The translations under genes were made by a program, and so were the position numbers. From a virus (lineage: Duplodnaviria; Caudoviricetes), in the IMG/VR virus record IMGVR_UViG_3300005670_000019: 64,000 bases of DNA. One strand, written 5' to 3'. This document shows, piece by piece, positions 1 to 64,000 of this stretch. Position 1 is the first letter of the stretch. Every line of letters begins with the position of its first letter. The notes under the pieces were generated by a model. The model was not told the DNA's origin, made no database searches, and saw nothing but the letters and a program-made list of their open reading frames with translations.

Positions 1-1056
1 CATTGGCATTCCATTTTGTCTCATTTCACTTTTCCATTCATCCCAAGTATAAAGCAAAACTTCTGGTTCCCACGGGTTCCATTCATCTTCAACAAAATCT
101 TGTGGTTTCTGTTCTGTGGCAACAACTGTTTCGACCTTCAAGTCTGAAGATGGTATCACTCCTTTATAACCTATTGACTCAATTTTGTCAAGGAAAGACG
201 TCATAAAGTCAGGAAGGTCCGAAATCAAATAGCCTCCAGAAACAGAACCATCGATTTCATTTCTCAAACTATCTTCATCAACAACGATCCTTGAATAGTC
301 TTTTAGGGCTGAACCTCTAATTCTTAGAACGACGCCGGGAACATCAAATCTTGCAAGAAGAGTTTCAGCAATATCCTCAGCATATTCTTTGTCTGCTGTG
401 AGATATACGGCATTTTGTAAATCAAAATTGAGTTGTGTCCAACCTTCACCTTGAGCTGCGCTCTTTGATGGTTTCAATCCTGTTGATAAAATTGATTTCA
501 AATGCTTCATTGAAGTAGCATGAAACCAATCAACATCACTAATCTCTTCAAGAACTTCGAACTTGAATGATTGAAACTCTTGTTCCTTTTCTCTGTCTCT
601 TGTCCATGAAGGAGATTTTCCTTGAATGGTCTTTGCTTTTGCAACCACATCTTTCAAAGTTCCAAGAAATTCAACTTGACCATCTCTTTTGAAATATTCA
701 ATTTTTGCGTTGTTTAGTTCCGGAAGATACTTTGATGTTGTGATTAGTGCTCTTGATGCTCTTGGATCACGAAAAACGTTTGAATAAACAGTGATTGTTT
801 TTCTGTCCGCTGACAATTCAAGCAGAGAACTTGCTTCTCTTTGAGTCGGTCTACTAGGCATCCAAATGCCTTTGTCTTTTGTCTGAGGGTATTCGGCATA
901 AGCTTCTTTTGTTAGTCCCTCTGGGTGAAAGAAGAGTGTCTTGGCTTTCTTGAAGTAATAACGAAAGAATTCAGGACCAAGTTCAGGGTGAAGACCCCAG
1001 TTTGAACTGCCTTCAATTTGTTCTTTCAACTTTACTTTATTCTTTGTAGGTGACAT
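1..1056 (-). CDS. ADP-ribosyltransferase-like (KptA/Tpt1, H-Y type) domain protein; 3' end runs off the window; missed by the ORF track
   Basis: Manual translation from ATG 1056: MSPTKNKVKLKEQ...WFHATSMKHLKSILSTGLKP...NAVYLTADKEYAEDIA...VVLRI; no stop before position 1. HAT...I...GL.P...VYLT is the typical pattern of this NAD-using fold. Confidence 0.7.
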   Translation of the reverse strand, partial: MSPTKNKVKLKEQIEGSSNWGLHPELGPEFFRYYFKKAKTLFFHPEGLTKEAYAEYPQTKDKGIWMPSRPTQREASSLLELSADRKTITVYSNVFRDPRASRALITTSKYLPELNNAKIEYFKRDGQVEFLGTLKDVVAKAKTIQGKSPSWTRDREKEQEFQSFKFEVLEEISDVDWFHATSMKHLKSILSTGLKPSKSAAQGEGWTQLNFDLQNAVYLTADKEYAEDIAETLLARFDVPGVVLRIRGSALKDYSRIVVDEDSLRNEIDGSVSGGYLISDLPDFMTSFLDKIESIGYKGVIPSSDLKVETVVATEQKPQDFVEDEWNPWEPEVLLYTWDEWKSEMRQNGMPM

Positions 1057-1085
1057 GCTATAGTAAATAGTATAAGGAGTTTCTT

Positions 1086-1589
1086 ATGAGTGATATTGAC
1101 AAACTATATGAAGAAATAAAGAAAGAAAAAGAAGAAGAACTGCAAGAGAAATTGAATGTTTCACCTGAAGAATCGGAGCCATCTGTGCAACTTAGAAAGA
1201 AAACTTGCTTTCTTTTAGAAGCTGCATATCTTGCATCATTAGATACAAAAGATATTCTTTTGAAGTCTGTCCTTGAAGAAACTATTACAATTCTTTGGAA
1301 CTGGTTACCAGAAGATGTAAAGGCGGCGACAATGAAAGAAAGAACTCTCGGTGGTGTTCCAGCATCGTCTATAAATCCGTTAGACTGTTGGAAATCTTCG
1401 TTTCCAAATCAATCTGTCGCCAATAACATTTGGGATTATTTGAACAAAGACGAAGAACTCGAAGATATACAAAAATCTATTGATGAAGCAACTCAAAATC
1501 TAGAGTCAAGGATCGAAGCTCTTGAACTTGCAATGCTTAATTTGGCAGAAAAGCTCAAACCTCTAATTCTTCCTGAAGGAACGAAATGA
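1086..1589 (+). CDS. hypothetical protein with coiled-coil termini
   Basis: 167-aa ORF, SD AAGGAG upstream. Confidence 0.7.
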   Translation: MSDIDKLYEEIKKEKEEELQEKLNVSPEESEPSVQLRKKTCFLLEAAYLASLDTKDILLKSVLEETITILWNWLPEDVKAATMKERTLGGVPASSINPLDCWKSSFPNQSVANNIWDYLNKDEELEDIQKSIDEATQNLESRIEALELAMLNLAEKLKPLILPEGTK

Positions 1590-2256
1590 TCTCCTTGTAA
1601 GGTGAAACCTGTTTCCATTTGTGCTTTTCAATTTTTCTTTCAAACCATTTTCCTGTTACCTTTTTGAAAGGTAACGCAAAGTAATAAGTTCCAGTTGACA
1701 TTCTTTCCTGGAACTTTTCTTTTGCCCATTCCTCATTCTCTTTCATTTGATGTTGATCCCAAACATATTGTGCCCAAATCAAATCAACAAGGTAGGCGCG
1801 AAATTCTAAACGAGCTCTCCAATAAGCAGGAAGTGGGAATAAAAAGATTACAGTTGGAATCAAAAACCAAGCATTCCAAAGAACTAGAGATAGCAATAAG
1901 AAAAGAATTGAGAGTATTTGTGGAAATAGGTACGCAAGGGAAAAACGAACGCCCATGGTTGCTCTATCATACAGATGAACCGTTTCATGAGCCACCGATT
2001 TCAAGCCATGAAGCATATCTACATTTTCATAAAAACTATCTGGAACATAAATGGTTTTCCCAATAGCCTGATACATACGATCAAACTCTTTAATTCTCAG
2101 AATCTTTACTGCTACAAAGCGAGCCACATGAAATCTAAAATCAGTGGCTTCTTTTTTTGTTTTGATTTCAGCATCAGGAACAAACTTTCTTGTAACCTTG
2201 TTTAGAAAGCGTCTGCTAAATTCGTAAATGACCGTATCGTTTATCCTGTTATTCAT
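1555..2256 (-). CDS. membrane-associated zincin metallopeptidase-like protein
   Basis: AHETVH (HExxH), two hydrophobic segments, downstream RLEFRAY third-ligand Glu; probable start ATG 2256 after AGGAG. Confidence 0.6.
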   Translation of the reverse strand: MNNRINDTVIYEFSRRFLNKVTRKFVPDAEIKTKKEATDFRFHVARFVAVKILRIKEFDRMYQAIGKTIYVPDSFYENVDMLHGLKSVAHETVHLYDRATMGVRFSLAYLFPQILSILFLLLSLVLWNAWFLIPTVIFLFPLPAYWRARLEFRAYLVDLIWAQYVWDQHQMKENEEWAKEKFQERMSTGTYYFALPFKKVTGKWFERKIEKHKWKQVSPYKEIISFLQEELEV

Positions 2257-2269
2257 CACAGAACTCCTA

Positions 2270-2298
2270 TTGAAACATATTCGTAAATATTGCACAAT
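2270..2298 (+). promoter_or_regulatory. TTGAAA-N17-CACAAT promoter (polA)
   Basis: same TTGAAA-N17-CACAAT architecture at 3605-3633 before the SSB. Confidence 0.6.
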
Positions 2299-2306
2299 GA
2301 GGAGGT

Positions 2307-3587
2307 ATGGCTACTCTTTTGCTATCAAATAAAACTACTGGTCTTAATTCACATTTACGTTCCTACAAAGATGGAAGTTCCATGTTTTGTAATGATATTC
2401 TGAGTTCTGATATCATTGTGAATAGTAAAGACTGGTTTCAATATCTGAAAACAACGTGCAAGGAAGCCCCATCTCTTCTTCCTGAAACTCAAAGAAAAGC
2501 TCTTGAGACTGTTTTGAGAGAAGAAGAGATTATGGTTGAGAACCTTCCAGCTTTTCTTCTCTTATCAAAAGAAGAGTATCAAACAAACCTTCATCGTTAC
2601 ATGAAAGAACTCATTTCTTTCTTTGCACTCAATCCTGCAACTTACTTTTTTGACTTCTTCAAAAAAGAAGTAGACCTTCTTGAAAAAATGCAGGGTGCTT
2701 ACATCTCCGAGGACTTGTATCACAAATATAGAATACAGGATACTCAGGGACTAGTTTCCACATTCTCTCCAAATAGAGATGGCTTTGCAAAACCTGTGAA
2801 GTATGACAGTTTCAAAAGCCCAACAGGAAGATTGGTTGTTACAGAAGGTCCTCATATCCTAACAATCAACAAGACCTATCGGAACATGGTTCAGACTTCC
2901 TTTGAAAAGGGAGCAATCGTATCGATCGATTACGTTGCTCTTGAACCAAGTGTGCTCCTTGGAAGAACATCTAGTGCTCTCTCTAATTGGTTATCTTCCA
3001 CTCAAGGATCCACAAACTCAAAACCACATGATATCTACCAGCAAGTGGCTGATATTCTGTTTCAACGAAATCTACTCCGTACACCTATCGATCGCTCAGA
3101 AGCAAAATCTATAACCCTCAGAACGCTCTATGGAGCTCAGGAAGATTTAATTGGGCAGATACTCCAAGGTAAAAGTTCTGTGCCTCTACACGATTTCCTA
3201 TTTGAACTGAGAGAGCTTTTTGGCATCAACCAACTGATGAACCAACTTCAATCAGAACGTCGGATGAGAAATAATGGTGGAAAATACATTACAAATCATT
3301 TTGAAAGAAGAATACCTACAGAAGGTGTCGAAGATTATAAGTTAGTAAACTATTGGACACAATCAACTGCTGTCGATGTTGCTCTTCTTGGATTCGCTTC
3401 ATTGATAGAAGATTTGAATCCAGAAGAAGTAAGACCTTTGTTTGTATTGCATGATGCAATATTTTTGGATGTAAGTCTATCTGCTGTTTCGAAACTAAAG
3501 TCAGCTATCAACAAAGCCAAAACCGTCCCACTTTTTCCAAATTCACACTTCCACTTGAAACTCTCGGTAGAAAGTCAATCACAATAA
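2307..3587 (+). CDS. polA: family A DNA polymerase (polymerase domain only)
   Basis: TGRL motif, motif A IDYVALEP, motif B RSEAKSITLRTLYG, motif C VLHDAI. Confidence 0.8.
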   Translation: MATLLLSNKTTGLNSHLRSYKDGSSMFCNDILSSDIIVNSKDWFQYLKTTCKEAPSLLPETQRKALETVLREEEIMVENLPAFLLLSKEEYQTNLHRYMKELISFFALNPATYFFDFFKKEVDLLEKMQGAYISEDLYHKYRIQDTQGLVSTFSPNRDGFAKPVKYDSFKSPTGRLVVTEGPHILTINKTYRNMVQTSFEKGAIVSIDYVALEPSVLLGRTSSALSNWLSSTQGSTNSKPHDIYQQVADILFQRNLLRTPIDRSEAKSITLRTLYGAQEDLIGQILQGKSSVPLHDFLFELRELFGINQLMNQLQSERRMRNNGGKYITNHFERRIPTEGVEDYKLVNYWTQSTAVDVALLGFASLIEDLNPEEVRPLFVLHDAIFLDVSLSAVSKLKSAINKAKTVPLFPNSHFHLKLSVESQSQ

Positions 3588-3730
3588 AAAGTTATTGACA
3601 AAATTTGAAAGGAAAAGTGTAGTGAGGCACAATGAAATTGTTCATAGGGAAAGACATTCAAGCCGAAATAACCTATAATAGAAGAACGTTGGATTGTTCC
3701 AACCCCTTACAAATAGAAAGATAAAATATA

Positions 3731-4573
3731 ATGACTGGATATAACCTTGATGCAATTCGTGACAAACTGAAACAAATGACAAAGACTGGTTCAAGTGAGA
3801 AATCTGAACTTCCAAAGTTCAAATATTTCAAGCCTGAACTTGGAAACGTTGATATCCGTTTCCTTCCTTACAAGGATGAGAAAGGACAACCTTTCCAAGA
3901 GGTAGTTTACTACCAAAACAAGAAGCTTACTGAGCAAAGAGTTGTTGCTCCTGCACAATATGGATTGGAAGATCCAATTGCTTCATTAGAACAGGAGATG
4001 CGTTCTGATCGTTCTAATGAGTCGTGGGAAATCCGTAAGTGTCTCAATCCTACATCACGCTTTTACGCTCCTGTGATTGTTCGTGGTCGTGAGGACGAAG
4101 GCATTATGCTTTGGGAGATTTCTTCGAAGCTTGTGCAAGACATTTACGCAACCCTTTGTCATGAGGATTACGCAACTGAAAACTTGATGGATCCATATTC
4201 GGGATATGATTGGACTGTGTCTGCTGTTGACAGTGGAAAGAAGTTCAACGGATTCGCTGTGAAAGAAATCAAACTTCAACCGCGTCGAAAGGCATCACCA
4301 CTCTTCGTGAATGGCAAGAATGCTGATAAGGCAAGGATTGAAAAGACCTTGGAAGAAATTCCAAATCTTGGCGAACATTTCCGTAAGCTTGTTCCGGGAA
4401 CTGAAAAGTTGAAGACAATCATCGAAAACTTCCTCAATGGTCCAAAGGACAGTGAGGTTGATTCTGAGGTTTCTGCTGGTGGTGTGGAGCATGGTACTTC
4501 TGGAGACGGAAAGACCGCTGCAACCAAGAGCAAAATTGATAGCGCCTTTGATGATCTAGAAAACGTGTTCTGA
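3731..4573 (+). CDS. ssDNA-binding protein, T4 gp32-like
   Basis: FKPELG...IRFLPY, RFYAPVIVRGREDEG, DPYSGYD, acidic tail DSAFDDLENVF; lies next to the recombinase. Confidence 0.8.
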   Translation: MTGYNLDAIRDKLKQMTKTGSSEKSELPKFKYFKPELGNVDIRFLPYKDEKGQPFQEVVYYQNKKLTEQRVVAPAQYGLEDPIASLEQEMRSDRSNESWEIRKCLNPTSRFYAPVIVRGREDEGIMLWEISSKLVQDIYATLCHEDYATENLMDPYSGYDWTVSAVDSGKKFNGFAVKEIKLQPRRKASPLFVNGKNADKARIEKTLEEIPNLGEHFRKLVPGTEKLKTIIENFLNGPKDSEVDSEVSAGGVEHGTSGDGKTAATKSKIDSAFDDLENVF

Positions 4574-4595
4574 TCTTCTTGTTGTTCTTTGATGG

Positions 4596-4624
4596 AAAAG
4601 CCTCCGCTGAGTCGGGGGCTTTTT
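4596..4624 (+). terminator. intrinsic terminator
   Basis: AAAAGCCTCCG-loop-CGGGGGCTTTTT after the SSB stop. Confidence 0.8.
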
Positions 4625-4673
4625 CTTTGTCAATCTTTCTTTTTCAACAAATCAAGAAAGTTCAAGCTTTCAG

Positions 4674-4702
4674 TTGAAAGCAACAAAGCCTATTGTTATG
4701 AT
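4674..4702 (+). promoter_or_regulatory. TTGAAA-N17-TATGAT promoter (uvsX operon)
   Basis: exact spacing, just after a terminator. Confidence 0.7.
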
Positions 4703-4728
4703 GATTGTACCCAAAAGGAATAACATAC

Positions 4729-5949
4729 ATGGTAAAAAAGAAAGAAGAAACAACCTCTACATCTATCGCATCAAACAACATTGACGACTTCACAAACGAG
4801 CTTATCAAAGAGATCAACAAGAAGCATCAAGATAAAATTGCCTTCAATCTTGGTTCGGATGCAGCTCCAACAAACATCAATCGTTGGATCTCAACAGGAT
4901 CAAGAATGCTTGACGCTGTTGTTTCAAACACTTCAAAAGGTGGATTGCCAGAAGGAAGAATTGTTGAAATCCAAGGACCACCGTCGATTGGAAAATCGCA
5001 CATTGGATTTGAGCTTGCAAAGAGTACACAACGCCATGGCGGCATTGTTGTCTACATTGACACAGAGAATGCAACGTCGCTTGATAACCTTCGAGGTCTA
5101 GGCATCAAGGTTAATTCACAATTCGTTTTCGTCCAAACAGCTTGCACAGAAGAAATCTTCGAGGTTGCTGAACAGGCAATCATGAAAGCTCGTCAGCTAA
5201 AGAAAGACGTTCCTGTTACAATCATTTGGGATAGCGTTGCTGCTTCTTCACCAAAGGCTGAACTTGAAGGAGATTATGATCAAAACTCAATCGGTCTTCA
5301 AGCTCGTGTTCTTGGAAAAGGTCTTCGTAAGATCACGCAGTTGATTGCGAACCAAAAAGTTCTCTTCGTGCTCTTCAACCAGCAACGTCAGAAGATCGGT
5401 GTTATGTATGGAGATCCAACAACAACGCCAGGCGGAGCCGCAATTCCATATGCATGTTCAACGCGTATTCGTCTCTATGGTGGTTCTCATATTCAAGATG
5501 ATAAGACCAAAGAGGTTATTGGAATTGCTGTAAAGGCAAAGACAATCAAAAACAAAGTTGCTCGCCCTTTCCGCGAAGCAGAGTTCGAAATTCACTTTGG
5601 TGTTGGCGTTCGTGAAGACCAACAAGCTTTCGATGCACTTCGCCGTTGGTGTGATGCAAACGGTCCAGTTGAAATGCCGAATGGAGAAAAAGTCTCTGTT
5701 GCAGGAACGGGAGCGTGGAAGACCTTTATTGTCACAGATGCCAAAGGCAATACTGTTGTTGAAGAAAAGTGGCAAGGTAAAGCCGATTTCGGAAGCCGCG
5801 TTTACTACAATCCTCAATATGAGAAGTATGTCACGGCTCTTCTGGATGCATCCTTTATTGTATCTGCTGAAAATGACAGAGAGCACCCAACATATGTTGA
5901 TGTTGACACTGAAAGTTATGAAGACTTTCGTTCACTTGCCTCAAGTTGA
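4729..5949 (+). CDS. uvsX: RecA/UvsX recombinase
   Basis: ISTGS, GLPEGRIVEIQGPPSIGKS, YIDTE, WDSVAA, NQQRQKIG, TPGG; probable start MVKKK at 4729. Confidence 0.93.
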   Translation: MVKKKEETTSTSIASNNIDDFTNELIKEINKKHQDKIAFNLGSDAAPTNINRWISTGSRMLDAVVSNTSKGGLPEGRIVEIQGPPSIGKSHIGFELAKSTQRHGGIVVYIDTENATSLDNLRGLGIKVNSQFVFVQTACTEEIFEVAEQAIMKARQLKKDVPVTIIWDSVAASSPKAELEGDYDQNSIGLQARVLGKGLRKITQLIANQKVLFVLFNQQRQKIGVMYGDPTTTPGGAAIPYACSTRIRLYGGSHIQDDKTKEVIGIAVKAKTIKNKVARPFREAEFEIHFGVGVREDQQAFDALRRWCDANGPVEMPNGEKVSVAGTGAWKTFIVTDAKGNTVVEEKWQGKADFGSRVYYNPQYEKYVTALLDASFIVSAENDREHPTYVDVDTESYEDFRSLASS

Positions 5950-6473
5950 AGTTGATTATGATGACCGGATCGGTGCGGAGTATTCTGGCAGTTCAAAGTT
6001 TCTCTGTCGAAGAACTTGAACCTTACATAACTGACGTTGAAGGCGAAGTTTCACTAAGTAACCTAAATCAAAAAATCTTTGATACTGGTATAGACATTCA
6101 CCGAAAATATGGTCGAAGATCCGGAGACATCTGTTTGATTTCTCCAGATTTGGAGCTTTTTTTCTTAGAGGAAAATTCTCTTTTCAATGAAGCTCTTGGT
6201 GAGGCAAAACTTTTGGAGTTGAAAAAAATTGGAGTCAATCCTGAAAACTCTAAAGTCCTTGGCATTCTTAATTCAAGATTTGTTGTGCATGTTTGTTTTG
6301 ACTTGCAGCCTAACACTGTAATTGTTGGAAATAAAGGTGAAGGTTTAGAAACAAAATACATCATATATGATGGCAGTCAAGACCTTCCAATTTTAGATAT
6401 CAAAATATCTAATGAAAAACAATTTGCAAAAGGATTCTGTAGTAATCCACATCGCATAAAGGTAAAACGATGA
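5946..6473 (+). CDS. short protein resembling the C-terminal part of a T4 gp23-type major capsid protein
   Basis: IHRKYGRRSGDICLISP...GILNSRFVVHV...NTVIVGNKG...LET parallels the gp23 pattern IH..T.RG.GNF...SP...G.L..R..VY......VGYKG. Confidence 0.5.
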   Translation: MKLIMMTGSVRSILAVQSFSVEELEPYITDVEGEVSLSNLNQKIFDTGIDIHRKYGRRSGDICLISPDLELFFLEENSLFNEALGEAKLLELKKIGVNPENSKVLGILNSRFVVHVCFDLQPNTVIVGNKGEGLETKYIIYDGSQDLPILDIKISNEKQFAKGFCSNPHRIKVKR

Positions 6474-7012
6474 AGTATCGAGAAGACTATAAAACAAATG
6501 ACAAAGCATGGTATGAACCCGTTCCAAATCTAACATCAAACGTTGAACTTGAAGTGAAGTTTTTCAAGTGTCATCCAGAAGCAAAGCTTCCTGAGAGAGC
6601 AAATGAGGATGATGCAGGGTGGGATCTTTTTTCAACCGAAGAAGTTGTTTGGCGTCACGACGCCCGACCACAAACTGCTCCAACCGGCTTGAAAATGGTG
6701 ATCCCGTCAGGATGGGAAGCTCAAGTAAGACCTAGATCAGGAATGTCTTTGAAAGGTTTGACTGTTTGCAACAGCCCTGGAACTATTGATGCTGGATACC
6801 GTGGCGAAATCAAGGTTATTGTTGCCCCAACAAATGTCAACACCAATGCATCAAACAGTTTTCCAATCATCATTCCAAAGGGCACCAAAATTGCCCAGCT
6901 TGTTTTCAAGAGAGTTCCACAAACTTCTATCAAAGAAATAAGTGAAGAAGAGTTTGAAAAACTCTCAAACACCACTCGTGGTGAAGGCGGATTTGGAAGT
7001 ACAGGACAATGA
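6470..7012 (+). CDS. dut: trimeric dUTPase
   Basis: DAGWDL, RPRSG, GTIDAGYRGEI, KIAQL, RGEGGFGSTG. Confidence 0.96.
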   Translation: MKYREDYKTNDKAWYEPVPNLTSNVELEVKFFKCHPEAKLPERANEDDAGWDLFSTEEVVWRHDARPQTAPTGLKMVIPSGWEAQVRPRSGMSLKGLTVCNSPGTIDAGYRGEIKVIVAPTNVNTNASNSFPIIIPKGTKIAQLVFKRVPQTSIKEISEEEFEKLSNTTRGEGGFGSTGQ

Positions 7013-7443
7013 GCAAAAACCTTGCAGAAAAGGTTCTTGAAGAACTAACCCCAGGAACCATGTTTCGGGGGTTTTTTCTTGTCGGATTTGATCCAAATGA
7101 TGGGCGGAAATGGTATTTCAATCTCGATGACAAAGAGCAAAACACGAGGGAAGAGAATTCGTCTGTTTACTATCCAACCTCAATAAGATACTTCAAATCA
7201 ACAATTGAAAAGGTAAATGTCTATTCGTTATCATTTGTTGATGGAACTGAACTTGGGTTGATACTTGATGTTCAGAACATAGCAAACCTAGAAGAAGGAC
7301 CAGTGACTACTTGGTATGGCTCCAAAATTCAAACAAAATCACAAAAGATTTTTGCTGTCGAATGTTTCCTAATTGAAAATTCGCATATTGGAACTTTCTT
7401 GATTTTGGTTGATGAAACAAAGAAAAGTGTGTATGTGATATGA
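7009..7443 (+). CDS. hypothetical protein
   Basis: 144-aa ORF overlapping both neighbours. Confidence 0.6.
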   Translation: MSKNLAEKVLEELTPGTMFRGFFLVGFDPNDGRKWYFNLDDKEQNTREENSSVYYPTSIRYFKSTIEKVNVYSLSFVDGTELGLILDVQNIANLEEGPVTTWYGSKIQTKSQKIFAVECFLIENSHIGTFLILVDETKKSVYVI

Positions 7444-8435
7444 ACAATAACGACCAAAGACCAATTGTTGTAATTGATGGAATGAATCTTTTCATTCGAT
7501 ACTTTGCTGTAAATGAAACAATGAGCGCCGAAGGCAACTGCGTTGGTGGCACAATTGGTTTCATCAAAGCTGTGAATGGGATAATTGAAACGTGGAACCC
7601 TTCAAAAGTTTTCATTGCCTGGGAAAAGGGCGGAGGCTCTGAAAGACGGAAGAGAATATTCCCCGAATACAAAGCAAATCGTGCCAAGTCAAAGGTTTTT
7701 GACGAACTCTCACCAGCCCGCTCAGGTCGTCTTCATATGGATGACACCGAGAACAGACAATATCAGCAACTTCTTTTGATCAATCTCTTGAAGAAAACAC
7801 CAATACGACAACTGTACCTCCGCGAGATCGAGGCGGATGACATTATCTCTTTTGTCGTTTCTTCCAAATTCAAAAACTCAAAGGCAAAAAAAGTCATCGT
7901 ATCAAGTGACAAAGATTACTACCAGTTGTTGGATGATGAAAATGTTGTTGTTTATGATCCAGCAACAAGGAGCATCGTGACAAAAAAAGAAGTCAAAGAA
8001 AAGTTTGGAATAGAGGCTCGAAACTTTTGTGTTGCTCGCGCTTTTGTGGGAGATAGTTCCGACAACATTCCCGGTGTTGATGGTGTTGGTATGAAAACTA
8101 TTTCAAAAAGATTTCCTTGTTTGGCTGAAGATAGAGATGTCTATATCCAAGAAGTTCTTGACCTTGCAAAAAAAGAAATGGACAGTGGTTCAAAGATAAA
8201 GGTGCATGGGCTAATCTTAGAGGCTAAGGAAGACGTCTTGAGGAACTGGGAGTTGATGTACCTTCGGGACCTGAATATCTCAGCAACTCAATGTCAAAAA
8301 CTTGAATGGCAAATCGATAATGAAGAAAGAGTATCAGATAAATTTTCCTTCATAAAGGAGCTGATTGCATCAAAAATACCCGTAAATTTTGATGTAGACC
8401 GATTGTTCAGAAATCTGAACAATGTAAATTTGTGA
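7440..8435 (+). CDS. 5'-3' exonuclease / flap endonuclease (T4 RNase H-like)
   Basis: IDGMN, YKANR, EADD, SSDKD, GDSSDNIPGVDGVGMKT. Confidence 0.92.
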   Translation: MNNNDQRPIVVIDGMNLFIRYFAVNETMSAEGNCVGGTIGFIKAVNGIIETWNPSKVFIAWEKGGGSERRKRIFPEYKANRAKSKVFDELSPARSGRLHMDDTENRQYQQLLLINLLKKTPIRQLYLREIEADDIISFVVSSKFKNSKAKKVIVSSDKDYYQLLDDENVVVYDPATRSIVTKKEVKEKFGIEARNFCVARAFVGDSSDNIPGVDGVGMKTISKRFPCLAEDRDVYIQEVLDLAKKEMDSGSKIKVHGLILEAKEDVLRNWELMYLRDLNISATQCQKLEWQIDNEERVSDKFSFIKELIASKIPVNFDVDRLFRNLNNVNL

Positions 8436-8547
8436 CAGGAATTTTTTCACTGAGCCCTCTCTTTATTCCTACCGATGGCTGAAATCAAATCCCGTTTCGC
8501 TTGCCAGCGAGCGGCTTTCTATTCCCTTTTTGAAGGTGGAGAACCAA

Positions 8548-10017
8548 ATGAACTTAGTAGATGAACAGATGATTGAAGAAATAAACGAAGAAACCATACA
8601 GCCAGACGACGACGAAAAACAGCAGAAAAAGCATTTCTCATTTGATAGGAACTTCCAAGAGAAGATTGTTCAAGTTCTATTTCATGATAAGGCATGGGCA
8701 TCTCAAATCCAAGAAATCTTGGATCCATCCTTCTTTGAATATGCGTACCTGCAAGTCATAACACAGATTTATTTCAACTACAACAACAAATACAGAGAAT
8801 ATCCTTCAATTGAACTTCTTAGCACATTGATTGCAGAAAGTTTCAAGTTGAAGAAGATCAAGACAGATCAGTTGTTGATTGCTCAAGTTAGAGCATTTCT
8901 TCCTAAGTTAGTTGAACCAACTAATGTTGGTGACTTTGCTTTTGTAAAAGAGAAAACAACCGACTTCTGTAAAAGAGTCGTTCTTCAACAAGCTCTCGAA
9001 GTATCTGTTTCCAACATTCAAAGAGGAGACTATGACGGCGTTGCTGAAACAATTAGAAAAGCCCTTGCAAAAGGAATGACTAATACAAAGGGTTTGGATT
9101 TGTTCAACCCAGCAGACATTGATGCAAGATACAATGGAGTATTTCGTAGAACAATTCCAACTGGTCTTGATGAACTTGATGGCAGAACCATTTTGAATGG
9201 TGGTCTTGGTCAAGGTGAGATTGGATTTGTTGTTGCTATGTCAGGTGTTGGTAAGAGCCATCTTCTTACTCACTTTGGAGCTGAAGCAATGCGTCGTGGT
9301 TTCAATGTTCTTCACTACACATTTGAGTTGAATGAAGGTGCTATTGCTATTCGATATGACTCAAACTTGATTGGTGTTGATTCATCTTATTGCTTTGAAC
9401 ACAAAGAAGCAATCAAGAAGATGTATGAAGACAACAAGGACGTGTTTGGACGTTTGATTATCAAGCATTATCCAACAAACCAAGCGAATGTAAACGTTCT
9501 TCGAGGACACATTGAAAAGTTGAAGACCGACGGATTCTCGCCGGATCTCATTCTTGTGGACTATGCTGGCATCATGCGTTCAACTGAAAAGAGCGATCTT
9601 CTTCGTATTGAGTTGAAGAAGATTACGGAAGAGCTTCGAGCTTTGGCAGACGAAGTGCGTGTTCCTCTTTGGACAGCTCTTCAAGCTAACAAGGAAGCCG
9701 CAGGAAATGATATTGTTGACATGACAAACATGGCAGAGAGCTTTGCTCAAGCTGCGGCAGCAGATTTTATTCTTGGTCTTGCAAGAAAGTCAGAGCAAAA
9801 ATCGACAGGTATTGGAACGTTGTTCATTGCCAAGAACAGAGCAGGAAAAGATGGATTGAAGTTCAATATTCATCTTGACACAGCTCAATCAAGATTGCGA
9901 TTTCTGAATAGTTCAGAAACACCTACATCTGGATATACTTCAAAAGCTGGAAAAGAAGCTTGGAAGCGAATTCAAGATGGACTCGATGGTACTTCTATGA
10001 AGTTAGAAAATTTGTGA
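8548..10017 (+). CDS. DnaB/gp41-like replicative helicase
   Basis: Walker A AMSGVGKS, YTFEL, LVDYA, WTALQAN, AKNRAG; probable start ATG 8548. Confidence 0.92.
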   Translation: MNLVDEQMIEEINEETIQPDDDEKQQKKHFSFDRNFQEKIVQVLFHDKAWASQIQEILDPSFFEYAYLQVITQIYFNYNNKYREYPSIELLSTLIAESFKLKKIKTDQLLIAQVRAFLPKLVEPTNVGDFAFVKEKTTDFCKRVVLQQALEVSVSNIQRGDYDGVAETIRKALAKGMTNTKGLDLFNPADIDARYNGVFRRTIPTGLDELDGRTILNGGLGQGEIGFVVAMSGVGKSHLLTHFGAEAMRRGFNVLHYTFELNEGAIAIRYDSNLIGVDSSYCFEHKEAIKKMYEDNKDVFGRLIIKHYPTNQANVNVLRGHIEKLKTDGFSPDLILVDYAGIMRSTEKSDLLRIELKKITEELRALADEVRVPLWTALQANKEAAGNDIVDMTNMAESFAQAAAADFILGLARKSEQKSTGIGTLFIAKNRAGKDGLKFNIHLDTAQSRLRFLNSSETPTSGYTSKAGKEAWKRIQDGLDGTSMKLENL

Positions 10018-10028
10018 GTTGAGAAGAG

Positions 10029-12524
10029 ATGGAATACAAAGAAGCGTTTGATTTAGCAAAACAATATTTCAAGGGAGATGACCTTGCGGCAACTGTTTTC
10101 CTTGGAAAGTATGCCTTGAAATCACCAAAAGGTGATATTGAAGAGCCAACACCAGAATACATGCATCGACGTCTTGCAAAAGAATTTGCAAGAATTGAAG
10201 CAAAATATCCGAATCCAATGAGTGAAGAGGAAATCTTTGGTTTGTTCAAAGACTTCAAGTATGTTGTTCCGCAAGGCTCACCGATGGCAGGTATTGGAAA
10301 TCCATATCAGGTAATGAGCCTTTCAAACTGCTTCGTTATTGAAAGTCCATATGATAGCTACGGAGGCATCCTCAAAACCGACCAAGAAGAAGCTCAGTTG
10401 ATGAAACGACGTGGTGGTGTGGGATTTGATATTTCCACCATTCGCCCAAAGGGAATTCACACAAACAATGCTGCTAAGACAACAGATGGTATTGGCGTTT
10501 TCATGGAACGCTTCTCAAACACTTGTCGTGAAGTTGCTCAAGGAGGAAGACGTGGTGCTTTGATGCTTTCAATTTCAGTACATCATCCTGAGATTGAAAC
10601 TTTCATCAACATCAAAAGAAGTTTAGATAAAGTCACCGGAGCAAATATCTCTGTTCGTGTTTCTGATGAGTTTATGAATGCTATAAAGGCAAACGAAGAA
10701 TATGAAGTTCGTTTCCCTGTTGATGCAGGGCTTGATGATTCCAAATATTTGGTTCGACAGAAAATCAAAGCGGCTGACATTTGGAATCAACTTATCGAAG
10801 GTGCTCATGCATCAGCAGAACCAGGCGTTCTTTTTTGGGACACAATCAAAAAGCGTTCACCGGCAGACGCCTATACAGAGTTTCAGACAACATCAACAAA
10901 CCCATGCGGCGAGATCGTTTTGTCGCCATATGATAGCTGCCGTCTTTTGCTTTTGAACGTTCTTTCCTTTATTGAAAATCCATTTGAAGACAATGCGCAC
11001 TTCAACCGTGAACTCTTTCTTGAGGTCGCCAAAAAAGCACAAAGACTAATGGATGACATGGTTGATTTGGAGATTGAAGCAATCGATCAAATTCTTGAGA
11101 AGATCAAGAATGATCCTGAGCCAGAGGATGTAAAGAAGATTGAAATTGACCTTTGGAGCAAAATTCGTCAAGCTTGTGTTCGAGGACGCCGAACAGGACT
11201 TGGAGTGACAGCAATTGGTGATGCGCTAGCTGCACTCAATGTCAGATACGGTTCTGAGGAGTCAGTTGATTGGGTCGAAGTGTTCTACAAAACACTTGCT
11301 CTTGGTGCTTATACTTCAACGGTTGAAATGGCAGAAGAGCGCGGAGCCTTCGAAGCATTTGACTATGAACTTGAAAAAAACCATGAATTCTTGAAACAAG
11401 TTTTCTATGATGAAATGATGCCAAAAGACATACTGGTAAAGTGGGCTAAATTTGGCAGAAGAAATATTGCTCTTACGACAACAGCACCAGCAGGTTCCGT
11501 TTCTGTTTTGACACAAACAACTTCTGGTATCGAACCAGCTTTCGAAGTTGTCTATACACGTCGAAGAAAGATCAATCCGGAAGATGCCGTTTCAAGAGTT
11601 GATTTTGTTGATGCTCTTGGAGATAAATGGCAAGAATACAAGGTTTACCATCACCAATTCAAAAAGTGGATGGAAGTAACGGGATGGGAAAACGTTGAAG
11701 ATAGCCCATATTGGAAGGCTAGAGCAAATGACGTCGATTGGGAAGCCTCAGTTGACCTCCAGGCAGCCGCACAAAAATGGGTCTGTCACGCCATCAGCAA
11801 AACATGCAACCTGCCCTCAGACGTCTCTGTGGATTTGGTAAAACAGGTCTACGAGCGTGCATGGGCGACTGGATGTAAGGGTTTCACGATTTATCGTGAT
11901 GGTTCTAGGTCTGGTGTTCTTGTCACAGAAACAAAATCAGATGAAAAGAAAACTTCATCATTTGATGAGCATCATGCACCAAAACGTCCAGCAGAGCTTT
12001 CTTGTAAGGTTATGCACACTACAGTAAAGGGTGAAAAATGGACATTCTTTGTTGGAGTTTTGGATGATAAGCCATATGAGATTATGGGTGGTCTTTCAAA
12101 ACTAATTTCTATTCCAAAAAGAGTAAAAGAAGGAAAGATTGTAAAACACAACGGACCTTCAAATCCTGTTGCAAGATATGATTTTCATTATGACTTTGAA
12201 AAAGGTCCAGAAGAAGAAACCATAATTCGTGATATCAACAAAGTTTTTGAAAATGCAACGGAAGCTGCATTTACAAGAACCCTATCACTTGCAATGCGCC
12301 ACGGAACTCCTGTACAATATGTTGTGGAGCAGCTTCTCAAGGGTTCTGAGAAAGACGATGATCTTTTCTCGTTCTCAAGAGCTGTTTCAAGAGTATTGAA
12401 GTCTTTCATTGCAGATGGAACAAAAGCTTCCGAAAAGAAGTGTTCCGTTTGTTCATCAACTGATTTGATTTATCAAGAAGGTTGTGTGACCTGTAAGGCT
12501 TGTGGAAACAGTAAGTGTGGATGA
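10029..12524 (+). CDS. nrdJ: class II (adenosylcobalamin) ribonucleotide reductase
   Basis: SNCF, RRGA, TNPCGE, APAGS, SGIEP, YRDGSR; C-terminal Cys-rich ribbon ending CGNSKCG; no R2 gene alongside. Confidence 0.93.
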   Translation: MEYKEAFDLAKQYFKGDDLAATVFLGKYALKSPKGDIEEPTPEYMHRRLAKEFARIEAKYPNPMSEEEIFGLFKDFKYVVPQGSPMAGIGNPYQVMSLSNCFVIESPYDSYGGILKTDQEEAQLMKRRGGVGFDISTIRPKGIHTNNAAKTTDGIGVFMERFSNTCREVAQGGRRGALMLSISVHHPEIETFINIKRSLDKVTGANISVRVSDEFMNAIKANEEYEVRFPVDAGLDDSKYLVRQKIKAADIWNQLIEGAHASAEPGVLFWDTIKKRSPADAYTEFQTTSTNPCGEIVLSPYDSCRLLLLNVLSFIENPFEDNAHFNRELFLEVAKKAQRLMDDMVDLEIEAIDQILEKIKNDPEPEDVKKIEIDLWSKIRQACVRGRRTGLGVTAIGDALAALNVRYGSEESVDWVEVFYKTLALGAYTSTVEMAEERGAFEAFDYELEKNHEFLKQVFYDEMMPKDILVKWAKFGRRNIALTTTAPAGSVSVLTQTTSGIEPAFEVVYTRRRKINPEDAVSRVDFVDALGDKWQEYKVYHHQFKKWMEVTGWENVEDSPYWKARANDVDWEASVDLQAAAQKWVCHAISKTCNLPSDVSVDLVKQVYERAWATGCKGFTIYRDGSRSGVLVTETKSDEKKTSSFDEHHAPKRPAELSCKVMHTTVKGEKWTFFVGVLDDKPYEIMGGLSKLISIPKRVKEGKIVKHNGPSNPVARYDFHYDFEKGPEEETIIRDINKVFENATEAAFTRTLSLAMRHGTPVQYVVEQLLKGSEKDDDLFSFSRAVSRVLKSFIADGTKASEKKCSVCSSTDLIYQEGCVTCKACGNSKCG

Positions 12525-12547
12525 TGAAACAGGAAAGTAAACAATAA

Positions 12548-12766
12548 ATGTCAAAAGAAAAAGTGTATCCGCCTCCGGGCTACAAGGTTCTAACATTTCG
12601 AATAGAATTTAGGGACCCTAATCGCACTCCCACAAATGAAGAAGTTGATATAGCGATGAAAGCCATTTTGGAAGAAATGGAAAAAAATCATGATTGTAAA
12701 GTTGTTACTCCTGAAATAAAAAAAGAATGGAAAGAAAGGCAAGAGGAGTGGTATGGGAAAAAATAA
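12548..12766 (+). CDS. stand-alone partial FDX-ACB (PheT anticodon-binding) domain protein
   Basis: PPGYKVLTFRIEFRDPNRTPTNEEVDIAMKAILEEM matches the PheT C-terminal pattern G.KSL.F.L.FR...RTL..EEV. Confidence 0.7.
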   Translation: MSKEKVYPPPGYKVLTFRIEFRDPNRTPTNEEVDIAMKAILEEMEKNHDCKVVTPEIKKEWKERQEEWYGKK

Positions 12767-13016
12767 ATGGATCATTGGAGAAACGGAAGATAAACAAAAG
12801 CTCGTTTGTAATAAAGATGAGCAAGGAAATCTTCAATTCACTTTCAATGGTGGTTGGACACTTCCCAAAGTCAAAATCGACAAAGAAGAATTCACTTCAC
12901 TTTTCCATGACCTTTTTTCACCTGGGGAAAGTCTCCCAGATACAAGCGAGGAAGAAGACCCTAATGTCTGGGATGGTTCGTTAGATTGGCATGAGTGGAA
13001 TGAAAGAAAAAGATGA
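12753..13016 (+). CDS. hypothetical protein
   Basis: 87-aa ORF in a coupled gene string. Confidence 0.6.
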   Translation: MGKNKWIIGETEDKQKLVCNKDEQGNLQFTFNGGWTLPKVKIDKEEFTSLFHDLFSPGESLPDTSEEEDPNVWDGSLDWHEWNERKR

Positions 13017-13477
13017 GTACATACGTTCTAAAAACCCATCTTTATACTGGTGCCTGGAAAAACCAGTATGGAGCCGTCATTCTCTTCAAAGAAGAATCTT
13101 TTTTTGACGCATATCAATATGGGGTTGAGAAAAACAAGGGTAGTATAGAACGGTGGGAACTTAAGAGTTGGGAGTTTGATGGAGAGAACTGGAAACTCTT
13201 GAGAACAACCACAATCGACCCTTTACTTCAACCACATGAAATCAATCCTACTCGTGATAATGTTCTCGATTATTACAATATCGAGTTTTCTTTTGGAAAA
13301 CCAATTATTGGAAAAACTAGTGAAAAAGATTTCAATGAAGGATTCATTGTCTCTGTTCCTGGGTTGAGTCCGTGTCCTTGGTGTGCTGCAAATATGGATA
13401 CAGGTACATCAAGCTACAAAGCAGTTTGCGTGAAAAATCCTCTACATAAAGCTATTTGGCTTCCATGGGGAGGATGA
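13013..13477 (+). CDS. hypothetical protein with C-terminal CPWC...C...H zinc-binding motif
   Basis: PCPWC...AVCVKNPLH. Confidence 0.6.
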   Translation: MSTYVLKTHLYTGAWKNQYGAVILFKEESFFDAYQYGVEKNKGSIERWELKSWEFDGENWKLLRTTTIDPLLQPHEINPTRDNVLDYYNIEFSFGKPIIGKTSEKDFNEGFIVSVPGLSPCPWCAANMDTGTSSYKAVCVKNPLHKAIWLPWGG

Positions 13478-13480
13478 AGT

Positions 13481-13927
13481 ATGTCTAAAATAAAAATGTT
13501 TCTAATTGCTTATGACCAACGTGAGTGGGTTGGTTCTCAAGATCAACCATTCAATGATGGTCCTTACAGTGGATTCCGTCATAGAGAAATCGAAGTCTCG
13601 AACTTTAGGCTCTATCGAACGGACAGTTTCTATCCGGACATATCTCACATTTCATACTCAGATTATGAAACTATCGAAAATGATGCAGCATATGATACTG
13701 AGGGTCCGTTTGTTGCTGTTATAAACTTGTTTACAGACGGGGGAACATTTGGACGAACGAGTGGATATGTTGAAATTCATGGTGTTTTTCATGCGTCTGA
13801 TCAAATAGCGATCGATGAGTGTGCCAAAAAGGCTCGTGAAAGAGATTACGGATACTTTGGAAATCTTGATCAAACCATCGTTGAACATTTTGACACAGCT
13901 CCATTTTTGACAGGGAGGTCAAAATGA
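13481..13927 (+). CDS. hypothetical protein
   Basis: 148-aa ORF, SD GGAGG. Confidence 0.65.
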   Translation: MSKIKMFLIAYDQREWVGSQDQPFNDGPYSGFRHREIEVSNFRLYRTDSFYPDISHISYSDYETIENDAAYDTEGPFVAVINLFTDGGTFGRTSGYVEIHGVFHASDQIAIDECAKKARERDYGYFGNLDQTIVEHFDTAPFLTGRSK

Positions 13928-14313
13928 CATTTGATGAATGGTGGGTTGAATACACAACTCCAGAGATGAGAGCAGACCTAAAAGCATATTATGGTTTGAC
14001 GTTTGAAACACTTCGTTCAATTGTCGAAAAGGAAGGAATTTGCCCTTCTTCTAAATTGGATATAAAAATTCATTCTTATCCAATTGCTGGTCGTACCCTC
14101 GGTTTCAAATTCGCTTTCATAAGCGACGGCGAAATTCTTCATGAAAGAGAACTTACACCTAAAACTATGTTAGGACCAGGGGATCTTTTTGAAGAAGATG
14201 CTGCAATTCCTCGCTATTTTTCAAATGATGGAAAGTTGTATAGAAAGTATGGCGGAAAATTAGAAGCAGGGCAACTTGTTGATGGCGAGTTTCAACCAGA
14301 TGAGGTCAAATGA
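13924..14313 (+). CDS. hypothetical protein
   Basis: 129-aa ORF, SD GGAGG, ATGA overlap. Confidence 0.65.
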   Translation: MTFDEWWVEYTTPEMRADLKAYYGLTFETLRSIVEKEGICPSSKLDIKIHSYPIAGRTLGFKFAFISDGEILHERELTPKTMLGPGDLFEEDAAIPRYFSNDGKLYRKYGGKLEAGQLVDGEFQPDEVK

Positions 14314-14459
14314 AAACAGAAATGAAGGCACGTATTCGTTGGTTGATGCACAACACCTTGGTTCATCCAATATGTGGAATTCTTTGGTTTTTTGAATTCA
14401 ATGAATTGGCTGATCGGATCCATAATCTAGATGATTATGGTGAAATTTTCTTTGAATAA
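14310..14459 (+). CDS. small hypothetical protein (49 aa), not in the ORF track
   Basis: MKTEMKARIRWLMHNTLVHPICGILWFFEFNELADRIHNLDDYGEIFFE; ATGA overlap with the upstream stop and fills the gap. Confidence 0.6.
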   Translation: MKTEMKARIRWLMHNTLVHPICGILWFFEFNELADRIHNLDDYGEIFFE

Positions 14460-14468
14460 GGTAAAGAA

Positions 14469-14942
14469 ATGACTGATAAAAAGTTAGTGTTCAAAGTTTC
14501 GGACTTTTTGGAAGAACAAGGATTTCTTGATGTAAATGAGGGAGAAGTCCCTGATGAAGCCACGAGACTTTCTTGGCAAGAAAGAAGAAAAAAAGATGAT
14601 GAATATGATATGCGTCGGTCGAATGAAGTTCATACATTTTCCGCCACAAATGTTAGACCAGTTTTTCCTTACAATGAAGTTGATAGAAGTAAAATCCTTG
14701 CAAAGGTTTTATCGTATTTAGAACAAACTCCAACAACATATACAAATTTAGAAAGAACTTTTCTTTCTGGTTGGAATTCTCCAGTTCGTGGACATAGAGT
14801 TGATTTTCGAAACCTGATCAAGTATGCAATTGATAAAGGTTTTATCGAAATGGATGGATCATTGAAACTCCAATGTAAACTTTCTAGAGGAGAGTTTGAA
14901 GAAAGAAGTAGTGAGATATTGGAAGATTTGATTGAGGTCTAA
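14469..14942 (+). CDS. hypothetical protein
   Basis: 157-aa ORF. Confidence 0.6.
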   Translation: MTDKKLVFKVSDFLEEQGFLDVNEGEVPDEATRLSWQERRKKDDEYDMRRSNEVHTFSATNVRPVFPYNEVDRSKILAKVLSYLEQTPTTYTNLERTFLSGWNSPVRGHRVDFRNLIKYAIDKGFIEMDGSLKLQCKLSRGEFEERSSEILEDLIEV

Positions 14943-15163
14943 TGAATTTTTTGCCGAAAAGTGCAGCGTGGATTTTCTTTGCTCTTAGAGAAGACGGTGT
15001 CAAAACAAAGTTGATTTATATCAAAAACAAAGACATGAGAAACATTCTTGCAGCCAATCAAATATATTTCAAACATCTTGTTGGAGAGGTTTTCTTTCTA
15101 AATGAAGAACAGTTTGAGTTCTTGAACCAGAAGAATATCCTTGGAACGTTCCTTTTTATTTGA
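14942..15163 (+). CDS. hypothetical protein
   Basis: 73-aa ORF, TAATG coupling. Confidence 0.5.
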   Translation: MNFLPKSAAWIFFALREDGVKTKLIYIKNKDMRNILAANQIYFKHLVGEVFFLNEEQFEFLNQKNILGTFLFI

Positions 15164-15179
15164 AAAGTCGAGAAACTCT

Positions 15180-15428
15180 ATGATTGATATTCTTGGTAAA
15201 AACATTGTTTTTCGGATCAATAGATCCTGGTATGTGTTCCCAGTTGTCCATAACGATAAAGTTCGTCACTGTCAATACGAACAAACAAATCCAAAGACAA
15301 CAATGCAAGGCAAGGTTGTAGGATTCACAGAAGGACGTTTTTTTCAAATTGAAATTGATGGCTTTCCAATAGGATCAACAGCCGAAATAATAGAAGAATG
15401 CATAGAAATAGTCAAGATACTTGATTGA
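15180..15428 (+). CDS. hypothetical protein
   Basis: ORF, probable start MIDILG. Confidence 0.45.
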   Translation: MIDILGKNIVFRINRSWYVFPVVHNDKVRHCQYEQTNPKTTMQGKVVGFTEGRFFQIEIDGFPIGSTAEIIEECIEIVKILD

Positions 15429-15431
15429 TTT

Positions 15432-15452
15432 GGGAGCAACCGCTCCCTTTTT
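15432..15452 (+). terminator. intrinsic terminator
   Basis: GGGAGC-AACC-GCTCCC-TTTTT, immediately followed by a TACTTA motif. Confidence 0.7.
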
Positions 15453-15465
15453 CATACTTATTCTC

Positions 15466-16320
15466 ATGACAAAACTAAAGAAAATTCTCTTTGAACAAGA
15501 AGATATGGTTCCAAAAGAACGTGGCTCAATGCATGTCTCAAAAGGTGATGACGAACGCTTTTGGGGAAACCGTGGAGCAGGCATTCTTCTAATTGCAAAA
15601 GATACAGGGAGACTTCTGTTGGTTTTGCGTTCAAATGAAGTAAACGAACCAGGCACTTGGGGAATACCTGGCGGAGCCATTGATGACGAAGATGAAAGCG
15701 AAGTTAGTGCCGCAAAAAGAGAAGCACATGAAGAAGTTGGATATCGTGGTCCAATCGAAATTCATGCTTCATATGTTTTCAAAGCTGCTAAGTTTAGATA
15801 CTTCAACTTCATTGGGATCGTTCCAAAAGAGTTTGAGCCTCGACTTGATTGGGAAAATGATGAAGCTGGATGGTTTTCCATGGATGAACTTCCGTCACCT
15901 CTTCACTTTGGTTTGAAAGCCCTTCTTCAAAACTCCGCAAAGCAGATTGCTTCATTTACTGTTTCGGCTCAAGACCTTCAGGAGGCTTTCATTTCCGACC
16001 TTGATGAAAGAGAACTTCCTTCAAACGAAAGTCTGTGGGATAAAGCAAAACAGCTCGCGATGGTAAAGTTTGGTGGAGTTCCGACAAGTAAAGGTTATAA
16101 GTGGGCAAAGAAATGGTACCACTTCAAGGGCGGCAATTGGAATGAAGTAAAGCCAAAAGTCAGAGAGGCTCTCATTCATGAAATGAATGCAATTTCTGCT
16201 GGTGGCGCATCTCTTGTTTCATCGGGACAAATTGCTGGTTCTGCCAATGCTCCAATTGGTTCAAAGGCAAGAAAAAAAGCTAAGCAGAAAATGTGGGCAG
16301 AATACAAAATAAACAAATGA
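15466..16320 (+). CDS. Nudix hydrolase with K..L.E leader and basic C-terminal module
   Basis: Nudix box GGAIDDEDESEVSAAKREAHEEVG; starts MTKLKKILFEQ; C-terminal LWDKAK...WAKKWY..KGGNW module. Confidence 0.85.
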   Translation: MTKLKKILFEQEDMVPKERGSMHVSKGDDERFWGNRGAGILLIAKDTGRLLLVLRSNEVNEPGTWGIPGGAIDDEDESEVSAAKREAHEEVGYRGPIEIHASYVFKAAKFRYFNFIGIVPKEFEPRLDWENDEAGWFSMDELPSPLHFGLKALLQNSAKQIASFTVSAQDLQEAFISDLDERELPSNESLWDKAKQLAMVKFGGVPTSKGYKWAKKWYHFKGGNWNEVKPKVREALIHEMNAISAGGASLVSSGQIAGSANAPIGSKARKKAKQKMWAEYKINK

Positions 16321-16640
16321 CATTACCTCTTTTCATTGATGAAGAAAAAAAGAAAAAGTGGTCTTATGAGAAAGAGCCACTGACATACTATGTCATTTCA
16401 AAAAAGACACCAGATGAAGTGTTGATAACTGGCATTCCAAAAGGAACACAGGTTCTAAATCAGTTTGCCATGAAGAAAAGGATTCCAAACCCAAAACTTG
16501 GATTATTCATCTACTACTTGGACAATGCTCAAGTGACCGAAAAAAGAGGAAGAGCCTTTCTTTCTCAAGATGTAAAACCGGAAGATATTTTTTTCTTTGA
16601 CTTTGGAGAATGGACTTCAATCATATCACTCTATCCATAA
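16317..16640 (+). CDS. hypothetical protein
   Basis: ORF, probable start MTLPLF overlapping the upstream stop. Confidence 0.55.
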   Translation: MTLPLFIDEEKKKKWSYEKEPLTYYVISKKTPDEVLITGIPKGTQVLNQFAMKKRIPNPKLGLFIYYLDNAQVTEKRGRAFLSQDVKPEDIFFFDFGEWTSIISLYP

Positions 16641-16652
16641 CAGGACGTTGAT

Positions 16653-16985
16653 ATGTTGGAGTGGTTCAAGTCAAAAATATCAAAAAAACCATCAAAATCA
16701 AAAAAAGAAATACTCTCTCAACTTGAAAGAGGTGACCTTGTAAAGGTATCATTGAGAGACAAAGACTATTTCAAAAGATGTTATCCCGGAGGAACTTCAA
16801 GATTTGATCAAGAACTTATCAATGAAAGAGTTTTCATTGGTAATATTACCAATTGTCATTGGAGACAACAAGAAAAGATTTGGGTTGTTTCAGTCTCAGT
16901 TGGAAGAAGATATGGAATGAGAGAGTTCCTTATTCTGGAAGATGAAATAGAACAGATTAGAAAGATAAATCAAAATGACGTGTGA
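16653..16985 (+). CDS. hypothetical protein
   Basis: 110-aa ORF. Confidence 0.55.
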   Translation: MLEWFKSKISKKPSKSKKEILSQLERGDLVKVSLRDKDYFKRCYPGGTSRFDQELINERVFIGNITNCHWRQQEKIWVVSVSVGRRYGMREFLILEDEIEQIRKINQNDV

Positions 16986-17838
16986 AGTAAAGATAATCGA
17001 AGATACCGTTGGATATGGAAGAAGACTCACGACTTTTCAGTTGAGGTATCCACGTTTTATTCACTCTGAATTGATGACCCACAGAGTTTTCAGTCGGAAT
17101 GCATCATCTTCCCGTGCCATTCCAACAGCAAAGCTTCTTGAAATGGTAAAAATAGATCCAGCCATGCCTGTGTATTGGGGAAAGAATCAATCAGGTATGC
17201 AAGCAAATGAAGAACTTGATGAAGAGACAAAGCAGAAGGCAATCCAAGTTTGGCTTGAGACACGTGACCTTGTTGTTGAACAAACAAAGAAAATGATCGA
17301 TCTTGGTGTTCATAAACAAATTGCAAATCGAATGCTTGAACCTTGGCATTACATTCATGTTGTTCTGACAGCAACAGAGTTTGAAAACTTCTTTGAGCTT
17401 CGGTGTCACAAAGATGCTCAGCCAGAAATCAAAGAACTGGCTGACATGATGAGAAACGAATACAACAAGATGAAAGTCACAAAATCTTGTGATGAGCATT
17501 GGTGGCACCTTCCTTATGTAACTCAGGAAGAAAGAGATCAGCATTCTTTGACCGATCTTTTGAAGATTTCAACTGCAAGGTGTGCAAGAGTTTCTTATAT
17601 GAATCATGATGGAACCGCAACAGACATTGAAAAAGATAGAAAACTTCATGACATGCTTGTTGTTGCTCAACCTCCCCACATGTCTCCAGCAGAACATCAA
17701 GCTGTATTTTTGAATCCAGAAAAAGCTTATGGAAACTTCATGGGATGGAAACAATACAGAAAGTATCTTGAAACAAATTTCACAGCAGAAAATATTGGAA
17801 ATGATCCAATCTACTCATTTAGAAATGAGGACCGATGA
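16975..17838 (+). CDS. thyX: flavin-dependent thymidylate synthase
   Basis: ELMTHRVFSRNASSSRAIP, NFFELRC...AQPEI, HMSPAEHQA. Confidence 0.9.
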   Translation: MTCEVKIIEDTVGYGRRLTTFQLRYPRFIHSELMTHRVFSRNASSSRAIPTAKLLEMVKIDPAMPVYWGKNQSGMQANEELDEETKQKAIQVWLETRDLVVEQTKKMIDLGVHKQIANRMLEPWHYIHVVLTATEFENFFELRCHKDAQPEIKELADMMRNEYNKMKVTKSCDEHWWHLPYVTQEERDQHSLTDLLKISTARCARVSYMNHDGTATDIEKDRKLHDMLVVAQPPHMSPAEHQAVFLNPEKAYGNFMGWKQYRKYLETNFTAENIGNDPIYSFRNEDR

Positions 17839-17997
17839 AAAAGAAAAAGGAAGCTGATGAAACATTTACGGAACAGTTTTCAAATAACATTCCAAATGAA
17901 CTTGAATGCGTAAACTCAGCAATCAAATACATGAAATGTGAACCAACTTTTCATTTTTCCTTGAAAGTAAAATGCGTTCTCGCTATAGTAGGGATGT

Positions 17998-18273
17998 ATG
18001 ACAAATCCAACAGATGAAGACCTCCGCAAAAAGCTTTTTGCTCTACGAAATAAGAGTGTTGAGAAAACGAATCTACCTCTTGCCATAGAAAAGATCACGA
18101 ACATTATTCGTACATGTGGACCTGTAAGAGCAAAGGAGGTCCGTCTACTAATGGAGGAGATAGGATTTTCACCATTTCTTTCTCGTACAGCAATTGCAAA
18201 AATGTGGGATACCGGACTCATAAATGTCTCCAATGAACAATATCTTCTATTGGTAGAGGATAAAAAAGAATGA
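17998..18273 (+). CDS. putative winged-helix DNA-binding protein
   Basis: GPVRAKEV...SRTAIAKMWDTGLINV; own promoter at 17961-17989. Confidence 0.5.
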   Translation: MTNPTDEDLRKKLFALRNKSVEKTNLPLAIEKITNIIRTCGPVRAKEVRLLMEEIGFSPFLSRTAIAKMWDTGLINVSNEQYLLLVEDKKE

Positions 18274-19073
18274 AAAGTCCACTTCGCTATCCTGGCGGAA
18301 AGTCAAGACTGATAAAAGAAATCCTCAAGTTCAAACCAAAAGATATCACAGAATACAGAGAACCTTTTCTTGGAGGAGGTTCTCTTTTCTTTCATTTACT
18401 TGATGACAAAGAGATTGAAATCTTCAAGGCAAGCGATACCTTTCCGGAGTTGATCAACTTCTATCAGACAATGCTTCAAAGCCCGCAGGAGCTCGTGCAG
18501 GTCATTGAAAAAATGAAGATGACCAACGAGCCATCCAAACTCTTTTCATTTTCCAAAAGCCTCCTAACGAACAAGAACTCTCATTCAAACATTGAGCAAG
18601 CTGCCGCTTTCTTCATTTTGAACAGAACATCATTTTCCGGTTTGACAATGTCTGGAGGTTTTTCAAAAGCCTCTTATGATGGACGCTTCAAGAAGCCTCA
18701 CATAGAAAAATGTGGAAGTCTAAAAAATGTGAAGAAACAAATCCAAATTAAAGAAGCTTCTTATGAAGAACTTCTATTTCAACCGACAGAGAACAAAACA
18801 TGGATCTTTCTTGATCCTCCATATGATATCAAATCATCCAATCTGTATGGGAAGAATGGTGATGGGCACAAAGGATTTGATCACGAAAAATTAGCCATTG
18901 ACTGCAAGAATAGTCAACACCAATGGTTAATTACATACAACAACAATGAACACATCAGAAACCTTTATGAGGGTTGGGCATTCATTCAAGAAGTTGATGT
19001 TGTTTACAATATGAACAGTTCAGGTAAAAAACGAAAAGAATTGTTCATCACAAACTACAAGGTTGATCAATGA
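18270..19073 (+). CDS. N6-adenine DNA methyltransferase, D12/Dam class
   Basis: LRYPGGKS, EPFLGGGS, FLDPPY. Confidence 0.93.
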   Translation: MKSPLRYPGGKSRLIKEILKFKPKDITEYREPFLGGGSLFFHLLDDKEIEIFKASDTFPELINFYQTMLQSPQELVQVIEKMKMTNEPSKLFSFSKSLLTNKNSHSNIEQAAAFFILNRTSFSGLTMSGGFSKASYDGRFKKPHIEKCGSLKNVKKQIQIKEASYEELLFQPTENKTWIFLDPPYDIKSSNLYGKNGDGHKGFDHEKLAIDCKNSQHQWLITYNNNEHIRNLYEGWAFIQEVDVVYNMNSSGKKRKELFITNYKVDQ

Positions 19074-20203
19074 AAATAAAAAAACTACTTTTTGAAACTG
19101 CAACAAAAGCAAACGCCGGTGATGTTAGTGAAGGTATTCTTGGTGCTGCTTGTACGGCTAGATTTCTTTATGGTTCTGAGAAACCAATAACACAAAAAGA
19201 AATCTGGACAGTCATTGAACAGTTGAACAAAACAACAAACAAATCTACTGGATCAACCGTTTTGAAATCAAAAACCTTTTCAAAACCACCATCAGTGAAG
19301 CCAGGTCAACCAAACTCCATTACACTCACTGTAGGACTATCCGAAAACAATTATGCAGGTTTCATTGACCCCATTTTCTTTCAAAGCATTGATGGAATTG
19401 TGAGAGCGGCGGCAGCATTTGCTTCTTCACCTTCCTTCATCCGTCTTGTAAAGAATGTTGAAATGAGTGCAAAGGCAAACAAAATTGAGATTTCCTCAGT
19501 TGGACTAGAAGACCAAAAGGGAACAAAGGTTGACCTCAAAATTGCTATTGATGGAAAGGTCGTTCCTCTTGGTGCTCTTTCTCTAAAAGCTGGAGGAACA
19601 AAACAAGTTGGACAGATTGGAAAAGGTTGGGCAGCTTCAAAACCTGGCGCCTCGCGTGGTATTGTTGACCTTTTTCGTGCTCTCTTTGGAGTAGAAATCA
19701 ACAAGAACCTTCAAAAGCAATATGAACAGGCTCTAAGCTCTGCAAACTATGTTGCAATCAGTCAAGCAATTGATGAAGTTTACTACGACTGCTTCAAACA
19801 AGTAAGCAAAAAGTTTGATAGTGGAGTAAACGAAATTTCGGATTTCATCATTGGTCTTGCAAAAGCAATCAAATACGAAGCCATGCTTGAAGAAGAAGGA
19901 GTTATTCTTGTTCATCTTGATGCAGGTAATTTCAAGGCACTTGACTTTGGAAAATTTGTTTCATTGGCAAATGATGAACAAGTTGAAATGGATGTTGAAA
20001 TCCAATATCAACCACCTGCATCCTATGAAAACTCTGTTCCTTATCTTTTCGTCAATTTGAAAGTAGATGGACAAGACTTTGGAAAGTTGATTTCAATTCG
20101 TCCAAAGATTAGAGTCGAAGAAGGTGTGAAAGTGAAAGAGTTTAGACACTATGTTCAAAAGGAAAGTGGTCTTGCCAAACTTCTTTCTATTGATCTTGAC
20201 TGA
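19070..20203 (+). CDS. putative PD-(D/E)xK restriction-like endonuclease with K..L.E leader
   Basis: GDVSEG, KGTKVDL...LSLKAG; translationally coupled (ATGA) to the methylase; starts MKIKKLLFE. Confidence 0.55.
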   Translation: MKIKKLLFETATKANAGDVSEGILGAACTARFLYGSEKPITQKEIWTVIEQLNKTTNKSTGSTVLKSKTFSKPPSVKPGQPNSITLTVGLSENNYAGFIDPIFFQSIDGIVRAAAAFASSPSFIRLVKNVEMSAKANKIEISSVGLEDQKGTKVDLKIAIDGKVVPLGALSLKAGGTKQVGQIGKGWAASKPGASRGIVDLFRALFGVEINKNLQKQYEQALSSANYVAISQAIDEVYYDCFKQVSKKFDSGVNEISDFIIGLAKAIKYEAMLEEEGVILVHLDAGNFKALDFGKFVSLANDEQVEMDVEIQYQPPASYENSVPYLFVNLKVDGQDFGKLISIRPKIRVEEGVKVKEFRHYVQKESGLAKLLSIDLD

Positions 20204-20501
20204 AAAACTCATCTTCCATTGGTTTAGGATTGAGGAGCTTCGTAAGCTCCTCTTTTGTTTTTTTGGCTCCATTACCTAGTTGGATTTGTCCTGAAGCATC
20301 TGTTGCCCAAAACACAATCTTTTCTTTTCTTTTTGGAGAGGTAAGAAAGAAGATGCAACTCTTTCCATGTTGAACACCACGAAAAACAACGTCATTTTTC
20401 CATTTATCAACAATGTACTTTAGAGTTTCAAACTCTTCTGGATATTTCTGTTTGAAATCTTTTATCAAGACCACGAGTTTTTCTTTTGAAATATTGAGCA
20501 T
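20187..20501 (-). CDS. hypothetical protein
   Basis: 104-aa ORF with TACTTA 5 nt before the ATG. Confidence 0.6.
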   Translation of the reverse strand: MLNISKEKLVVLIKDFKQKYPEEFETLKYIVDKWKNDVVFRGVQHGKSCIFFLTSPKRKEKIVFWATDASGQIQLGNGAKKTKEELTKLLNPKPMEDEFFSQDQ

Positions 20502-20537
20502 GACTTTAAGTATATTCAGAATGTGCTATGATGAGAC

Positions 20538-20867
20538 ATGAGCGAAAACAGATTTGATTATCAGGCACTTGCAAATGAAATTGGGGCTCTTGTAAATGAA
20601 AAAAACAAGGCTTATGGAAACTCTTTTGAGCAAGCAGAAGAGTTTCTAAAACTTCTATTTCCAAATGGAATACCAATAGAAAGTTATTCTGACATGCTTT
20701 GCATTGTCAGAATATTTGACAAACTCAAAAGGATTGCGACAAAGAAGGATGCCTTTGGAGAAAGTCCTTATCGAGATTTGGTTGGTTATGGACTTTTGGG
20801 AGCTGCTAAAGACATGAAGAAAAAAGAATCAGACGAAATCGACTACGATAACGAACCATTCAAATGA
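20538..20867 (+). CDS. nucleotide-modification-associated (DUF1599/Nmad1-like) helical protein
   Basis: KNKAYGNSF...RIFDKLKRI...RDLVGY pattern. Confidence 0.6.
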   Translation: MSENRFDYQALANEIGALVNEKNKAYGNSFEQAEEFLKLLFPNGIPIESYSDMLCIVRIFDKLKRIATKKDAFGESPYRDLVGYGLLGAAKDMKKKESDEIDYDNEPFK

Positions 20868-20891
20868 AAAAAGCCCCGAAAGGGGCTTTTT
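20867..20891. terminator. bidirectional terminator
   Basis: AAAAAAGCCCC-GAAA-GGGGCTTTTT between convergent genes. Confidence 0.9.
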
Positions 20892-21163
20892 CAATTCACT
20901 TCGCCTTGTTCGGCTGTTGAAGCGAGTTCTGCTTCTTGGGCAGCGGCAAGAGCCTTCTCAGCCTCAGCGTTCAATCTTTCGACCATCTCGTTCCATTGAG
21001 ATACGTATTCTGCGGAAATGGTAAGATTTCCATTTTCCGTCTCTTCAAAAGCCATTCCTCGAACAATATCAACAAAGTTTGTTCCTGTAAGAAGACACAG
21101 TTGAAGACCTTCTCTAATCATAAAGATTGCGTCATCCGTTAGTTTGTATAGTTTTTTACTCAT
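20891..21163 (-). CDS. hypothetical protein
   Basis: 90-aa ORF, SD GGAG. Confidence 0.65.
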   Translation of the reverse strand: MSKKLYKLTDDAIFMIREGLQLCLLTGTNFVDIVRGMAFEETENGNLTISAEYVSQWNEMVERLNAEAEKALAAAQEAELASTAEQGEVN

Positions 21164-21185
21164 TCATTCTCCATTTGACTTTAGA

Positions 21186-21584
21186 TTAGTGTAGTGTGGT
21201 TTCTGTGTATGGAAATTGTTTTGGAAAGAAGGTGGCTGCAAACAAAGAAGGTCCGAGAAGTTTTTCAAGAGTTACTTTTTGAAATCTTAGCTCTGTATGG
21301 TCTTTCGAAAATAAATGACAGGCTTCTGGAGCGCATGTTTGAAATGAGTTATCGTATGTTATTGCATCTAATTTTGAGGCTGCGATCTCCAACAGAATAA
21401 TTGAAATAATGTGGTCACGTGTTGGTTTTTCAATCTTAATTGGTAAAGAAACTTCGGTCTGATAACTCAAGTTATCTTTTTGAAATGTTACGAGCCAGTG
21501 AAAAAATAAGTTTGGAGGAAGTTCAACTCCAGTTCTATTTTCGATTTGACGCCAAGATAACTCAAAACCAAAATGATTTTCCAT
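21186..21584 (-). CDS. hypothetical protein
   Basis: 132-aa ORF, TAGACT 6 nt before the ATG. Confidence 0.55.
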   Translation of the reverse strand: MENHFGFELSWRQIENRTGVELPPNLFFHWLVTFQKDNLSYQTEVSLPIKIEKPTRDHIISIILLEIAASKLDAITYDNSFQTCAPEACHLFSKDHTELRFQKVTLEKLLGPSLFAATFFPKQFPYTETTLH

Positions 21585-21617
21585 GAGAACAGTCTATGTT
21601 GAATAAACGGCTTGTGT

Positions 21618-22262
21618 TCAGTCTGTTTCTTCAATAAACATTTTCTTTATACGTTCTTTGAGCTTATCTTCTGGAGATTTTTGAGCTTGTTGAATTTGTT
21701 TCTTCAAAGAGGCAATTCGTTTCTTCTCTTGGAGGAGTTTTGTAAGACGTTCTTCTTCGGCAAGAAGTTCTGTTAACTCTTCGAGAACATCCACTTTCTT
21801 TTCAACAATTGGTTTAGGTTGCGGCTTTGAAACTTGAGGCTTTGGAGAAGGTTTTGTAACAGGTTTAGTTGGGGTTCTCTTTACCACTATCTCTGTTGGT
21901 GAAACACTCTTTACTTCAGCAGCTTCATTTACCAAGTTTGCTTTTACATCAAGTGGTTTATGAAACTCAATTTCGATTTCTGCTGGTTTGAAGTATCTGT
22001 TTCCAAGAAGAACTTCAAGAGTGCCTGAGTATCTCTTTCCCTCTTTATACATGTTTGACGAAGGAATTTTAATTGAGACTTGACCTTGTTCATACTTTGC
22101 TGGAAGTAAGAAGCCAAGCTTCTCATCACCTTCCAGAAGAGAGAAACGAACTTTTGGACTTGAAGCGAGAGATGGATCAGTTGAATAGCCTTCAATAGAC
22201 AAACCGAAACTAATCTCGTTGTCTTCGCTCATGTTTAGAACAATTTTCTTTTCGTCGCTCAT
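21618..22262 (-). CDS. hypothetical protein with Pro/Lys-rich linker and coiled coil
   Basis: 214-aa ORF at the end of the structural operon. Confidence 0.65.
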   Translation of the reverse strand: MSDEKKIVLNMSEDNEISFGLSIEGYSTDPSLASSPKVRFSLLEGDEKLGFLLPAKYEQGQVSIKIPSSNMYKEGKRYSGTLEVLLGNRYFKPAEIEIEFHKPLDVKANLVNEAAEVKSVSPTEIVVKRTPTKPVTKPSPKPQVSKPQPKPIVEKKVDVLEELTELLAEEERLTKLLQEKKRIASLKKQIQQAQKSPEDKLKERIKKMFIEETD

Positions 22263-22843
22263 TCAAAGCTCCCAGTGGTTTCTCTTTTAATTAGAGCAGC
22301 TTTCACAGAAAATGTACTCTCATTCAATTTCTCAAACGTCATACTTTGCGAAAGAAATTGAGCTTCCTCTACCGTGGATTGCTTTGGTTGACTTTTGATA
22401 AACATCTGAGAACCAATCACAACATTTGGAATCGTTTCATTTTGCTCTGGAACTGAACCCATTGTGATTGGTGTTGCCTTTACAACAATCATCTCTTCTT
22501 TTCTAGGTTCTTTGGTTTCAGTCTTTATAGAGAAGATTTGAATTCTTGGATCCTTATCCAAAACATCTTTGTATCGAAGATATTTTTCTCTTCCATCAAC
22601 TGTGAGTTGATTCACTCCAGAAAGATGTGTTTTGAAAAGCACATCGAGTTCATCATATCGTGATGGATAAGTATATCTCTTGGCATATGCGGTACTCTTT
22701 CCTCCACGTCTTACAACAGATTGTGTTGGAGGATTTAGACAAAGTTCACTGTATCCTGTGTCATCTCCATCATACAAAAAACAATGCTCGTCATAGATCA
22801 AACGAGGATCATCGTAAATGAATGGTGGTGTTGGTAAAGGCAT
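22259..22843 (-). CDS. hypothetical protein
   Basis: 194-aa ORF coupled to the next gene. Confidence 0.6.
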   Translation of the reverse strand: MPLPTPPFIYDDPRLIYDEHCFLYDGDDTGYSELCLNPPTQSVVRRGGKSTAYAKRYTYPSRYDELDVLFKTHLSGVNQLTVDGREKYLRYKDVLDKDPRIQIFSIKTETKEPRKEEMIVVKATPITMGSVPEQNETIPNVVIGSQMFIKSQPKQSTVEEAQFLSQSMTFEKLNESTFSVKAALIKRETTGSFE

Positions 22844-22849
22844 TCATGA

Positions 22850-24730
22850 TCACCATTTTAGCGGCAAGGATTGTGTTGCGTGAGCCTTACTTCCAGTTTT
22901 TACAAGATTGTCTACTCCAATGAAAGGTATCCATGTCGAAGTCGATGGGTTGATACCAGTTGTAACTCTCCATGCTCCGTTTAGTCCATTCCCTGGGGCA
23001 TTTGGAACATCAACGAGTGTTCCACTGACATAAACATGCCTCCACCAATGCATTATTTCTTCTTGTGACACGGAACGCGTCACATATCCGACAGCATGGA
23101 CTCCCCAATCTTCAGCACCAGTAGTGTTTGTAGGTTGACCCGATCCTCCAACTGTAAATGGAAATCCAGATTCCGTATAAGGTATTCCAGTATCGTTGCC
23201 AGCCACACCATTTGCAAAGAAACCGTTTTGATAAACGGATACAGATCCGCCATCATAAGTTGTCACAATAAATATACAATATGAGCGATTAGAATTGGAG
23301 CCTGCCGCATTGGCAGAGAAAATTGTTGATGATGTCACAACAGTAACAACTGGCAGTGTATCCTGCATTGCAAATGTTGCTCCGCCACCTGCAAGAAATT
23401 GGTTTGACGTACTCCAAATTCTTTGCGTGTCTTCTCCATTATTCCAAGATGTTCTACAGTAAATTATTCCAACCGCCCAATTCGCAGAACCAGACAGTGG
23501 ATCATAAGACATTTGCCAAACATTTATATCCGCGTCGGAGGCTCCTTCGCCAAAACCAGTCAAAAAGTCTGCATAAGGTGTATGATTAACATTTACAGTA
23601 GTGCCGGATCCACTTATTGAAACTGACGATATAGCTGACCCATCAAAATTAATAAAATAAGCAGAAGAAGTTACTTGTGTGCCAGTTGAGCCAGAAAGAA
23701 TTTCAAGAGGTCCGGAAGAATATCTGATTTCTTCTAAAGCGGATTGGACGTTAGTGCTTGAAACATCACCAAAAGCCGTTGAAGCAAGCTCAGAAGCAAC
23801 AGTTGGCCAACCAACAAAAGAAGGAACAGTAAAATGTCCATCACGAACAACTTCAATCGTTCCTGACAAAGTCAAGTTATTGGAACCAATTTTATCTGGC
23901 AGGACTGATGGAGCACTTCCAGTTGGAAGGTCTGATGCCGACCATCTTGAAGTGAAAGAAGAATTTGGTAAATCTCCTGTTTCGGCAAAAGCACGAAGAA
24001 TTTCGTTCCATTCCGCATCTTGCAAAATTCCATTTGCTTTGAAAGCAACAGAAACAATTGTGCAATCAGTAGCTCCCCTGTCCGCACTTTGAGCATTTTT
24101 ACCAATGACAAATGGAAGAACTGTATTGAAGCCAAAAGTGGCTTGAGCTGCTGATTGAATAGTCCTGCCACCAATTTTCAAATATCTAGTAGAGCCATCC
24201 CACGCAAAAGAAAGAAGAAGTAAGGGTTTGGCAATTGGGTTTGAAAAATGCCAGCTTGGTGTAAAATTTTGTCCTCTGGTTAAACTAGCGTCGTTTGAAA
24301 TATAATTTGGTCGAGTATCAGTAAAGCCAAGCTCATAACCTTCACCAAAATTCAAATACGTATTTGAAACTAAGGCTCTTGCAAATGTTGTTTCACCCAA
24401 AATGCGATTTGGAATTGCGGCAACAACAACCTCAAACCCAGCATTTGAACCGCTAAGATTTGTTCCGGCAATAGGAATTGACCAATATGAAGAAGTTGAA
24501 AATCCTCTAAAGCCCTTCACCGGGTTTTTTGAAAGAGTGAGCGATACTCCTGATCCAGAAACCTCAACCAGTTCCGTCGCCGTTCCTTCAAAATTGATAA
24601 ATGTAGCATCTGTATCAATCAAAACGCCATTTGAACCGGAAGCAATTGCAATTGCACCACCTCCACTTCCTGTTGAAGTGGAATTTGCATTTACAATCTT
24701 CAATCTTCCTTGTGAATCGTATGAAGGCAT
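22850..24730 (-). CDS. virion fibre/adhesin with two LamG/concanavalin-like domains
   Basis: two copies of the SGS...FINF.G...SGSG module, each followed by a beta-rich domain (FAWDGS...PFVIG; TTYDGG...PFTVG). Confidence 0.65.
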   Translation of the reverse strand: MPSYDSQGRLKIVNANSTSTGSGGGAIAIASGSNGVLIDTDATFINFEGTATELVEVSGSGVSLTLSKNPVKGFRGFSTSSYWSIPIAGTNLSGSNAGFEVVVAAIPNRILGETTFARALVSNTYLNFGEGYELGFTDTRPNYISNDASLTRGQNFTPSWHFSNPIAKPLLLLSFAWDGSTRYLKIGGRTIQSAAQATFGFNTVLPFVIGKNAQSADRGATDCTIVSVAFKANGILQDAEWNEILRAFAETGDLPNSSFTSRWSASDLPTGSAPSVLPDKIGSNNLTLSGTIEVVRDGHFTVPSFVGWPTVASELASTAFGDVSSTNVQSALEEIRYSSGPLEILSGSTGTQVTSSAYFINFDGSAISSVSISGSGTTVNVNHTPYADFLTGFGEGASDADINVWQMSYDPLSGSANWAVGIIYCRTSWNNGEDTQRIWSTSNQFLAGGGATFAMQDTLPVVTVVTSSTIFSANAAGSNSNRSYCIFIVTTYDGGSVSVYQNGFFANGVAGNDTGIPYTESGFPFTVGGSGQPTNTTGAEDWGVHAVGYVTRSVSQEEIMHWWRHVYVSGTLVDVPNAPGNGLNGAWRVTTGINPSTSTWIPFIGVDNLVKTGSKAHATQSLPLKW

Positions 24731-24834
24731 CTAAAATCACCCAATGATCATGATTATCGGTCTAACCAAAACAATATCAGCCGAATTTATTCCATTTGAA
24801 ATTGTTGGATTGTATAAATAGATATCTGCTGTGT

Positions 24835-27480
24835 TCATGGCACGGTCACCCCATATTCAGCGTTTAAGTATGCGTAAAAATCAGTCACATCTTGAGATGA
24901 AAGGTTTCCATCAAAAACCCAAATATGACAAGCTCCGTTGATATAGTTAATGCCATCAAAATTTGTTCCTGTTCTAAATTCAGCGGTTGTAAAGGTTCTA
25001 AATCCTACAAACGTTGAACCTGCGTCAACAATGGCTCTATCATCAACTCTCAAATTAACTAGATTTGAACCATCAATCCAAGCTCTTACAACGTGAGGTC
25101 CGGTTCCAAGTGTTGAAACTGTATCTGTTGCAACATAATCTATAGCGCCGTTATTGTACCCAAACTGCACAGCTGTTGAGCTCAACCCCAATGCTACCCA
25201 ACCATCAGCACCATCAGTTACAAGAGCTGCTTTTTCATAATATACAGGTGCGTCTGACGTTACGCTATCAACATTGTAGACTGCCCAAATTTCAAATTGA
25301 GTTGTTCCAACAACGTCCCCGAAGCTCGCCGTGTCTGTTTCAAGATAATCGGTTGTTCCATTGAAATCTGGTGCAGTTTTACCTGCCAAAGTTCCAACAT
25401 CTGGAACTTGTGCGCCAACTGATTGTGTCAAATTATAGCTGTTTGAAGTATCATCAGTCCAAAGAGAAGATACGTAGTTGTCCGTAAGAGATAGACTAAT
25501 CTGCGGTATTGAGAGAGGATCAAAAGGTGAAGGTTGGAATGAGCTGCTCACTCTAAACAAACCTGATCTTCCCATTTGTGTATCAGAAACCTTTACTTCA
25601 GAATAAAGATCGACGAAATCCATTGGGTATTGAACTACATATTGCCCATTTGCATTTGTTGATGCGGTTGTTACAAGTTCACCAGTATCGTTTCTAAAAA
25701 CTCTAACTGTTTGCCCTGAACCTGGATTTGGATAAATGCTTCCTGTTTTTTCAAACATGCGTGAATGATATGTAATAGCCGAATAAAGTTGTGGACGCAT
25801 AGCAGTTTGAGGAGCAAACGAAAGTCTCCAGTTTCGGTCTTCTTTCAAATTAAGAAGTTTTTGTGTCGGGTCGTTTGGATATTTTTTCCAAACAGCCAAA
25901 CCATTTCCAAATCCAACCAAATCTCCAGCTTCATTGTCAGTAATAAATGGATTGATATAAACAGGTTGCCAACCAGAAGAATAAAAATCATTATTATTTA
26001 ATTGAGCATCCAAAACTAACCAGGCATAACCCGTTGCTGAATAGAACCCCACGTTGTGCTTGAAGCCCGCGCCAATCAAATGATAATAATCTTCTGGAAT
26101 ATATGGTGTTGATGGATATGATGAAGTATAAAGATTTAGAACGCCGACAGTATCACTTGAAAATCCTTTCAACCTTGAAATTATCGTTTTGGTGTTGCTT
26201 CCTTCTCCTTCAGGATTTATGGAAGAGGTGTAGTTCAAATAAAGGAGTCCTGTTGTTCCCCCGCCAACTGTTCCAATTGTTGTTCCGGTTCTAAACAAAT
26301 CAAATGTTATTTCATTTAGACCTCGACTAAATGAACCAGAAAATTGTTGATCTATAGTTCTTTGGAATACGACAGGACCACCACGAAGAGTGGCAGCCCA
26401 ATCATATGTTACATTTGATTGACTATTGAAAGCAAAATTGATGGACAAGGCATTCGCATCATATGTCCAAACCTTTACGCCAGATTTCCTTAATTGGACT
26501 GGACCTTCGTCAACAATAGGAATAAATTTTCTGTCACGTGATCTGAGAAATGCATTTTCACCACCAAGAGCACCCGGCTCATTCAAAACAGGTAACATTA
26601 AAGAATTAAAAATACTTGTTGTTGCTTCTCTATCATATTCATATGTTGCATACAAAACAGCCGTCAAACACGGAAACGGTGTACCGACATTAGTAGTTGA
26701 AGCGGAAAGGGTAATTGAAGAAGATACGTTTATGTCTGGACGTTTCAACAACCTGTAATAATAGTTTGCGGAGACAAGTGTGTCGTCCGGGGCACCATCA
26801 CCCCAAGCAGCTTCAGCATTTATACTAAGATTTAATTGAGGGTTCGGAGCTGCCGCGGCAGTTGTGTTTCCCTGTACTTCGATTTCAAAGAAAATATCTC
26901 TAAAAGTTTTGTTGGCTTCTGGCAAATATGTTGCTAAAGCAGGAATGGTATCAATGGCAGTAAGGGTCGTTGTAAGGTTGCCCGTTCTGCCTTCAAGTGG
27001 AATTCTAACCGTTTTCAAAACTTGAGACGAGCTAAGTTCTTCATAAGAATATGTGATCATAATCTTTGAAGCAATGTTCGTATATGGCTGGACAGACTGT
27101 GAGAGTAAAGAAGTCAAAGAACATGTTACGTGATTATATGAAGAAGACATATAGGCTTGAAAAAAACCTGTTACATCTCTTAGGCACATAACTGTCATTG
27201 CTTCACCTGTGTTTGTTAAGGTTGAAGCTGTTACTTGAGTGGCAATTGGACTCGTCGTCGGTCCAGTAAATTGAATTGTGCCGCCCAAATGTGTTGGTGT
27301 GACCGCGGCTGCGGGTGATTGTTGAAAAAAGGTTTGAACAATTGCGCTTTGAATTGTTCTGTGAGGTCCAGTTTCCGGAAGATGAATAACTAACGGCTCA
27401 TGGGAAGCGGATGCAAATGCGGTAATTGAGGCAGTTACAAAATTAAAGGAATATTCAACAGTTTTATTTCTAATTGGCAT
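24835..27480 (-). CDS. large virion fibre/receptor-binding protein with C-terminal LamG-like domain
   Basis: 881 aa, S/T-rich; TASTNANGQY Ig-like segment; C-terminal WTDD...FNGTTDYL...YLNAEYG. Confidence 0.65.
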   Translation of the reverse strand: MPIRNKTVEYSFNFVTASITAFASASHEPLVIHLPETGPHRTIQSAIVQTFFQQSPAAAVTPTHLGGTIQFTGPTTSPIATQVTASTLTNTGEAMTVMCLRDVTGFFQAYMSSSYNHVTCSLTSLLSQSVQPYTNIASKIMITYSYEELSSSQVLKTVRIPLEGRTGNLTTTLTAIDTIPALATYLPEANKTFRDIFFEIEVQGNTTAAAAPNPQLNLSINAEAAWGDGAPDDTLVSANYYYRLLKRPDINVSSSITLSASTTNVGTPFPCLTAVLYATYEYDREATTSIFNSLMLPVLNEPGALGGENAFLRSRDRKFIPIVDEGPVQLRKSGVKVWTYDANALSINFAFNSQSNVTYDWAATLRGGPVVFQRTIDQQFSGSFSRGLNEITFDLFRTGTTIGTVGGGTTGLLYLNYTSSINPEGEGSNTKTIISRLKGFSSDTVGVLNLYTSSYPSTPYIPEDYYHLIGAGFKHNVGFYSATGYAWLVLDAQLNNNDFYSSGWQPVYINPFITDNEAGDLVGFGNGLAVWKKYPNDPTQKLLNLKEDRNWRLSFAPQTAMRPQLYSAITYHSRMFEKTGSIYPNPGSGQTVRVFRNDTGELVTTASTNANGQYVVQYPMDFVDLYSEVKVSDTQMGRSGLFRVSSSFQPSPFDPLSIPQISLSLTDNYVSSLWTDDTSNSYNLTQSVGAQVPDVGTLAGKTAPDFNGTTDYLETDTASFGDVVGTTQFEIWAVYNVDSVTSDAPVYYEKAALVTDGADGWVALGLSSTAVQFGYNNGAIDYVATDTVSTLGTGPHVVRAWIDGSNLVNLRVDDRAIVDAGSTFVGFRTFTTAEFRTGTNFDGINYINGACHIWVFDGNLSSQDVTDFYAYLNAEYGVTVP

Positions 27481-27486
27481 AAGTTA

Positions 27487-28326
27487 TCAACTTGAAGATA
27501 AGTCTACTTGAATGTTTACATATTTGACAGAGCCAGAAAGACTCAAAAGTCTAATTTCTAAACTATCTCCTGCTACAACTGATGTGTTTATTGGTGTGTC
27601 CCCCACCCACCAGTTTCCAGATGTTGTAATAAACAAGTTTGATGAAAGATTGGCAGAAGAGTTTACTCTGGTGTTAATTGAAGCAGAACAAGGTGTAGCG
27701 CCACTGAGATATCCTCTGACATTTGTCAAAGTGTAGGAACCATCCGATCTCCAAATAACTGTGTCTGTTGGGAAGATTGGATCAAGGAAAACGCCACCTT
27801 TTGAAAAAGTTGATGAACCTCCGGGTCCTCCAGAACCAGACGTTATTGTGATTGAAACGCCAGAGCCAGAAACTACAGCACTTTGAATTGCTGAGCCCTG
27901 AAAATTGATGTAATTAACGGATGCGGTGACAATTGCACCAGCAGAACCAGAAGAAATTACAAGATTGAAAGGTGATCCGCCAGACCCGGTCGTAGTTGTA
28001 ACCGTGACGCCAGAACCGGAAATATTTACACTTTCAATTCCTGGACCAGTAAAGTTGATAAAGTTAGCAGATGAGGTTACGATTTGCCCACTACTTCCAG
28101 AAGCTACGACAAGATTGTAACTTGAACCTTGAGCCGACAATGAACTAGAAACAGTAACCGTGACTCCACTTCCCGATGTTACAACAGAAACATCAGTTCC
28201 ACCTTCACCAACAAAATTGACAAAAGTAGCATTGGGAGAAACAATGCTTCCACTTTCTCGAACATCTATGTTAGAAGCAAGGTCGCCAACAACTTTCAAA
28301 TTACCATTCGCATCATAAACTGGCAT
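27487..28326 (-). CDS. fibre protein with three SGS/INF repeat modules
   Basis: three tandem ~45-aa repeats; N-terminus MPVYDANGNLKVV resembles MPSYDSQGRLKIV of 22850..24730. Confidence 0.65.
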   Translation of the reverse strand: MPVYDANGNLKVVGDLASNIDVRESGSIVSPNATFVNFVGEGGTDVSVVTSGSGVTVTVSSSLSAQGSSYNLVVASGSSGQIVTSSANFINFTGPGIESVNISGSGVTVTTTTGSGGSPFNLVISSGSAGAIVTASVNYINFQGSAIQSAVVSGSGVSITITSGSGGPGGSSTFSKGGVFLDPIFPTDTVIWRSDGSYTLTNVRGYLSGATPCSASINTRVNSSANLSSNLFITTSGNWWVGDTPINTSVVAGDSLEIRLLSLSGSVKYVNIQVDLSSS

Positions 28327-28679
28327 TAGTCAACAATCCTGTAGTGAGATACGACCCATGATGGTTCTGTTGTTGTAACTGCACCAGCCAAAACAATTGT
28401 AAGAGTTTGTCCATTTCCAACAACTATTTTTGAAGGATTTGTGTATCTGTCCCCGGAAGAAAGAGTAACAGTATCGTAAACTGCGGTTGGAGATCCAGCA
28501 ACAGTTATCGTAATTGTAACAGAAGCAGTATCTCTGTTCAAAACTGATAAGTTTTCTTTGTCAATGACAAAACTTGGATCTGTTCCGGGATCTGAAATCA
28601 TTGTGACAGGTGACGTACCAGTTGTAACTCCTACGCTTCCAGAAACAGCAACCATTGAATATGTGTCAGTAAGAGACAT
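28326..28679 (-). CDS. small beta-rich structural protein
   Basis: 117-aa S/T/V-rich ORF in the late cluster. Confidence 0.55.
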   Translation of the reverse strand: MSLTDTYSMVAVSGSVGVTTGTSPVTMISDPGTDPSFVIDKENLSVLNRDTASVTITITVAGSPTAVYDTVTLSSGDRYTNPSKIVVGNGQTLTIVLAGAVTTTEPSWVVSHYRIVD

Positions 28680-28745
28680 TGAACCTCATGAATTAAATAT
28701 GGGGGCAAACAGCCCCCCATTGTAAATATCAATCTAACTCAAATA

Positions 28746-29444
28746 TCAGATTGATCCAGTGATTTCTGTAACAAGAATGCTGTTACCAGCCGAGTCATTA
28801 CTGAAAATAACTGAAACAGGTCCAATATAGTCAAACGGAACTTCATAATATCCGTTGTTTGAAAGACGAACTGTGTATTGTGACGTAGAAGCAACATCAG
28901 CAAGAGAAAGATAGCAGATGTTCGTTCCTTCTTTCCAGAATGTTGCACCTCTTCGGGTCGGTCGAAGTGGAAGCATTGTGTAAGAAGTTAGGCTCGCTGC
29001 CGCCGAAGAAACGTTTGTGTTAATTGCGCCAGGATTTAGAACTGATGCTGTTCCAACAACTGTGATTTGAGAAGAGCCCAAAAGTGTTGCATAAACAGAA
29101 CCAGTAACTCCTTCTGCCCAACCACCAACATAAATGGATTGTGTTGTCGGAAGGTTTGTAACAGAAACCGAAGGAGTTCCAAGGATAGTTGAATAAACAG
29201 ATCCAGTTACTCCCGAATCCCAACCTGCAATTTGAACTGATTGAGTAGCTACTGAAGTTGCACTGAAATTTCCTGAAACAACAAGAGCACCATCACTATC
29301 AATTTTTAGAAACTGTGCTCCAGTTGAACCTGAAGCCATGGCGAGAAAACCCACAGTTGACGAAGCAATAGCTGTAGATGATGAAACTGCAACTTCAACA
29401 CCTGTTGAAGCAAACAAGACACTAACTGGTGATTCAAGAGGCAT
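28746..29444 (-). CDS. S/T/G-rich structural protein
   Basis: internal repeat GWDSGVTGSVY / GWAEGVTGSVY. Confidence 0.6.
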   Translation of the reverse strand: MPLESPVSVLFASTGVEVAVSSSTAIASSTVGFLAMASGSTGAQFLKIDSDGALVVSGNFSATSVATQSVQIAGWDSGVTGSVYSTILGTPSVSVTNLPTTQSIYVGGWAEGVTGSVYATLLGSSQITVVGTASVLNPGAINTNVSSAAASLTSYTMLPLRPTRRGATFWKEGTNICYLSLADVASTSQYTVRLSNNGYYEVPFDYIGPVSVIFSNDSAGNSILVTEITGSI

Positions 29445-29484
29445 ACATTACCGGACCTTTTCCTGAATGATAAATATGATGATA

Positions 29485-29949
29485 TTATCCAACTACTGAA
29501 CGTTCTCTAGAGATTTCAAATACTCCATCATAAGAAATCGTATCTGTTATGGTTCTTAGAACTGTATTTGCACCCGTGCCGTTGTAAAGTCGCAAAATAA
29601 TCTGATCAGGAACAATCGAAGAGGAAGAATAAACAAACTCTTTTTCAACAAGTTTTATCACTTTTGTGTTGTCAGTATACCATGTGACTGTTTCTGGAAA
29701 TGGAAAACCTTCGATTTCACGATAACCTGCTGTTTGATGCTGTGTTGAAACAAGTAAAAATAATCTAACAATGTAATCAATCGTATTTTGGGTACTTGAA
29801 AAGTTTACACCAACTTTTGTCTCAATGGCATTGATTGCATCATTCGCATTGATATGCTGATCACTATGTCTTAGTCCAGGTGTGTTTAGAACATCACCAC
29901 CAGAAGGGCTAATCAAGTTATCTAATGATGTAGGAAAATTAGACGGCAT
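29485..29949 (-). CDS. fibre-related structural protein
   Basis: N-terminal NFPTSLD...H...NDAINAIETKVG typical of phage fibre N-termini. Confidence 0.55.
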   Translation of the reverse strand: MPSNFPTSLDNLISPSGGDVLNTPGLRHSDQHINANDAINAIETKVGVNFSSTQNTIDYIVRLFLLVSTQHQTAGYREIEGFPFPETVTWYTDNTKVIKLVEKEFVYSSSSIVPDQIILRLYNGTGANTVLRTITDTISYDGVFEISRERSVVG

Positions 29950-30054
29950 TCTTCAATCTTCAACAAGCTAAGTAGAGGATGGTGTTGTCTCCTCTAATTG
30001 GTTATGTTCCATTACTTGATAATAATCAATGATAATGAACAGAATTTAGTTGGA

Positions 30055-30618
30055 TCAACCTCTCAAAAGAGTTTTTCCGTTATGATTTTGCCCTTGTTCG
30101 ATAACCGCTGAACGAGGAACAAGGATCACTCCCTCAAAGAGAGTTTCAACAGCAACCAAAGTTTTCAGATCATGTGGGTTAATCTTTCCAAGATCGAGAA
30201 CTTCATTTCCACGTAGTTCATAACATTTTTCTGAACCTTTCAAAACAAATTGCTTATTTGAAAGGTTTTTCAGTTGTCCGACTTTTCTTACAACATTTAT
30301 CGTGTATTCACCATCGGCTTTATACACCATTTTATAGAAATCATGACCTTCAACCAATCTGACTGTTTGGTGAGATTGGTTTGGTTGGTGGTGTATTTGT
30401 CCGTTTGCTATTCTTTGTTGAAGAATAGCCATTGGATCAATATCTCCTGTTCCTCTATTCGGAACAGGATTTCCAGGGACTCCTTGAAGTAGTTTTTCAA
30501 TGTCCACATTACTGTGGGCTGGTTCATAATGAGGCAAGTCAGCAATGTTTTTACTTTGATTGAAACGCTGCTTATCTCTCATATACCTATCAAACCAATC
30601 GTCATCATTATCGCTCAT
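30055..30618 (-). CDS. hypothetical protein
   Basis: 187-aa ORF. Confidence 0.6.
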   Translation of the reverse strand: MSDNDDDWFDRYMRDKQRFNQSKNIADLPHYEPAHSNVDIEKLLQGVPGNPVPNRGTGDIDPMAILQQRIANGQIHHQPNQSHQTVRLVEGHDFYKMVYKADGEYTINVVRKVGQLKNLSNKQFVLKGSEKCYELRGNEVLDLGKINPHDLKTLVAVETLFEGVILVPRSAVIEQGQNHNGKTLLRG

Positions 30619-30621
30619 TTT

Positions 30622-31728
30622 TCAATCCTCAATACAGTTTAGCAACTTTAGAACTCTTTTTCTTCTTGCGCCATCAGTAGCAACACTCATTCCATGTTGA
30701 GAAATTAGATTGACAATCTCTGGCGTTGCTCCTTCTTCTTTGGCTACTTGAAACACCTTCATTATTGTTTGAAATGATGACCTATTTCCTGTTGCAACCC
30801 AAGACTGAATTGGGGCAATGATGGACTTCAAAGAAATCTCATTGAGCTCTCTTTTGATTTGCTCATAAGTGATTTTCTTTCGACTATCATCAAGCGTTCT
30901 AATATCAGTATCTTTTTCTTTCTTTACCCATCGTCTTGGTTTTACAAGATAAGCAGAACTAAATGGAGACATATCCACAACGTCATCATCAAGTTCTGGA
31001 TCACCCAAAAGAAGCGGTTCAGTTTCTTGTCTGATCGTGTCCACTGTCTGGTCGGTTATAGCCTTTGCAGAAGCCGATCGTAAATACCAGCGAGTTGGGT
31101 CCGCTTGTTCTTCTAGCTCGCCTTGGAGGGCTGGTTTTGGATTGCTCAAAACCAATCTGTTGGCATCAACCGGAACAGTGTAAAGGTGACCCTGTTGATA
31201 CATACTTGTTGACTCATAGTCATTAGGTGTATTCAATGGCTCACTGTCAGCAAGAATATCATCCAATTCACTATCAACATGTTCTACTTCATATGGTTCT
31301 TTTCGGTCTTGAGGAACAAAGTTTTGTGGTTTTGCAAACCACATTCTTTTTGGAGTTCCTGGCAAATCAAAGTAATTTTGATCTGCTGGTGTTCTTTGAG
31401 TTCCATATGCATATGGAGCAAGCTGCTCAAAGAGTTCATCATCTTCTTTTGAAGCTCTTTCTAAATCTGTCAAGTTGTCTGGTCCTGCACCCGGACCATT
31501 TACAGTTGCAGGAAAAGAATAGTCATACCCACCATCCCATTTTCCAAGAACTTCTTCTTCGTGTTCAATGTTTTGATTGACTTCAGAATCTTCCTGATTT
31601 GTCATTTTTTGAACAGAAGGATCAAGTGGAGCTGCCATTTGGTTTTGATTTCCAAATCCCCAAGGCTTTCCATTTCCAAGAAATGTTTGTGCCCCAGCCA
31701 ACACTCCTGTACTAACTTGTTTCTTCAT
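30622..31728 (-). CDS. acidic hypothetical protein, possible head-associated protein
   Basis: 368 aa; TACTTA 5 nt before the ATG; internal KKITYEQIKRELNE. Confidence 0.65.
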   Translation of the reverse strand: MKKQVSTGVLAGAQTFLGNGKPWGFGNQNQMAAPLDPSVQKMTNQEDSEVNQNIEHEEEVLGKWDGGYDYSFPATVNGPGAGPDNLTDLERASKEDDELFEQLAPYAYGTQRTPADQNYFDLPGTPKRMWFAKPQNFVPQDRKEPYEVEHVDSELDDILADSEPLNTPNDYESTSMYQQGHLYTVPVDANRLVLSNPKPALQGELEEQADPTRWYLRSASAKAITDQTVDTIRQETEPLLLGDPELDDDVVDMSPFSSAYLVKPRRWVKKEKDTDIRTLDDSRKKITYEQIKRELNEISLKSIIAPIQSWVATGNRSSFQTIMKVFQVAKEEGATPEIVNLISQHGMSVATDGARRKRVLKLLNCIED

Positions 31729-31827
31729 AAAGATAAGTAGTTGGGTTTATTTCATGTTAGATTTTTTCTTTTTGCTCTCATTTGAAATGATAATCCGGTA
31801 TGTTATGATATAGTGATTGGAGTACAA

Positions 31828-32442
31828 ATGAAATACGAATATAACATTGACAAGAGACTTTTCATTCAAGACGAAAACTGGCAGTTTGGAATGCCTGGGG
31901 TGATCTATGTTAGAGATGAATTCAACATGGAAATGGCTGCCCAATTTATCAATGAATTGAATGTTCTTTGTCATACAGGTCAAGACGTCATCCCAATTGT
32001 TATCAACTCTCCGGGCGGAGATGTTTATGCTCTTCTAGAGATGGTGGATGCATTAGAAAACTGCGGGAAGAAGATTTTGACATATGTTAGCGGTCATGCA
32101 ATGTCAGCCGGAGCTTTCCTTGCAGCATGTGGCGATCAGGGATTGAGATATGCATCAATAAACAGTGACATCATGGTTCACCAAATGTCTTCTGGTGTTA
32201 TTGGTAAAACAGAAGACATTGTCTCTTTTGCTGACGGTGCCAAGAGAGTAAATGAACACCTGTTCAAACTTCTTGATAGAAAGACCGGACAAAAGGATGG
32301 ATATTGGAAAGAGTTATTGAAAAATAATGACCATGCGGATATGTTTCTCTCACCATCTCAAGCAAAAGAACATAATCTCATAAATCAAATCGGTACTCCA
32401 AAAATGACAGTGGACGTATCTGTAAAGATAACGGTGAAATGA
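31828..32442 (+). CDS. clpP: ClpP-family serine protease
   Basis: INSPGG, AMSAG (Ser), MVHQ (His), DMFLS (Asp). Confidence 0.9.
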   Translation: MKYEYNIDKRLFIQDENWQFGMPGVIYVRDEFNMEMAAQFINELNVLCHTGQDVIPIVINSPGGDVYALLEMVDALENCGKKILTYVSGHAMSAGAFLAACGDQGLRYASINSDIMVHQMSSGVIGKTEDIVSFADGAKRVNEHLFKLLDRKTGQKDGYWKELLKNNDHADMFLSPSQAKEHNLINQIGTPKMTVDVSVKITVK

Positions 32443-32443
32443 T

Positions 32444-32731
32444 ATGACGACTGCTTATGTTCAAGAGTGGAAAAAGAAAGTAAATGGAACCATGTATCCA
32501 CTTGGTTTCTATGTTTACCCAACAATTGATATGTGTGTTTTTGATACACAAGCAAGGGTACAGGGACAGCAAATAAAATTGGTCGGAAACCAAAATCAAT
32601 TTCATCCCGTAAGGGAATTTACAGCACCGGATGGTCCTATAAAAACGGTCGAAATTTCGAGGGAAATGTTCGAAAAAGTAAAGCAAACAAGGGGCTACTT
32701 TGTCGAGTCACTTATTGATCTTAGAACCTGA
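32444..32731 (+). CDS. hypothetical protein
   Basis: 95-aa ORF. Confidence 0.55.
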   Translation: MTTAYVQEWKKKVNGTMYPLGFYVYPTIDMCVFDTQARVQGQQIKLVGNQNQFHPVREFTAPDGPIKTVEISREMFEKVKQTRGYFVESLIDLRT

Positions 32732-32746
32732 CGATTCCTGCATTCC

Positions 32747-32775
32747 TTGAATTTCATCAAAATCTGTGCTATAGT
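32747..32775 (+). promoter_or_regulatory. TTGAAT-N17-TATAGT promoter
   Basis: extended -10 TGC; 6 nt to the ATG. Confidence 0.7.
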
Positions 32776-32781
32776 GGAAGT

Positions 32782-33567
32782 ATGAATAAAGAACACCTAC
32801 TTCACCGGAAGCGCCATATCGTTGTGGGCGACATTCACGGGTGCTTTGACGAGTTTCAAGACCTTCTAAAGAAGGTGTCCTACGATGAGGACAGCGACCA
32901 CCTTGTTTTGGTCGGCGACCTTGTTGACAGGGGACCAAAGAGTATGGAGGTCGTTGATTGGGCAATGAAGCGAAATGCCGTTGTCAACGTTGTTCAAGGA
33001 AATCATGAAGCGAAGCATCTTCGTTTCTTCCGACATGAACAAAAGAAGATTCATAATCGGCACTACAAGAACCCGATGAAGATGCCAGAATATATTCTGG
33101 AAGCTTACAACTCCTTGACGGATGACCATAGATGGTATCTAAAGAAGCTGCCATTTTATCTTCGACTCCCGGAGTTTAATTTGGTGGTTGTTCATGGAGG
33201 CTTGCTCCCTGGCAAGAAGGTTCAAGATCATACTCCAGAACAGATCATCTATACTCGTTATCTTGATAACGATAACTTTACGCAAGTTCAACTTGGACCT
33301 CCTCCGGATTTCAAGCCGAAGGAAAATACGTCTTTCTGGACGAACTTTTGGGATGGAGCAGAGAACGTAGCTTTTGGTCATCACGTTTTTGACCTTGAAA
33401 AGGTTCTTGAACTTCCATCCGCAAATCAGGGAATTTGCTACGCGCTTGACACCGGATGCTGTTTTGGTGGAAAGCTTACGGCAATGATTCTTGAACGTGG
33501 GACGCAAGCGCCCTCGTTTGAGCAAGTTGATGCAAGAAAGGAATATTTCAGTCATTCAAATGACTGA
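32782..33567 (+). CDS. calcineurin-like metallophosphoesterase (PrpA/ApaH-like)
   Basis: GDIHG, GDLVDRG, GNHE, HGG, FGH, LDTGC. Confidence 0.92.
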   Translation: MNKEHLLHRKRHIVVGDIHGCFDEFQDLLKKVSYDEDSDHLVLVGDLVDRGPKSMEVVDWAMKRNAVVNVVQGNHEAKHLRFFRHEQKKIHNRHYKNPMKMPEYILEAYNSLTDDHRWYLKKLPFYLRLPEFNLVVVHGGLLPGKKVQDHTPEQIIYTRYLDNDNFTQVQLGPPPDFKPKENTSFWTNFWDGAENVAFGHHVFDLEKVLELPSANQGICYALDTGCCFGGKLTAMILERGTQAPSFEQVDARKEYFSHSND

Positions 33568-33575
33568 ATGAATTG

Positions 33576-33953
33576 ATGACTTATATCAAATCAAAACCAT
33601 ACACCAAACATAGTAAACTAGCCATCGAGTTTTTCAACAAGCAAAAACCGGCTAGTTTAGTTTTATTTGAACTTTCCCTAATGAAAGGCGAAGTCTCTTT
33701 TAGGAGTTTCGACTATCTCAAATGGAAAGATTGCATGACTAAAAGTAATTCGGCAACATTACGCTTTGTGCAAAGTCCTTTTGGGAAACTTATAAAGTTT
33801 CCTCCAACGGAAAAAGAGCAAGATATTGCACTAATCTTTGTTGAACAACACAAAGATGAAGAAGTAACTTGTTTTTTCCTGCCTTCACACCAAACCTATG
33901 TGCTTATGAATTCAAAAGAAGCTTTTTTCTACCTAAAAAAGGTTATTGAATGA
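33576..33953 (+). CDS. hypothetical protein
   Basis: ORF coupled to the next gene. Confidence 0.5.
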   Translation: MTYIKSKPYTKHSKLAIEFFNKQKPASLVLFELSLMKGEVSFRSFDYLKWKDCMTKSNSATLRFVQSPFGKLIKFPPTEKEQDIALIFVEQHKDEEVTCFFLPSHQTYVLMNSKEAFFYLKKVIE

Positions 33954-34306
33954 CATTCGAAGAAAAATCTACCTTCATTTCCACCCTAAAGATTGGTGAA
34001 GTGATTCAGATATCTTCTGAAGATAAGATCAGTTTTATTGAAATTGATTACCATCAATGGGCAAGTCAAGAGCCAAGAATTGATCCTAGAGATATGCTAA
34101 GCGATAGCTATATTGTAATTGATCCACCATTCACCAGAAACATAATTCTGCTTGAAACGTTCAGTAGACACGTAGTGCAAATTCCTAGCTCAAATACAAC
34201 AAAAGTTCTTGTTATTGGAATTTTCCTTGATTGTGAAACAAAGAAAATCTTCTATGAGAACTCAAGAGCCATTTATGCAATGACTGATTTTACTTTACAG
34301 AAGTAA
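33950..34306 (+). CDS. hypothetical protein
   Basis: 118-aa ORF. Confidence 0.55.
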   Translation: MTFEEKSTFISTLKIGEVIQISSEDKISFIEIDYHQWASQEPRIDPRDMLSDSYIVIDPPFTRNIILLETFSRHVVQIPSSNTTKVLVIGIFLDCETKKIFYENSRAIYAMTDFTLQK

Positions 34307-34460
34307 GTTGTTCTAAAGGATCTAAAACGCTTTCTGCGAAGTTATCACAAAGAGCCTGTAGGCTCTTTTCTATTTGTTCACGTTCATCTTTTGGAAGTTC
34401 TTCCAAGACTTTTTTGAACTGCTTTGTTGAGCGGATTTGATCCCAAACTTTATTTTTCAT
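34290..34460 (-). CDS. small helical protein (56 aa) downstream of the tape-measure gene, not in the ORF track
   Basis: MKNKVWDQIRSTKQFKKVLEELPKDEREQIEKSLQALCDNFAESVLDPLEQLTSVK. Confidence 0.55.
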   Translation of the reverse strand: MKNKVWDQIRSTKQFKKVLEELPKDEREQIEKSLQALCDNFAESVLDPLEQLTSVK

Positions 34461-34473
34461 TGACTATACCCCA

Positions 34474-37400
34474 TTATGTTTCCCTGTAATCAGGGTCGAT
34501 TGTAAACCTTGTTCCCCCTGGTCTTCCAATCAAATGCTCCTCAAACTCATCTGCATCAAGTTTGACATTTACTGTCAAATCTACTTTGAAGCTTCTGTTC
34601 TTGATTGTGTATTCTTGTCTTTTCGTTGCTGAAAGACCAAGATCAGAAGCTAGACGTTTCAAGGAGACATTGACATTGTCAAATCTAACTCCCTTGAGCG
34701 CAGCAGAGATTTCATTCACACTCTCAATCATACTTTCAACTCTTGTAGCAATGGAGCCTTCTGGTCCTTTCAGTTGCTCAAACATTTCAACACTATCGTT
34801 GATTGCTCCAAACGCTTGTGGTATTTTCGTAATTGCATCCAAAGATTTTGAAAAACTTTCGACTTTTGTATTTATTCCTCTTGGAATTGCATTGAAGACT
34901 TCGAGTTTTGGAACAAGACCTTGGATGAAACTGATTACACTGAAGTTTCCATCTCCATAAATAAAGCCTTGAAAAGTCTTTAGCCTTTGCGCAACCTCTG
35001 AATAAGAGGCTTTTTCATTTCCTCCCTGACCGAAGTCTCGAAGGGATTTGAACATTTCAGGAATACGTGTTATAAGACCGAAAAAGTCACCAAGAGCTTC
35101 GAAACCAGCTTTCAAGTTCTTGACTTGATTTTGTTTCAAGTTCTTGAAACTTTCAACGGACACTTGAATTATACCTTGCACAGCACCTAACAAAGGTCCA
35201 AAGAAACCTTCACTAATAGCTCTCAATTCACTTGCAATCGTTGTTCCTTGAGGCAGATTTTTGAACATATCTTGAAATGCAAGGAGTTCTGCAAGAGTTC
35301 CGATTGCAAGGAATACTGATCCAATTGCTTTTGACACGTCTGCAACAACGCGAGCTTGTCCTTCACTCAAACCTTGTGTTTCTTGAGCGATTCTCTTTAC
35401 AAGATCAGATGCAGCAGAGAAGATTGATGGTTCACCAGCGCGTCCCATGATTCCTTGGACGAAAGCAGAAATAAATGTTCGAAGTCGTGGAGCAACATCT
35501 GCTAGATCCTCAGCATCATTTCCATATTGTCGACGGATTACGTTTGCCATACCAGAAGCAAGAGAAGAAATGCTTCTCAAAATTTCACTGATTACTGTTG
35601 CTGCTCTTTGCGCGTCTTCCCCAAAAACAAGTCCTCTTGAAAGAGTTGCAAACTGTTCACCAACAGTTTTGAAGGTTCCTGACAGAGCTGTAGAGATTTG
35701 GCTAATATAGTCTCCAAGAGCACGAATACGAGATGAAGCCGTGTCTCCTGATAGAGTATCAAGCCAGCCAGTATCGAAGAGTTCTGGTGGTGGTTGAAGT
35801 GCTTTGGCTGCTCCCATTACACTTCCAAGAGTATTTGCCAAAGTTTCAGCACCTTGAAGAGCTTGTGGACCTCTATTTGAAAGTGACTTCGCTTGATTGA
35901 CAAACTGATCAATCATTCCGGTCATCTCTCCTCCAAGAGATTTTACAAACTCCTTTGCTTGATTGAGTTTTTGGGTAAATGACGGACCTCCAAATAGAAG
36001 TTCTCCAAATGAAGGAGTTGCGGCTGTCATAATTGAAGAAATAGATCCAGCCATTTCTCCAACTGTTCCGAGAATAGAAGTGAAGGTTTGAGTTTGACGT
36101 TCAAATCCTGCATCCAAAGGGATCGTTTTGATGTTCTCAATGATAGCAAGGACTGTTCCTGTCATCTTCATGATAACACCCTGGATGGCGTCAAATCCTG
36201 CTGCCATTGCAACTCCACCGGCTCCAGCAGTTGCAAGAATGAAAGTTCCAACACCAGCAGCAACAGCAGTTACCGCGGATGCAGCTAAGAAAATACCACT
36301 AGTAGCAAACATTATTTTTGTTGCTTTATTGATATCACTTTCTTTATAACCCTTGAAAGCTTCAATCATTTCTTTTGCTGCATATCCCATTCCTAAAGCA
36401 ACCAAAGAAACAGCTCCAAGACCAAGAGCTATTTGAACTCCCATAGCTGGTGCTAGTTGACCCACAGAAGCAAGAATGTACATAATTCCAGCAACTTCAG
36501 CCATAACAAGACCAGATGCGATAAACAATCCGGCTGTTGCTGCCATGGTTCCTGGTTTGATGTTTTGTTGTTGAATGATTGTTGCAACGCCAGCCATTGC
36601 AAGAGCAATTGCAGAAATACCAACCGTTATGAGTGTTCCAATTAGAACCATTTTAGCAACGGCAGCTCCAGTGATTGGAGACTTCTGTGCAACTTCACCT
36701 GCCTTTGCAGCGGCTCCAGTCGCCTCTGTAATCCCCTTCAAAGATGCGGCGCTCTTAGGACCCGTCGAAACATCTTTCACGACATTGGAGAGCCCGTGGA
36801 GCCCTTGTTCGGCTGCTGCTTTGACTGCTCGTCCTGTAAACGCATTCTTCACGGCTCGTGCAACTGCTCCTCCGAGAGCAACAAGCAAAGCACCGCCAAA
36901 TCCACGAACAACGGCTCCGATTGCAGCAGGACCGAAGGCAGCTCCAAAAATCCAAGGCAGAGCCTTTTTCAAATAAGGTTCAAGTCTTTCACCAATTGCC
37001 CCAAACAGTTGTTTTGTTGCATCCCAAAGAGCAGGAAGGACATTTTTGATAAGTTCTGATCCCGCCGGAGCAAGAGCAGCAAATATTTCACCGAAGAAAC
37101 CACCAGCAGCTCCAGCGCCAGATTTCAGTCCAGCAATTGCAGCAGAAGGATCTTTGATAAAGTCAGCAAGGAACTTCACACCTTTTGTTACACCCTTTAC
37201 AGCAGCAAGTCCAATCTGTCCAAAGATTACCAACATACTCTTTGAGAAAGTTTTGAAACCATCAAGAACTTTTCTTCCTGTAGAGGATTGAGTGTCAAAG
37301 AAGTTGAAAAAGTTATCTTTCAGTTTCTTTAGAAGATTTGGCAATGCCGTTTGAGGGTTTGTTGTCATCTCCTTGAAGAAATCTTTGAAACTGTCTCGAA

Positions 37401-39063
37401 CAGAACCGAGCATCTTTCGCCAACGTCCTCTTTCAAACAGTTCAGCCATGCCTTTGAACATGTCAGCAACACCAGGGAAGAACTTCATGAAATCACGACC
37501 AACACGAATACCCGTATGGAACGTATCTTGCATTGCTCTTCGAAGGTTCATTATGACTTTTCGGAATTCCCATGAACGCTCAATTCCCTTTTCAAAACCT
37601 TTCAAGAAGATTTGAAGGAAACTTCCATTGAGTTGAGCACCTTGACGAACAAGACGCTCAATGGAGTTGGAAAGCTTCTGCATTGCTTCCGCTTGAGAAA
37701 GTTGTTGCTTCTGTGTTGCTTGAGCTTGTTTCTGAATGTCTGCATATGAAACAGCTTGACTTTTTTGGGAGAATGCAAGACTGAGTGTCGCATCATCAAG
37801 ATTTGTTTGTTGAGCAAGAAGGGCACGTTCCTGACGTGTCATTGTTTCAATGCTCTTTCCGGTTGCGAAGAATGCTTTTCTCATCCTTTCTATTCGAGAG
37901 GCAGGATCCTGATCTTTCAACTGTTCAAGAACATCAATATTCAAGCCGAATGCTTGATTGAGCTGAGCAACACTCTCAGCAGCACTTTCAAAGTTATCGA
38001 ACTTGTCAATAACTCCAAGAAGTCCTTTGACATCAATTCCCAATTTCTTCGCATAGACAGAGATTCCAGAAAGAACTTCAGGAGCAATGTTACCAAAGTT
38101 CTTGAAGTCTGTCATCATCTCTCCAACATCACGAGAAATGACTTTGCCATTGATACCAAATGCTTCACCCATTTGGTAAGCTGTTGATGTAACTCTTCTT
38201 CCTTGTTCTTGGAAAGTGGTTCCCATTGCAAGAGCTCTTTGTCCAAAAGCAACCATTGCCTGTTCACTCAAACCAAGACCCTTTTGATAAGCAAAGAACT
38301 CTTCAGCACTTGAAGCAAGTTCGTTTTTCAATTGATAGAAAGTCGGACCAAGCTCACGTGCCATACGATGAACTTCCTTCAATCTCTCAGCAAAGAAACC
38401 CATGGTTCGTGTTACAGACAAACCAGTATTTGAAAGTTCACCTTGAACACTTCTAAATCCATCAATGATCGCCTTGCTTTCGTTTCTTGCAAGGTCACCG
38501 AAGTTCTTACGGATTGCTTCAAGCTCTTGACGAAACTCATTTGAACCTTGCGTTACTTGATTCATCAAATGAGACAAGATTTTGAATGGAATAGAAATCA
38601 GAGACATGCCAAAATTGGCTACAGTCTTTACTCCCTGAGATATGACACCAAAGAACCTTTGAGCAGAGTGAATACTGAACTTGAAACCTTGAATAGCACC
38701 GTCAAGTCCGGCAACTAGTCCAAGAGCAAATGGAGAAGTGAGTTTGTCCAGTGTTGTAAGTGACTTTCCAAGAGCACCAGATTGTTTCACAGCGTTAGCA
38801 ATCTGTCCAGCCATCTTATCCATCCCTTGTCCACCTTGATCAGTTGCTTTTTGAGCAGCCATACCAAGTGCTTCAACCAAGGAGTTTGTTGTTTCAAGAC
38901 CTCTGTTGACTTCATCCGTATCAGTGATTTTTGAAATAGCGGCAGCAATGCTTCGAGCTGTAGCAATTGAACGACTTTCAAGATTTGAGATTTCTTGAAG
39001 CGTCTTCTTTCTTTCACTCAACAGTTCGTTGATTTTCTGTGCTGTTTCAATTGGATCAGCCAT
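34474..39063 (-). CDS. tail tape-measure protein
   Basis: 1529 aa, Ala/Gly-rich helical, central hydrophobic segments, FDNFESAAE...LNQAFG motif; tail chaperones upstream on the same strand. Confidence 0.85.
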   Translation of the reverse strand: MADPIETAQKINELLSERKKTLQEISNLESRSIATARSIAAAISKITDTDEVNRGLETTNSLVEALGMAAQKATDQGGQGMDKMAGQIANAVKQSGALGKSLTTLDKLTSPFALGLVAGLDGAIQGFKFSIHSAQRFFGVISQGVKTVANFGMSLISIPFKILSHLMNQVTQGSNEFRQELEAIRKNFGDLARNESKAIIDGFRSVQGELSNTGLSVTRTMGFFAERLKEVHRMARELGPTFYQLKNELASSAEEFFAYQKGLGLSEQAMVAFGQRALAMGTTFQEQGRRVTSTAYQMGEAFGINGKVISRDVGEMMTDFKNFGNIAPEVLSGISVYAKKLGIDVKGLLGVIDKFDNFESAAESVAQLNQAFGLNIDVLEQLKDQDPASRIERMRKAFFATGKSIETMTRQERALLAQQTNLDDATLSLAFSQKSQAVSYADIQKQAQATQKQQLSQAEAMQKLSNSIERLVRQGAQLNGSFLQIFLKGFEKGIERSWEFRKVIMNLRRAMQDTFHTGIRVGRDFMKFFPGVADMFKGMAELFERGRWRKMLGSVRDSFKDFFKEMTTNPQTALPNLLKKLKDNFFNFFDTQSSTGRKVLDGFKTFSKSMLVIFGQIGLAAVKGVTKGVKFLADFIKDPSAAIAGLKSGAGAAGGFFGEIFAALAPAGSELIKNVLPALWDATKQLFGAIGERLEPYLKKALPWIFGAAFGPAAIGAVVRGFGGALLVALGGAVARAVKNAFTGRAVKAAAEQGLHGLSNVVKDVSTGPKSAASLKGITEATGAAAKAGEVAQKSPITGAAVAKMVLIGTLITVGISAIALAMAGVATIIQQQNIKPGTMAATAGLFIASGLVMAEVAGIMYILASVGQLAPAMGVQIALGLGAVSLVALGMGYAAKEMIEAFKGYKESDINKATKIMFATSGIFLAASAVTAVAAGVGTFILATAGAGGVAMAAGFDAIQGVIMKMTGTVLAIIENIKTIPLDAGFERQTQTFTSILGTVGEMAGSISSIMTAATPSFGELLFGGPSFTQKLNQAKEFVKSLGGEMTGMIDQFVNQAKSLSNRGPQALQGAETLANTLGSVMGAAKALQPPPELFDTGWLDTLSGDTASSRIRALGDYISQISTALSGTFKTVGEQFATLSRGLVFGEDAQRAATVISEILRSISSLASGMANVIRRQYGNDAEDLADVAPRLRTFISAFVQGIMGRAGEPSIFSAASDLVKRIAQETQGLSEGQARVVADVSKAIGSVFLAIGTLAELLAFQDMFKNLPQGTTIASELRAISEGFFGPLLGAVQGIIQVSVESFKNLKQNQVKNLKAGFEALGDFFGLITRIPEMFKSLRDFGQGGNEKASYSEVAQRLKTFQGFIYGDGNFSVISFIQGLVPKLEVFNAIPRGINTKVESFSKSLDAITKIPQAFGAINDSVEMFEQLKGPEGSIATRVESMIESVNEISAALKGVRFDNVNVSLKRLASDLGLSATKRQEYTIKNRSFKVDLTVNVKLDADEFEEHLIGRPGGTRFTIDPDYRET

Positions 39064-39103
39064 ATTTTTGATATCTTTACCATCTTACAACAAATGGCAA
39101 TCA

Positions 39104-39109
39104 TAATTA
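39104..39109. promoter_or_regulatory. palindromic TAATTA, candidate shared late-promoter element
   Basis: variant of the TA(T/C)TTA motif in the 65-bp gap between divergent genes. Confidence 0.4.
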
Positions 39110-39128
39110 CATCTTAGATCGAACTTCT

Positions 39129-39428
39129 GTGAAAGAAGTTGAAACAAAGGACAAAATAGTGGCATACAAACTAAGCACACTTGGAAAGATTTTTTTTGCT
39201 GGTCTTGCAACAAAAATGGCACGAGAAATCGCGATGCCACTGAAACTAAAAGCAAGACCTGAACAAATACAGGCAATCACCGATGCCATTATGGCTTCAA
39301 AAGAGTTTCAGGATGAAATCAATAAACCTGGAGCAACGATTGAAGATGTGATTCAAAAGATGAAATTGAAGAACGTCAACAAGCAGTCTTTTGAGAAGAT
39401 TACAGGCAAACCTTGGCCATTAGGATGA
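39129..39428 (+). CDS. hypothetical protein
   Basis: 99-aa ORF, GTG start. Confidence 0.65.
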   Translation: MKEVETKDKIVAYKLSTLGKIFFAGLATKMAREIAMPLKLKARPEQIQAITDAIMASKEFQDEINKPGATIEDVIQKMKLKNVNKQSFEKITGKPWPLG

Positions 39429-39432
39429 GACA

Positions 39433-40122
39433 ATGAATTTAGAAATGCTTGCAAAAAAAGTTGTGATGAGTGATCAGTTTGAAGAACTAAAAGAACTCAT
39501 GCCTCAACTTTATAGACTAACACAGAACCTTTACAAAGATGTTGAATATGGTTCTGTGTCGCCTGATCTTCAAGAAAGAGTTGAAAAACACTTCAAATAT
39601 CTTTGGAGATATTTGAATCTTGGCGACAACATTTCTTTGACAGGACCGGAGGCTGCGTTTGTTGGGGATATGCATAGAAATGCAAAAGCGATAAGAACAA
39701 TCCAAAGTGATAAAAGGAGAGCTTCAATGTTTGGTGAAAGTAAGAAAATTACAAAGAAACAAATCAACAAACTCATCGAGAGCATTGTTGCTGAAATGTG
39801 TGATGAAGAGTTGAACGAGAGTGAGCTTTCTCCTGATCCCGAATGGGATACAATTCAAGGAGCTCCAATGCATCAACGTTATCCAGGCTCCTTTGAAGAA
39901 GATGGACAAAGACCTGATTTGAAAGAAGGAACCAATATCCGTTGGGATAATGGAGTTTACAAGGCAGCAATCAGTGCAAATAAAACAGCAGAACTTATTG
40001 GCAATTTGATTAGTCACTCAAATGGACTAAATGAAGATCAACTTTTCAAATTGAAGCAAACTCATGAAAAAGCATCTCATCTTGCCAAACTTGTTGAGAT
40101 TATGAAAAATTGGAGAAGTTGA
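39433..40122 (+). CDS. putative head-internal protein
   Basis: internal KKITKKQINKLIESIVAE motif. Confidence 0.6.
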   Translation: MNLEMLAKKVVMSDQFEELKELMPQLYRLTQNLYKDVEYGSVSPDLQERVEKHFKYLWRYLNLGDNISLTGPEAAFVGDMHRNAKAIRTIQSDKRRASMFGESKKITKKQINKLIESIVAEMCDEELNESELSPDPEWDTIQGAPMHQRYPGSFEEDGQRPDLKEGTNIRWDNGVYKAAISANKTAELIGNLISHSNGLNEDQLFKLKQTHEKASHLAKLVEIMKNWRS

Positions 40123-40123
40123 A

Positions 40124-40375
40124 ATGAAGATTACGAAGAAACAAATTCAAAAACTTGTTGAGAGTATCATCAAAGAGCAACAACTTGACATAAGCACTAG
40201 AGTTGAAAATCTTGAAGCGATGAGAAAAGCAATTGTGAGATATCATGCTCACGCAGAAACACTTTTTGAATTACCAACATTTCAAAGACAGTTTGAACGA
40301 GGACTGAGAGAAATTGAAGAGGCTGTAAGCAATCAAATCTTTGCTCTTCAACATCCATACACTGACAAAGACTGA
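40124..40375 (+). CDS. putative head-internal protein
   Basis: MKITKKQIQKLVESIIKE leader. Confidence 0.65.
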   Translation: MKITKKQIQKLVESIIKEQQLDISTRVENLEAMRKAIVRYHAHAETLFELPTFQRQFERGLREIEEAVSNQIFALQHPYTDKD

Positions 40376-40379
40376 AGTC

Positions 40380-41192
40380 ATGAAAATCTCTCCAAAACAA
40401 CTTGATCAATTGATTGAAAGCCTCGTTGAACAGGCTTTCAATTCTCGTTTCCCTTCTGGAGATCCATATAAGAAAACTGATGTGGATAAAGACGTAGTGA
40501 AACTGAACAAGTATATGGAGACAACTGGTTTGTTCTTTCATTTCAGTGAAACAGGAAAGATTGGTATCAATCCTAAATCTACTGACCATCCGGGAGTTCG
40601 TGGATTTTATGGTTTTCTTCTAACGCCAAAAGAGTTCTTTCAGGAAAGTCACCATGAATGGTTCACAAAAAGAAAGTATATTGTTGTCTTCAAACTAAAG
40701 CCTGGTTTGAATATTCTGGAGCTTCGTAATAGATATGATTTGGATAAGACCTTGAAAAGGGGTCAATTCACATTGCAAATAAGAAAAGAGCCTTTGGACA
40801 GGCATCTTACCAGCAAAGCTGAACAAACAAGACTTCTTCAAAAGATGAACTTTGATGGGGTGTTCTCTGGACAACAGTTCTTCATGACAGATATGAAAAA
40901 TGAACTGGTTGTCTTTCCGCCTTACCAAAATAAAATTGAAATCGTTGATATCGTAAAAAACCCTCTTCACACTTACAAACAAAACAGAGAGTTTTACGAT
41001 CCCGTACATGACGGACCTCCAGATGAAACACCTCCTGTAAGAGTTCCTCCAAAGTATCAAGATAGCAGAGCTTCAAAGAAAAGAAGTGCGAAGAACAAAC
41101 TTCAAACTAACAAAGAACCAAAGAGTCGTAGTGAAGCCGAGAAGAGAAGGAAGAAGTTTGTGGATGACAACAATAGGGATCCACTCGATTGA
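40380..41192 (+). CDS. ART-like (polyvalent-protein type) domain with MKIS.KQ leader
   Basis: MKISPKQLDQLIESLVE; FHFS...KIGINPKS...GFYGF...NFDGV...ELVVF. Confidence 0.5.
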   Translation: MKISPKQLDQLIESLVEQAFNSRFPSGDPYKKTDVDKDVVKLNKYMETTGLFFHFSETGKIGINPKSTDHPGVRGFYGFLLTPKEFFQESHHEWFTKRKYIVVFKLKPGLNILELRNRYDLDKTLKRGQFTLQIRKEPLDRHLTSKAEQTRLLQKMNFDGVFSGQQFFMTDMKNELVVFPPYQNKIEIVDIVKNPLHTYKQNREFYDPVHDGPPDETPPVRVPPKYQDSRASKKRSAKNKLQTNKEPKSRSEAEKRRKKFVDDNNRDPLD

Positions 41193-41246
41193 TCATACTC
41201 TCTTCTAATTGGTTATCTTCCACTTAAAGACACTAAAGGATAATAG

Positions 41247-41810
41247 ATGAGCTTCTTCAAAACAAAACCCCATGAAAAGATTGGTCAAGCGCGCATAAAT
41301 GTGAAAGACCAGTCTTCTGGTTATGGAACAAATATTATCATCAAAACAGTTCGTCTTCCTGATGGTGTCATTGAGAAGTTCTTTGTTACTGATGACGGCG
41401 ATAGTGTCCAGATATTTGCTATAACCCATATGAACGAAGTGATAATGGTAAGGCAGTGGCGTCCGGGAAATGAGTCGGAGGGGCTAGAACTGCCTGGTGG
41501 TGGCTTAGAGAAGGGTGAAGACCCACTTGACGCTGCCGAACGAGAACTTGTTGAAGAGACAATGTTCTCTGCCGGACGAATGGAATACCTTGGAAGTTGT
41601 CCTTATTCTCCATACTCTAATGGAAGACGTCATATGTTCTTTGCAAGAGACTGCGTTAGAACAGAGAAACACCTTGATTTAGATGACAATGAACACTTAC
41701 AGGTTGTGAAGATGCCTTTGGACATATTCGTTGCCAAAATCAAAGAAAGTCCCGCAAGTATTCGAGGATGGGATCTTGCACTTCTTGCATTGAATAAGTT
41801 TGGATATTGA
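41247..41810 (+). CDS. Nudix hydrolase, ADP-ribose pyrophosphatase-like
   Basis: VRQWRP...LELPGGGLEKGEDPLDAAERELVEET...LDDNE. Confidence 0.88.
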   Translation: MSFFKTKPHEKIGQARINVKDQSSGYGTNIIIKTVRLPDGVIEKFFVTDDGDSVQIFAITHMNEVIMVRQWRPGNESEGLELPGGGLEKGEDPLDAAERELVEETMFSAGRMEYLGSCPYSPYSNGRRHMFFARDCVRTEKHLDLDDNEHLQVVKMPLDIFVAKIKESPASIRGWDLALLALNKFGY

Positions 41811-41859
41811 GATATTAGAACTGTAAGAAGTGGTAAGCTATTTACCCAAAAGAGGAAAT

Positions 41860-42858
41860 ATGAAGATTACAAAGAAACAATTTGACCGCCTCGTTGAAGG
41901 TTTGGTAAAAGAACAATGGGCAGATTGGGAACTGGGTTTAGGAGAAAAACCTGATGAACAAGATGAAAAGTTCCCGTTTCCTAATGATCCTGATCTGCAT
42001 GACAATGACCTAGAAGACGAGGATCTCAACGAACAGTTCGAGTGGACTGATGAAGAACTTGCTTCAATGGGCGATGAAGAAAGTGACAAAGAAGAAGCAG
42101 ACCAATGGTTTTCTGACTTTACGGGAGAACTAACTGGAACTGAAGATGAAGATGATGATGACTATCCTTGGGATGATGAGTTTGTTGGCAAGGCAGACCG
42201 TTCAGAACGAGGAATGCAGGAAGCGAAAAAGAACAGATGTTGGGATGGTTACAAGCCTGTGAAGGACAAGAAGCCTTACTCGAAGGGCTCCTGTGAAAAA
42301 GTTGATGAAGCTGTTGGTGTAGAACAGGATGAGGAATTAGAACAGGCTAGAAGAAAATTTATTGGGAAAAAAATTACTGTAAAAGATGGTGATGTTGCAA
42401 GAATAGTTCAAGTAACAAGAGAAGAAAGAAGTGGTCGTTTGATGGCTTGGTACGAATATGAACGTGTCCAAGTTCACACTGGATGGGTATGGGTAGATAA
42501 ACTTGAGGAAAAACTTCAAGAAGCAAAAAAGAAAAAGAACAAATCTCCATCTGAAAAGGTTCGCAAACCAACAGCCCCTCCTTCACGTCAGCACAAAGAT
42601 CCAACCAAGTATGATCGTAAGAGAGACAAGAAGAACGTCGATTTGAATGAGATGCGTCCAATGAGCCGAAGAGGTTCGATGATGCAAGGAAAAGGAGAGA
42701 ATGTGTCTTCCTTTTTCGTCAACAAGATGATGGCAGAAATTAAGCGTCTTCTAAAAGGAAAGATGGATTGGGTAGACTTAGATTCAATTCAAAGACTTGA
42801 AAAAGCTCTAACTGATGTTGCACGCCAAGCTTATAGTGAACTTGATGAAGTTGATTGA
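41860..42858 (+). CDS. acidic/basic putative head-internal protein
   Basis: MKITKKQFDRLVEGLVKE leader, several L.E sites, CWDGY motif; TATTTA upstream. Confidence 0.65.
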   Translation: MKITKKQFDRLVEGLVKEQWADWELGLGEKPDEQDEKFPFPNDPDLHDNDLEDEDLNEQFEWTDEELASMGDEESDKEEADQWFSDFTGELTGTEDEDDDDYPWDDEFVGKADRSERGMQEAKKNRCWDGYKPVKDKKPYSKGSCEKVDEAVGVEQDEELEQARRKFIGKKITVKDGDVARIVQVTREERSGRLMAWYEYERVQVHTGWVWVDKLEEKLQEAKKKKNKSPSEKVRKPTAPPSRQHKDPTKYDRKRDKKNVDLNEMRPMSRRGSMMQGKGENVSSFFVNKMMAEIKRLLKGKMDWVDLDSIQRLEKALTDVARQAYSELDEVD

Positions 42859-42866
42859 GGTTTGCA

Positions 42867-43487
42867 ATGAAGGAGCAAAAGTTCAATACAGGCAAGGAAC
42901 GAAATCCGTACATTTCAAAACATCCAGATCATGAAGAATGGGAAATTGTCTTGGAGAAAAGAAATGGAACGTGGGTTTGGAATGGAGATGGATGGTCACA
43001 ACCATTTTTGTTTAGACGAACAAAAGAACCAAAAATATTCACATCTCCTGAAGAAGCAAAGCAAGAACTCAAAACCGTGGTCTTACCTTACATTCTCAAA
43101 TGGCAACCGGGAGTATGGGAAGATTATGTTGTTGGTCACGAACTTCCTGATGGATATCAACTAAAAACAGAAAGCAGAAAAATGAAGATTTCAAAGAGAC
43201 AGCTTGATAAACTTGTTGAGAATGTTGTAAAGAAACAACTTCAAGAAAGAGCTTCAAAAGACGAAAATATGAAGACTATCCAAATCATGAAGGAACTTCT
43301 TCTACGACTTCGTACATACGCTGATAAACTTACAGCTCCCGGCGAAACCACAATGAATGACAACACAGTCAAAGACATTCACAAATACCTTGAAGAGATT
43401 GAAGGATGGCTTGAAGGATATGAAGCATTTATTGATCTTGACGTCTTCTGGAATAGACTTGATAGTCCATATCGACCAGAGAAATGA
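42867..43487 (+). CDS. putative head-internal protein
   Basis: internal MKISKRQLDKLVENVVKKQLQE. Confidence 0.6.
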   Translation: MKEQKFNTGKERNPYISKHPDHEEWEIVLEKRNGTWVWNGDGWSQPFLFRRTKEPKIFTSPEEAKQELKTVVLPYILKWQPGVWEDYVVGHELPDGYQLKTESRKMKISKRQLDKLVENVVKKQLQERASKDENMKTIQIMKELLLRLRTYADKLTAPGETTMNDNTVKDIHKYLEEIEGWLEGYEAFIDLDVFWNRLDSPYRPEK

Positions 43488-43492
43488 AAAAG

Positions 43493-43517
43493 AAAAAGGC
43501 TCCTCACGGAGCCTTTC
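43493..43517. terminator. bidirectional terminator
   Basis: AAAAAGGCTCC-TCAC-GGAGCCTTT between convergent genes. Confidence 0.85.
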
Positions 43518-43796
43518 TTATGTGAATCTTCTTAGTCGACCAGGAACTACATCTCTTGTTTTATTTGTGATTGCCCGAGCATCTGGTGTGTTATGATGAG
43601 CGCCTTTACTTGGTATATCGTTTCCATCCTCAACTCTTGACTTTATCTCTTTATCAATTCTTTGGATTAGCCAGTATCGATATTGAACTGGCATATGATA
43701 GAACTCTTTCCAAGTAAATCCTCCGTAGTACATCAGAAGGAAGAAATGTTCAAGCCATTCACTTTCTCTATGTTCACTCGTCAGGCCAAAAAAAGC
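43518..43796 (-). CDS. tail/baseplate assembly chaperone C-terminal ORF, probably reached by frameshift
   Basis: frame opens right after TAG 43799-43797: AFFGLTSEHRESEWLEHFFLLMYYGGFTWKEFYHMPVQYRYWLI. Confidence 0.7.
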   Translation of the reverse strand, partial: AFFGLTSEHRESEWLEHFFLLMYYGGFTWKEFYHMPVQYRYWLIQRIDKEIKSRVEDGNDIPSKGAHHNTPDARAITNKTRDVVPGRLRRFT

Positions 43797-44646
43797 CTAC
43801 TCCCATTGGAAGGGGAGCCTCCTTTTCAACATGTCCACAACCGGAACATTCAAAGAAGAATTGCATCTTGATATCTGGTTGATGCTTATTGATGTAGTTT
43901 CTCAAAGCCTTACTGTCTTGAATTGGAAGAGCTTGAACAAACTTTGAAAGAGCGCCCCTATCAGAAATACCATCAACTGATACGATTTGACGAAGAAGTC
44001 TTGATGTTGAAAGGTTTGTGTTTTGAAGACCTTTCTTTTTCTTGATCTCCATCTCTTCCAACATTTCTCTTTCATCGTGTCCTGTCAAAAGACGGAAAGA
44101 TACGACTTTCTTTGTTTGAGGAAGTGTAAAGGTAAAAAGATTTGTGTTTGGTTGAGCAGGTTCAATTTCAAGAGGTACAATGTCAAGCTCATTCAAATTG
44201 ATTTGAACAGGCTCCTGTTTTCCACAAGATGGACATTTCATTTCTGCTTTATACATTGCTCCATATCCGACGATACGGACACCGACCATTACAGCATTTC
44301 GGTCGCCGACGACCATGTCCATTGGATCAAATCCACGAAGCTGACATACAGATTTGATAAGTTCTGAGATGACAATGCCCTTCTTAGCGAAGTAATCATT
44401 CATCATGATATCTTCTTCTTTGGCTGTCATTGCTCTAATTGGAAGTGTTTCTCTATTTGCCAACATGCTTCCAAGAGGATATACCTTTCCATTACTTGGC
44501 AAAGGAACTTCTGCAACAGGGATTTCAATTCCAAACTCGTGCTTTACAGCCTCAGACATTGAAACTTCTTGAAGTCCAGCACCCTCCGCTGCTCGACGAG
44601 CAGCTTCAACCGACTCGAAAATACTATTTTTTTGTTCTCTATCCAC
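43774..44646 (-). CDS. T4 gp26-like baseplate hub / tail assembly chaperone
   Basis: VPLPSNG, RAMTAKEEDI, CPSCG, CSGCG, terminal FFWP. Confidence 0.8.
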   Translation of the reverse strand: MDREQKNSIFESVEAARRAAEGAGLQEVSMSEAVKHEFGIEIPVAEVPLPSNGKVYPLGSMLANRETLPIRAMTAKEEDIMMNDYFAKKGIVISELIKSVCQLRGFDPMDMVVGDRNAVMVGVRIVGYGAMYKAEMKCPSCGKQEPVQINLNELDIVPLEIEPAQPNTNLFTFTLPQTKKVVSFRLLTGHDEREMLEEMEIKKKKGLQNTNLSTSRLLRQIVSVDGISDRGALSKFVQALPIQDSKALRNYINKHQPDIKMQFFFECSGCGHVEKEAPLPMGVGFFWPDE

Positions 44647-44672
44647 AGTTTTCCTTTATTCCTTTCAAAGCA

Positions 44673-44897
44673 TCATCCAAAAAAGACAACATCTGTAACT
44701 ATTCCACTATCCAATTTTACGTTTAGTCTACCTTCTTGATAGTCCATGGTGTAAATGTAGTCGTTTCCATCTTCACTCACAACACGAAGAAAGTATCCAT
44801 TGTCTTCTGCAATTGTTTGAGCATCTTCAAAAGATTGCCAAACTAGTTTGTGTTGCATTTCCTTTAGAGCTATCTCTTGTTTTACGTTCATGTTCAT
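44673..44897 (-). CDS. peptidase inhibitor I78 / potato-inhibitor-I-like protein
   Basis: RVV...TMDYQEGRLNVKLDSGIVTDV..G. Confidence 0.7.
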   Translation of the reverse strand: MNMNVKQEIALKEMQHKLVWQSFEDAQTIAEDNGYFLRVVSEDGNDYIYTMDYQEGRLNVKLDSGIVTDVVFFG

Positions 44898-45097
44898 CCT
44901 ACGGTTATTTGAAACACTATACCATTTTGAATGGAGAGGTTTAGACGATTTGTGTGATAATCTCTTGTACAGACAAAGTTCTTTCCATCTTCATGAACAA
45001 TTCTTGTTTGATACCCAGCATTCCTTGCAGCATCTCTGACAATTTGTTCTGGTTTTCCAAGCCAATCCAAAATTTTGAAGTTTTCATCTGTTCGCAT
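44894..45097 (-). CDS. peptidase inhibitor I78-like protein
   Basis: WLGK...RIV...TRDYHTNRLNLSIQNGIV...G. Confidence 0.7.
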   Translation of the reverse strand: MRTDENFKILDWLGKPEQIVRDAARNAGYQTRIVHEDGKNFVCTRDYHTNRLNLSIQNGIVFQITVG

Positions 45098-45108
45098 TAT
45101 TCACTCTT

Positions 45109-45327
45109 TCAATAGACCAGGGCTTCAACTATTTTTCCACCCAATACCTCAAGATTAACACGATCGTTCATTTTATTCAATTGTTCGAACGACTTGTCTT
45201 TTCGATCAAAAACAACAATCCTCCAAGAAAGACCTTCGCTCTCAATTAAACGAACTCCTTCTTCAAGTTGTCTTCCAATCAAACCAGTAAGTCTGGTGTT
45301 TAGGGGATATACGATTTTGCCTTCCAT
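45109..45327 (-). CDS. divergent peptidase inhibitor I78-like protein
   Basis: LIGR...RIV...NDRVNLEVLGGKIV. Confidence 0.55.
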   Translation of the reverse strand: MEGKIVYPLNTRLTGLIGRQLEEGVRLIESEGLSWRIVVFDRKDKSFEQLNKMNDRVNLEVLGGKIVEALVY

Positions 45328-45413
45328 AGGATTTTCTTAGTTATTAGTCAACTTCAATTATACTTAGATTGTATAGGAAAGTCCAATTTGATAGGACGTT
45401 TTGGAGGAATATT

Positions 45414-45806
45414 ATGGCAAAAATTCGTACAAGAATTACAGACAAAGGTCTAATCTCAGAAAAAGTAGCTGATGATGCAGAAAATAGCTTTGAAGTCGCA
45501 GTTCAAGAGACTGTAAATGTTTCAGCGGTTACGACAGTTACTACGGCATCTGTTGGTGTTGGTGGCGTTACGCTCGTAGGCGCAGCAGCTATGATTGTTC
45601 TCCCAGCAATTGATGCATCCAACCTAAACCGCACCTTCACACTTGTCAACACTGGTTCAGCAGCATGCACAATCTCTGCTTCAAACCCAGTTGTTACACC
45701 TTCCGGCACATGGACAACATCCGTTGCAGGAAACTCTTCAATCTCAACAGTGATCGCATTGCCAGCAGCAAGCGGTTACTTCTGGGCACTTCGCACACAA
45801 GCTTGA
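45414..45806 (+). CDS. small structural/decoration-like protein
   Basis: TACTTA motif, strong GGAGG SD, own terminator, A/S/T/V-rich. Confidence 0.6.
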   Translation: MAKIRTRITDKGLISEKVADDAENSFEVAVQETVNVSAVTTVTTASVGVGGVTLVGAAAMIVLPAIDASNLNRTFTLVNTGSAACTISASNPVVTPSGTWTTSVAGNSSISTVIALPAASGYFWALRTQA

Positions 45807-45828
45807 ACTAATACGTTCCTATCAAAGG

Positions 45829-45854
45829 AAAGCCCTCAGTCGAGGGCTTTTTTT
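45829..45854 (+). terminator. intrinsic terminator
   Basis: AAAGCCCTC-AGTC-GAGGGCTTTTTTT. Confidence 0.85.
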
Positions 45855-46312
45855 GTTTTTCTTTTTCGCCAATTCGTTTCGAGTTTCCACTCATCTTGAA
45901 TTCGCTTCTCTTCGGAATAGTTTGGATTTACAATCAATACCATGCTTTCTGGTCGCATCCCAGCTAGAAATCCTCCCTCTGTTCCATGAAAAAAATAATG
46001 GAATACAAATTTGTTCCAAGGTTCTTTTTTGTATTTTTCTGCAACATCCAAATTAGTAACAAGATAGTATCTTGTTGACCAATCTTTAGTTTTATTTTCC
46101 ATCAAACCAACATTGTACATATCCCAAACAGATTTGCTGCCTTGTGCTTCTGGATTTGCCCAAAAGAAACGACCTGCTCCATGCAACCTTGACTTGGTTC
46201 TTACCACAATATCTCCGGGTTTCAAATCAGAAGCTCTTATAGCTTTCCATCTTCTGGCAGGAGGCATTCTTTGTGGTTTTGGTCTTTTCACTTCATTGGA
46301 TGAATGTAACAT
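45836..46312 (-). CDS. hypothetical protein
   Basis: 158-aa ORF. Confidence 0.55.
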   Translation of the reverse strand: MLHSSNEVKRPKPQRMPPARRWKAIRASDLKPGDIVVRTKSRLHGAGRFFWANPEAQGSKSVWDMYNVGLMENKTKDWSTRYYLVTNLDVAEKYKKEPWNKFVFHYFFHGTEGGFLAGMRPESMVLIVNPNYSEEKRIQDEWKLETNWRKRKTKKALD

Positions 46313-46956
46313 AAAACAAACTCAAATCTTCCAATATTGTAATAGTTTCTGCCTTGAGCCATTATGCTAGAGAGGGTTTCTTGAACTTTCTTTTCAACGA
46401 TAAAATGAAAATTCTTTTGAATGCTTTGAGTGTCCACAACACACAGAGTTTTTTGAAAGTTTAGAATTCCGGAAAGAAACAATCTGTTATCAAGTGGTTC
46501 ATAAATTTGAAATTCGTTGAACAGATGGATGCTTCTCAAATCCTTTTCAAGGGATTTGAACATGACAAAAGTCTCACAATCTTTAATTCTTTCTTCACTT
46601 ACGTCAATAAAACGACATACAAGTGGATTAGCTACATTTTGAATAGCTTTGTTTGAGACGGGTCTTGGTGATTGATAAAATGATCTTTGTCTACCAAAAG
46701 TTGTTTGAGGCTGTGTTTTTGGACCATTTGGAACTGTGTGAGGAACTGAATATGGAGTAATTTGAATACCGTTACTCCATCCACGAACTGTTGTAGTGGT
46801 TTCATATGTGTAGTCCACACTGTTTGTGCCGATACTTGCTCCAAAAGGCGCTTCAACCCTTTGGTATTCCAAATCATCATCTTCAAGATTTAGCAAAATA
46901 ACTGCTTCACCTTCTCTAAAATTCTCTGGAGTTACAATCTCTAATCGATGCCTCAT
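46288..46956 (-). CDS. hypothetical protein
   Basis: 222-aa ORF. Confidence 0.55.
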   Translation of the reverse strand: MRHRLEIVTPENFREGEAVILLNLEDDDLEYQRVEAPFGASIGTNSVDYTYETTTTVRGWSNGIQITPYSVPHTVPNGPKTQPQTTFGRQRSFYQSPRPVSNKAIQNVANPLVCRFIDVSEERIKDCETFVMFKSLEKDLRSIHLFNEFQIYEPLDNRLFLSGILNFQKTLCVVDTQSIQKNFHFIVEKKVQETLSSIMAQGRNYYNIGRFEFVLCYIHPMK

Positions 46957-46959
46957 TGT

Positions 46960-47343
46960 TCACACCACCTCTTCCGCAAGATAGTAAACTGTATCAAGCG
47001 AACTTTCACCCATCATCATCGCTAATTTACATGATGCGGTTCCATCTTCATGAAACTCAAAATAGTCCTCACGTGGGTATAAAGCATTTCGCCAATAATC
47101 AAAATTCATGATCAGATAATATTGTCGAACTGTAGCAACATCACAAAGTTTCAATAAAGCTACATTGTATTCTGATCTTACAGGATAGTAATCAAGAAGG
47201 ATAAAATGAGTTTTTTCTTTTTTTGAAAGAAATGACGAGAAGTAGATTTCTCCACCAATCAGTTTTTCAATCCTTGTGTTTTTTGTCATCGGAAAAATGA
47301 ACTGTTTTTGATTTGATAACTTTCCAGTTTCCATCATAGTCAT
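46960..47343 (-). CDS. hypothetical protein
   Basis: 127-aa ORF. Confidence 0.5.
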   Translation of the reverse strand: MTMMETGKLSNQKQFIFPMTKNTRIEKLIGGEIYFSSFLSKKEKTHFILLDYYPVRSEYNVALLKLCDVATVRQYYLIMNFDYWRNALYPREDYFEFHEDGTASCKLAMMMGESSLDTVYYLAEEVV

Positions 47344-47809
47344 ATTTTACTCTTGTCTTCAAAATCTTATCCCAAAATGGGTAAGACACGCACCAGTTTG
47401 CATCTTGATTTGATCCCATGTGATGATCAAAGTGATGAGGGAAATACTTCTTGCCAATCTCTGGATGAATATGAGAAATCGCGTGAGAGGAGTAGTAAAT
47501 GATCGCACCCAAGAAGAGGGCACCATACAGAACAGGAAAATAGAAAATGATTGGGAGGTGAAGAAGGGCAAGAAGAAGTAGACCGACAATCTCTTTTCCA
47601 GTGGTCTTCCATTTTAGAGGTTCAACATAATCAGAATCAAAGAAACCATATTTGCGGCAACGCGAATGATGTCTATGCCAATGAAATGAAAAGAAGGAAC
47701 CTTTTTTCTTACCCAATCCATGAAGAATATGTTTGTGTATTAGCCACTCAAGTAAGTTCACATAAAGAAGTCCAAGAACTAACTGAAAAAGAAAAGCCAA
47801 TACAAACAT
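47267..47809 (-). CDS. fatty-acid hydroxylase / sterol desaturase superfamily membrane protein
   Basis: His boxes EWLIHKHILHG, HWHRHH, SHAISH, HHFDHH and N...PFWDKIL; transmembrane segments. Confidence 0.85.
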   Translation of the reverse strand: MFVLAFLFQLVLGLLYVNLLEWLIHKHILHGLGKKKGSFFSFHWHRHHSRCRKYGFFDSDYVEPLKWKTTGKEIVGLLLLALLHLPIIFYFPVLYGALFLGAIIYYSSHAISHIHPEIGKKYFPHHFDHHMGSNQDANWCVSYPFWDKILKTRVKYDYDGNWKVIKSKTVHFSDDKKHKD

Positions 47810-47833
47810 TTGATTACATCTCCATATCTCTAA

Positions 47834-48184
47834 CTATCTTTCCACAATTGAGAGTGCGACCCTGCTAATAAAAATAGCATCACCTTGTTCAAAAACAATT
47901 CTCAAAACACACAAATCTTTGTTGGCATCTGTGAATGCTAAATTGACAACATTCATTCTATGGTCTTGGTTTTCATTGTCACCGAAGTCGAAAATAACAA
48001 ACGTTGTTTCTCTAAACTGTTCAAAGTCATGAATGGTAAGTTGGACTGCTTTGCCACCTCGAATCTTTTCGACATACCCAGTTGAAAAGACCCATTTTCG
48101 CAAATAACTACCAATGGTAACCAAGTCACCGCGTTTTAGGTTTTGCTCTGCGAAAAGAGCTTCAGTCTTCTCCCACGGTTTCAT
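47834..48184 (-). CDS. hypothetical protein
   Basis: 116-aa ORF. Confidence 0.55.
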   Translation of the reverse strand: MKPWEKTEALFAEQNLKRGDLVTIGSYLRKWVFSTGYVEKIRGGKAVQLTIHDFEQFRETTFVIFDFGDNENQDHRMNVVNLAFTDANKDLCVLRIVFEQGDAIFISRVALSIVER

Positions 48185-48497
48185 TCTTGGATTTCTTTCC
48201 GCGCTTTACCTTCTTATCCTCAACTTGTTCTTCAACTTTCTCTTCGGTTTCATCTTCCAATGTTTCAACCTCATTCTTTGAATGAGCATCGGCTGTAGGA
48301 ATTAATACAGCAATTTCTCTTTTCACAAGAAGTATAGATTGAACAAATTCTTCCTCTTCATCTGTAAAGGAGAAGTCCTTTTTCAATTCCTCAAGTGTTC
48401 CCTCTTCAAAAGTGTGCAAAACATAAGATTTGAAATCAATTTTTCTTCTTCGAAGAGTTTCTGCATAGTTTGGTTTTGATACATCACTTGATTTCAT
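48162..48497 (-). CDS. hypothetical protein
   Basis: 111-aa ORF. Confidence 0.55.
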   Translation of the reverse strand: MKSSDVSKPNYAETLRRRKIDFKSYVLHTFEEGTLEELKKDFSFTDEEEEFVQSILLVKREIAVLIPTADAHSKNEVETLEDETEEKVEEQVEDKKVKRGKKSKNETVGED

Positions 48498-48781
48498 TTT
48501 ACTTCTCCAAAGTTTTCATGATAGACTTCATGAAGAACATCACCGAAAGCATGATGAATTTCCTGCTCTGAAAGAAGCTCAACAATTTGGTCTGTTGATA
48601 AACTTGTTCCAAGAGAGTTTCCAATTCCAGAAATCACTTTCTTCATTGAAGACATCAAAACATTCCTTGCTGTTGCATGGTTCATTTGGTAACCAGCATC
48701 AGTCATGAGTTTAGCAATCTGACGGAAGTCATTACCTTCGGTCAATGTCACGTATTTTTTACTTTTAGTTTCTACGGTCAT
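48494..48781 (-). CDS. small HTH protein resembling sigma region 4.2
   Basis: EGNDFRQIAKLM...NHATARNVLMSSMKKV. Confidence 0.55.
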   Translation of the reverse strand: MTVETKSKKYVTLTEGNDFRQIAKLMTDAGYQMNHATARNVLMSSMKKVISGIGNSLGTSLSTDQIVELLSEQEIHHAFGDVLHEVYHENFGEVK

Positions 48782-48788
48782 ATCATTC

Positions 48789-49412
48789 TCACAATTTGAA
48801 CTTTTTTGTCAACCAGTTTCCAATTCGAACTTTCAAATCTTTGGTAACGTCTTTGGCTGCGCTCTTTATGGTATCTTTCAACAAATCACCAGCAGCTTTC
48901 AAGTCTTGTGCAACATTTGATTTTGGTTCTGGTGTTTGTTCTGGTTCTTTGAACCCCGAGAAGTCCAACGATTCAAGTTCTTGATCAAGGTTTTCTTTTA
49001 TGTCCGATTGACCTTTTCCAGAAAGAACATCTTTCAAGGGCATTTGAGTTGTTGGTAACATCTTTGGATTTGCCCTCAATAGGTCACCAAGTAAAAGACT
49101 TGCAGGAGTAGGAATGAACAAAGCGTTTGTTACTCCGCCATCAGTAACGTAAAATGAATTCTCAGAACCAATGTCTCCAAGTTCTTCAAGAACCTTTTCT
49201 TTGAAAAGAGCCGGAAATTCTCCGGGTTGAAGCTTCATCTTGTCCTTGTGTTCATAAGCAACACGCCAAGTTTCTGACTTCTCTTTCTTTTCTTCTTGTG
49301 CATTTAGATGATGCTCAGTTATTTCAAGAAGGTCTTCATCATCAAGTTCTTTCTTGGCAAGAATAGAGAAAAAAAGTTTGTCACTGTATTTCTTTAGACT
49401 ATCTGAATTCAT
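48789..49412 (-). CDS. hypothetical protein coupled to the sigma gene
   Basis: 207-aa ORF, 4-nt overlap. Confidence 0.65.
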   Translation of the reverse strand: MNSDSLKKYSDKLFFSILAKKELDDEDLLEITEHHLNAQEEKKEKSETWRVAYEHKDKMKLQPGEFPALFKEKVLEELGDIGSENSFYVTDGGVTNALFIPTPASLLLGDLLRANPKMLPTTQMPLKDVLSGKGQSDIKENLDQELESLDFSGFKEPEQTPEPKSNVAQDLKAAGDLLKDTIKSAAKDVTKDLKVRIGNWLTKKFKL

Positions 49413-50137
49413 TTATTCTCCTTGTCGTTCTTTAGACTATTTGGAACGTTTTTGATAACATCAAATCTTAGAAGTAAGATTGATAACTCTCTTTTAGTTA
49501 GAGAAGAAATCGCGGACTTCATAGCTGTTCTAACAATGTCTCTGTCTGGAAGAATGTCAAGACTGTCATTGTCTAATGATATTACTTCTTTCAATGTGCA
49601 GTTTTCATCATCTGCATAGTAAGATTGATCAAGAGAAAGTATGTTTTTTGTTTTGGATGCTGCCAAAACATTCCGTCTCATACTTTCACTAATCTCTTCG
49701 CCTTCTTGAAGTTTTTCAATTGCTTCATCCAGAGATGAATTCTCATTCTTCATCTCTTTAGCAATTTTACTTTGAGCTGCTCTGACATGAGAGGGAATTT
49801 TGATGACCTGAGAGGGATCATGGTTCATGATGTAGTTGTTGACTGCTTGTCTAATCCACCATGTCGCATATGTGGAGAACTTGAATCCACGAGAAGGATC
49901 AAATCCCCTAATTGCATCCATCAATCCAAATACACCCTCTTGAATAAGATCATCTTTGTGTTTCTCAAATGTCTTTTTCGAATAGTATTTGTTGATAATG
50001 AATGTAATCAATGGTTGATTGCGTTTTATGATTTCATTTCTAACTTTCAAACTTTCATTCTTCTTGAATTCAAGAAAGAGGTCTGCGTCTGCCATGTCAG
50101 AAAATTCATTTTTCGGGGATACTTTTTCAATAATCAT
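49409..50137 (-). CDS. sigma70-family sigma factor lacking region 4.2
   Basis: DLIQEG..GL..AI..FDPSRGFKFSTYATWWIRQAV; SLD; LTKRELSILLLRF, then ends. Confidence 0.88.
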   Translation of the reverse strand: MIIEKVSPKNEFSDMADADLFLEFKKNESLKVRNEIIKRNQPLITFIINKYYSKKTFEKHKDDLIQEGVFGLMDAIRGFDPSRGFKFSTYATWWIRQAVNNYIMNHDPSQVIKIPSHVRAAQSKIAKEMKNENSSLDEAIEKLQEGEEISESMRRNVLAASKTKNILSLDQSYYADDENCTLKEVISLDNDSLDILPDRDIVRTAMKSAISSLTKRELSILLLRFDVIKNVPNSLKNDKENK

Positions 50138-50155
50138 TCACTGTCTCCATGTCTC

Positions 50156-50184
50156 ATGTTAGCCATTTTGACCAACAATTTCAA
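50156..50184 (-). promoter_or_regulatory. TTGAAA-N17-TAACAT promoter of the sigma gene
   Basis: exact 17-nt spacing; same consensus as other promoters in the window. Confidence 0.65.
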
Positions 50185-50210
50185 CAACAATAATTTTAGA
50201 TTATTGAATG

Positions 50211-50495
50211 TCAAGAAAAAATGTTTTGAAATTTTGCATCAAACTCTTCTTTGTCCATTTGGAGGGCTTCATGCGGTTCTCCATTTTTCGAAAGATACCA
50301 AGCGGCATACTGGTCGACAAAACTCTTTTCTGCCTCTGAGAGTTCTCTATTTTCGAAGTCAGCCAACACACCGAGGAAGAGCCCTTCTTCCGTTCGAATC
50401 GCAATCGTATTCTTTTTTATATGAACATATTTGATTGGTGTTAGCCCAACACAACGAAGCAAATACAAATTGTTCTTGTAAGTAACAATCTTCAT
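50211..50495 (-). CDS. hypothetical protein
   Basis: probable start MKIVTY after GGAGG. Confidence 0.55.
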   Translation of the reverse strand: MKIVTYKNNLYLLRCVGLTPIKYVHIKKNTIAIRTEEGLFLGVLADFENRELSEAEKSFVDQYAAWYLSKNGEPHEALQMDKEEFDAKFQNIFS

Positions 50496-50576
50496 AACCC
50501 ACCTCCAAAAAGAATAAAACCTTTGGAGGCAAGCCCCAAAGGTCAAATACTTGAACTGTTTCCGTCGTCCATGACT

Positions 50577-50759
50577 CTAAATATCTTTCTTTCTCAATCT
50601 ATTTGCTTGCTCTTCACAAATAGCTGTAAACATCTCAGCACTTTCTTTGAAATTCTTCGAAAGAAACAAAGGAACCAAAGCATTTCTCAAATCTGGATCA
50701 AGGCGATCCATCGCCGCAATCAAAAGAGTGTTTATGTCTTCTTCGTTTTTTATATCCAT
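50577..50759 (-). CDS. hypothetical protein
   Basis: 60-aa ORF, SD GAGG. Confidence 0.5.
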   Translation of the reverse strand: MDIKNEEDINTLLIAAMDRLDPDLRNALVPLFLSKNFKESAEMFTAICEEQANRLRKKDI

Positions 50760-50760
50760 T

Positions 50761-51264
50761 TTACCTCAACAGTTGGAAATTCTTATTGAAAAACTCTTCA
50801 ATGACTCCGTCCCAATCTTCCTTTGCTTCTATTGTATCAGTTGTTGGAAGAGAAATCTGGCAATATATCAAATTACACTTTGGTGTTAGGCATTTCAAAA
50901 ACAAAGAACGACCTAGAATTTTTTGCGTTTTCTCAATCTCTGTTTCAACTTCAATTAGGTTTCGAAGTTCGTTGCCCGTAAGTCGAACAATACGAACTTC
51001 ATATACAAGCCCAAGATAAACAAGGTTTTTGTACTTTTCTTTTTTCTCTTCTTTGATGGGGGTGTGTGGAGCAAGTTTTAGAGTATTCCAATATTGAATT
51101 GGGGTTATGTTTACAAATACCTTACCAATCTCAAAAAACGGATGGTCTTCTTTTTCATAGAAAGCTTCATGGTGGTATGTTGAAACATCAAGACTTTCCA
51201 TAATTCGGATTGTCTCAATATCAAAACTTTCATCCAAGACATTCAAGTATTTTGTCAATCTCAT
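50761..51264 (-). CDS. hypothetical protein
   Basis: 167-aa ORF. Confidence 0.5.
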   Translation of the reverse strand: MRLTKYLNVLDESFDIETIRIMESLDVSTYHHEAFYEKEDHPFFEIGKVFVNITPIQYWNTLKLAPHTPIKEEKKEKYKNLVYLGLVYEVRIVRLTGNELRNLIEVETEIEKTQKILGRSLFLKCLTPKCNLIYCQISLPTTDTIEAKEDWDGVIEEFFNKNFQLLR

Positions 51265-51607
51265 CGCAAAGCTCTTTATTCTTAGAGCTTGCCGCGCTTC
51301 TTCTCAGAGATTTTAATTTTTCTTTGGCTTCGTAATGTTTCTTGGTTTTGTTTTCCAAATCTCCAAGAACCTTTTTTACGCCTCCGAGCAATGTAAGACC
51401 ATCGCAATCCATGCCTCTTTTTGAAAGTTCCAAAGTGGCAGCTCTAATCTGATTTCGCTGGAAAGCGTTTTCATTGGATAAACGAACAATTACTTCATCA
51501 TCCGTCCCAAGTTCTTTGCGCTGCTCAACATTCTTTGCTTCTGCATTACCAGGGAAAGAAGGAAGCATTGACTTTCCAGCCATATCAATAAGTATGATGG
51601 AAATCAT
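51230..51607 (-). CDS. hypothetical protein
   Basis: 125-aa ORF, coiled coil. Confidence 0.5.
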   Translation of the reverse strand: MISIILIDMAGKSMLPSFPGNAEAKNVEQRKELGTDDEVIVRLSNENAFQRNQIRAATLELSKRGMDCDGLTLLGGVKKVLGDLENKTKKHYEAKEKLKSLRRSAASSKNKELCDEIDKILECLG

Positions 51608-51615
51608 GCAAAAGG

Positions 51616-51650
51616 AAAAAACAAAAACGAGAGGAGTTGCCTCCTCTCGT
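51616..51650 (-). terminator. intrinsic terminator after the AAA ATPase
   Basis: ACGAGAGGAG-4nt-CTCCTCTCGT followed by a T-run on the minus strand. Confidence 0.8.
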
Positions 51651-51712
51651 CTTATTCACAAACAACCTATGTTGGTAAGCGGCTTTAGAGTGCCCCGCAG
51701 CCGCTTTTCAGT

Positions 51713-52945
51713 TCACTTACCTTCGGGAGCCTTCTTCGCGGACGGGCGAACCACGTTCACGAGGTGATCCTTACAAAGCGGCTGGAGCAAGAGAACCAAG
51801 TCTCGACGCGGAACCAGCGGCATGTAATAGGTCATGAAAAGCTCACCCGGAAGATCCTTGAGGAAGAGCGCGAGCTGCTCGACCTGCTCCTTCGTCACCG
51901 GACGCTCCTTCTTGGTCTTTGCATCCGGCTTCGTCAGGTAAGAAACGACCTTTTCGCCGCACTCACCGAGACGGTTGACCGTCGTATTTCCGAGCTTCTT
52001 CTTTGCCTTCTCCCAATCGCGCAGGATTTCCTCGGCGGAAACCTGACGGTCACGAGTCTTGCAGAAGTTGGTGAACTTGATTCCAGCCTCGACGCCGACC
52101 ATAGCCGTTGCCATGACGTAGAAAACGTGATTGTCCGGATGCTCGTAAAGGTTTGCTCCACGAAGCTGCTCGTCCAAACGGATCCAGGCACGGCGGTCCG
52201 GATACTTCTTCATCGGCTCGAACACACCCTTGTGCTCCAAGAACTGCTCGTTCTGACGAATGAACTCGATCAAAGCCTGATCGACCTGAATGCTTTCTGC
52301 GTACTTGATCCACTCGCTCGGAGTCGGATCCAGCTCGACCGTTGCGGTACGCGAGATTTCTGCCGGGTCCTGCTGCTGGACCGTGTACTCGTCGCCGACG
52401 TTCTCAGCCACGAAGACTCGCGTTCCCTCGTGAAGCAAAAGGCTGTAATAAGCCTTGCTGTCAGCGATCTGGAAGACTGCCTGCTTCACCTGCTCAAGAG
52501 CACGGTTTCGCTCGTCGAGGAAAAGAACGACCGGAAAGTCGCTCGCGTTCACGAGCCAATCGACCGGCTTGTAAGCCGTTGCGTGCTCACCGGAAGGACG
52601 AACCTCCATGAAAGGAAGACCGATCATGTCACCTTCCGTCATCTGCGAAAGACGACGCTCGACGACGGGAAGACCAAACTCGTACTTCCAGATTTCCGAG
52701 TTGTTTCGCTTGAGGATCTTCACGACCGAACGCTCCTTCGAGAGCGCCTTCGTTACCTTCGCGCAAAACTCGGGATCCTTGTACGCCTCGTGTCGGAGGT
52801 CTGCTGCGACCTGATAGACACCTTCGGACTTACCGACAGCGTGTCGACCACGAATACAGATGGAGATATCCGGCGAAAGGGTCTTCGCCATCTGCTTGAG
52901 CGATTCCATGGAAACGGTGATTGCTAGAGAGTTGTTATTTGCCAT
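51713..52945 (-). CDS. MoxR/dynein-related AAA+ ATPase
   Basis: Walker A GRHAVGKS, RLSQMTEGDMIGLP, Walker B LFLDERNRA, DPAEISR, PDRRAW. Confidence 0.85.
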   Translation of the reverse strand: MANNNSLAITVSMESLKQMAKTLSPDISICIRGRHAVGKSEGVYQVAADLRHEAYKDPEFCAKVTKALSKERSVVKILKRNNSEIWKYEFGLPVVERRLSQMTEGDMIGLPFMEVRPSGEHATAYKPVDWLVNASDFPVVLFLDERNRALEQVKQAVFQIADSKAYYSLLLHEGTRVFVAENVGDEYTVQQQDPAEISRTATVELDPTPSEWIKYAESIQVDQALIEFIRQNEQFLEHKGVFEPMKKYPDRRAWIRLDEQLRGANLYEHPDNHVFYVMATAMVGVEAGIKFTNFCKTRDRQVSAEEILRDWEKAKKKLGNTTVNRLGECGEKVVSYLTKPDAKTKKERPVTKEQVEQLALFLKDLPGELFMTYYMPLVPRRDLVLLLQPLCKDHLVNVVRPSAKKAPEGK

Positions 52946-53026
52946 TTTATTCCTGTTTTTGGTTGTTTGTGTTTGTTGTTGAGGACAGTGCCTCGTCGTA
53001 GTTCGTTATCGTGTCTCGATGTATTC

Positions 53027-53055
53027 AATGTAGCAGGGTTGGAGTCGATTTTCAA
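53027..53055 (-). promoter_or_regulatory. TTGAAA-N17-TACATT promoter of the AAA ATPase
   Basis: CTTGAAAATCG core identical to the early promoters. Confidence 0.75.
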
Positions 53056-53085
53056 GGTTATTTTCAAGAAAACTTTGGAAAATGG

Positions 53086-53448
53086 TTATTGGGTGCGGTG
53101 CGCGACTTGGGACCGACCCACAAACTTTACTTCTTCTCCATCCACAAAATACCGGAAGCGTTCGCGAACATTGTAAAGTGTGAATAGCTTGTACTTGATT
53201 TCAATATCAGTCGAAAGGTCCAAAACGTGAAGGACTCTCTTCGTTAGTTGAAGGACAAGAAAAGTTCGGGGATTTTCTTTTGAAATTCGAAAACTTTTCA
53301 AGCTTCGAAAATCCGGAAAAGGAAAACTGACATTTCCAACTGGAACCATTTCACCCGAGACGTCACGTACAATGTCCTGCACAGAAATCACAAAAAGAGA
53401 ACCATTCTCAATGGGACGGTCGGGTTCGATTCTTGAAATAATTCTCAT
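53086..53448 (-). CDS. hypothetical protein
   Basis: 120-aa ORF. Confidence 0.55.
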   Translation of the reverse strand: MRIISRIEPDRPIENGSLFVISVQDIVRDVSGEMVPVGNVSFPFPDFRSLKSFRISKENPRTFLVLQLTKRVLHVLDLSTDIEIKYKLFTLYNVRERFRYFVDGEEVKFVGRSQVAHRTQ

Positions 53449-53498
53449 TTTGTCTTTCTGAACCTATGAGTGGAAGATAACCAATTAGAGTATGTCTA

Positions 53499-53693
53499 TC
53501 ACTCAGACGCGCGATGAATAGAAATCACATGTCCGCAACATGGAAGTTTCAGGGTCCACGAATAGAAAGTTCGAGCTCCCTTGTAACCAATCATGTGCTT
53601 CTTAGCTTCACCATAGTTGTATGACACGGTTGATCCGCATTTGTCGCAAACCACCGAAGCGTGTTGATCCCCAAGTTTTGTTACTGTTGCCAT
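53499..53693 (-). CDS. small zinc-ribbon protein
   Basis: CDKCG...PCCGH. Confidence 0.55.
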   Translation of the reverse strand: MATVTKLGDQHASVVCDKCGSTVSYNYGEAKKHMIGYKGARTFYSWTLKLPCCGHVISIHRASE

Positions 53694-53965
53694 ATATTTC
53701 TCAATTTGTTAGCTGTGGAAGTTCGCGCGAATATATATCCCTCCGCAAGGAACAGAAGGAAATGATAAATGTCACCTCCTCGAATGTCAATCGTGCGTAG
53801 AATCTTTTCCGCCTTTTCAGCTTCTTCACCTACAGTCTGCTTGATTAGGTCGATGATGAAATCCGAGTCGATGAAATGGCTCGTCCCATCCACCACAATC
53901 TCCCAATGCTTAGTTTCGAGATTCTTTTCCTCGAAGAAAACCTCAAAAAATTCTTGACTCGTCAT
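53681..53965 (-). CDS. hypothetical protein
   Basis: 94-aa ORF. Confidence 0.6.
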   Translation of the reverse strand: MTSQEFFEVFFEEKNLETKHWEIVVDGTSHFIDSDFIIDLIKQTVGEEAEKAEKILRTIDIRGGDIYHFLLFLAEGYIFARTSTANKLRNIWQQ

Positions 53966-53986
53966 TTCAGTGTACCTCTTTCAGAG

Positions 53987-54466
53987 TCACGACGGAACAA
54001 TTTCCGTCGTGATTCCTTCCTTTGCAAGTTTTGCCGAATAGATCGATGCTGCGCGAGAGTCCAGTACAAAAGGAAGGTGAAGGTTTTCAAGTTTGTGAGA
54101 AATAATAGCCTCCATGAGGTCACGGGCGGCATGTACATCACCCCGACGGGCGACGTGCTCCGAAAAGAGTGGTTCGATTCGGACTGCAATCATAGAAATC
54201 TCACGAAGAAGTTCCACTATCCTTAGAATGTCATGTCCATTGTCGACATGACGAACGAAAAGTCGCATGCATCCCTGGTCACGCACAACGGGCTTCGTCG
54301 TCTCAACAGGAACCTCTCCAGGCTCAAGAACCTTTTCACAGAGGCTCTTGACCATTTCAAAAACGACTTCCATCAGAGGAGCGCCTGCTGGCTCTGGAAG
54401 CTTGCTGAGACTTTCGAGAGCTTCCAGAAGGTTTCGAAGCTCGCTGATCTGATTGTCATACTTCAT
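53987..54466 (-). CDS. hypothetical early protein
   Basis: 159-aa ORF, coupled. Confidence 0.6.
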   Translation of the reverse strand: MKYDNQISELRNLLEALESLSKLPEPAGAPLMEVVFEMVKSLCEKVLEPGEVPVETTKPVVRDQGCMRLFVRHVDNGHDILRIVELLREISMIAVRIEPLFSEHVARRGDVHAARDLMEAIISHKLENLHLPFVLDSRAASIYSAKLAKEGITTEIVPS

Positions 54467-54651
54467 GATGATTTCTTTCGATTGGATTGTTCTGTGTACA
54501 GAACAGAGAGAGCTTCGTACAGCGCGTTAGCTTCCATGCCAACAAGTTTTGGGTCCCGAGTATCCAGCTCGGACTCGATAAACTCGACGAGTGCCGTAAG
54601 CGTGGAAATCCGCTCTTCAAGCTCTTCGTCTGTCATCGAGTTAGCGTACAT
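54463..54651 (-). CDS. hypothetical early protein
   Basis: 62-aa ORF. Confidence 0.55.
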   Translation of the reverse strand: MYANSMTDEELEERISTLTALVEFIESELDTRDPKLVGMEANALYEALSVLYTEQSNRKKSS

Positions 54652-54656
54652 TGGTT

Positions 54657-54911
54657 TCAGTCCCTTGACATGAAAGATTGCCAGACACGCTCGATGGACG
54701 GTGCCTCACGCGCTTCCTGAATTTGGAGAGCCATGCGAGCAATGACACTCGCTCCAAAAAGGACACCGCAGAAGGACACCGAAGCTGTCGTTCCCGCTCC
54801 AGTGAAGGCGAGCGCGAGCTGATTGACGAGAGCCCACACAACCCAACCACCACCGAAGAGAATGAGTTGCGACACAGCGAAAGCGACGACGAAAAGAAAA
54901 AGGCGTTCCAT
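54657..54911 (-). CDS. small two-TM membrane protein
   Basis: two hydrophobic helices. Confidence 0.55.
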   Translation of the reverse strand: MERLFLFVVAFAVSQLILFGGGWVVWALVNQLALAFTGAGTTASVSFCGVLFGASVIARMALQIQEAREAPSIERVWQSFMSRD

Positions 54912-54953
54912 GTTTTGTTCCTACGTGAAGGATTGTTCTGACTACGTTGTTTT

Positions 54954-55202
54954 TCAGAGTGTGGAGATTTCCAGAACGGTGATCTCGGTGTACTCTTCCG
55001 AGCGAAGACGCTTGTCCGTCTCCGAAATAAGATGACCGTCCTTATCGAGGCGAGCCTTCGAAACGCGAACCTCCGAAGGGTCCCAATGACGGTATGCCTC
55101 GTCGAGCCGGTTCCACTCACGAATGACGACACGCGTGTCGTCATCCAATCCTTCGATCAACTCTCGAAGCTCACCAACCGTTACCGTTCTGTCGTATGCC
55201 AT
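54954..55202 (-). CDS. hypothetical early protein (TV.EL...L..L..D type)
   Basis: TVGELRELIEGLDDD, similar to 57827..58090. Confidence 0.6.
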   Translation of the reverse strand: MAYDRTVTVGELRELIEGLDDDTRVVIREWNRLDEAYRHWDPSEVRVSKARLDKDGHLISETDKRLRSEEYTEITVLEISTL

Positions 55203-55217
55203 GTTTTGTTCTTCTGT

Positions 55218-55442
55218 TTAGTGTTCGTTATTTTCATCAAAAAGGTTGAACAGACATGCCTGTTCTCCGCGAGGAGTGTGGCTCTCCGTCCATTCCTTCA
55301 AATTTTCGAAGCGATCCTTTTGACGCGCGACTTTCTCCAACGCGTCCGCAAGTGCAGCTTCTAGCTCGCGTACCTTCGCGGACAGAGCAGCGATTTCTTC
55401 CTCAGAAACAACAATAGGACCAACGATGGTATTGAGAGACAT
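55218..55442 (-). CDS. hypothetical coiled-coil protein
   Basis: probable start MSLNTIVG. Confidence 0.55.
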   Translation of the reverse strand: MSLNTIVGPIVVSEEEIAALSAKVRELEAALADALEKVARQKDRFENLKEWTESHTPRGEQACLFNLFDENNEH

Positions 55443-55447
55443 GATGT

Positions 55448-55828
55448 TCACTTCCCCTTCGAGGCACGGGTCTTCTTCTTCGAGGTACACTCGACGTTCA
55501 GCTCGGGAGCAAGCTCGGCGATCAGAACCTTCTCGCGAGCGTGGGCGTCAGCCTTGCCACGAACCTTTTCGAGAAGCTCGATCGTGAAGTTTTCGGCACC
55601 GTGGGTGCGGAAAGCCTCGTGAAGAAGGTACGGACGAAGCTCCGTGAAGGCGTGGTGCATGTGCTTCTGCCAGCGACGCTTGAGAGCGTACGCGACCGAA
55701 CGCGAGGGCATCGCAGTGATGCCGATGTAACGCTCGCCCGTCACCAGGCACGTGATCAGGTAGATCACGTGGTTCCGGTCGGTGCGGACCTTACGCTTGC
55801 GGCTGGTGCTCTTGCTTCCCTTATCCAT
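55448..55828 (-). CDS. GIY-YIG nuclease
   Basis: VIYLITCLVTGERYIGIT...RW..H...RE...LN. Confidence 0.85.
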   Translation of the reverse strand: MDKGSKSTSRKRKVRTDRNHVIYLITCLVTGERYIGITAMPSRSVAYALKRRWQKHMHHAFTELRPYLLHEAFRTHGAENFTIELLEKVRGKADAHAREKVLIAELAPELNVECTSKKKTRASKGK

Positions 55829-55834
55829 GCTCTA

Positions 55835-55870
55835 ACCATAACATGTCCGGAACCGATTTTCAAGAAATGC
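55835..55870 (-). promoter_or_regulatory. early promoter TTGAAA-N17-TATGGT (leftward)
   Basis: -10 element lies 6 nt before the GIY-YIG ATG; a second TTGAAA-N17-TAGGAT sits at 55920-55892. Confidence 0.8.
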
Positions 55871-56214
55871 ATGTCGAATTATGGATAACCCATCCTAGCC
55901 GAAAAAGAAGGGATTTTCAAGCAACAATTCCCCGGAAAAACAGGGCAATTATACTTAGTTTTTCCTCTAATTTTACGAATGGTACATAGTGTACCATTTT
56001 TGCACAGTTGGACCCATTTTGTACAGCTTGACTGGAATTCCAATTTGGCTGTAATTCCATCGTGGCTGGAATACAGTGACCTTGAATTATGCTGTCATTG
56101 GAATACAGTATACCTGTACTCCTCTGTAGTGCATGGTAACGTATGGTCATAGCCATACATTGTGCCAGGATGCATGTATGGTCAAAAAATTGTTGGGGCA
56201 TTTCTTGAAAATCG
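55854..56214. repeat. 17-bp perfect inverted repeats flanking a repeat-rich non-coding spacer
   Basis: CGATTTTCAAGAAATGC (55854-55870) / GCATTTCTTGAAAATCG (56198-56214). Confidence 0.85.
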
Positions 56215-56233
56215 ATCCTAAATGTTGTATGGT
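56198..56233 (+). promoter_or_regulatory. early promoter TTGAAA-N17-TATGGT (rightward)
   Basis: TTGAAA 56205, TATGGT 56228. Confidence 0.8.
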
Positions 56234-56259
56234 AAGAGAGTAAGGAACAGGAGAAAACC

Positions 56260-57171
56260 ATGTTCATCAAGTTTGACGACGCGTTTGCGAGTTTCCAACT
56301 TTGGCTCCGTGCAAATCCCAATGCGGCTGCCAAGCTTCCGTCGAAGTCGTTTGCTGACGCGCACGACGGTCGAGCCTTCGTGCAGAAGTACGCGAAGGAA
56401 TGGACGAACGAAATGCTCTTTGCGTACCTGCTTGTGGCAGGTTGTGCCGAGGGGTCGACGTTCAACTGTGATGACCTTGTTGCCTGCGCGACCGAATCGC
56501 AGCAGGCTTGGCTAAATGGCGGCGACAAGACTGTTCGTTATCGGTTTCAGTCTCATTGGGATGGACACAATTTCGCGAATAGCCTCGAAGAAATGAAGGC
56601 TTCGACCATTCCATACATTCAAATTCACACTACTTCCAGCCCGAAGGGTGATGCCTACGTTTCGCTTGCGAAGGTGTCCGGCGTCGCCTACGGGGTCGAG
56701 CGTGGAGTTTTCAGTACGGGCATCTTGGAGAGGGTTATTCGTGGCGAGAAGAAGCTCTTCGTTTGGAAGAGCCTTTCGGAAGAAACGGCATATTTTCGGC
56801 GTTCGGAAAACGACCTCGGCACCGATTTCAGTAAGTACATGGCTCACTGCTTCGCCAAGCTCTATCGCATTTCGCTCAAGTCGAAGCCGAAGAAGGTCAA
56901 GCCGACCGTGGTGTCGAAGGCAGTCGAATTCCACACCGATCAGATGAAGCTGCTCGCGGTAGCGGACCAGCTCGCGGTGAAGCTTCAAGCTTTCCGAAGC
57001 GACCTCGAAAATGGAAATCTCAACAAGCAAGTGGTGACGGAACTTTACTGGCAGTTCGAGGAACTGCAACGGAACACCACGGAAACCAAGAAGACGCATA
57101 AGCGTTTTGTTGGTGAAACGGCGGAGGATACGCGGAAGCTCGCGGAGGCTGGTCTTACCAGCGAGAAGTGA
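56260..57171 (+). CDS. early protein, paralog family member 1
   Basis: shares its C-terminal helical domain with 58173 and 59063. Confidence 0.75.
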   Translation: MFIKFDDAFASFQLWLRANPNAAAKLPSKSFADAHDGRAFVQKYAKEWTNEMLFAYLLVAGCAEGSTFNCDDLVACATESQQAWLNGGDKTVRYRFQSHWDGHNFANSLEEMKASTIPYIQIHTTSSPKGDAYVSLAKVSGVAYGVERGVFSTGILERVIRGEKKLFVWKSLSEETAYFRRSENDLGTDFSKYMAHCFAKLYRISLKSKPKKVKPTVVSKAVEFHTDQMKLLAVADQLAVKLQAFRSDLENGNLNKQVVTELYWQFEELQRNTTETKKTHKRFVGETAEDTRKLAEAGLTSEK

Positions 57172-57177
57172 CAAAAA

Positions 57178-57408
57178 ATGTCCAAGAAAGAACAACAGAA
57201 AAAGAAGAGGTTGAGTGAGGAGGAGTTTCTCCTACAGTCTCTTTATTTCCGCAAATATATCCTTCCGGATTTTCTGAACAAGAAGACGCCAGCAGCTTTT
57301 GCTTTTCTGGCAGAAATTCGAAAAGACCTTGAAGCCGAGGCGGACATTCAGTTCCACTTGGAAAAGGCACGCAAGGCAAACAACCCGCTCGTACCAGAAA
57401 AGAAGTGA
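57178..57408 (+). CDS. hypothetical protein
   Basis: 76-aa ORF. Confidence 0.55.
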   Translation: MSKKEQQKKKRLSEEEFLLQSLYFRKYILPDFLNKKTPAAFAFLAEIRKDLEAEADIQFHLEKARKANNPLVPEKK

Positions 57409-57803
57409 GAGAAGACATGTTTGGAATTGGAAACGAACAAAAGGCAGTCGAAGTTTCGCAAGCGGAAATTGCGGAAGACATTGAAGTGGTTCGGAAGTTG
57501 TTCTTGAAGCATGAGAAGTTTCTTCGTGTGGAAGAGTCCAACGAAGGCGGACATTTCATTCGTGCTCCGATGCTTCGAAACTTGCAAAAAGAAATTCTTG
57601 ATGCTCTTCCGGGACGGATTGTGATGAAGTTTGGTGGAAATCCACCCTTGGTTCATATCTTCTTCCGTGACCATCACTTTTTCGAGACGACTTATACCGA
57701 GCGAAAGCTTGTGACTCGCGTGCGTGAATTGGAGCGCGAAGTTGAATATCTTCGAAGTCTTGTTCGTGTGTACGAGGTTGCTCTTCACGGCAATGACCAT
57801 TGA
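57405..57803 (+). CDS. hypothetical protein
   Basis: 132-aa ORF, coupled. Confidence 0.6.
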   Translation: MREDMFGIGNEQKAVEVSQAEIAEDIEVVRKLFLKHEKFLRVEESNEGGHFIRAPMLRNLQKEILDALPGRIVMKFGGNPPLVHIFFRDHHFFETTYTERKLVTRVRELEREVEYLRSLVRVYEVALHGNDH

Positions 57804-57826
57804 CCCCGAGCTTGAAAGGAATTCCC

Positions 57827-58090
57827 ATGACTAGCGCAGTTCAAAAGGAAAGCACGGCTCGAACGTTTCTTACGGTTCGAGAGCTTATCGCGGAGCTTCA
57901 AAAGCTTCCAGAAGACCTTCAAAACGCTCCAGTTGCAAAGAGTGTCTATGACCTTGGAAGTCATTCTTGGGTTGTGACTGGAGTTGATGAGCTTGTTCCT
58001 TCGCCTGCGAAGGTTGTAAAGGAACGTTACCTCGTTGAGGTTGATAATCCTGTGGAAGGAAAGCTTGTAAAGGTTGTCATCCTTTACTGA
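57827..58090 (+). CDS. hypothetical protein (TV.ELI..L..LP.D type)
   Basis: LTVRELIAELQKLPED. Confidence 0.6.
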   Translation: MTSAVQKESTARTFLTVRELIAELQKLPEDLQNAPVAKSVYDLGSHSWVVTGVDELVPSPAKVVKERYLVEVDNPVEGKLVKVVILY

Positions 58091-58137
58091 GATGCTTGAT
58101 GCTTGAGGCAGCACTTACTGGCATCAAGTGAATTTTC

Positions 58138-58166
58138 TTGAAATTCCGGTTGGAATCTGATATGGT
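58138..58166 (+). promoter_or_regulatory. early promoter TTGAAA-N17-TATGGT
   Basis: 6 nt before ATG 58173, no SD. Confidence 0.8.
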
Positions 58167-58172
58167 GAAACC

Positions 58173-59066
58173 ATGCTAATCAACCTAGATAAGGCTCTTC
58201 GCTCATTCAAAAAGTGGGCAAAAGAAAATCCAGAAAACACCGTTGGATATAAGTACGATTATTACTCTTGTGTTGGCATCAAGAATATGGATGCCTGGAT
58301 GGAGAAACACTATAGTAAGTGGACAGAGGAACAAAGAGCTGCATATTTGTTGATTTCTTGGCAACGTTCACTTACTGCTCCGACGTTTCCGAATGGAAAG
58401 AGATATCCAGATGGAAGCGATTTCTTCCTCAAACACTACACTGGATTGTTTTTCAATGATCCAACCAAGAAGTCGATCAATCTTGGAACTCCTGAAAACA
58501 ACTTTCAAAGTTGTTCATTTTTAGTTGTTGAAACAACAGAAAATTCTTGGAAGGGCAAGATAACGAAATATCACATTCCAATCGTAAGCTCATATACGTC
58601 GGAATGGAGGGCTTTCAATGATGCGAAGGGCGCGTTCGAAGCGGGCGAATCTTGGTATCTTGAGAGAAGGAGAAAAGCCTTCGTGAAGGACTTTCAAAAG
58701 GTTGTGCAAGAGAACGCAGACATACTTTTGGAAAGTAAAGGTCCTGTTATCGATCCAAAGTTCATGGAAGCTGCCCTCAATTTTCAACAGGAGCAGTTGG
58801 AACTTCTTCCGGACATTTCAAAACTTGAAAGAGTTTTGAAAGAGCTTCGAGAAGATATTGATGAAAGTGGGATTTCGAAGAGAAAAATCAATGAAGTCCA
58901 AGGAATTTTGAATGACCTCAACTACTCCTTGAAGCATATAAAAGAACATAATCCTATCATCGGCAAAACCAAGGAAGAGAGCTTGAAGATTTTCGACAAG
59001 GCACTTCAAGGTGGCATTCCTCGACTTCTTCGTACGGACAAGAGGAAGAAGAAAGTTCAAGAATGA
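58173..59066 (+). CDS. early protein, paralog family member 2
   Basis: MLINLDKALRSFKKWAKENP resembles MFIKFDDAFASFQLWLRANP; shared C-terminus. Confidence 0.75.
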   Translation: MLINLDKALRSFKKWAKENPENTVGYKYDYYSCVGIKNMDAWMEKHYSKWTEEQRAAYLLISWQRSLTAPTFPNGKRYPDGSDFFLKHYTGLFFNDPTKKSINLGTPENNFQSCSFLVVETTENSWKGKITKYHIPIVSSYTSEWRAFNDAKGAFEAGESWYLERRRKAFVKDFQKVVQENADILLESKGPVIDPKFMEAALNFQQEQLELLPDISKLERVLKELREDIDESGISKRKINEVQGILNDLNYSLKHIKEHNPIIGKTKEESLKIFDKALQGGIPRLLRTDKRKKKVQE

Positions 59067-59872
59067 TGGAAATAGAAACAATTGATGTTCTAAAAACTCT
59101 TGATGATCTCTATACCTTTATCCGTTTCAAGGGAAAGGAAAAGAGAAATCTTCTTCCACAAAAGATAAGTTGGATTGAACGGGGACAATGGTTCAAAGAA
59201 GAACAAAACATAGATCCTGTCCTGAAGGAAAAGATCAGAAAAATTTCTGTATTTTTTGATTGGTGCGCTGCACCTTATGGTCGAAATGACCTTCTTCCTT
59301 TTCTTCCTTGTCCATCATCCTTTGTTTTGGATGGCGAAAAACTGAAAGAGGAAATCATCAGTAAAAATATACCTGTGTTTGGTGTAGAGAAACAAGGGAA
59401 GCAATTCTATTTTACTTGGACCACACATTGTGGCATTTTTGCCTTTGATGAAAACCTTATACCAAGCACTCAAAGTGCTTCTGTTTTTTACGAACTAAAA
59501 GAAATCATCAAGAAGAAATGGAACAAGGTTCGAGTTCTTGCTTCTCGTCCTTCTCCTCTCAAAATATATGAAAAGAGAATGAAAGCTGCTATCAGCTTCC
59601 AAGAAAAGCAAATGAAGTTTGCTGGAGAACTGAGAAAACAAATTCGAGACTTGGAAGAAATTGCAAAACTTTGTGAACAGGGACGCATTCATCGTAAAGT
59701 AAATGATGGGCTTTACGATCGATGTATGAAGCTTTATCAAAGCATTCATGACATTACTTCTTGCGAACCGAGCCTCACGGGCAATACATCAGAAGAAACT
59801 GATGAAAAAATCAAGAAAGCAATTGATGGTTCTATCTTGGTAAAGAAGTCTTCGAAAAAGAAGAAAGACTGA
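59063..59872 (+). CDS. early protein, paralog family member 3
   Basis: KAAISFQEKQMK...G.T.EE shared motif. Confidence 0.7.
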   Translation: MMEIETIDVLKTLDDLYTFIRFKGKEKRNLLPQKISWIERGQWFKEEQNIDPVLKEKIRKISVFFDWCAAPYGRNDLLPFLPCPSSFVLDGEKLKEEIISKNIPVFGVEKQGKQFYFTWTTHCGIFAFDENLIPSTQSASVFYELKEIIKKKWNKVRVLASRPSPLKIYEKRMKAAISFQEKQMKFAGELRKQIRDLEEIAKLCEQGRIHRKVNDGLYDRCMKLYQSIHDITSCEPSLTGNTSEETDEKIKKAIDGSILVKKSSKKKKD

Positions 59873-59875
59873 CGT

Positions 59876-60466
59876 TCATTCGCTGAACAGTTCAGGTAGA
59901 ACAGATTTCAACCAGTTTCTAACTTCTCCTTGAGGCATTTCACCAAGGTCTTTATAGGGTTTTGGTGTGCTGATAGACATAGAAGCAACAGACTTTAGTT
60001 TATTTCCAGCATCGTCATTGTCGGCAACGGCAATGACTTTTTTATTCATGGCAGCAAACCATGGTTTTAGCATCTTAGGATGATTTGCTAGAACAGCAAT
60101 TGCAGGCATTCCAATGTTGTGCAGCTTGACAGCATCAAAGATACCCTCTGTGACAAATAGGAAATCTTGGTTGTCAAAGACAGTTTCCAAGCCCCAAACA
60201 CCAATGGTCTTTTCTGGATGTTTTGTAATATACGTCCAGTATTTTGCCTTATCCCTGTCTCTGCTGTCGTTACCTGTCTTGGTTCCTTTTGGATTGTATT
60301 GTTGATATCCAACGAGTTGACCGGAAAGGTTGAAAAGAAGGAAAACGGCAAGGTTGTTTTCCTTGTCCATAATCACCCGTGTCTTTGATAGATCAACATC
60401 ACGCGATCGAAGATGGGATTCAATGTCATCATTCTCACATAAAAGAATTTGTTTTAGAGAAAACAT
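59876..60466 (-). CDS. primase-like Toprim protein without zinc-binding domain
   Basis: FVTEGIFDA, VADNDDAG, KDLGE; starts MFSLKQILLCE. Confidence 0.8.
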   Translation of the reverse strand: MFSLKQILLCENDDIESHLRSRDVDLSKTRVIMDKENNLAVFLLFNLSGQLVGYQQYNPKGTKTGNDSRDRDKAKYWTYITKHPEKTIGVWGLETVFDNQDFLFVTEGIFDAVKLHNIGMPAIAVLANHPKMLKPWFAAMNKKVIAVADNDDAGNKLKSVASMSISTPKPYKDLGEMPQGEVRNWLKSVLPELFSE

Positions 60467-60481
60467 TTGAGTTTATCTTTC

Positions 60482-61201
60482 TCACAAGTTTGCGAACATG
60501 TCCTTGAAAAGGAATTTTGAATTAGCACGAGGTTCCCCAGTTTGTTTTGATTCTTCTGGATTGATCCAAATGATCATTTTCTCATAACGAACAGGACCAT
60601 AAGAAATTACTTCGTTCTCTTTCTTATAAAGTTTTGGCATCTTTACCTTTGAGTTCAACTCATCAGGATTTAGCAGAAACTTACCATTCTTCTTTATTGG
60701 CATTGTCTTGAACAAAACAACATATTCTTGGAAAGAATATGCAAATTCTTTCAGAATTTCTTTTTTTGTAGTCCATGACAATATAGGAGAATGCTCTGTT
60801 TCCAATACACCATTTTCAAAAACCCAAAGACGTTCGTCGCCAGGATTTCTTGCAAGGTCTTCTTTTGATAGTCCAGTCGTATTGAAAAACAAATCTAAAT
60901 TTACAGAACTAAAAGAAATTCCTCTATAAATCGGTTCATTTTCCGGAACAAGTAAGTTTGAATACTTGCCTTTCTGTGCCAGTTTGTAAACGTCCGGAAA
61001 TTCCTGAGCTATTTTGTCCGCCACCTGACTATTGATCCATTGAAAAAGTCCTTTCTTGAAATCTTCTTCTTCTGGAGTCTCTGGTTGTTTCTCTGTTTTT
61101 GAAATGTCTTTTCTGTCTCTATCAAAGAGATACTTGCCAAAAACATCATTTGGTTTGGCTTCGGACGGAGCGTCTTCAAATATTAATTTTTTGATGCTCA
61201 T
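60482..61201 (-). CDS. R-S-E type ADP-ribosyltransferase-like protein
   Basis: PIYRG, LSWTT, ENEV; leader MSIKKLIFE. Confidence 0.65.
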   Translation of the reverse strand: MSIKKLIFEDAPSEAKPNDVFGKYLFDRDRKDISKTEKQPETPEEEDFKKGLFQWINSQVADKIAQEFPDVYKLAQKGKYSNLLVPENEPIYRGISFSSVNLDLFFNTTGLSKEDLARNPGDERLWVFENGVLETEHSPILSWTTKKEILKEFAYSFQEYVVLFKTMPIKKNGKFLLNPDELNSKVKMPKLYKKENEVISYGPVRYEKMIIWINPEESKQTGEPRANSKFLFKDMFANL

Positions 61202-62106
61202 GACTCTTCTGTCTTTTCTGGATAGTTTACACGACCGCCACTCATCGTTGCACCAGAGAAAAGGTCATTGAAGAACGGAATGACAAACTTTCTTCCTTTG
61301 TAAATCGAATAAAAATCATCTTGATCTTGCGCAACAGGAAGAACAACACTTCTTGGTTCCGTGGCATTTCCAGAGCCATCTGTGTAAAGAAGTTCTGCTT
61401 TCATTTGACCATCTTCTTGTCTCTCAACGAAGATTACACTTTCTTGTTCAAACTTCTTTCCAAGGAAAAGTAGATCATCTTTCGAAATGTTTGGAATAAC
61501 TAAAGGCTTTTCAACGTTTCCATATTTGCCTTGTATTTGGTAGAAACCATAACCAGCTTGACGTAGAGATTGTGCAAGCATCTTGTTTCTCTTCTTGTTT
61601 TCTTCTGGAGGCAGTTCCTTCGCAAATGGATTTTCTGCTGTCACAATTCCGATTGATGAAATGTTTTTTTCTTGTCCTGTGAGGCTTCTCATCAGTTTTG
61701 AATATCCACCCTCTGCAAGGTCCCCTTCATTTATTTGCACAGCCTCAGAGAGCCTTCTAGGTGCCTTGCCGTTGAAGCCAAATAGATGAGGTGAGACAAG
61801 AGCAGGACGAACAGAAAGAAGGTCACGAAGTCGAAGTTTACCTTCACCATAAAGGTCAACAATTTCAATTCCTCGTTTCTCTTCATCTTCATTTTCTTTG
61901 CTTGATTTATCATCCCAATACCAAGGTGCTTCATCATTTGGATTTGGAAGTTGAAGTTCATCCTGCTTCTGCTGATTTCTTTCGTCTTCTTCTTTCTTTT
62001 GACGATCAATCTCCCAAGGAGACGGAACCCAATCTTGTTCACTTAGGGTTTCTGAACTTGAGATGTTTTCTTTGATTGTGAACTTTTTCTTCTTACTCAT
62101 TTTCAT
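61198..62106 (-). CDS. SAM-lyase / DUF3293-like protein with acidic N-terminal extension
   Basis: IVTAENP...EN..RN..L...L...GKYG..E...LGKKFEQESVI...AELLY..G...GRKF. Confidence 0.6.
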   Translation of the reverse strand: MKMSKKKKFTIKENISSSETLSEQDWVPSPWEIDRQKKEEDERNQQKQDELQLPNPNDEAPWYWDDKSSKENEDEEKRGIEIVDLYGEGKLRLRDLLSVRPALVSPHLFGFNGKAPRRLSEAVQINEGDLAEGGYSKLMRSLTGQEKNISSIGIVTAENPFAKELPPEENKKRNKMLAQSLRQAGYGFYQIQGKYGNVEKPLVIPNISKDDLLFLGKKFEQESVIFVERQEDGQMKAELLYTDGSGNATEPRSVVLPVAQDQDDFYSIYKGRKFVIPFFNDLFSGATMSGGRVNYPEKTEES

Positions 62107-63031
62107 TCTCCATCAGATCATACATGCTTCGGATGATCCTTCTTAGGGATACGGTACCAAACTCATTTGATATAAATACTGCTGTCGCAGCTTGAACTTT
62201 CACATCTCCGAAAGAAATAACTTCACCTTCAGTCGAAAGCATGTTGATCATTGCCACATGATCGCTGTCCTTCGGTCGTAAGTTCGAGGTCATTTCATAA
62301 GGGTTTAGAAGGAATTTTCCATTTGATGGATTGGGCACTGTCTTCATCAAGATATTCACTTCTCCCCCTTTTAGGAAATTCTGCAATATAAGAGGCTCAA
62401 TTCCCCAAGACTGAAGTTTTTTGTTTGGCGGCGGATAAGAAATAGGAATATCGACTTTGAAAGGAATATTATCAAGAACTTTTTGGAGCTCAATACCATT
62501 CTTCAAATCTTCAATCTTTTTCTGAAAGGTTGGATTTGATGTTAGTCCAAGGGCTTTTGCCACATTGAAACCATGAACAATCCGATAAACAGGACGTTCT
62601 TCATCTGGCTTTAGAAACTTTTCATACTTTCCTTGACGAACAAGTTTCCAAGCTTCTTCAAAATTGGATGAAAGGGCAGTGTGATGAGTGTCGTTTATCC
62701 AAGACGCTAAGGAATCAAGAAGTTCATCTTCTTCGGGGGTATTCTTTTCTTTTGAAGCCCTAGTTTCAGCTCGCTGATCACCAAACAAAAACTCTCCAAA
62801 GATATCATCTTTGGAGGCTTCGACTTCTTGTTCAACAATCATATCAACAATGCCTTCAAGGACCGATTGAAGTTGTTCTTTTTCCTTTGAGGAAGCTACA
62901 TCTTCAAGACCTTTCAAAGCCTGTTTCTTGGCATCGAGTTTCTTTTGTTTCTGACGTTCTGCATAGGACTTTGCATCAGTACCTAAAGCTGTGTCAGTTG
63001 AACCGACTTTCGTTGGTTTCGTAGGAATCAT
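62093..63031 (-). CDS. R-S-E type ADP-ribosyltransferase-like protein, paralog of 60482..61201
   Basis: DIFGEFLF, GKY, PVYR, LQSWG, GKFLLNP, EGEVISFG. Confidence 0.6.
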   Translation of the reverse strand: MIPTKPTKVGSTDTALGTDAKSYAERQKQKKLDAKKQALKGLEDVASSKEKEQLQSVLEGIVDMIVEQEVEASKDDIFGEFLFGDQRAETRASKEKNTPEEDELLDSLASWINDTHHTALSSNFEEAWKLVRQGKYEKFLKPDEERPVYRIVHGFNVAKALGLTSNPTFQKKIEDLKNGIELQKVLDNIPFKVDIPISYPPPNKKLQSWGIEPLILQNFLKGGEVNILMKTVPNPSNGKFLLNPYEMTSNLRPKDSDHVAMINMLSTEGEVISFGDVKVQAATAVFISNEFGTVSLRRIIRSMYDLMENENE

Positions 63032-63036
63032 GAGGA

Positions 63037-63042
63037 TAAATA
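63037..63042 (-). promoter_or_regulatory. TATTTA putative late promoter heading the ART/SAM-lyase/ART/Toprim operon
   Basis: one of about 12 TA(T/C)TTA sites upstream of structural or tagged genes. Confidence 0.6.
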
Positions 63043-63048
63043 GAGAAA

Positions 63049-63363
63049 TTATTCATCATCATCCCAAATACTTACAACCCCAGGAGCGGGAATAGGTGAA
63101 AAGAAATTTTTTGTAAACTCCAAATCTCCAACAATCCAGTCAGGTCTACTTTTCTCATTCTCTTCTGTTCGAGGATTTGCTTTATTCAAACCATGAACAA
63201 ACGTCCATCTACAATCTTCACATGAATATCGAATGGCACTATCACATGGATGACAAGACAGAAATCTTGGTGTTCCATCTGGATTTGTTCCGGATTTATA
63301 TGTGTGGCAATCATAAGCCCAATAAAGATTGGTCGATGAACAATTTGGACATTTCTGTTTCAT
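63049..63363 (-). CDS. Cys-rich zinc-finger protein
   Basis: CPNC...C...CHPC...CEDC; probable start MKQKC. Confidence 0.55.
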   Translation of the reverse strand: MKQKCPNCSSTNLYWAYDCHTYKSGTNPDGTPRFLSCHPCDSAIRYSCEDCRWTFVHGLNKANPRTEENEKSRPDWIVGDLEFTKNFFSPIPAPGVVSIWDDDE

Positions 63364-63394
63364 AGCTTGAGTATGACATTTCAGTGCTAATTTT

Positions 63395-64000
63395 TCAAAG
63401 ATTGTGTTTGTCATGTTCTTCTTTGTGGCAGGATTTACAAAGAACAATTCCTGAGACGTTGTTGTCAATATGATATTGAGCGACTTCATTAGAGATTTTT
63501 TGTTTTAGAGCAAATGTTTCCTCTGTTGTTGGAAGACCAAAATAATCTTTCCAATTGTTAGAGATAGCTATACGTCTTACAATTTCACTCATTTGTTCTT
63601 TGTTGTGATGAACTTCAAGGTCTGCTCTTGGAGTATCATTTCTACTTGCTTTACACTTTTCACAAGAAAAATTTGATGCTGCAAGTTTTGGATATTTCCA
63701 TTTTTCAAAAAGTTTTTTACTCGCATGACACGTGGCTAAAAGAGATGAAGTTCCACCTTTCCATTGTGAATGGTCCTTGCCTGACAAAGTTGGAATAGTT
63801 CCATTCAAGCGATTTTCTTTCATTCGTTTTGAACGCTTTTCCTTTTCTGGACCTTTTACAATGGACTGAGACATTTTGGCAATGCGTTTATCAGTTTCTT
63901 TTGTAAGACCCTTCGCCCAATGTTCACCAGTTTCATTCAAATGAAAAGGTTTCCAAGTCCCATCTTCAACCATTTTTCTTCGTGTTGAAGCACTCTTTTG
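63395..64000 (-). CDS. HNH homing-endonuclease-like protein; 5' end outside the window
   Basis: WAKGLTKETD and QWKGG NUMOD-like motifs, CEKC, LEVHH, LCKSCH...H; frame stays open to 64000. Confidence 0.8.
   Translation of the reverse strand, partial: QKSASTRRKMVEDGTWKPFHLNETGEHWAKGLTKETDKRIAKMSQSIVKGPEKEKRSKRMKENRLNGTIPTLSGKDHSQWKGGTSSLLATCHASKKLFEKWKYPKLAASNFSCEKCKASRNDTPRADLEVHHNKEQMSEIVRRIAISNNWKDYFGLPTTEETFALKQKISNEVAQYHIDNNVSGIVLCKSCHKEEHDKHNL

Follow-up and report, generated by a model that had tools for sequence, protein, structure and literature searches.

In phage T4, the prohead protease gp21 cleaves after L/I-x-E and the capsid targeting sequence (CTS) consists of the first 10 residues of IPIII, a single stretch which serves both targeting and processing (PMC9026906). 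The sequence of the CTS is MKTYQEFIAE (PMC8442874). T4 Alt is processed at both its ends, and the propeptides of phiKZ-like phages have several cut sites each (PMC9026906). The idea of loading proteins into heads is not new, as T4 reviews already present the CTS as a loader of diverse proteins.

The window analysed here is a 64,000-nucleotide stretch (IMGVR_UViG_3300005670_000019) of a very large, uncultured, T4-type phage, in which many proteins begin with a short basic-hydrophobic leader ending in Glu. Judged by their sequences, these leaders seem rather likely to be this phage's counterpart of the T4 CTS. By analogy with T4, the tagged enzymes are probably packaged in the capsid, to be delivered together with the DNA.

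Leader classes and their distribution

The leaders fall into two classes. The short class has 9-10 residues, M-x-x-K-[KQ]-[LI]-[LI]-F-E, with L/I at P3 and E at P1. The long class has 13-20 residues, MK[IL][TS]xKQ#xxL#E (# = hydrophobic), with its [LI]-x-Glu site at residues 11-13. The N-termini quoted in an earlier, sequence-only reading of this DNA are all found in translation:

40124, + strand: MKITKKQIQKLVE
40380, + strand: MKISPKQLDQLIE
41860, + strand: MKITKKQFDRLVE
15466, + strand: MTKLKKILFE
19070, + strand: MKIKKLLFE
61201, - strand: MSIKKLIFE
60466, - strand: MFSLKQILLCE
1056, - strand: ..KVKLKE

The weakest of these are KVKLKE and the single-Lys Toprim leader at 60466. Leaders resemble the T4 CTS in length and in their P3 and P1 residues, are N-terminal, and occur in late-looking or structural gene contexts. 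One at L008:3725, MKTIKQLIFE, is identical to the CTS at 5 of 10 positions, including the processing-linked I8 and E10. In AF2 models the leader is of low confidence and is not packed on the cargo domain.

Motif counts were made in 131 proteins, encoded by the window and the ~45 kb that follow it. The pattern K[KQ]#..[LI][VIA]E has 7 matches, 6 at residue 6 and 1 internal, and [KR][KQ]###E has 4, each at residues 4-5; these tight patterns are N-terminal in 10 of 11 matches. A strict leader definition, set post hoc, fits 12 of the 131 N-termini, compared with 1.3 predicted from internal positions and 2.1 ± 1.4 for shuffled N-termini. A loose [LI]-x-E version matches 34 of 131, and this low information content counts against the CTS reading. 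Approximately 18 tagged genes lie in ~135 kb. The claim that one leader heads unrelated proteins holds, with all-against-all BLASTP of leader-stripped sequences finding a sole paralogous pair (60482 and 62093).

Further leader-bearing genes and internal copies are as follows:

1..1056, - strand: 5' part of a 556-aa gene with N-terminus MSPTKNKVKLKE, complete in L017:8301-9971(-)
40124..40375, + strand: 83-aa protein with long leader MKITKKQIQKLVESIIKEQ (translation, HMM)
40380..41192, + strand: 270-aa protein with long leader MKISPKQLDQLIESLVEQ (translation, HMM)
41838..42858, + strand: CTATTTA (41838-41844), then a very acidic 332-aa protein from 41860 with long leader MKITKKQFDRLVEGLVKEQ
39745..39795, + strand: internal long-form copy KKITKKQINKLIESIV, residues 105-121 of the 229-aa product of 39433-40122
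43182..43241, + strand: internal long-form copy MKISKRQLDKLVENVV, residues 106-125 of the 206-aa product of 42867-43487
30841..30882, - strand: loose internal leader-like segment KKITYEQIKRELNE at ~residue 283 of the 368-aa product of 30622-31728, seen in translation

The sequence-only reading also reported internal copies in three proteins and proposed a profile search. An HMM built from the N-terminal copies alone recovers those in 39433 (score 27.4) and 42867 (score 24.8), both outside the training set. The third, in 30622, is looser, was seen by eye, and was not recovered by this HMM. The copies near residue 105 in two proteins are not accounted for by a simple N-terminal tag.

The 556-aa product has a WFHATS domain, RVLKE and ALLKE sites further on, and an acidic Gly-rich tail. 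Its nearest named Atlas clusters are Arr-ms/PARP/Tox-ART-HYD1 at 0.90, and Atlas points to ART-PolyVal at 0.88 for 40380-41192; both serve as leads only. By eye, the 556-aa gene and a 503-aa gene, on L017 just before the window start, seem to encode multi-module products with [LI]xE at the junctions. For the product of 40124-40375, Pfam and PHROG gave no match.

Chance resemblance, or simple paralogy among some of the genes, could draw on the 34 loose matches, on the 60482/62093 pair and on the weakness of KVKLKE. This is extremely unlikely given the N-terminal position of the tight matches, the lack of mutual similarity among leader-stripped cargo, and same-kind leaders both in three unrelated cargo families (ART-like, nuclease-like, Nudix) and in a phage with a 40%-identical capsid protein. 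For the core leader set, this explanation is contradicted by the N-terminal pattern counts, HMM recovery and leader-stripped BLASTP.

Leader-bearing enzymes

The Nudix protein carries, besides its leader, a capsid-related segment near its C-terminus:

15466..16320, + strand: Nudix hydrolase with short leader MTKLKKILFE (PF00293)
16171..16251, + strand: capsid cut-site copy, Nudix residues 236-262, found by protein comparison

Pfam confirms the assignment (PF00293, E=3.7e-15, 56.5 bits vs a cut-off of 21.1). Same-kind leaders are present among the Nudix homologues listed, several on contigs of ~220-460 kb. Nudix LIHE|MNAISAGGASLVSSGQ aligns with LLRE|ANSLSTGGASLVSSGQ of the capsid protein (MCP), a stretch that spans the predicted maturation site plus 23 residues at the start of the mature protein. 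The segments are identical at 16 of 27 residues (E=9e-7), the only other match in ~135 kb, and at just 50 of 81 positions in the DNA. The exact decapeptide occurs in 2 MCP clusters, both from this phage, in a pattern count which parsed ~50 of 120 listed clusters.

Four leader-type genes form an operon on the - strand:

62093..63043, - strand: ART-like paralogue, 312 aa (BLASTP paralogue of 60482; gene order in L002/L008)
61198..62106, - strand: DUF3293/SAM-lyase-like protein, ~300 aa, leader M(KM)SKKKKFTIKE (Pfam)
60482..61201, - strand: ART-like protein, 239 aa, short leader MSIKKLIFE (conserved residues, AF2, VIA)
59876..60466, - strand: Toprim-domain protein, 196 aa, leader MFSLKQILLCE (Pfam)

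In L002/L008 the 312-aa paralogue is the first gene of the operon after the tail tube gene. Its leader-like helix, ..LQSVLEGIVDMIVEQEVE, is at approximately residues 53-71, behind an N-terminal extension. In the 239-aa protein the leader is followed by a conserved PEA...FGxYLF segment. For its family 173 cluster representatives were found, and in an alignment of 102 sequences conservation of the leader Glu is at least 90%, compared with a mean column identity of 16%. E9, R93, W143 and E197 are conserved, and YR93, S-W143-T and E-x-E197 are nearly invariant and may correspond to the ordered Arg, Ser-x-Thr/Ser and Glu-x-Glu of R-S-E enzymes (Alt/VIP2-like). The AF2 model (pLDDT 89.9) gives top-ranked VIA matches that are almost all ARTs, though weak, with Z of 5.3 and below. 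Foldseek finds no match at E<=0.001, and the Pfam ART models match none of the 102 family members.

The SAM-lyase-like protein matches PF11697 (E=4.4e-12, 46.9 bits vs a cut-off of 25) and PF23780 (30.9 bits vs 28). The Toprim match is marginal (PF13155, E=3.6e-5, 24.5 bits vs a cut-off of 22.1), with neither the zinc-finger nor the catalytic domain of a primase found beside it. An ART-like family member from another metagenome (P0152) starts with MFSLKQLLEE, nearly the same leader.

The remaining candidate enzyme is nuclease-like:

19070..20203, + strand: 377-aa protein, short leader MKIKKLLFE, putative PD-(D/E)xK nuclease-like fold (phrog_3560, AF2, VIA)

Its start overlaps the stop of gene 18270-19073, whose product opens with an RYPGGK motif. 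The phrog_3560 match begins at residue 12, past the leader, and the AF2 model has a pLDDT of 91.8 overall and <50 for residues 1-10. The best VIA matches, all with Z <8, include MspI (Z 7.1, 196 residues aligned) and HinP1I (Z 6.0), with further matches to Dna2, a Cas4-family protein and AddAB nuclease domains. The family does not vary at D155 and S171-L-K173. The extension before the conserved core ranges from 6 to 249 aa, with [LI]xE in the first 20 residues of 76 of 115 members; a few members lack an extension altogether. The Nudix family behaves likewise. In two contigs with nuclease-like homologues a ClpP-family gene is nearby, and therefore leader-bearing relatives may not all depend on an S77 protease.

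Of the enzyme labels originally proposed, Nudix, Toprim and SAM-lyase-like are borne out by Pfam, while the two ARTs and the nuclease are plausible from motifs, weak fold matches and Atlas leads. For both ART-like and nuclease-like proteins the modelled fold matches are weak but one-sided.

Sequence motif upstream of several leader genes

TA[TC]TTA occurs 31 times in the window, and 10 of the copies fall in the 40 nt before a start on their own strand, compared with 0.8 expected. The suggestion that it also heads structural genes agrees with its presence before portal and tail-fibre-cluster genes. The claim that most leader genes lie behind it holds in part: 3 of the 9 N-terminal leader genes are directly 3' of a copy (1056, 15466, 41860) and another 3 are in the operon headed by 63031, which leaves 3 with none nearby (19070, 40124, 40380), a point against the CTS reading. 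The motif precedes portal, tail-fibre-cluster and 3-6 of 9 leader genes, which may be expressed late. CTATTTA is 13-14 nt upstream of the 1056 gene, at 1064-1070, and 11-12 nt 5' of the ATG of 62093-63043. Two elements precede the Nudix gene:

15432-15452, + strand: GC-rich hairpin and T-run, read from the sequence
15455-15460, + strand: TACTTA, 11 nt 5' of the Nudix ATG (motif table)

Together, 15432..15460 looks like a terminator followed by the Nudix gene's own late-type promoter.

Head module

The window itself is without head genes. A T4-type head module was reached ~45 kb past the window end by walking near-identical public contigs, which are assemblies from other samples whose proteins are identical to those of the window where they overlap. 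Its products are a portal protein, a protease of the Peptidase_S77 (gp21) family, a scaffold-like protein that is acidic, and a capsid protein of the Gp23 type. The protease (PF03420, E=2.1e-20, 73.5 bits vs a cut-off of 27) keeps the catalytic His/Ser motifs, GELDHA and GISSRALGS, compared with GELNHP and GVSSRGLGS in T4 gp21. The scaffold-like protein has 730 aa and 30 #-x-E sites. The predicted capsid propeptide ends in L-R-E, and capsid KWK..LLEG and ..LLRE|ANSL align with KWKPLLEG and ..FLTE|AEIGG of T4. The LL[KR]E site is recurrent in capsid proteins across the clade. Those elements of the T4 model that were looked for at the sequence level were all found, namely the S77 protease, the L-x-E capsid site, CTS-like leaders on unrelated proteins and a leader Glu conserved across one cargo family.

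Leader genes also lie among structural genes. A 166-aa leader-bearing gene is directly 3' of the protease gene. Further ones come after that of the neck, in the sheath-tube interval and 3' of the tube gene. The capsid protein of LR756508 (484 kb), a distant relative, is 40% identical to that of this phage. Around its capsid gene, ~20 small genes begin MK[IL][TS]ExKLRx##[KR]EE; the same genome also has ~6 tandem genes of ~250 aa each with MRLKxxLLKE-type leaders, with an evident YRGT motif in two.

The position of one long-form gene between protease and scaffold genes fits an explanation in which the leaders belong to prohead-core proteins, as propeptides removed by the protease or as retained helices, and have no enzyme-address function. 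The small long-form proteins would then be scaffold or core components like T4 gp67/gp68, and on enzymes the peptide would only keep the protein inactive until the protease acts. T4 core proteins also begin with short peptides to Glu (MEGLIE, MLLIPE, MNEPQLLIE, MLKE, MAKINE), with gp67, gp68 and gp22 opening with the same kind of [LI]xE peptide. Furthermore, the long form is conserved past the first Glu (..E.##.EQ) and therefore could be a retained structural or coiled-coil helix. This explanation is unlikely, since proteins encoded at scattered sites away from the head module (Nudix, ART-like, nuclease-like, Toprim) have leaders of the same classes, T4 combines targeting and processing in one 10-residue stretch (PMC9026906), and a cytoplasmic zymogen role would need no prohead-resident protease. 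From their sequences, some small long-form proteins may nonetheless be core or scaffold parts and not cargo.

Several leader genes sit within tail gene clusters, which counts against the CTS reading and would suit an amphipathic helix with a non-capsid role, such as membrane or partner binding or oligomerisation, or a by-product of Lys/A-rich codon selection after the start codon. MK.. and Lys-rich starts are frequent in AT-rich genomes, and the hydrophobic spacing of the long form suits a coiled coil. We consider this quite improbable, as codon bias fails to account for an invariant Glu with Leu/Ile two residues before it, and the PEA spacer after the leader, the capsid cut-site copy on the Nudix protein and the match to LL[KR]E, the site of the capsid protein itself, are likewise left unexplained.

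Proposed role of the leaders

The packaging tag proposed in the sequence-only reading is partly supported. Under the CTS reading, we infer core binding, cleavage, virion residence and injection of the tagged proteins, perhaps before transcription. The short amphipathic N-terminal peptide would bind the scaffolding core during prohead assembly, and a gp21-type prohead protease would remove it after the terminal [LI]-x-Glu. For the long form, a second #-#-x-E(Q) site a little further along may be cut as well, or in place of the first. The freed enzyme would stay in the head with the DNA and could leave with it at infection. Candidate cargo comprises the Nudix protein, the two ART-like paralogues, the SAM-lyase-like, PD-(D/E)xK-like and Toprim proteins, and several small proteins of unknown fold.

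Comparison with known systems

The T4 CTS and gp21 propeptides (IPI-III, Alt, gp24, gp67, gp68) are likewise N-terminal peptides of ~10 residues ending in [LI]-x-Glu. Both phages encode an S77 protease of the gp21 family, along with a Gp23 capsid protein whose maturation site is of the L-x-E kind, and in both the tag is on unrelated proteins, here including a putative R-S-E-type ART-like protein, the type to which Alt belongs. The differences are that the cargo here is without found sequence homology to T4 internal proteins, that a second, longer leader class (13-20 residues) is added, and that there are internal copies and a C-terminal capsid cut-site copy on one cargo. The predicted repertoire is also much larger and mostly enzymatic.

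In phiKZ-like giants (phiKZ, 201phi2-1, SPN3US), a diverged homologue of gp21 cleaves many of the proteins inside the head, and does so after Glu (PMC9026906). They differ in cutting at S/A-x-E instead of L/I-x-E, and their capsid protein and gene order are not T4-type. For those phages there is proteomic proof, whereas in the present phage the processing is predicted.

Polyvalent proteins (Iyer et al. 2017, PMC5512222) likewise place protein-, nucleic-acid- and nucleotide-acting enzymes (ART, nuclease, Nudix-type, Toprim) among late or virion genes, with predicted delivery with the DNA. Fusions of this type occur in relatives, joining a leader, a zeta-type kinase and a nuclease-like domain (P0003), or Nudix and ART-like domains (P0170). 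The tagged proteins of the window mostly have one detected domain each, compared with the at least two disparate effector domains that define polyvalent proteins. Separate genes with one leader each predominate here, in contrast to one giant chain, and the prohead protease, not a peptidase domain within the chain, would do the processing.

Shared N-terminal leaders

The sequence-only reading had taken short N-terminal peptides ending in Glu, found on unrelated proteins, as a portable packaging tag that brings enzymes into the head, and all the N-termini it cited translate exactly as given. Leaders were counted in a set of 131 proteins, made up of the window genes and 38 genes from ~45 kb past the window end; a further 13 genes from before the window start were added to the gene set later. 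Two classes are found (# denotes a hydrophobic residue). The long class has the form MK[IL][TS]xKQ#xxL#E, and the pattern K[KQ]#..[LI][VIA]E matches seven times in the 131 proteins, six of the seven at residue 6. Four copies of the short class, Mxx(x)K[KQ]##FE, are present in the same set, each of them at residues 4-5. Under a strict, post-hoc definition 12 of 131 N-termini match, against an expectation of 1.3 from internal positions and 2.1 ± 1.4 from shuffled N-termini. A profile from seven N-terminal copies recovers three internal copies outside its training set, in genes 39433 (residue 105), 42867 (residue 106) and L012:16044 (residue 85), L numbers being loci on public contigs that are near-identical to the window where they overlap it. 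Once the leaders are stripped, the sole similar pair is the ART-like 60482 and its paralogue 62093. The positional statistics and the lack of similarity after leader removal indicate a genuine shared peptide that is N-terminal and carried by unrelated proteins. For the core leader set, chance and paralogy are rejected on the N-terminal position counts, the profile recovery and the leader-stripped comparison.

Approximately 18 tagged genes lie in ~135 kb. Those outside the window are as follows.

L008:3725, after the neck gene: leader MKTIKQLIFE
Between the sheath and tube genes: leaders MKLTSKQINKLAE and MKITKKQLSKLVE
Directly after the protease gene: leader MKMSGKQFKSLIKE
Near DUF5661: leader MKLSKKKLGALIE
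Operon starting with the window's first gene: leaders MSKIKMNENQLRGLVRE.., MNILKE.. and MAKITSKQLESLV..

The window itself (64 kb, GC ~0.39) holds a tail-fibre, baseplate and tape-measure-like region and many ORFs without family matches. The tight leader is on none of its recognisable replication and nucleotide-metabolism genes, which include a DNA polymerase A fragment, a gp32-like SSB, RecA/UvsX, a DnaB-type helicase and ribonucleotide reductase. Positions 52000-58000 have a GC of 0.44-0.50 vs. ~0.38-0.40 in the rest of the window and vary among public contigs of the phage, some of which have small ORFs and GIY-YIG genes that others lack; this stretch looks like a variable or acquired island.

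The TA[TC]TTA motif

TA[TC]TTA occurs 31 times in the window, with 10 copies no more than 40 nt ahead of a start on the same strand vs. 0.8 expected, and all four copies of a longer form, CTATTTA, stand ahead of a start. The motif heads genes of the tail-fibre cluster and, beyond the window, the portal gene. The claim that most leader genes lie behind it stands if operons are counted and falls otherwise: three have it directly upstream (1056, 15466 and 41860), three more belong to the operon 63031-59876, which is also preceded by it, and three (19070, 40124 and 40380) have no copy close by. The Nudix gene has its own hairpin and T-run, followed by TACTTA.

In five cases the motif starts exactly 11-13 nt ahead of the ATG with no Shine-Dalgarno sequence in between.

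15455-15466
63031-63043
1056-1070
31728-31739
20501-20512

Late-type transcripts from these sites may be leaderless or nearly so. Strong GGAGG-type sites are present at other window genes.

Identity of the tagged proteins

The enzyme labels proposed for the tagged proteins held to differing degrees. Pfam confirms the label of the window Nudix protein (15466, PF00293) and the DUF3293/SAM-lyase-like label (61198-62106), for which the activity is predicted, while Toprim (59876-60466) has a marginal Pfam match above the cut-off. The ART and nuclease labels come from low-Z fold matches together with conserved motifs. The ART label of 1-1056, and for 40380 a possible link to ART-PolyVal, are language-model leads only.

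The ART-like 60482 has 173 cluster representatives. Its candidate assignment rests on an R / S-W-T / E-x-E pattern, a confident model (pLDDT 89.9) and fold matches in which almost all top-ranked entries are ARTs, at low Z scores of 5.3 and below. None of 102 family members matches a Pfam ART family, and tblastn of 60482 against cultured phages returned no match. PDB sequence searches with 60482, 1-1056 and 19070 gave nothing useful, and Foldseek with the models of 60482 and 19070 found no match at E ≤ 0.001. Confidence in the leader is low in both models.

Many relatives of 60482 start with a variable helix ending in #-#-E, followed by (E/K)PEA and a conserved FGxYLF. Across 102 aligned family sequences, whose columns average 16% identity, conservation reaches at least 90% at the leader Glu and likewise at R93, W143 and E197. 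Leaders are also common to different families, with MK[IL]K[KN]L[IL]FE found in both the nuclease-like and ART-like families, and MFSLKQ.. on the Toprim protein of the window and on an ART-like protein elsewhere. Such near-identical leaders are what a portable, protease-constrained tag would be expected to look like.

For the nuclease-like 19070, homology to phrog_3560 and cyanophage ORFs begins right past the leader. Among 115 homologues the extension before the core ranges from 6 to 249 residues, a few having none, and 76 of the 115 carry [LI]xE within the first 20 residues. The putative nuclease assignment rests on a confident model (pLDDT 91.8), best fold matches to MspI (Z 7.1) and HinP1I (Z 6.0) ahead of other PD-(D/E)xK nucleases, and the family's invariant D155 and S-L-K173. 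The gene 18270-19073, whose product starts RYPGGK, overlaps the start of this MspI/HinP1I-like gene and the two resemble a restriction-modification pair. An obligate pair is not supported, as two homologue contexts have no methyltransferase gene next to the nuclease-like gene.

Two fusions occur among relatives from other metagenomes. P0170 has an N-terminal part resembling the window Nudix protein followed by an ART-like domain, and P0003 consists of a leader (MKSISKLIFE), a zeta-toxin/AAA-type kinase domain, a ..FLRE junction and a nuclease-like core. Both look like polyproteins with protease-type junctions.

The head module and the Nudix-capsid segment

The window contains no capsid, portal or protease gene. 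The region beyond was walked by exact-protein look-ups on public contigs encoding identical proteins in the overlap with the window. The order is tail tube, two sheath paralogues, a T4 gp13-like neck protein and then the head module, comprising portal (with an intein), a 287-aa protein, Peptidase_S77, 166-aa and 171-aa proteins, a 730-aa acidic protein and a Gp23-family capsid protein. The large sheath paralogues (L008:10001-16807 and L009) are in tandem, 1016 and 994 aa long, and are separated in some contigs by a GIY-YIG homing-endonuclease gene that is absent from others. The portal gene (L012:1929-5159) encodes 1076 aa including the intein (PF14890 + PF07230), with a 1044-aa version on a second contig.

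The protease (L012:6064-6708) matches Peptidase_S77 at E = 2.1e-20, its alignment to T4 gp21 runs through the GELNHP and GVSSRGLGS motifs, and its own start is MAKFLKE. The capsid protein aligns to T4 gp23 via KWK..LLEG and I#ENQ. Its propeptide ends ..AELLRE|ANSLSTGG, the T4 counterpart being ..FLTE|AEIGG, and the predicted cut site is LL[KR]E in most clade relatives among the matches listed.

Residues 236-262 of the window Nudix protein match the capsid protein across the predicted cut site and on to mature residue 23 (16/27 identical, E = 9e-7), the only such match in ~135 kb. DNA identity is just 50/81, hence the segment is not a recent duplication. The two closest Nudix orthologues retain it, and its decapeptide GGASLVSSGQ is found in two capsid clusters, both from the window's phage (~50 parsed of the 120 listed). 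Two roles would suit the segment: a second processing site, like the one at the T4 Alt C-terminus, or docking on the shell. It suggests a second, undescribed coupling of cargo to capsid maturation. A second Nudix-like gene (41247-41810, 187 aa, PHROG nudix hits) lies inside the long-leader cluster and has no leader.

Distribution among related phages

More than 7000 capsid-protein clusters match the capsid protein (L012:10001-11908) at E ≤ 1e-100. Most of the 120 listed are ~70% identical and several are on contigs of ~240-340 kb. These matches belong to T4-type phages with big genomes, a clade that is very large and uncultured. Listed homologues of the Nudix protein have leaders of the same pattern, several being on contigs of ~220-460 kb. 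An exact 45-mer search of viral contigs gave no match. Megablast with the tape-measure-like gene found nothing in phage records, and there was no DNA match to cultured phages. The tail-fibre-like protein has a distant match only, to a 735-kb metagenomic phage. Single-protein scans of viral contigs found one match for 19070, on a 32-kb contig (99% identical), and none for 60482.

LR756508 (484 kb) encodes a capsid protein 40% identical to that of the window's phage. Within 41 kb around its capsid gene are ~20 small ORFs starting MK[IL][TS]ExKLRx##[KR]EE and approximately six tandem ORFs of ~250 aa with MRLKxxLLKE-type leaders, two of which have an evident YRGT motif. Leaders of this kind are absent around the head genes of LR756511, another huge phage whose capsid protein is T4-like, indicating that huge phages do not carry the tags as a rule.

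Comparison with T4 and related systems

In T4, gp21 cuts after L/I-x-E. The capsid targeting sequence (CTS) comprises residues 1-10 of IPIII, in which residues 4 and 7 are linked to targeting and 8 and 10 to processing, and Alt undergoes processing at its two ends (PMC9026906). The CTS is MKTYQEFIAE (PMC8442874), and T-even internal proteins are diverse outside it (PMC3012670). The short leaders resemble the CTS in having the same length, L/I at P3 and Glu at P1, with MKTIKQLIFE sharing 5/10 residues. Starts in the T4 record include gp67 MEGLIE, gp68 MLLIPE, gp21 MNEPQLLIE, gp22 MLKE and gp24 MAKINE. Most probably the leaders act in capsid targeting and processing as in T4, as a tag that has been greatly expanded and comes in two forms; cleavage, packaging and ejection of the tagged proteins are inferred. 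The two main rival readings are both considered unlikely: a role for the leaders as only propeptides or core-protein helices, and some unrelated helix function.

A bolder reading, held to be less likely than not, is that head loading in a large clade of environmental T4-type phages follows a modular address code with two classes of tag, by which dozens of ready-made enzymes (ART-like, Nudix, SAM-lyase-like, restriction-nuclease-like and Toprim) enter the head. On this reading at least one cargo, the Nudix protein, would also be tied to capsid maturation by a co-varying copy of the capsid cleavage site and N-arm. If the tags act as in T4, a simple sequence rule would list the proteins that such large phages deliver with the DNA ahead of phage gene expression. 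The delivered set would then be the expected place of first-minute counter-defence, including SAM destruction, nucleotide or signal hydrolysis, ADP-ribosylation of host proteins and cutting of host DNA. The rule would also provide a catalogue that can be tested across a large uncultured clade, and natural tags for putting foreign proteins into phage heads. The CTS has already been suggested as a means by which T4-like phages load various proteins (PMC9026906), and the principle is known from the T4 CTS, Alt and polyvalent proteins (PMC5512222).

Follow-up and report, generated by a model that had tools for sequence, protein, structure and literature searches.

The window analysed here, a 64,000-nucleotide stretch of viral DNA, belongs to a T4-like jumbo myophage of approximately 300 kb. 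Within it, a gene for a putative S-adenosylmethionine (SAM) lyase is situated in a tightly packed string of genes on the same strand, following the sheath and tube genes, and overlaps both of its neighbours. The elements of this string that are relevant here, together with a methyltransferase gene elsewhere in the window, are as follows.

18270..19073, plus strand: SAM-dependent phage DNA methyltransferase (phrog_56, E 2e-61)
59876..60466, minus strand: Toprim-domain protein of 196 aa, whose gene closes the string
60482..61201, minus strand: downstream paralog of 239 aa, a probable ADP-ribosyltransferase starting with MSIKKLIFE, overlapping the lyase stop by 4 nt
61198..62106, minus strand: the whole lyase open reading frame, 302 aa from the first ATG
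62093..63031, minus strand: upstream paralog of 312 aa, a probable R-S-ExE ADP-ribosyltransferase, overlapping the lyase start by 14 nt
63036..63043, minus strand: CTATTTAT motif at the head of the string, 4 nt before the start codon (ATG) of the 312-aa gene

Since the second ATG of the lyase gene (62100) is preceded by GGAG at 7 nt and the orthologs start with MSKK, the true product is probably a 300-aa protein starting at 62100. The CTATTTAT motif is also found before portal-region, gp13-region, and pre-sheath genes of the same phage species. The T4 late promoter TATAAATA was not enriched, and a scan for sigma-70 promoters remained at background. Neither flanking gene gave an ADP-ribosyltransferase (ART) match in Pfam or PHROGs. 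For the 239-aa neighbour the fold model is weak (pLDDT 55), as is each ART match (Z ≤ 5.8), and its assignment therefore relies on the make-up of the hit list as a whole and the invariant Y-R / S-W / E-x-E residues. Searching the 58–64 kb region against cultured phages by blastn returned no match, and the nearest record (G001), a 32-kb fragment, contains neither the lyase gene nor a Peptidase_S77 gene.

The C-terminal part of the product, residues ~132–295, is assigned by sequence profiles and a structural model to the T3-SAMase-type SAM lyases. The first-pass annotation had recognised this domain from a series of motifs, all of which are present in the open reading frame in the expected order (IGIVTAENP, ENKKRNKMLAQSL, GKYGNVE, EQESV, AELLYTDG, and GRKF), and its reading is borne out by two Pfam profiles, the predicted fold, and the conserved residues. 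The domain scored 46.9 bits against Pfam DUF3293 (cut-off 25) and 30.9 bits against PF23780, S-AdoMet_lyase (cut-off 28), the latter over residues 163–272. The AlphaFold model of the domain (pLDDT 87–95) adopts a ferredoxin-like / PII-like alpha-beta sandwich, as does T3 SAMase (gp0.3; PDB 7OCK, 8BB1), a member of the same S-AdoMet_lyase family. T3 SAMase is also the best structural match: 131 of 152 residues of chain 7ock_L matched the model with an rmsd of 2.6 Å and a Z of 12.9, whereas Svi3-3 (PDB 6ZM9), which has the same fold, scored 6.8 and the next unrelated fold after T3 SAMase 5.4 (all VIA). Foldseek likewise matched the model to T3 SAM lyase 8bb1_E (E 1.6e-5). Direct sequence comparison with T3 SAMase by hhalign and hmmsearch was not significant, and profile searches of the PDB (A1, A3) yielded no match at E ≤ 10.

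The domain and its candidate active-site residues are located as follows.

61222..61710, minus strand: predicted SAM-lyase catalytic domain (DUF3293 / S-AdoMet_lyase), residues 133–295, by profile and fold
61510..61530, minus strand: G193-K-Y195-G196-N-V-E199, candidate equivalents of Svi3-3 G56/Y58/E69 (T3 E68), by motif order
61438..61446, minus strand: Q221-E222-S223, candidate equivalents of Svi3-3 Q104-E105-S106 (T3 Q94-D95), by motif order

This mapping to T3 SAMase and Svi3-3 is based on the order of motifs rather than on superposition, and the secondary-structure elements agree with it; EQESV was aligned to EQDCV of T3 SAMase by HMM in an alignment that is itself non-significant. The candidate counterparts are the SAM-binding Gly, Tyr, Glu, and Gln-Glu of Svi3-3 and T3 SAMase, of which the Glu and Gln orient the substrate; the residues matched to the conserved Gly, Tyr, Glu, and Gln have been shown to be essential. 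All 50 homologs share G193, G196, E199, and Q221 without exception, and Y195 varies little in an alignment of 20 sequences. The spacing from Y195 to E199 is 4 residues, compared with 11 between the equivalent Tyr and Glu of Svi3-3 and T3 SAMase, and the active-site loop therefore differs, being shorter here. SAM lyases convert SAM to methylthioadenosine and homoserine lactone. We infer both the enzymatic activity and the substrate of the present protein, and its role, like that of T3 SAMase, is presumed to lie in countering host defences that depend on SAM (type I/III restriction, BREX).

What sets this protein apart from T3 SAMase, which has 152 aa and no extension, is its long N-terminal part.

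61717..62106, minus strand: N-terminal extension, residues 1–130, characterised by predicted disorder, lineage restriction, and selection
61711..61752, minus strand: junction, residues 119–132, with three candidate gp21-type cleavage sites (LSE↓A, INE↓G, LAE↓G)

Apart from a charged helix at residues 30–50, the extension is predicted to be disordered, and the AlphaFold model contains no confident docking of it on the catalytic domain. It is under strong purifying selection (pN 0.15, pS 0.70, dN/dS ~0.08; catalytic domain, dN/dS 0.05), and it contains conserved short motifs rich in Trp and Pro. A search of 1.84 billion representative proteins matched the extension to orthologs only; it is limited to the present phage lineage. 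The initial description of an acidic pro-region holds for the extension of ~130 residues itself but not for a strongly acidic character, as D+E make up 21% and K+R 17% of a mixed-charge sequence with a net charge of −6. Two possible relatives of the extension were rejected: a 590-aa repeat protein (P0054) with six matches to residues 74–100 is repetitive and unrelated, and an origin by fusion with the upstream 99-aa ORF seen in L055 was discarded because that ORF is GroES-like and does not resemble the extension. One leader peptide occurs repeatedly in the genome, in the form K-I-[TS]-x-K-Q-x-x-x-L-[IV]-E or KK[IL][IL]FE. The lyase N-terminus ranked 11th of 19,076 windows against its profile (P ~0.002), but its 6.9 bits make a marginal match beside the 32–35 bits of true instances, five of which trained the profile, and the lyase was not accepted as a clear carrier of this leader.

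The L/I-x-E sites of the extension are not remarkable in number. Residues 1–131 contain 4 (5 with LAE at 130–132) versus 2.3 expected (p = 0.18), no excess over chance, and the enrichment implied by the first-pass annotation thus falls away while the sites themselves stand. It is their placement that is non-random: three lie within residues 119–132, at the border between the disordered part and the domain, and none in residues 133–302. When the junction is compared among 50 homologs, P1 is E without exception, P3 is L or I in 43 of them, and 42 have G, S, or A at P1'. Across 20 non-redundant representatives, leaders contain 17 L/I-x-E sites (8.5 expected) and catalytic domains 19 (34.5 expected), the latter test being confounded by conserved columns because other periodic motifs deviate too. 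Amphipathic helices yield hydrophobic-x-acidic patterns by nature. Moreover, short forms without the extension keep the [LI]-x-E↓GGY junction too, which may therefore belong to the structure of the domain and not be cut at all. One strain, 97% identical, has a 676-nt insertion exactly at the junction. The domain inserted in P0002/P0003 belongs to no Pfam family.

The short forms are encoded in replication or nucleotide-metabolism modules rather than in virion modules. In a 461-kb phage, they lie directly beside DNA methylase genes and carry a leader of only ~25 aa. We found no characterised DUF3293 member. The closest homolog in a cultured phage is that of the Flavobacterium elemo podophages, with 34% identity over residues 112–247, and a second tblastn search with the homolog of a T4-like phage as query again matched only these podophages among cultured phages. 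Their DUF3293 domain occupies residues 1323–1392 of a giant 3,694-aa protein and is its sole recognisable domain. The 'structural' label of that protein is the depositor's annotation, and no literature source with proteomics for these phages was found. By analogy, the elemo case suggests that a DUF3293 domain may be delivered by the virion; unlike the present phage, the elemo podophages have no S77 protease.

A head protease of the gp21 type is encoded by the phage species. Contigs 97–98% identical to the window at the nucleotide level come from the species of the window, though from another DNA molecule; one of them, chained to the window at this identity, carries a gp21-type Peptidase_S77 gene (L052:6064-6708). 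The gene order there is Portal_T4, a 287-aa protein, Peptidase_S77, proteins of 166, 171, and 730 aa, and a Gp23-family capsid gene, and the capsid protein has LLRE↓ANS where T4 gp23 has LTE65↓A66. The species thus combines a head module of the T4 kind with an S77 protease of the gp21 type, and S77 was found in all five other large relatives searched.

We regard prohead targeting, trimming, and co-injection of the lyase as the best model, and hold it tentatively on the strength of sequence patterns and analogy. The lyase would be made along with the tail and head proteins, and the extension would load it into the prohead as a targeting propeptide. The gp21-type S77 protease would trim it at the cluster of LSE↓A, INE↓G, and LAE↓G, and a mature lyase of ~170 residues would leave the head together with the DNA and enter the next host. 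Keeping the lyase in heads would spare SAM for the phage's own methylase. Its expression timing, packaging, cleavage, and ejection are all steps that we infer. Head-protease cleavage, which the first-pass annotation had proposed, is plausible rather than proven, given the S77 gene, the capsid LRE↓A site, the junction sites, and a precedent in phage SPN3US.

Known packaged proteins offer both likenesses and differences. IPI–III and Alt of T4 serve as cargo that counters defences or modifies the host. Each begins with a leader that ends in L/I-x-E, as here; a gp21-type protease removes the leader, and ejection of the protein accompanies that of the DNA. T4 and the present phage have the same head module and the same protease family. 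The T4 leaders comprise 10–20 residues as opposed to ~130 here, where packaging is a proposal drawn from sequence. The T4 internal proteins are diverse anti-restriction cargo whose shared part is the capsid-targeting sequence only, and we know of no T4 internal protein that is a SAM lyase. Alt, which T4 packages and gp21 processes, is an ADP-ribosyltransferase (PMC7411985), the activity that is thought probable for both genes flanking the lyase. In SPN3US, which is also a jumbo myophage, the ejection proteins gp47, gp53, and gp54 have similarly long N-terminal propeptides of 111–130 residues, proposed for capsid targeting; a gp21-like protease cuts them off behind an x-x-E motif (PMC7411985). 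These proteins have no sequence relationship to the lyase, and have proteomic proof, whereas the lyase is a protein read from DNA alone. A broader version, in which the lyase is one of a larger leader-tagged set of packaged proteins (ADP-ribosyltransferases, Nudix, Toprim, and others) that are injected and matured by the protease, the lyase destroying the cofactor of SAM-dependent defences as soon as it arrives, is conceivable and on balance unlikely. Such a set would be loaded into heads by portable leader peptides with L-x-E linkers, and would amount to an enzymatic, much-expanded T4 internal-protein system.

A rival that we consider doubtful and still take seriously is that the lyase is cytoplasmic and never packaged, with the extension serving in regulation or partner binding (for example, binding a host protein such as SAM synthase or another protein of the phage, or controlling stability or oligomerisation) and the L-x-E junction acting as an N-terminal helix cap. 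The N-terminus of T3 SAMase binds MetK, the Trp/Pro-rich motifs of the extension are typical of binding peptides, and the same junction is shared by short forms in early or middle nucleotide-metabolism modules, all of which would fit a cytoplasmic enzyme, as would the non-significant L/I-x-E count. Left unexplained by it are the move of the gene beside tail genes with a common upstream motif (T3 SAMase, in contrast, is the first early gene expressed), the strict gp21-type P3/P1/P1' pattern in a protease-bearing phage, and the clean modular insertion at the junction of the sister strain.

It is improbable that the domain cleaves a sulfonium compound other than SAM (for instance SAM-AMP, a signal of type III CRISPR systems, in the manner of the anti-CRISPR AcrIIIB4), or is a non-catalytic PII-like ligand-binder. 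AcrIIIB4, a phage enzyme of the SAM-lyase family with an N-terminal part of unknown function, acts on SAM-AMP and not on SAM (PMC12255297); its N-terminal part has been called a domain, in contrast to the extension here, which is predicted to be disordered. SAM-AMP lyases of the AcrIIIB4 / C. botulinum type are distinguished in the literature by an extended T-loop and AMP-binding residues. The conserved Glu and Gln do not discriminate between SAM and SAM-AMP lyases because they are common to both enzyme types, and the lack of a characterised DUF3293 member and a Y195–E199 loop unlike those of both T3 SAMase and Svi3-3 leave room for a different substrate. Among solved structures, however, T3 SAMase is by far the nearest, and no SAM-AMP lyase appeared among the top fold matches listed, which is not evidence of absence.

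Least probable of all is the zymogen proposed by the first-pass annotation, in which the extension would inhibit the lyase during the lytic cycle, saving SAM for the methylase, until cleavage at head maturation activates it. The methylase is confirmed, and the protease and junction sites are present. The active sites of Svi3-3 are formed at oligomer interfaces, so that extra residues at the N-terminus might in principle obstruct its assembly, and truncation roughly doubled the activity of Svi3-3 relative to its tagged full-length form. The N-terminal tail of Svi3-3 is short and disordered (19 residues were left off the crystallised construct) and dispensable for activity. Inhibition finds no support in the AlphaFold model of the present protein, where the extension is disordered and makes no confident contact with the domain. 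Nor does a phage methylase require a long pro-region, as the short forms adjoining methylase genes in the 461-kb phage show, and prohead sequestration alone would settle the conflict over SAM.

The analysis ties DUF3293, an uncharacterised family, to the T3 SAMase fold. Should the packaging model prove wrong, what would be left is a counter-defence enzyme whose disordered appendage is well conserved and has a partner to be found. SAM lyases are known as early-gene counter-defences of small phages. If packaging is true, it would account for the presence of a SAM-destroying enzyme and SAM-dependent methylases in one phage, and the injection of a pre-made SAM lyase would be a new delivery route, acting ahead of phage transcription.

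The gene under study has the following coordinates.

61198-62106, minus strand: target ORF of 302 aa, as read from the open reading frame

Because a Shine-Dalgarno-like GGAG lies 7 nt ahead of the ATG at 62100, the second in the ORF, and MSKK opens the orthologs, the product is probably 300 aa long and starts at 62100. Pfam places DUF3293 at residues 155-224 (46.9 bits, cut-off 25) and S-AdoMet_lyase at residues 163-272 (30.9 bits, cut-off 28). The weak PHROG match, phrog_2226, is labelled "SAM-dependent methyltransferase", the same misnomer as in the RefSeq record of T3 gp0.3. The first-pass annotation had likened the C-terminal domain to T3 SAMase through six motifs, all of which were found in the target in the order listed, and structural comparison bore out the lyase-like fold. 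With 50 homologs as input, AlphaFold2 modelled residues ~134-295 confidently (core pLDDT 87-95); the model's top Foldseek match is T3 SAM lyase (8bb1_E, E 1.6e-5), followed by Svi3-3. A structure search independent of Foldseek placed T3 SAMase (7ock_L) at Z 12.9, with an rmsd of 2.6 Å over 131/152 residues; Svi3-3 scored Z 6.8, and no unrelated ferredoxin-like fold exceeded Z 5.4.

Residues T156-A-E-(N)-P160, G193, G196, E199, and Q221 are invariant across the 50 homologs, and Y195 is nearly invariant in a 20-sequence alignment. Mutagenesis has defined G56, Y58, E69, Q104, and E105 as the SAM-binding set of Svi3-3; E68 and Q94(/D95) are the equivalents in T3 SAMase, of which the E68Q/Q94A double mutant is inactive (PMC7877911; bioRxiv 10.1101/2023.02.27.530186). 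Judged by their order and their place in the secondary structure, G193-K-Y195, E199, and Q221-E222-S223 of the target are candidate counterparts of these residues, the corresponding T3 stretch reading G-C-Y ... E-E ... E-Q-D-C. Since motif order is the sole basis of this mapping, direct profile alignment to T3 SAMase was not significant, and the Tyr-to-Glu spacing is 4 residues in the target but 11 in T3 SAMase, we hold a lyase of the T3 SAMase kind to be highly probable rather than certain, and SAM as its substrate somewhat less so.

The extension preceding this domain had been described as an acidic pro-region, but its composition is mixed-charge and not strongly acidic (D+E 21%, K+R 17%, net -6). 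Apart from a charged helix at residues 30-50, residues 1-131 have pLDDT below 50 in the AlphaFold2 model, and a search of 1.84 billion representative proteins gave no match beyond orthologs and one spurious repeat protein. Between the window and a 300-kb relative, the extension shows pN 0.15, pS 0.70, and dN/dS ~0.08, against a dN/dS of 0.05 for the catalytic domain; dS is saturated in this comparison and the ratios are approximate. On this substitution pattern, the extension is not junk. Its conserved blocks include W-x-P-S-P-W-E-I, Q-L-P-N-P-N-D-E-A, R-G-I-E-I, and P-A-L-V-x-P-H-L-F. The majority of homologs are ~190 aa long and carry a 10-35-residue leader in place of the extension; the move beside tail genes and the gain of ~100 residues are specific to the target's lineage.

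The L/I-x-E sites reported to recur in the extension are present, but their count, 4 (5 with LAE at 130-132) against 2.3-2.4 expected, is not above chance (p = 0.18). Their placement is non-random: LSE/A, INE/G, and LAE/G fall at residues 119-133, the exact end of the disorder, and residues 133-302 contain none, with ~2 expected. The tripeptide ahead of the lyase domain has L or I at P3 in 43/50 homologs, E at P1 in 50/50, and G, S, or A at P1′ in 42/50. In a set of 20 representatives sharing less than 60% identity, even with the junction left out, no motif is more enriched in the leaders than L/I-x-E (17 vs 8.5 expected, z = 3.4), a spacing of hydrophobic and acidic residues that amphipathic helices also favour. 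In the catalytic domains of the same set it is depleted (19 vs 34.5 expected, z = -2.9) and L-x-D and L-x-Q are not; other periodic motifs deviate there too, so that this test is confounded by the conserved columns of a homologous family.

The window encodes UvsX, a DnaB-type helicase, ribonucleotide reductase, thymidylate synthase, and a baseplate hub, and target orthologs were found on contigs of up to 301 kb. The sheath protein matches that of a 484-kb uncultured phage and, at only 29% identity, that of Microcystis phage Mel-JY01, the closest relative in culture. The phage is a deep-branching T4-like jumbo myophage without cultured relative. It also encodes a sigma-70 region-2 protein (49409-50137, minus strand; Pfam Sigma70_r2, E 5.6e-16) and two separate Nudix hydrolases (41247-41810 and 15421-16320, both plus strand). 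Window 52000-58000, with a GC content of 48-51% against 37-40% elsewhere, holds a GIY-YIG gene (55448-55828) and ORFs without family match, and may be a mobile or foreign insert.

The head module was read from contigs chained to the window by near-identity, that is, from the same phage species: the window and L044 share 97-98% nucleotide identity over 59.0-63.4 kb, L044 and L051 share 98.1% over 11.2 kb, and L051 and L052 are one contig. Its genes run Portal_T4 (with intein), 287-aa, Peptidase_S77, 166-aa, 171-aa, 730-aa, and Gp23-family capsid, followed downstream by a gp13-like neck gene, sheath, and tube. The intein lies inside the T4-type portal gene at L052:1929-5159 (Pfam Intein_splicing). 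The S77 protein aligns to T4 gp21 with 52 identities through the stretches GEL.H and G.SSR.LGS, which we take to be the catalytic His and Ser motifs of gp21-type proteases. Maturation cleavage of T4 gp23 occurs at L-T-E65/A66, and L-L-R-E/A-N-S of the capsid protein aligns with this site; four L-x-E sites lie within the first 60 residues of this capsid protein, the next only at residue 422. S77 is also found in Mel-JY01, the 484-kb phage, and three 185-252-kb phages with distant target homologs. Given the S77 gene, the capsid LLRE/A site, and the occurrence of S77 in relatives, a gp21-type protease with L-x-E/small specificity is very likely present in the target's phage.

The sister-strain gene order is sheath, 995-aa, two small genes, tube (gp19-like), 129-aa, 99-aa, 312-aa, target, 239-aa, and Toprim; from the tube gene onward, all genes share one strand with gaps below 30 nt. 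The window lacks the 99-aa gene; there, the homolog of the 129-aa gene encodes 146 aa and follows an HNH-type gene.

63395-63973, minus strand: HNH-type ORF between the tube region and the effector string, His/Cys-rich, no Pfam match
63049-63489, minus strand: zinc-ribbon ORF after the HNH-type ORF, counterpart of the sister strain's 129-aa gene
63036-63043, minus strand: 8-mer CTATTTAT, 4 nt before the start codon (ATG) of the 312-aa gene
62093-63031, minus strand: ART-like 312-aa gene, upstream flank of the target, paralog of the 239-aa gene
60482-61201, minus strand: ART-like 239-aa gene, downstream flank of the target, paralog of the 312-aa gene

The 8-mer occurs only twice in the window (the second copy at 24814-24821, minus strand) and five times in related loci (L044 1723, 8694, 18065; L052 13043, 20100), the latter ≤ 20 nt upstream of the starts of gp13-region, pre-sheath, DUF7178, and 99-aa genes. 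All copies are intergenic and sense, 6/7 lie 4-20 nt upstream of virion-module gene starts, and a 7-mer version precedes the portal gene. This distribution, with small total counts, suggests co-regulation of the target string with virion genes and makes the motif a candidate late promoter or initiation element.

The flanking paralogs (33% identity, E 2e-24) share invariant Y-R, S-W, and E-x-E and have almost no homologs outside the target's lineage. Structural matches of the weak fold model (pLDDT 55) are mostly ADP-ribosyltransferases (pertussis S1 Z 5.8, EcPltA 5.6, TreX 5.4; further KptA, LT, Scabin, HopU1, and DarT), and the pair are probably R-S-E ADP-ribosyltransferases, a class with a packaged example in T4 Alt (PMC7411985). 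In the 300-kb relative, a 74-aa ORF (L002:9784-10008) replaces the 312-aa gene and matches its first 68 residues only (75% identity), making this N-terminal piece a separable module.

A 97%-identical strain carries a clean 676-nt insertion exactly at the target junction, yielding proteins of 508-521 aa (P0002 and P0003; L005:10001-11566 and L044:19319-20884) in which a ~210-aa domain without a known family, with L-x-E sites on either side, follows the extension and precedes the lyase. The G-x-G-S-S-R-I-V-Y ... V-Y-K-V-P stretch of the inserted domain looks kinase-like. Another homolog, P0007, has an added C-terminal part starting K-L-T-K-K-Q-L-E-K-L-I-E. A peptide of this type, ~18 aa long (K-I-[TS]-x-K-Q-x-x-x-L-[IV]-E-[SGN]-x-[IV]), is common to five otherwise dissimilar plus-strand ORFs at 39433-43487 (39433, 40124, 40380, 41860, 42855), N-terminal in three, at 40-42 kb, and around residues 105-111 in two. 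It also opens a distant homolog of the lyase (L033) and recurs in L052 head-module proteins, which begin M-K-M-S-G-K-Q-F-K-S-L-I-K-E and M-K-L-S-K-K-K-L-G-A-L-I-E. Three unrelated proteins start with KK[IL][IL]FE, against 0.1 expected by shuffling.

15421-16320, plus strand: Nudix
19070-20203, plus strand: phrog_3560
60482-61201, minus strand: ART-like

These recurrent leader motifs are genuine and enriched; the target's own N-terminus matches them only marginally (6.9 bits vs 32-35). A 669-aa protein (L030:8666-10675) of a 252-kb phage that has an S77 protease carries the lyase domain as its C-terminal part and a P-loop (G-A-G-S-G-K-G) in its N-terminal part. The Flavobacterium elemo podophages have DUF3293 at residues 1323-1392 of a protein of 3,694 aa that bears the annotation "structural", a label for which no proteomics source was found in the literature.

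In T4, gp21 cuts off the 10-20-residue capsid-targeting leaders of the internal proteins and Alt, which enter the host with the DNA; leaders aside, the internal proteins are mutually unrelated anti-restriction cargo (PMC3012670; PMC7411985). Longer propeptides are known from the giant phage SPN3US: 124-130 residues on ejection proteins gp53 and gp54 and on the capsid protein, and 111 residues on gp47, where the propeptide is proposed to target the protein into the prohead (PMC7411985). Among jumbo phages, head cargo with a 130-residue extension is therefore not unprecedented. We tentatively favour a T3-type SAM lyase whose extension would act as a propeptide targeting it into the prohead, where the S77 protease would trim the precursor at the junction, the mature enzyme being ejected into the host along with the DNA. 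Given the Svi3-3 turnover of ~9.5 SAM per second, injection of a few tens of molecules could make a difference if the host grows slowly.

The invariant junction Glu could also be structural, and a cytoplasmic lyase whose disordered extension binds a partner and whose junction forms a structural cap is the main alternative and somewhat less probable. Another substrate, for instance SAM-AMP, would be compatible with the other models and is unlikely; the idea comes from AcrIIIB4, a phage member of the SAM-lyase family that has an N-terminal domain and cleaves SAM-AMP, not SAM (PMC12255297). The methylase that had been noted in this phage is a real gene.

18270-19073, plus strand: DNA methyltransferase (phrog_56, E 2e-61)

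It had been proposed that the extension keeps the lyase inactive until head-maturation cleavage, which we consider improbable: inhibition found no support, and a long pro-region is not needed for the common co-existence of lyase and methylase, since two DNA methyltransferase genes flank the short-form lyase of a 461-kb phage. Other short-form genes lie beside ribonucleotide reductase and ThyX, or DnaB and polymerase.

Packaging of the lyase is a testable hypothesis. Phage SAM lyases are already known, and the domain assignment is reachable from Pfam. What is new is that a DUF3293-type phage clade is linked to the T3 SAMase fold, that the 130-residue extension is constrained, that the clade as a whole conserves a gp21-type junction, and that the gene stands near virion genes.
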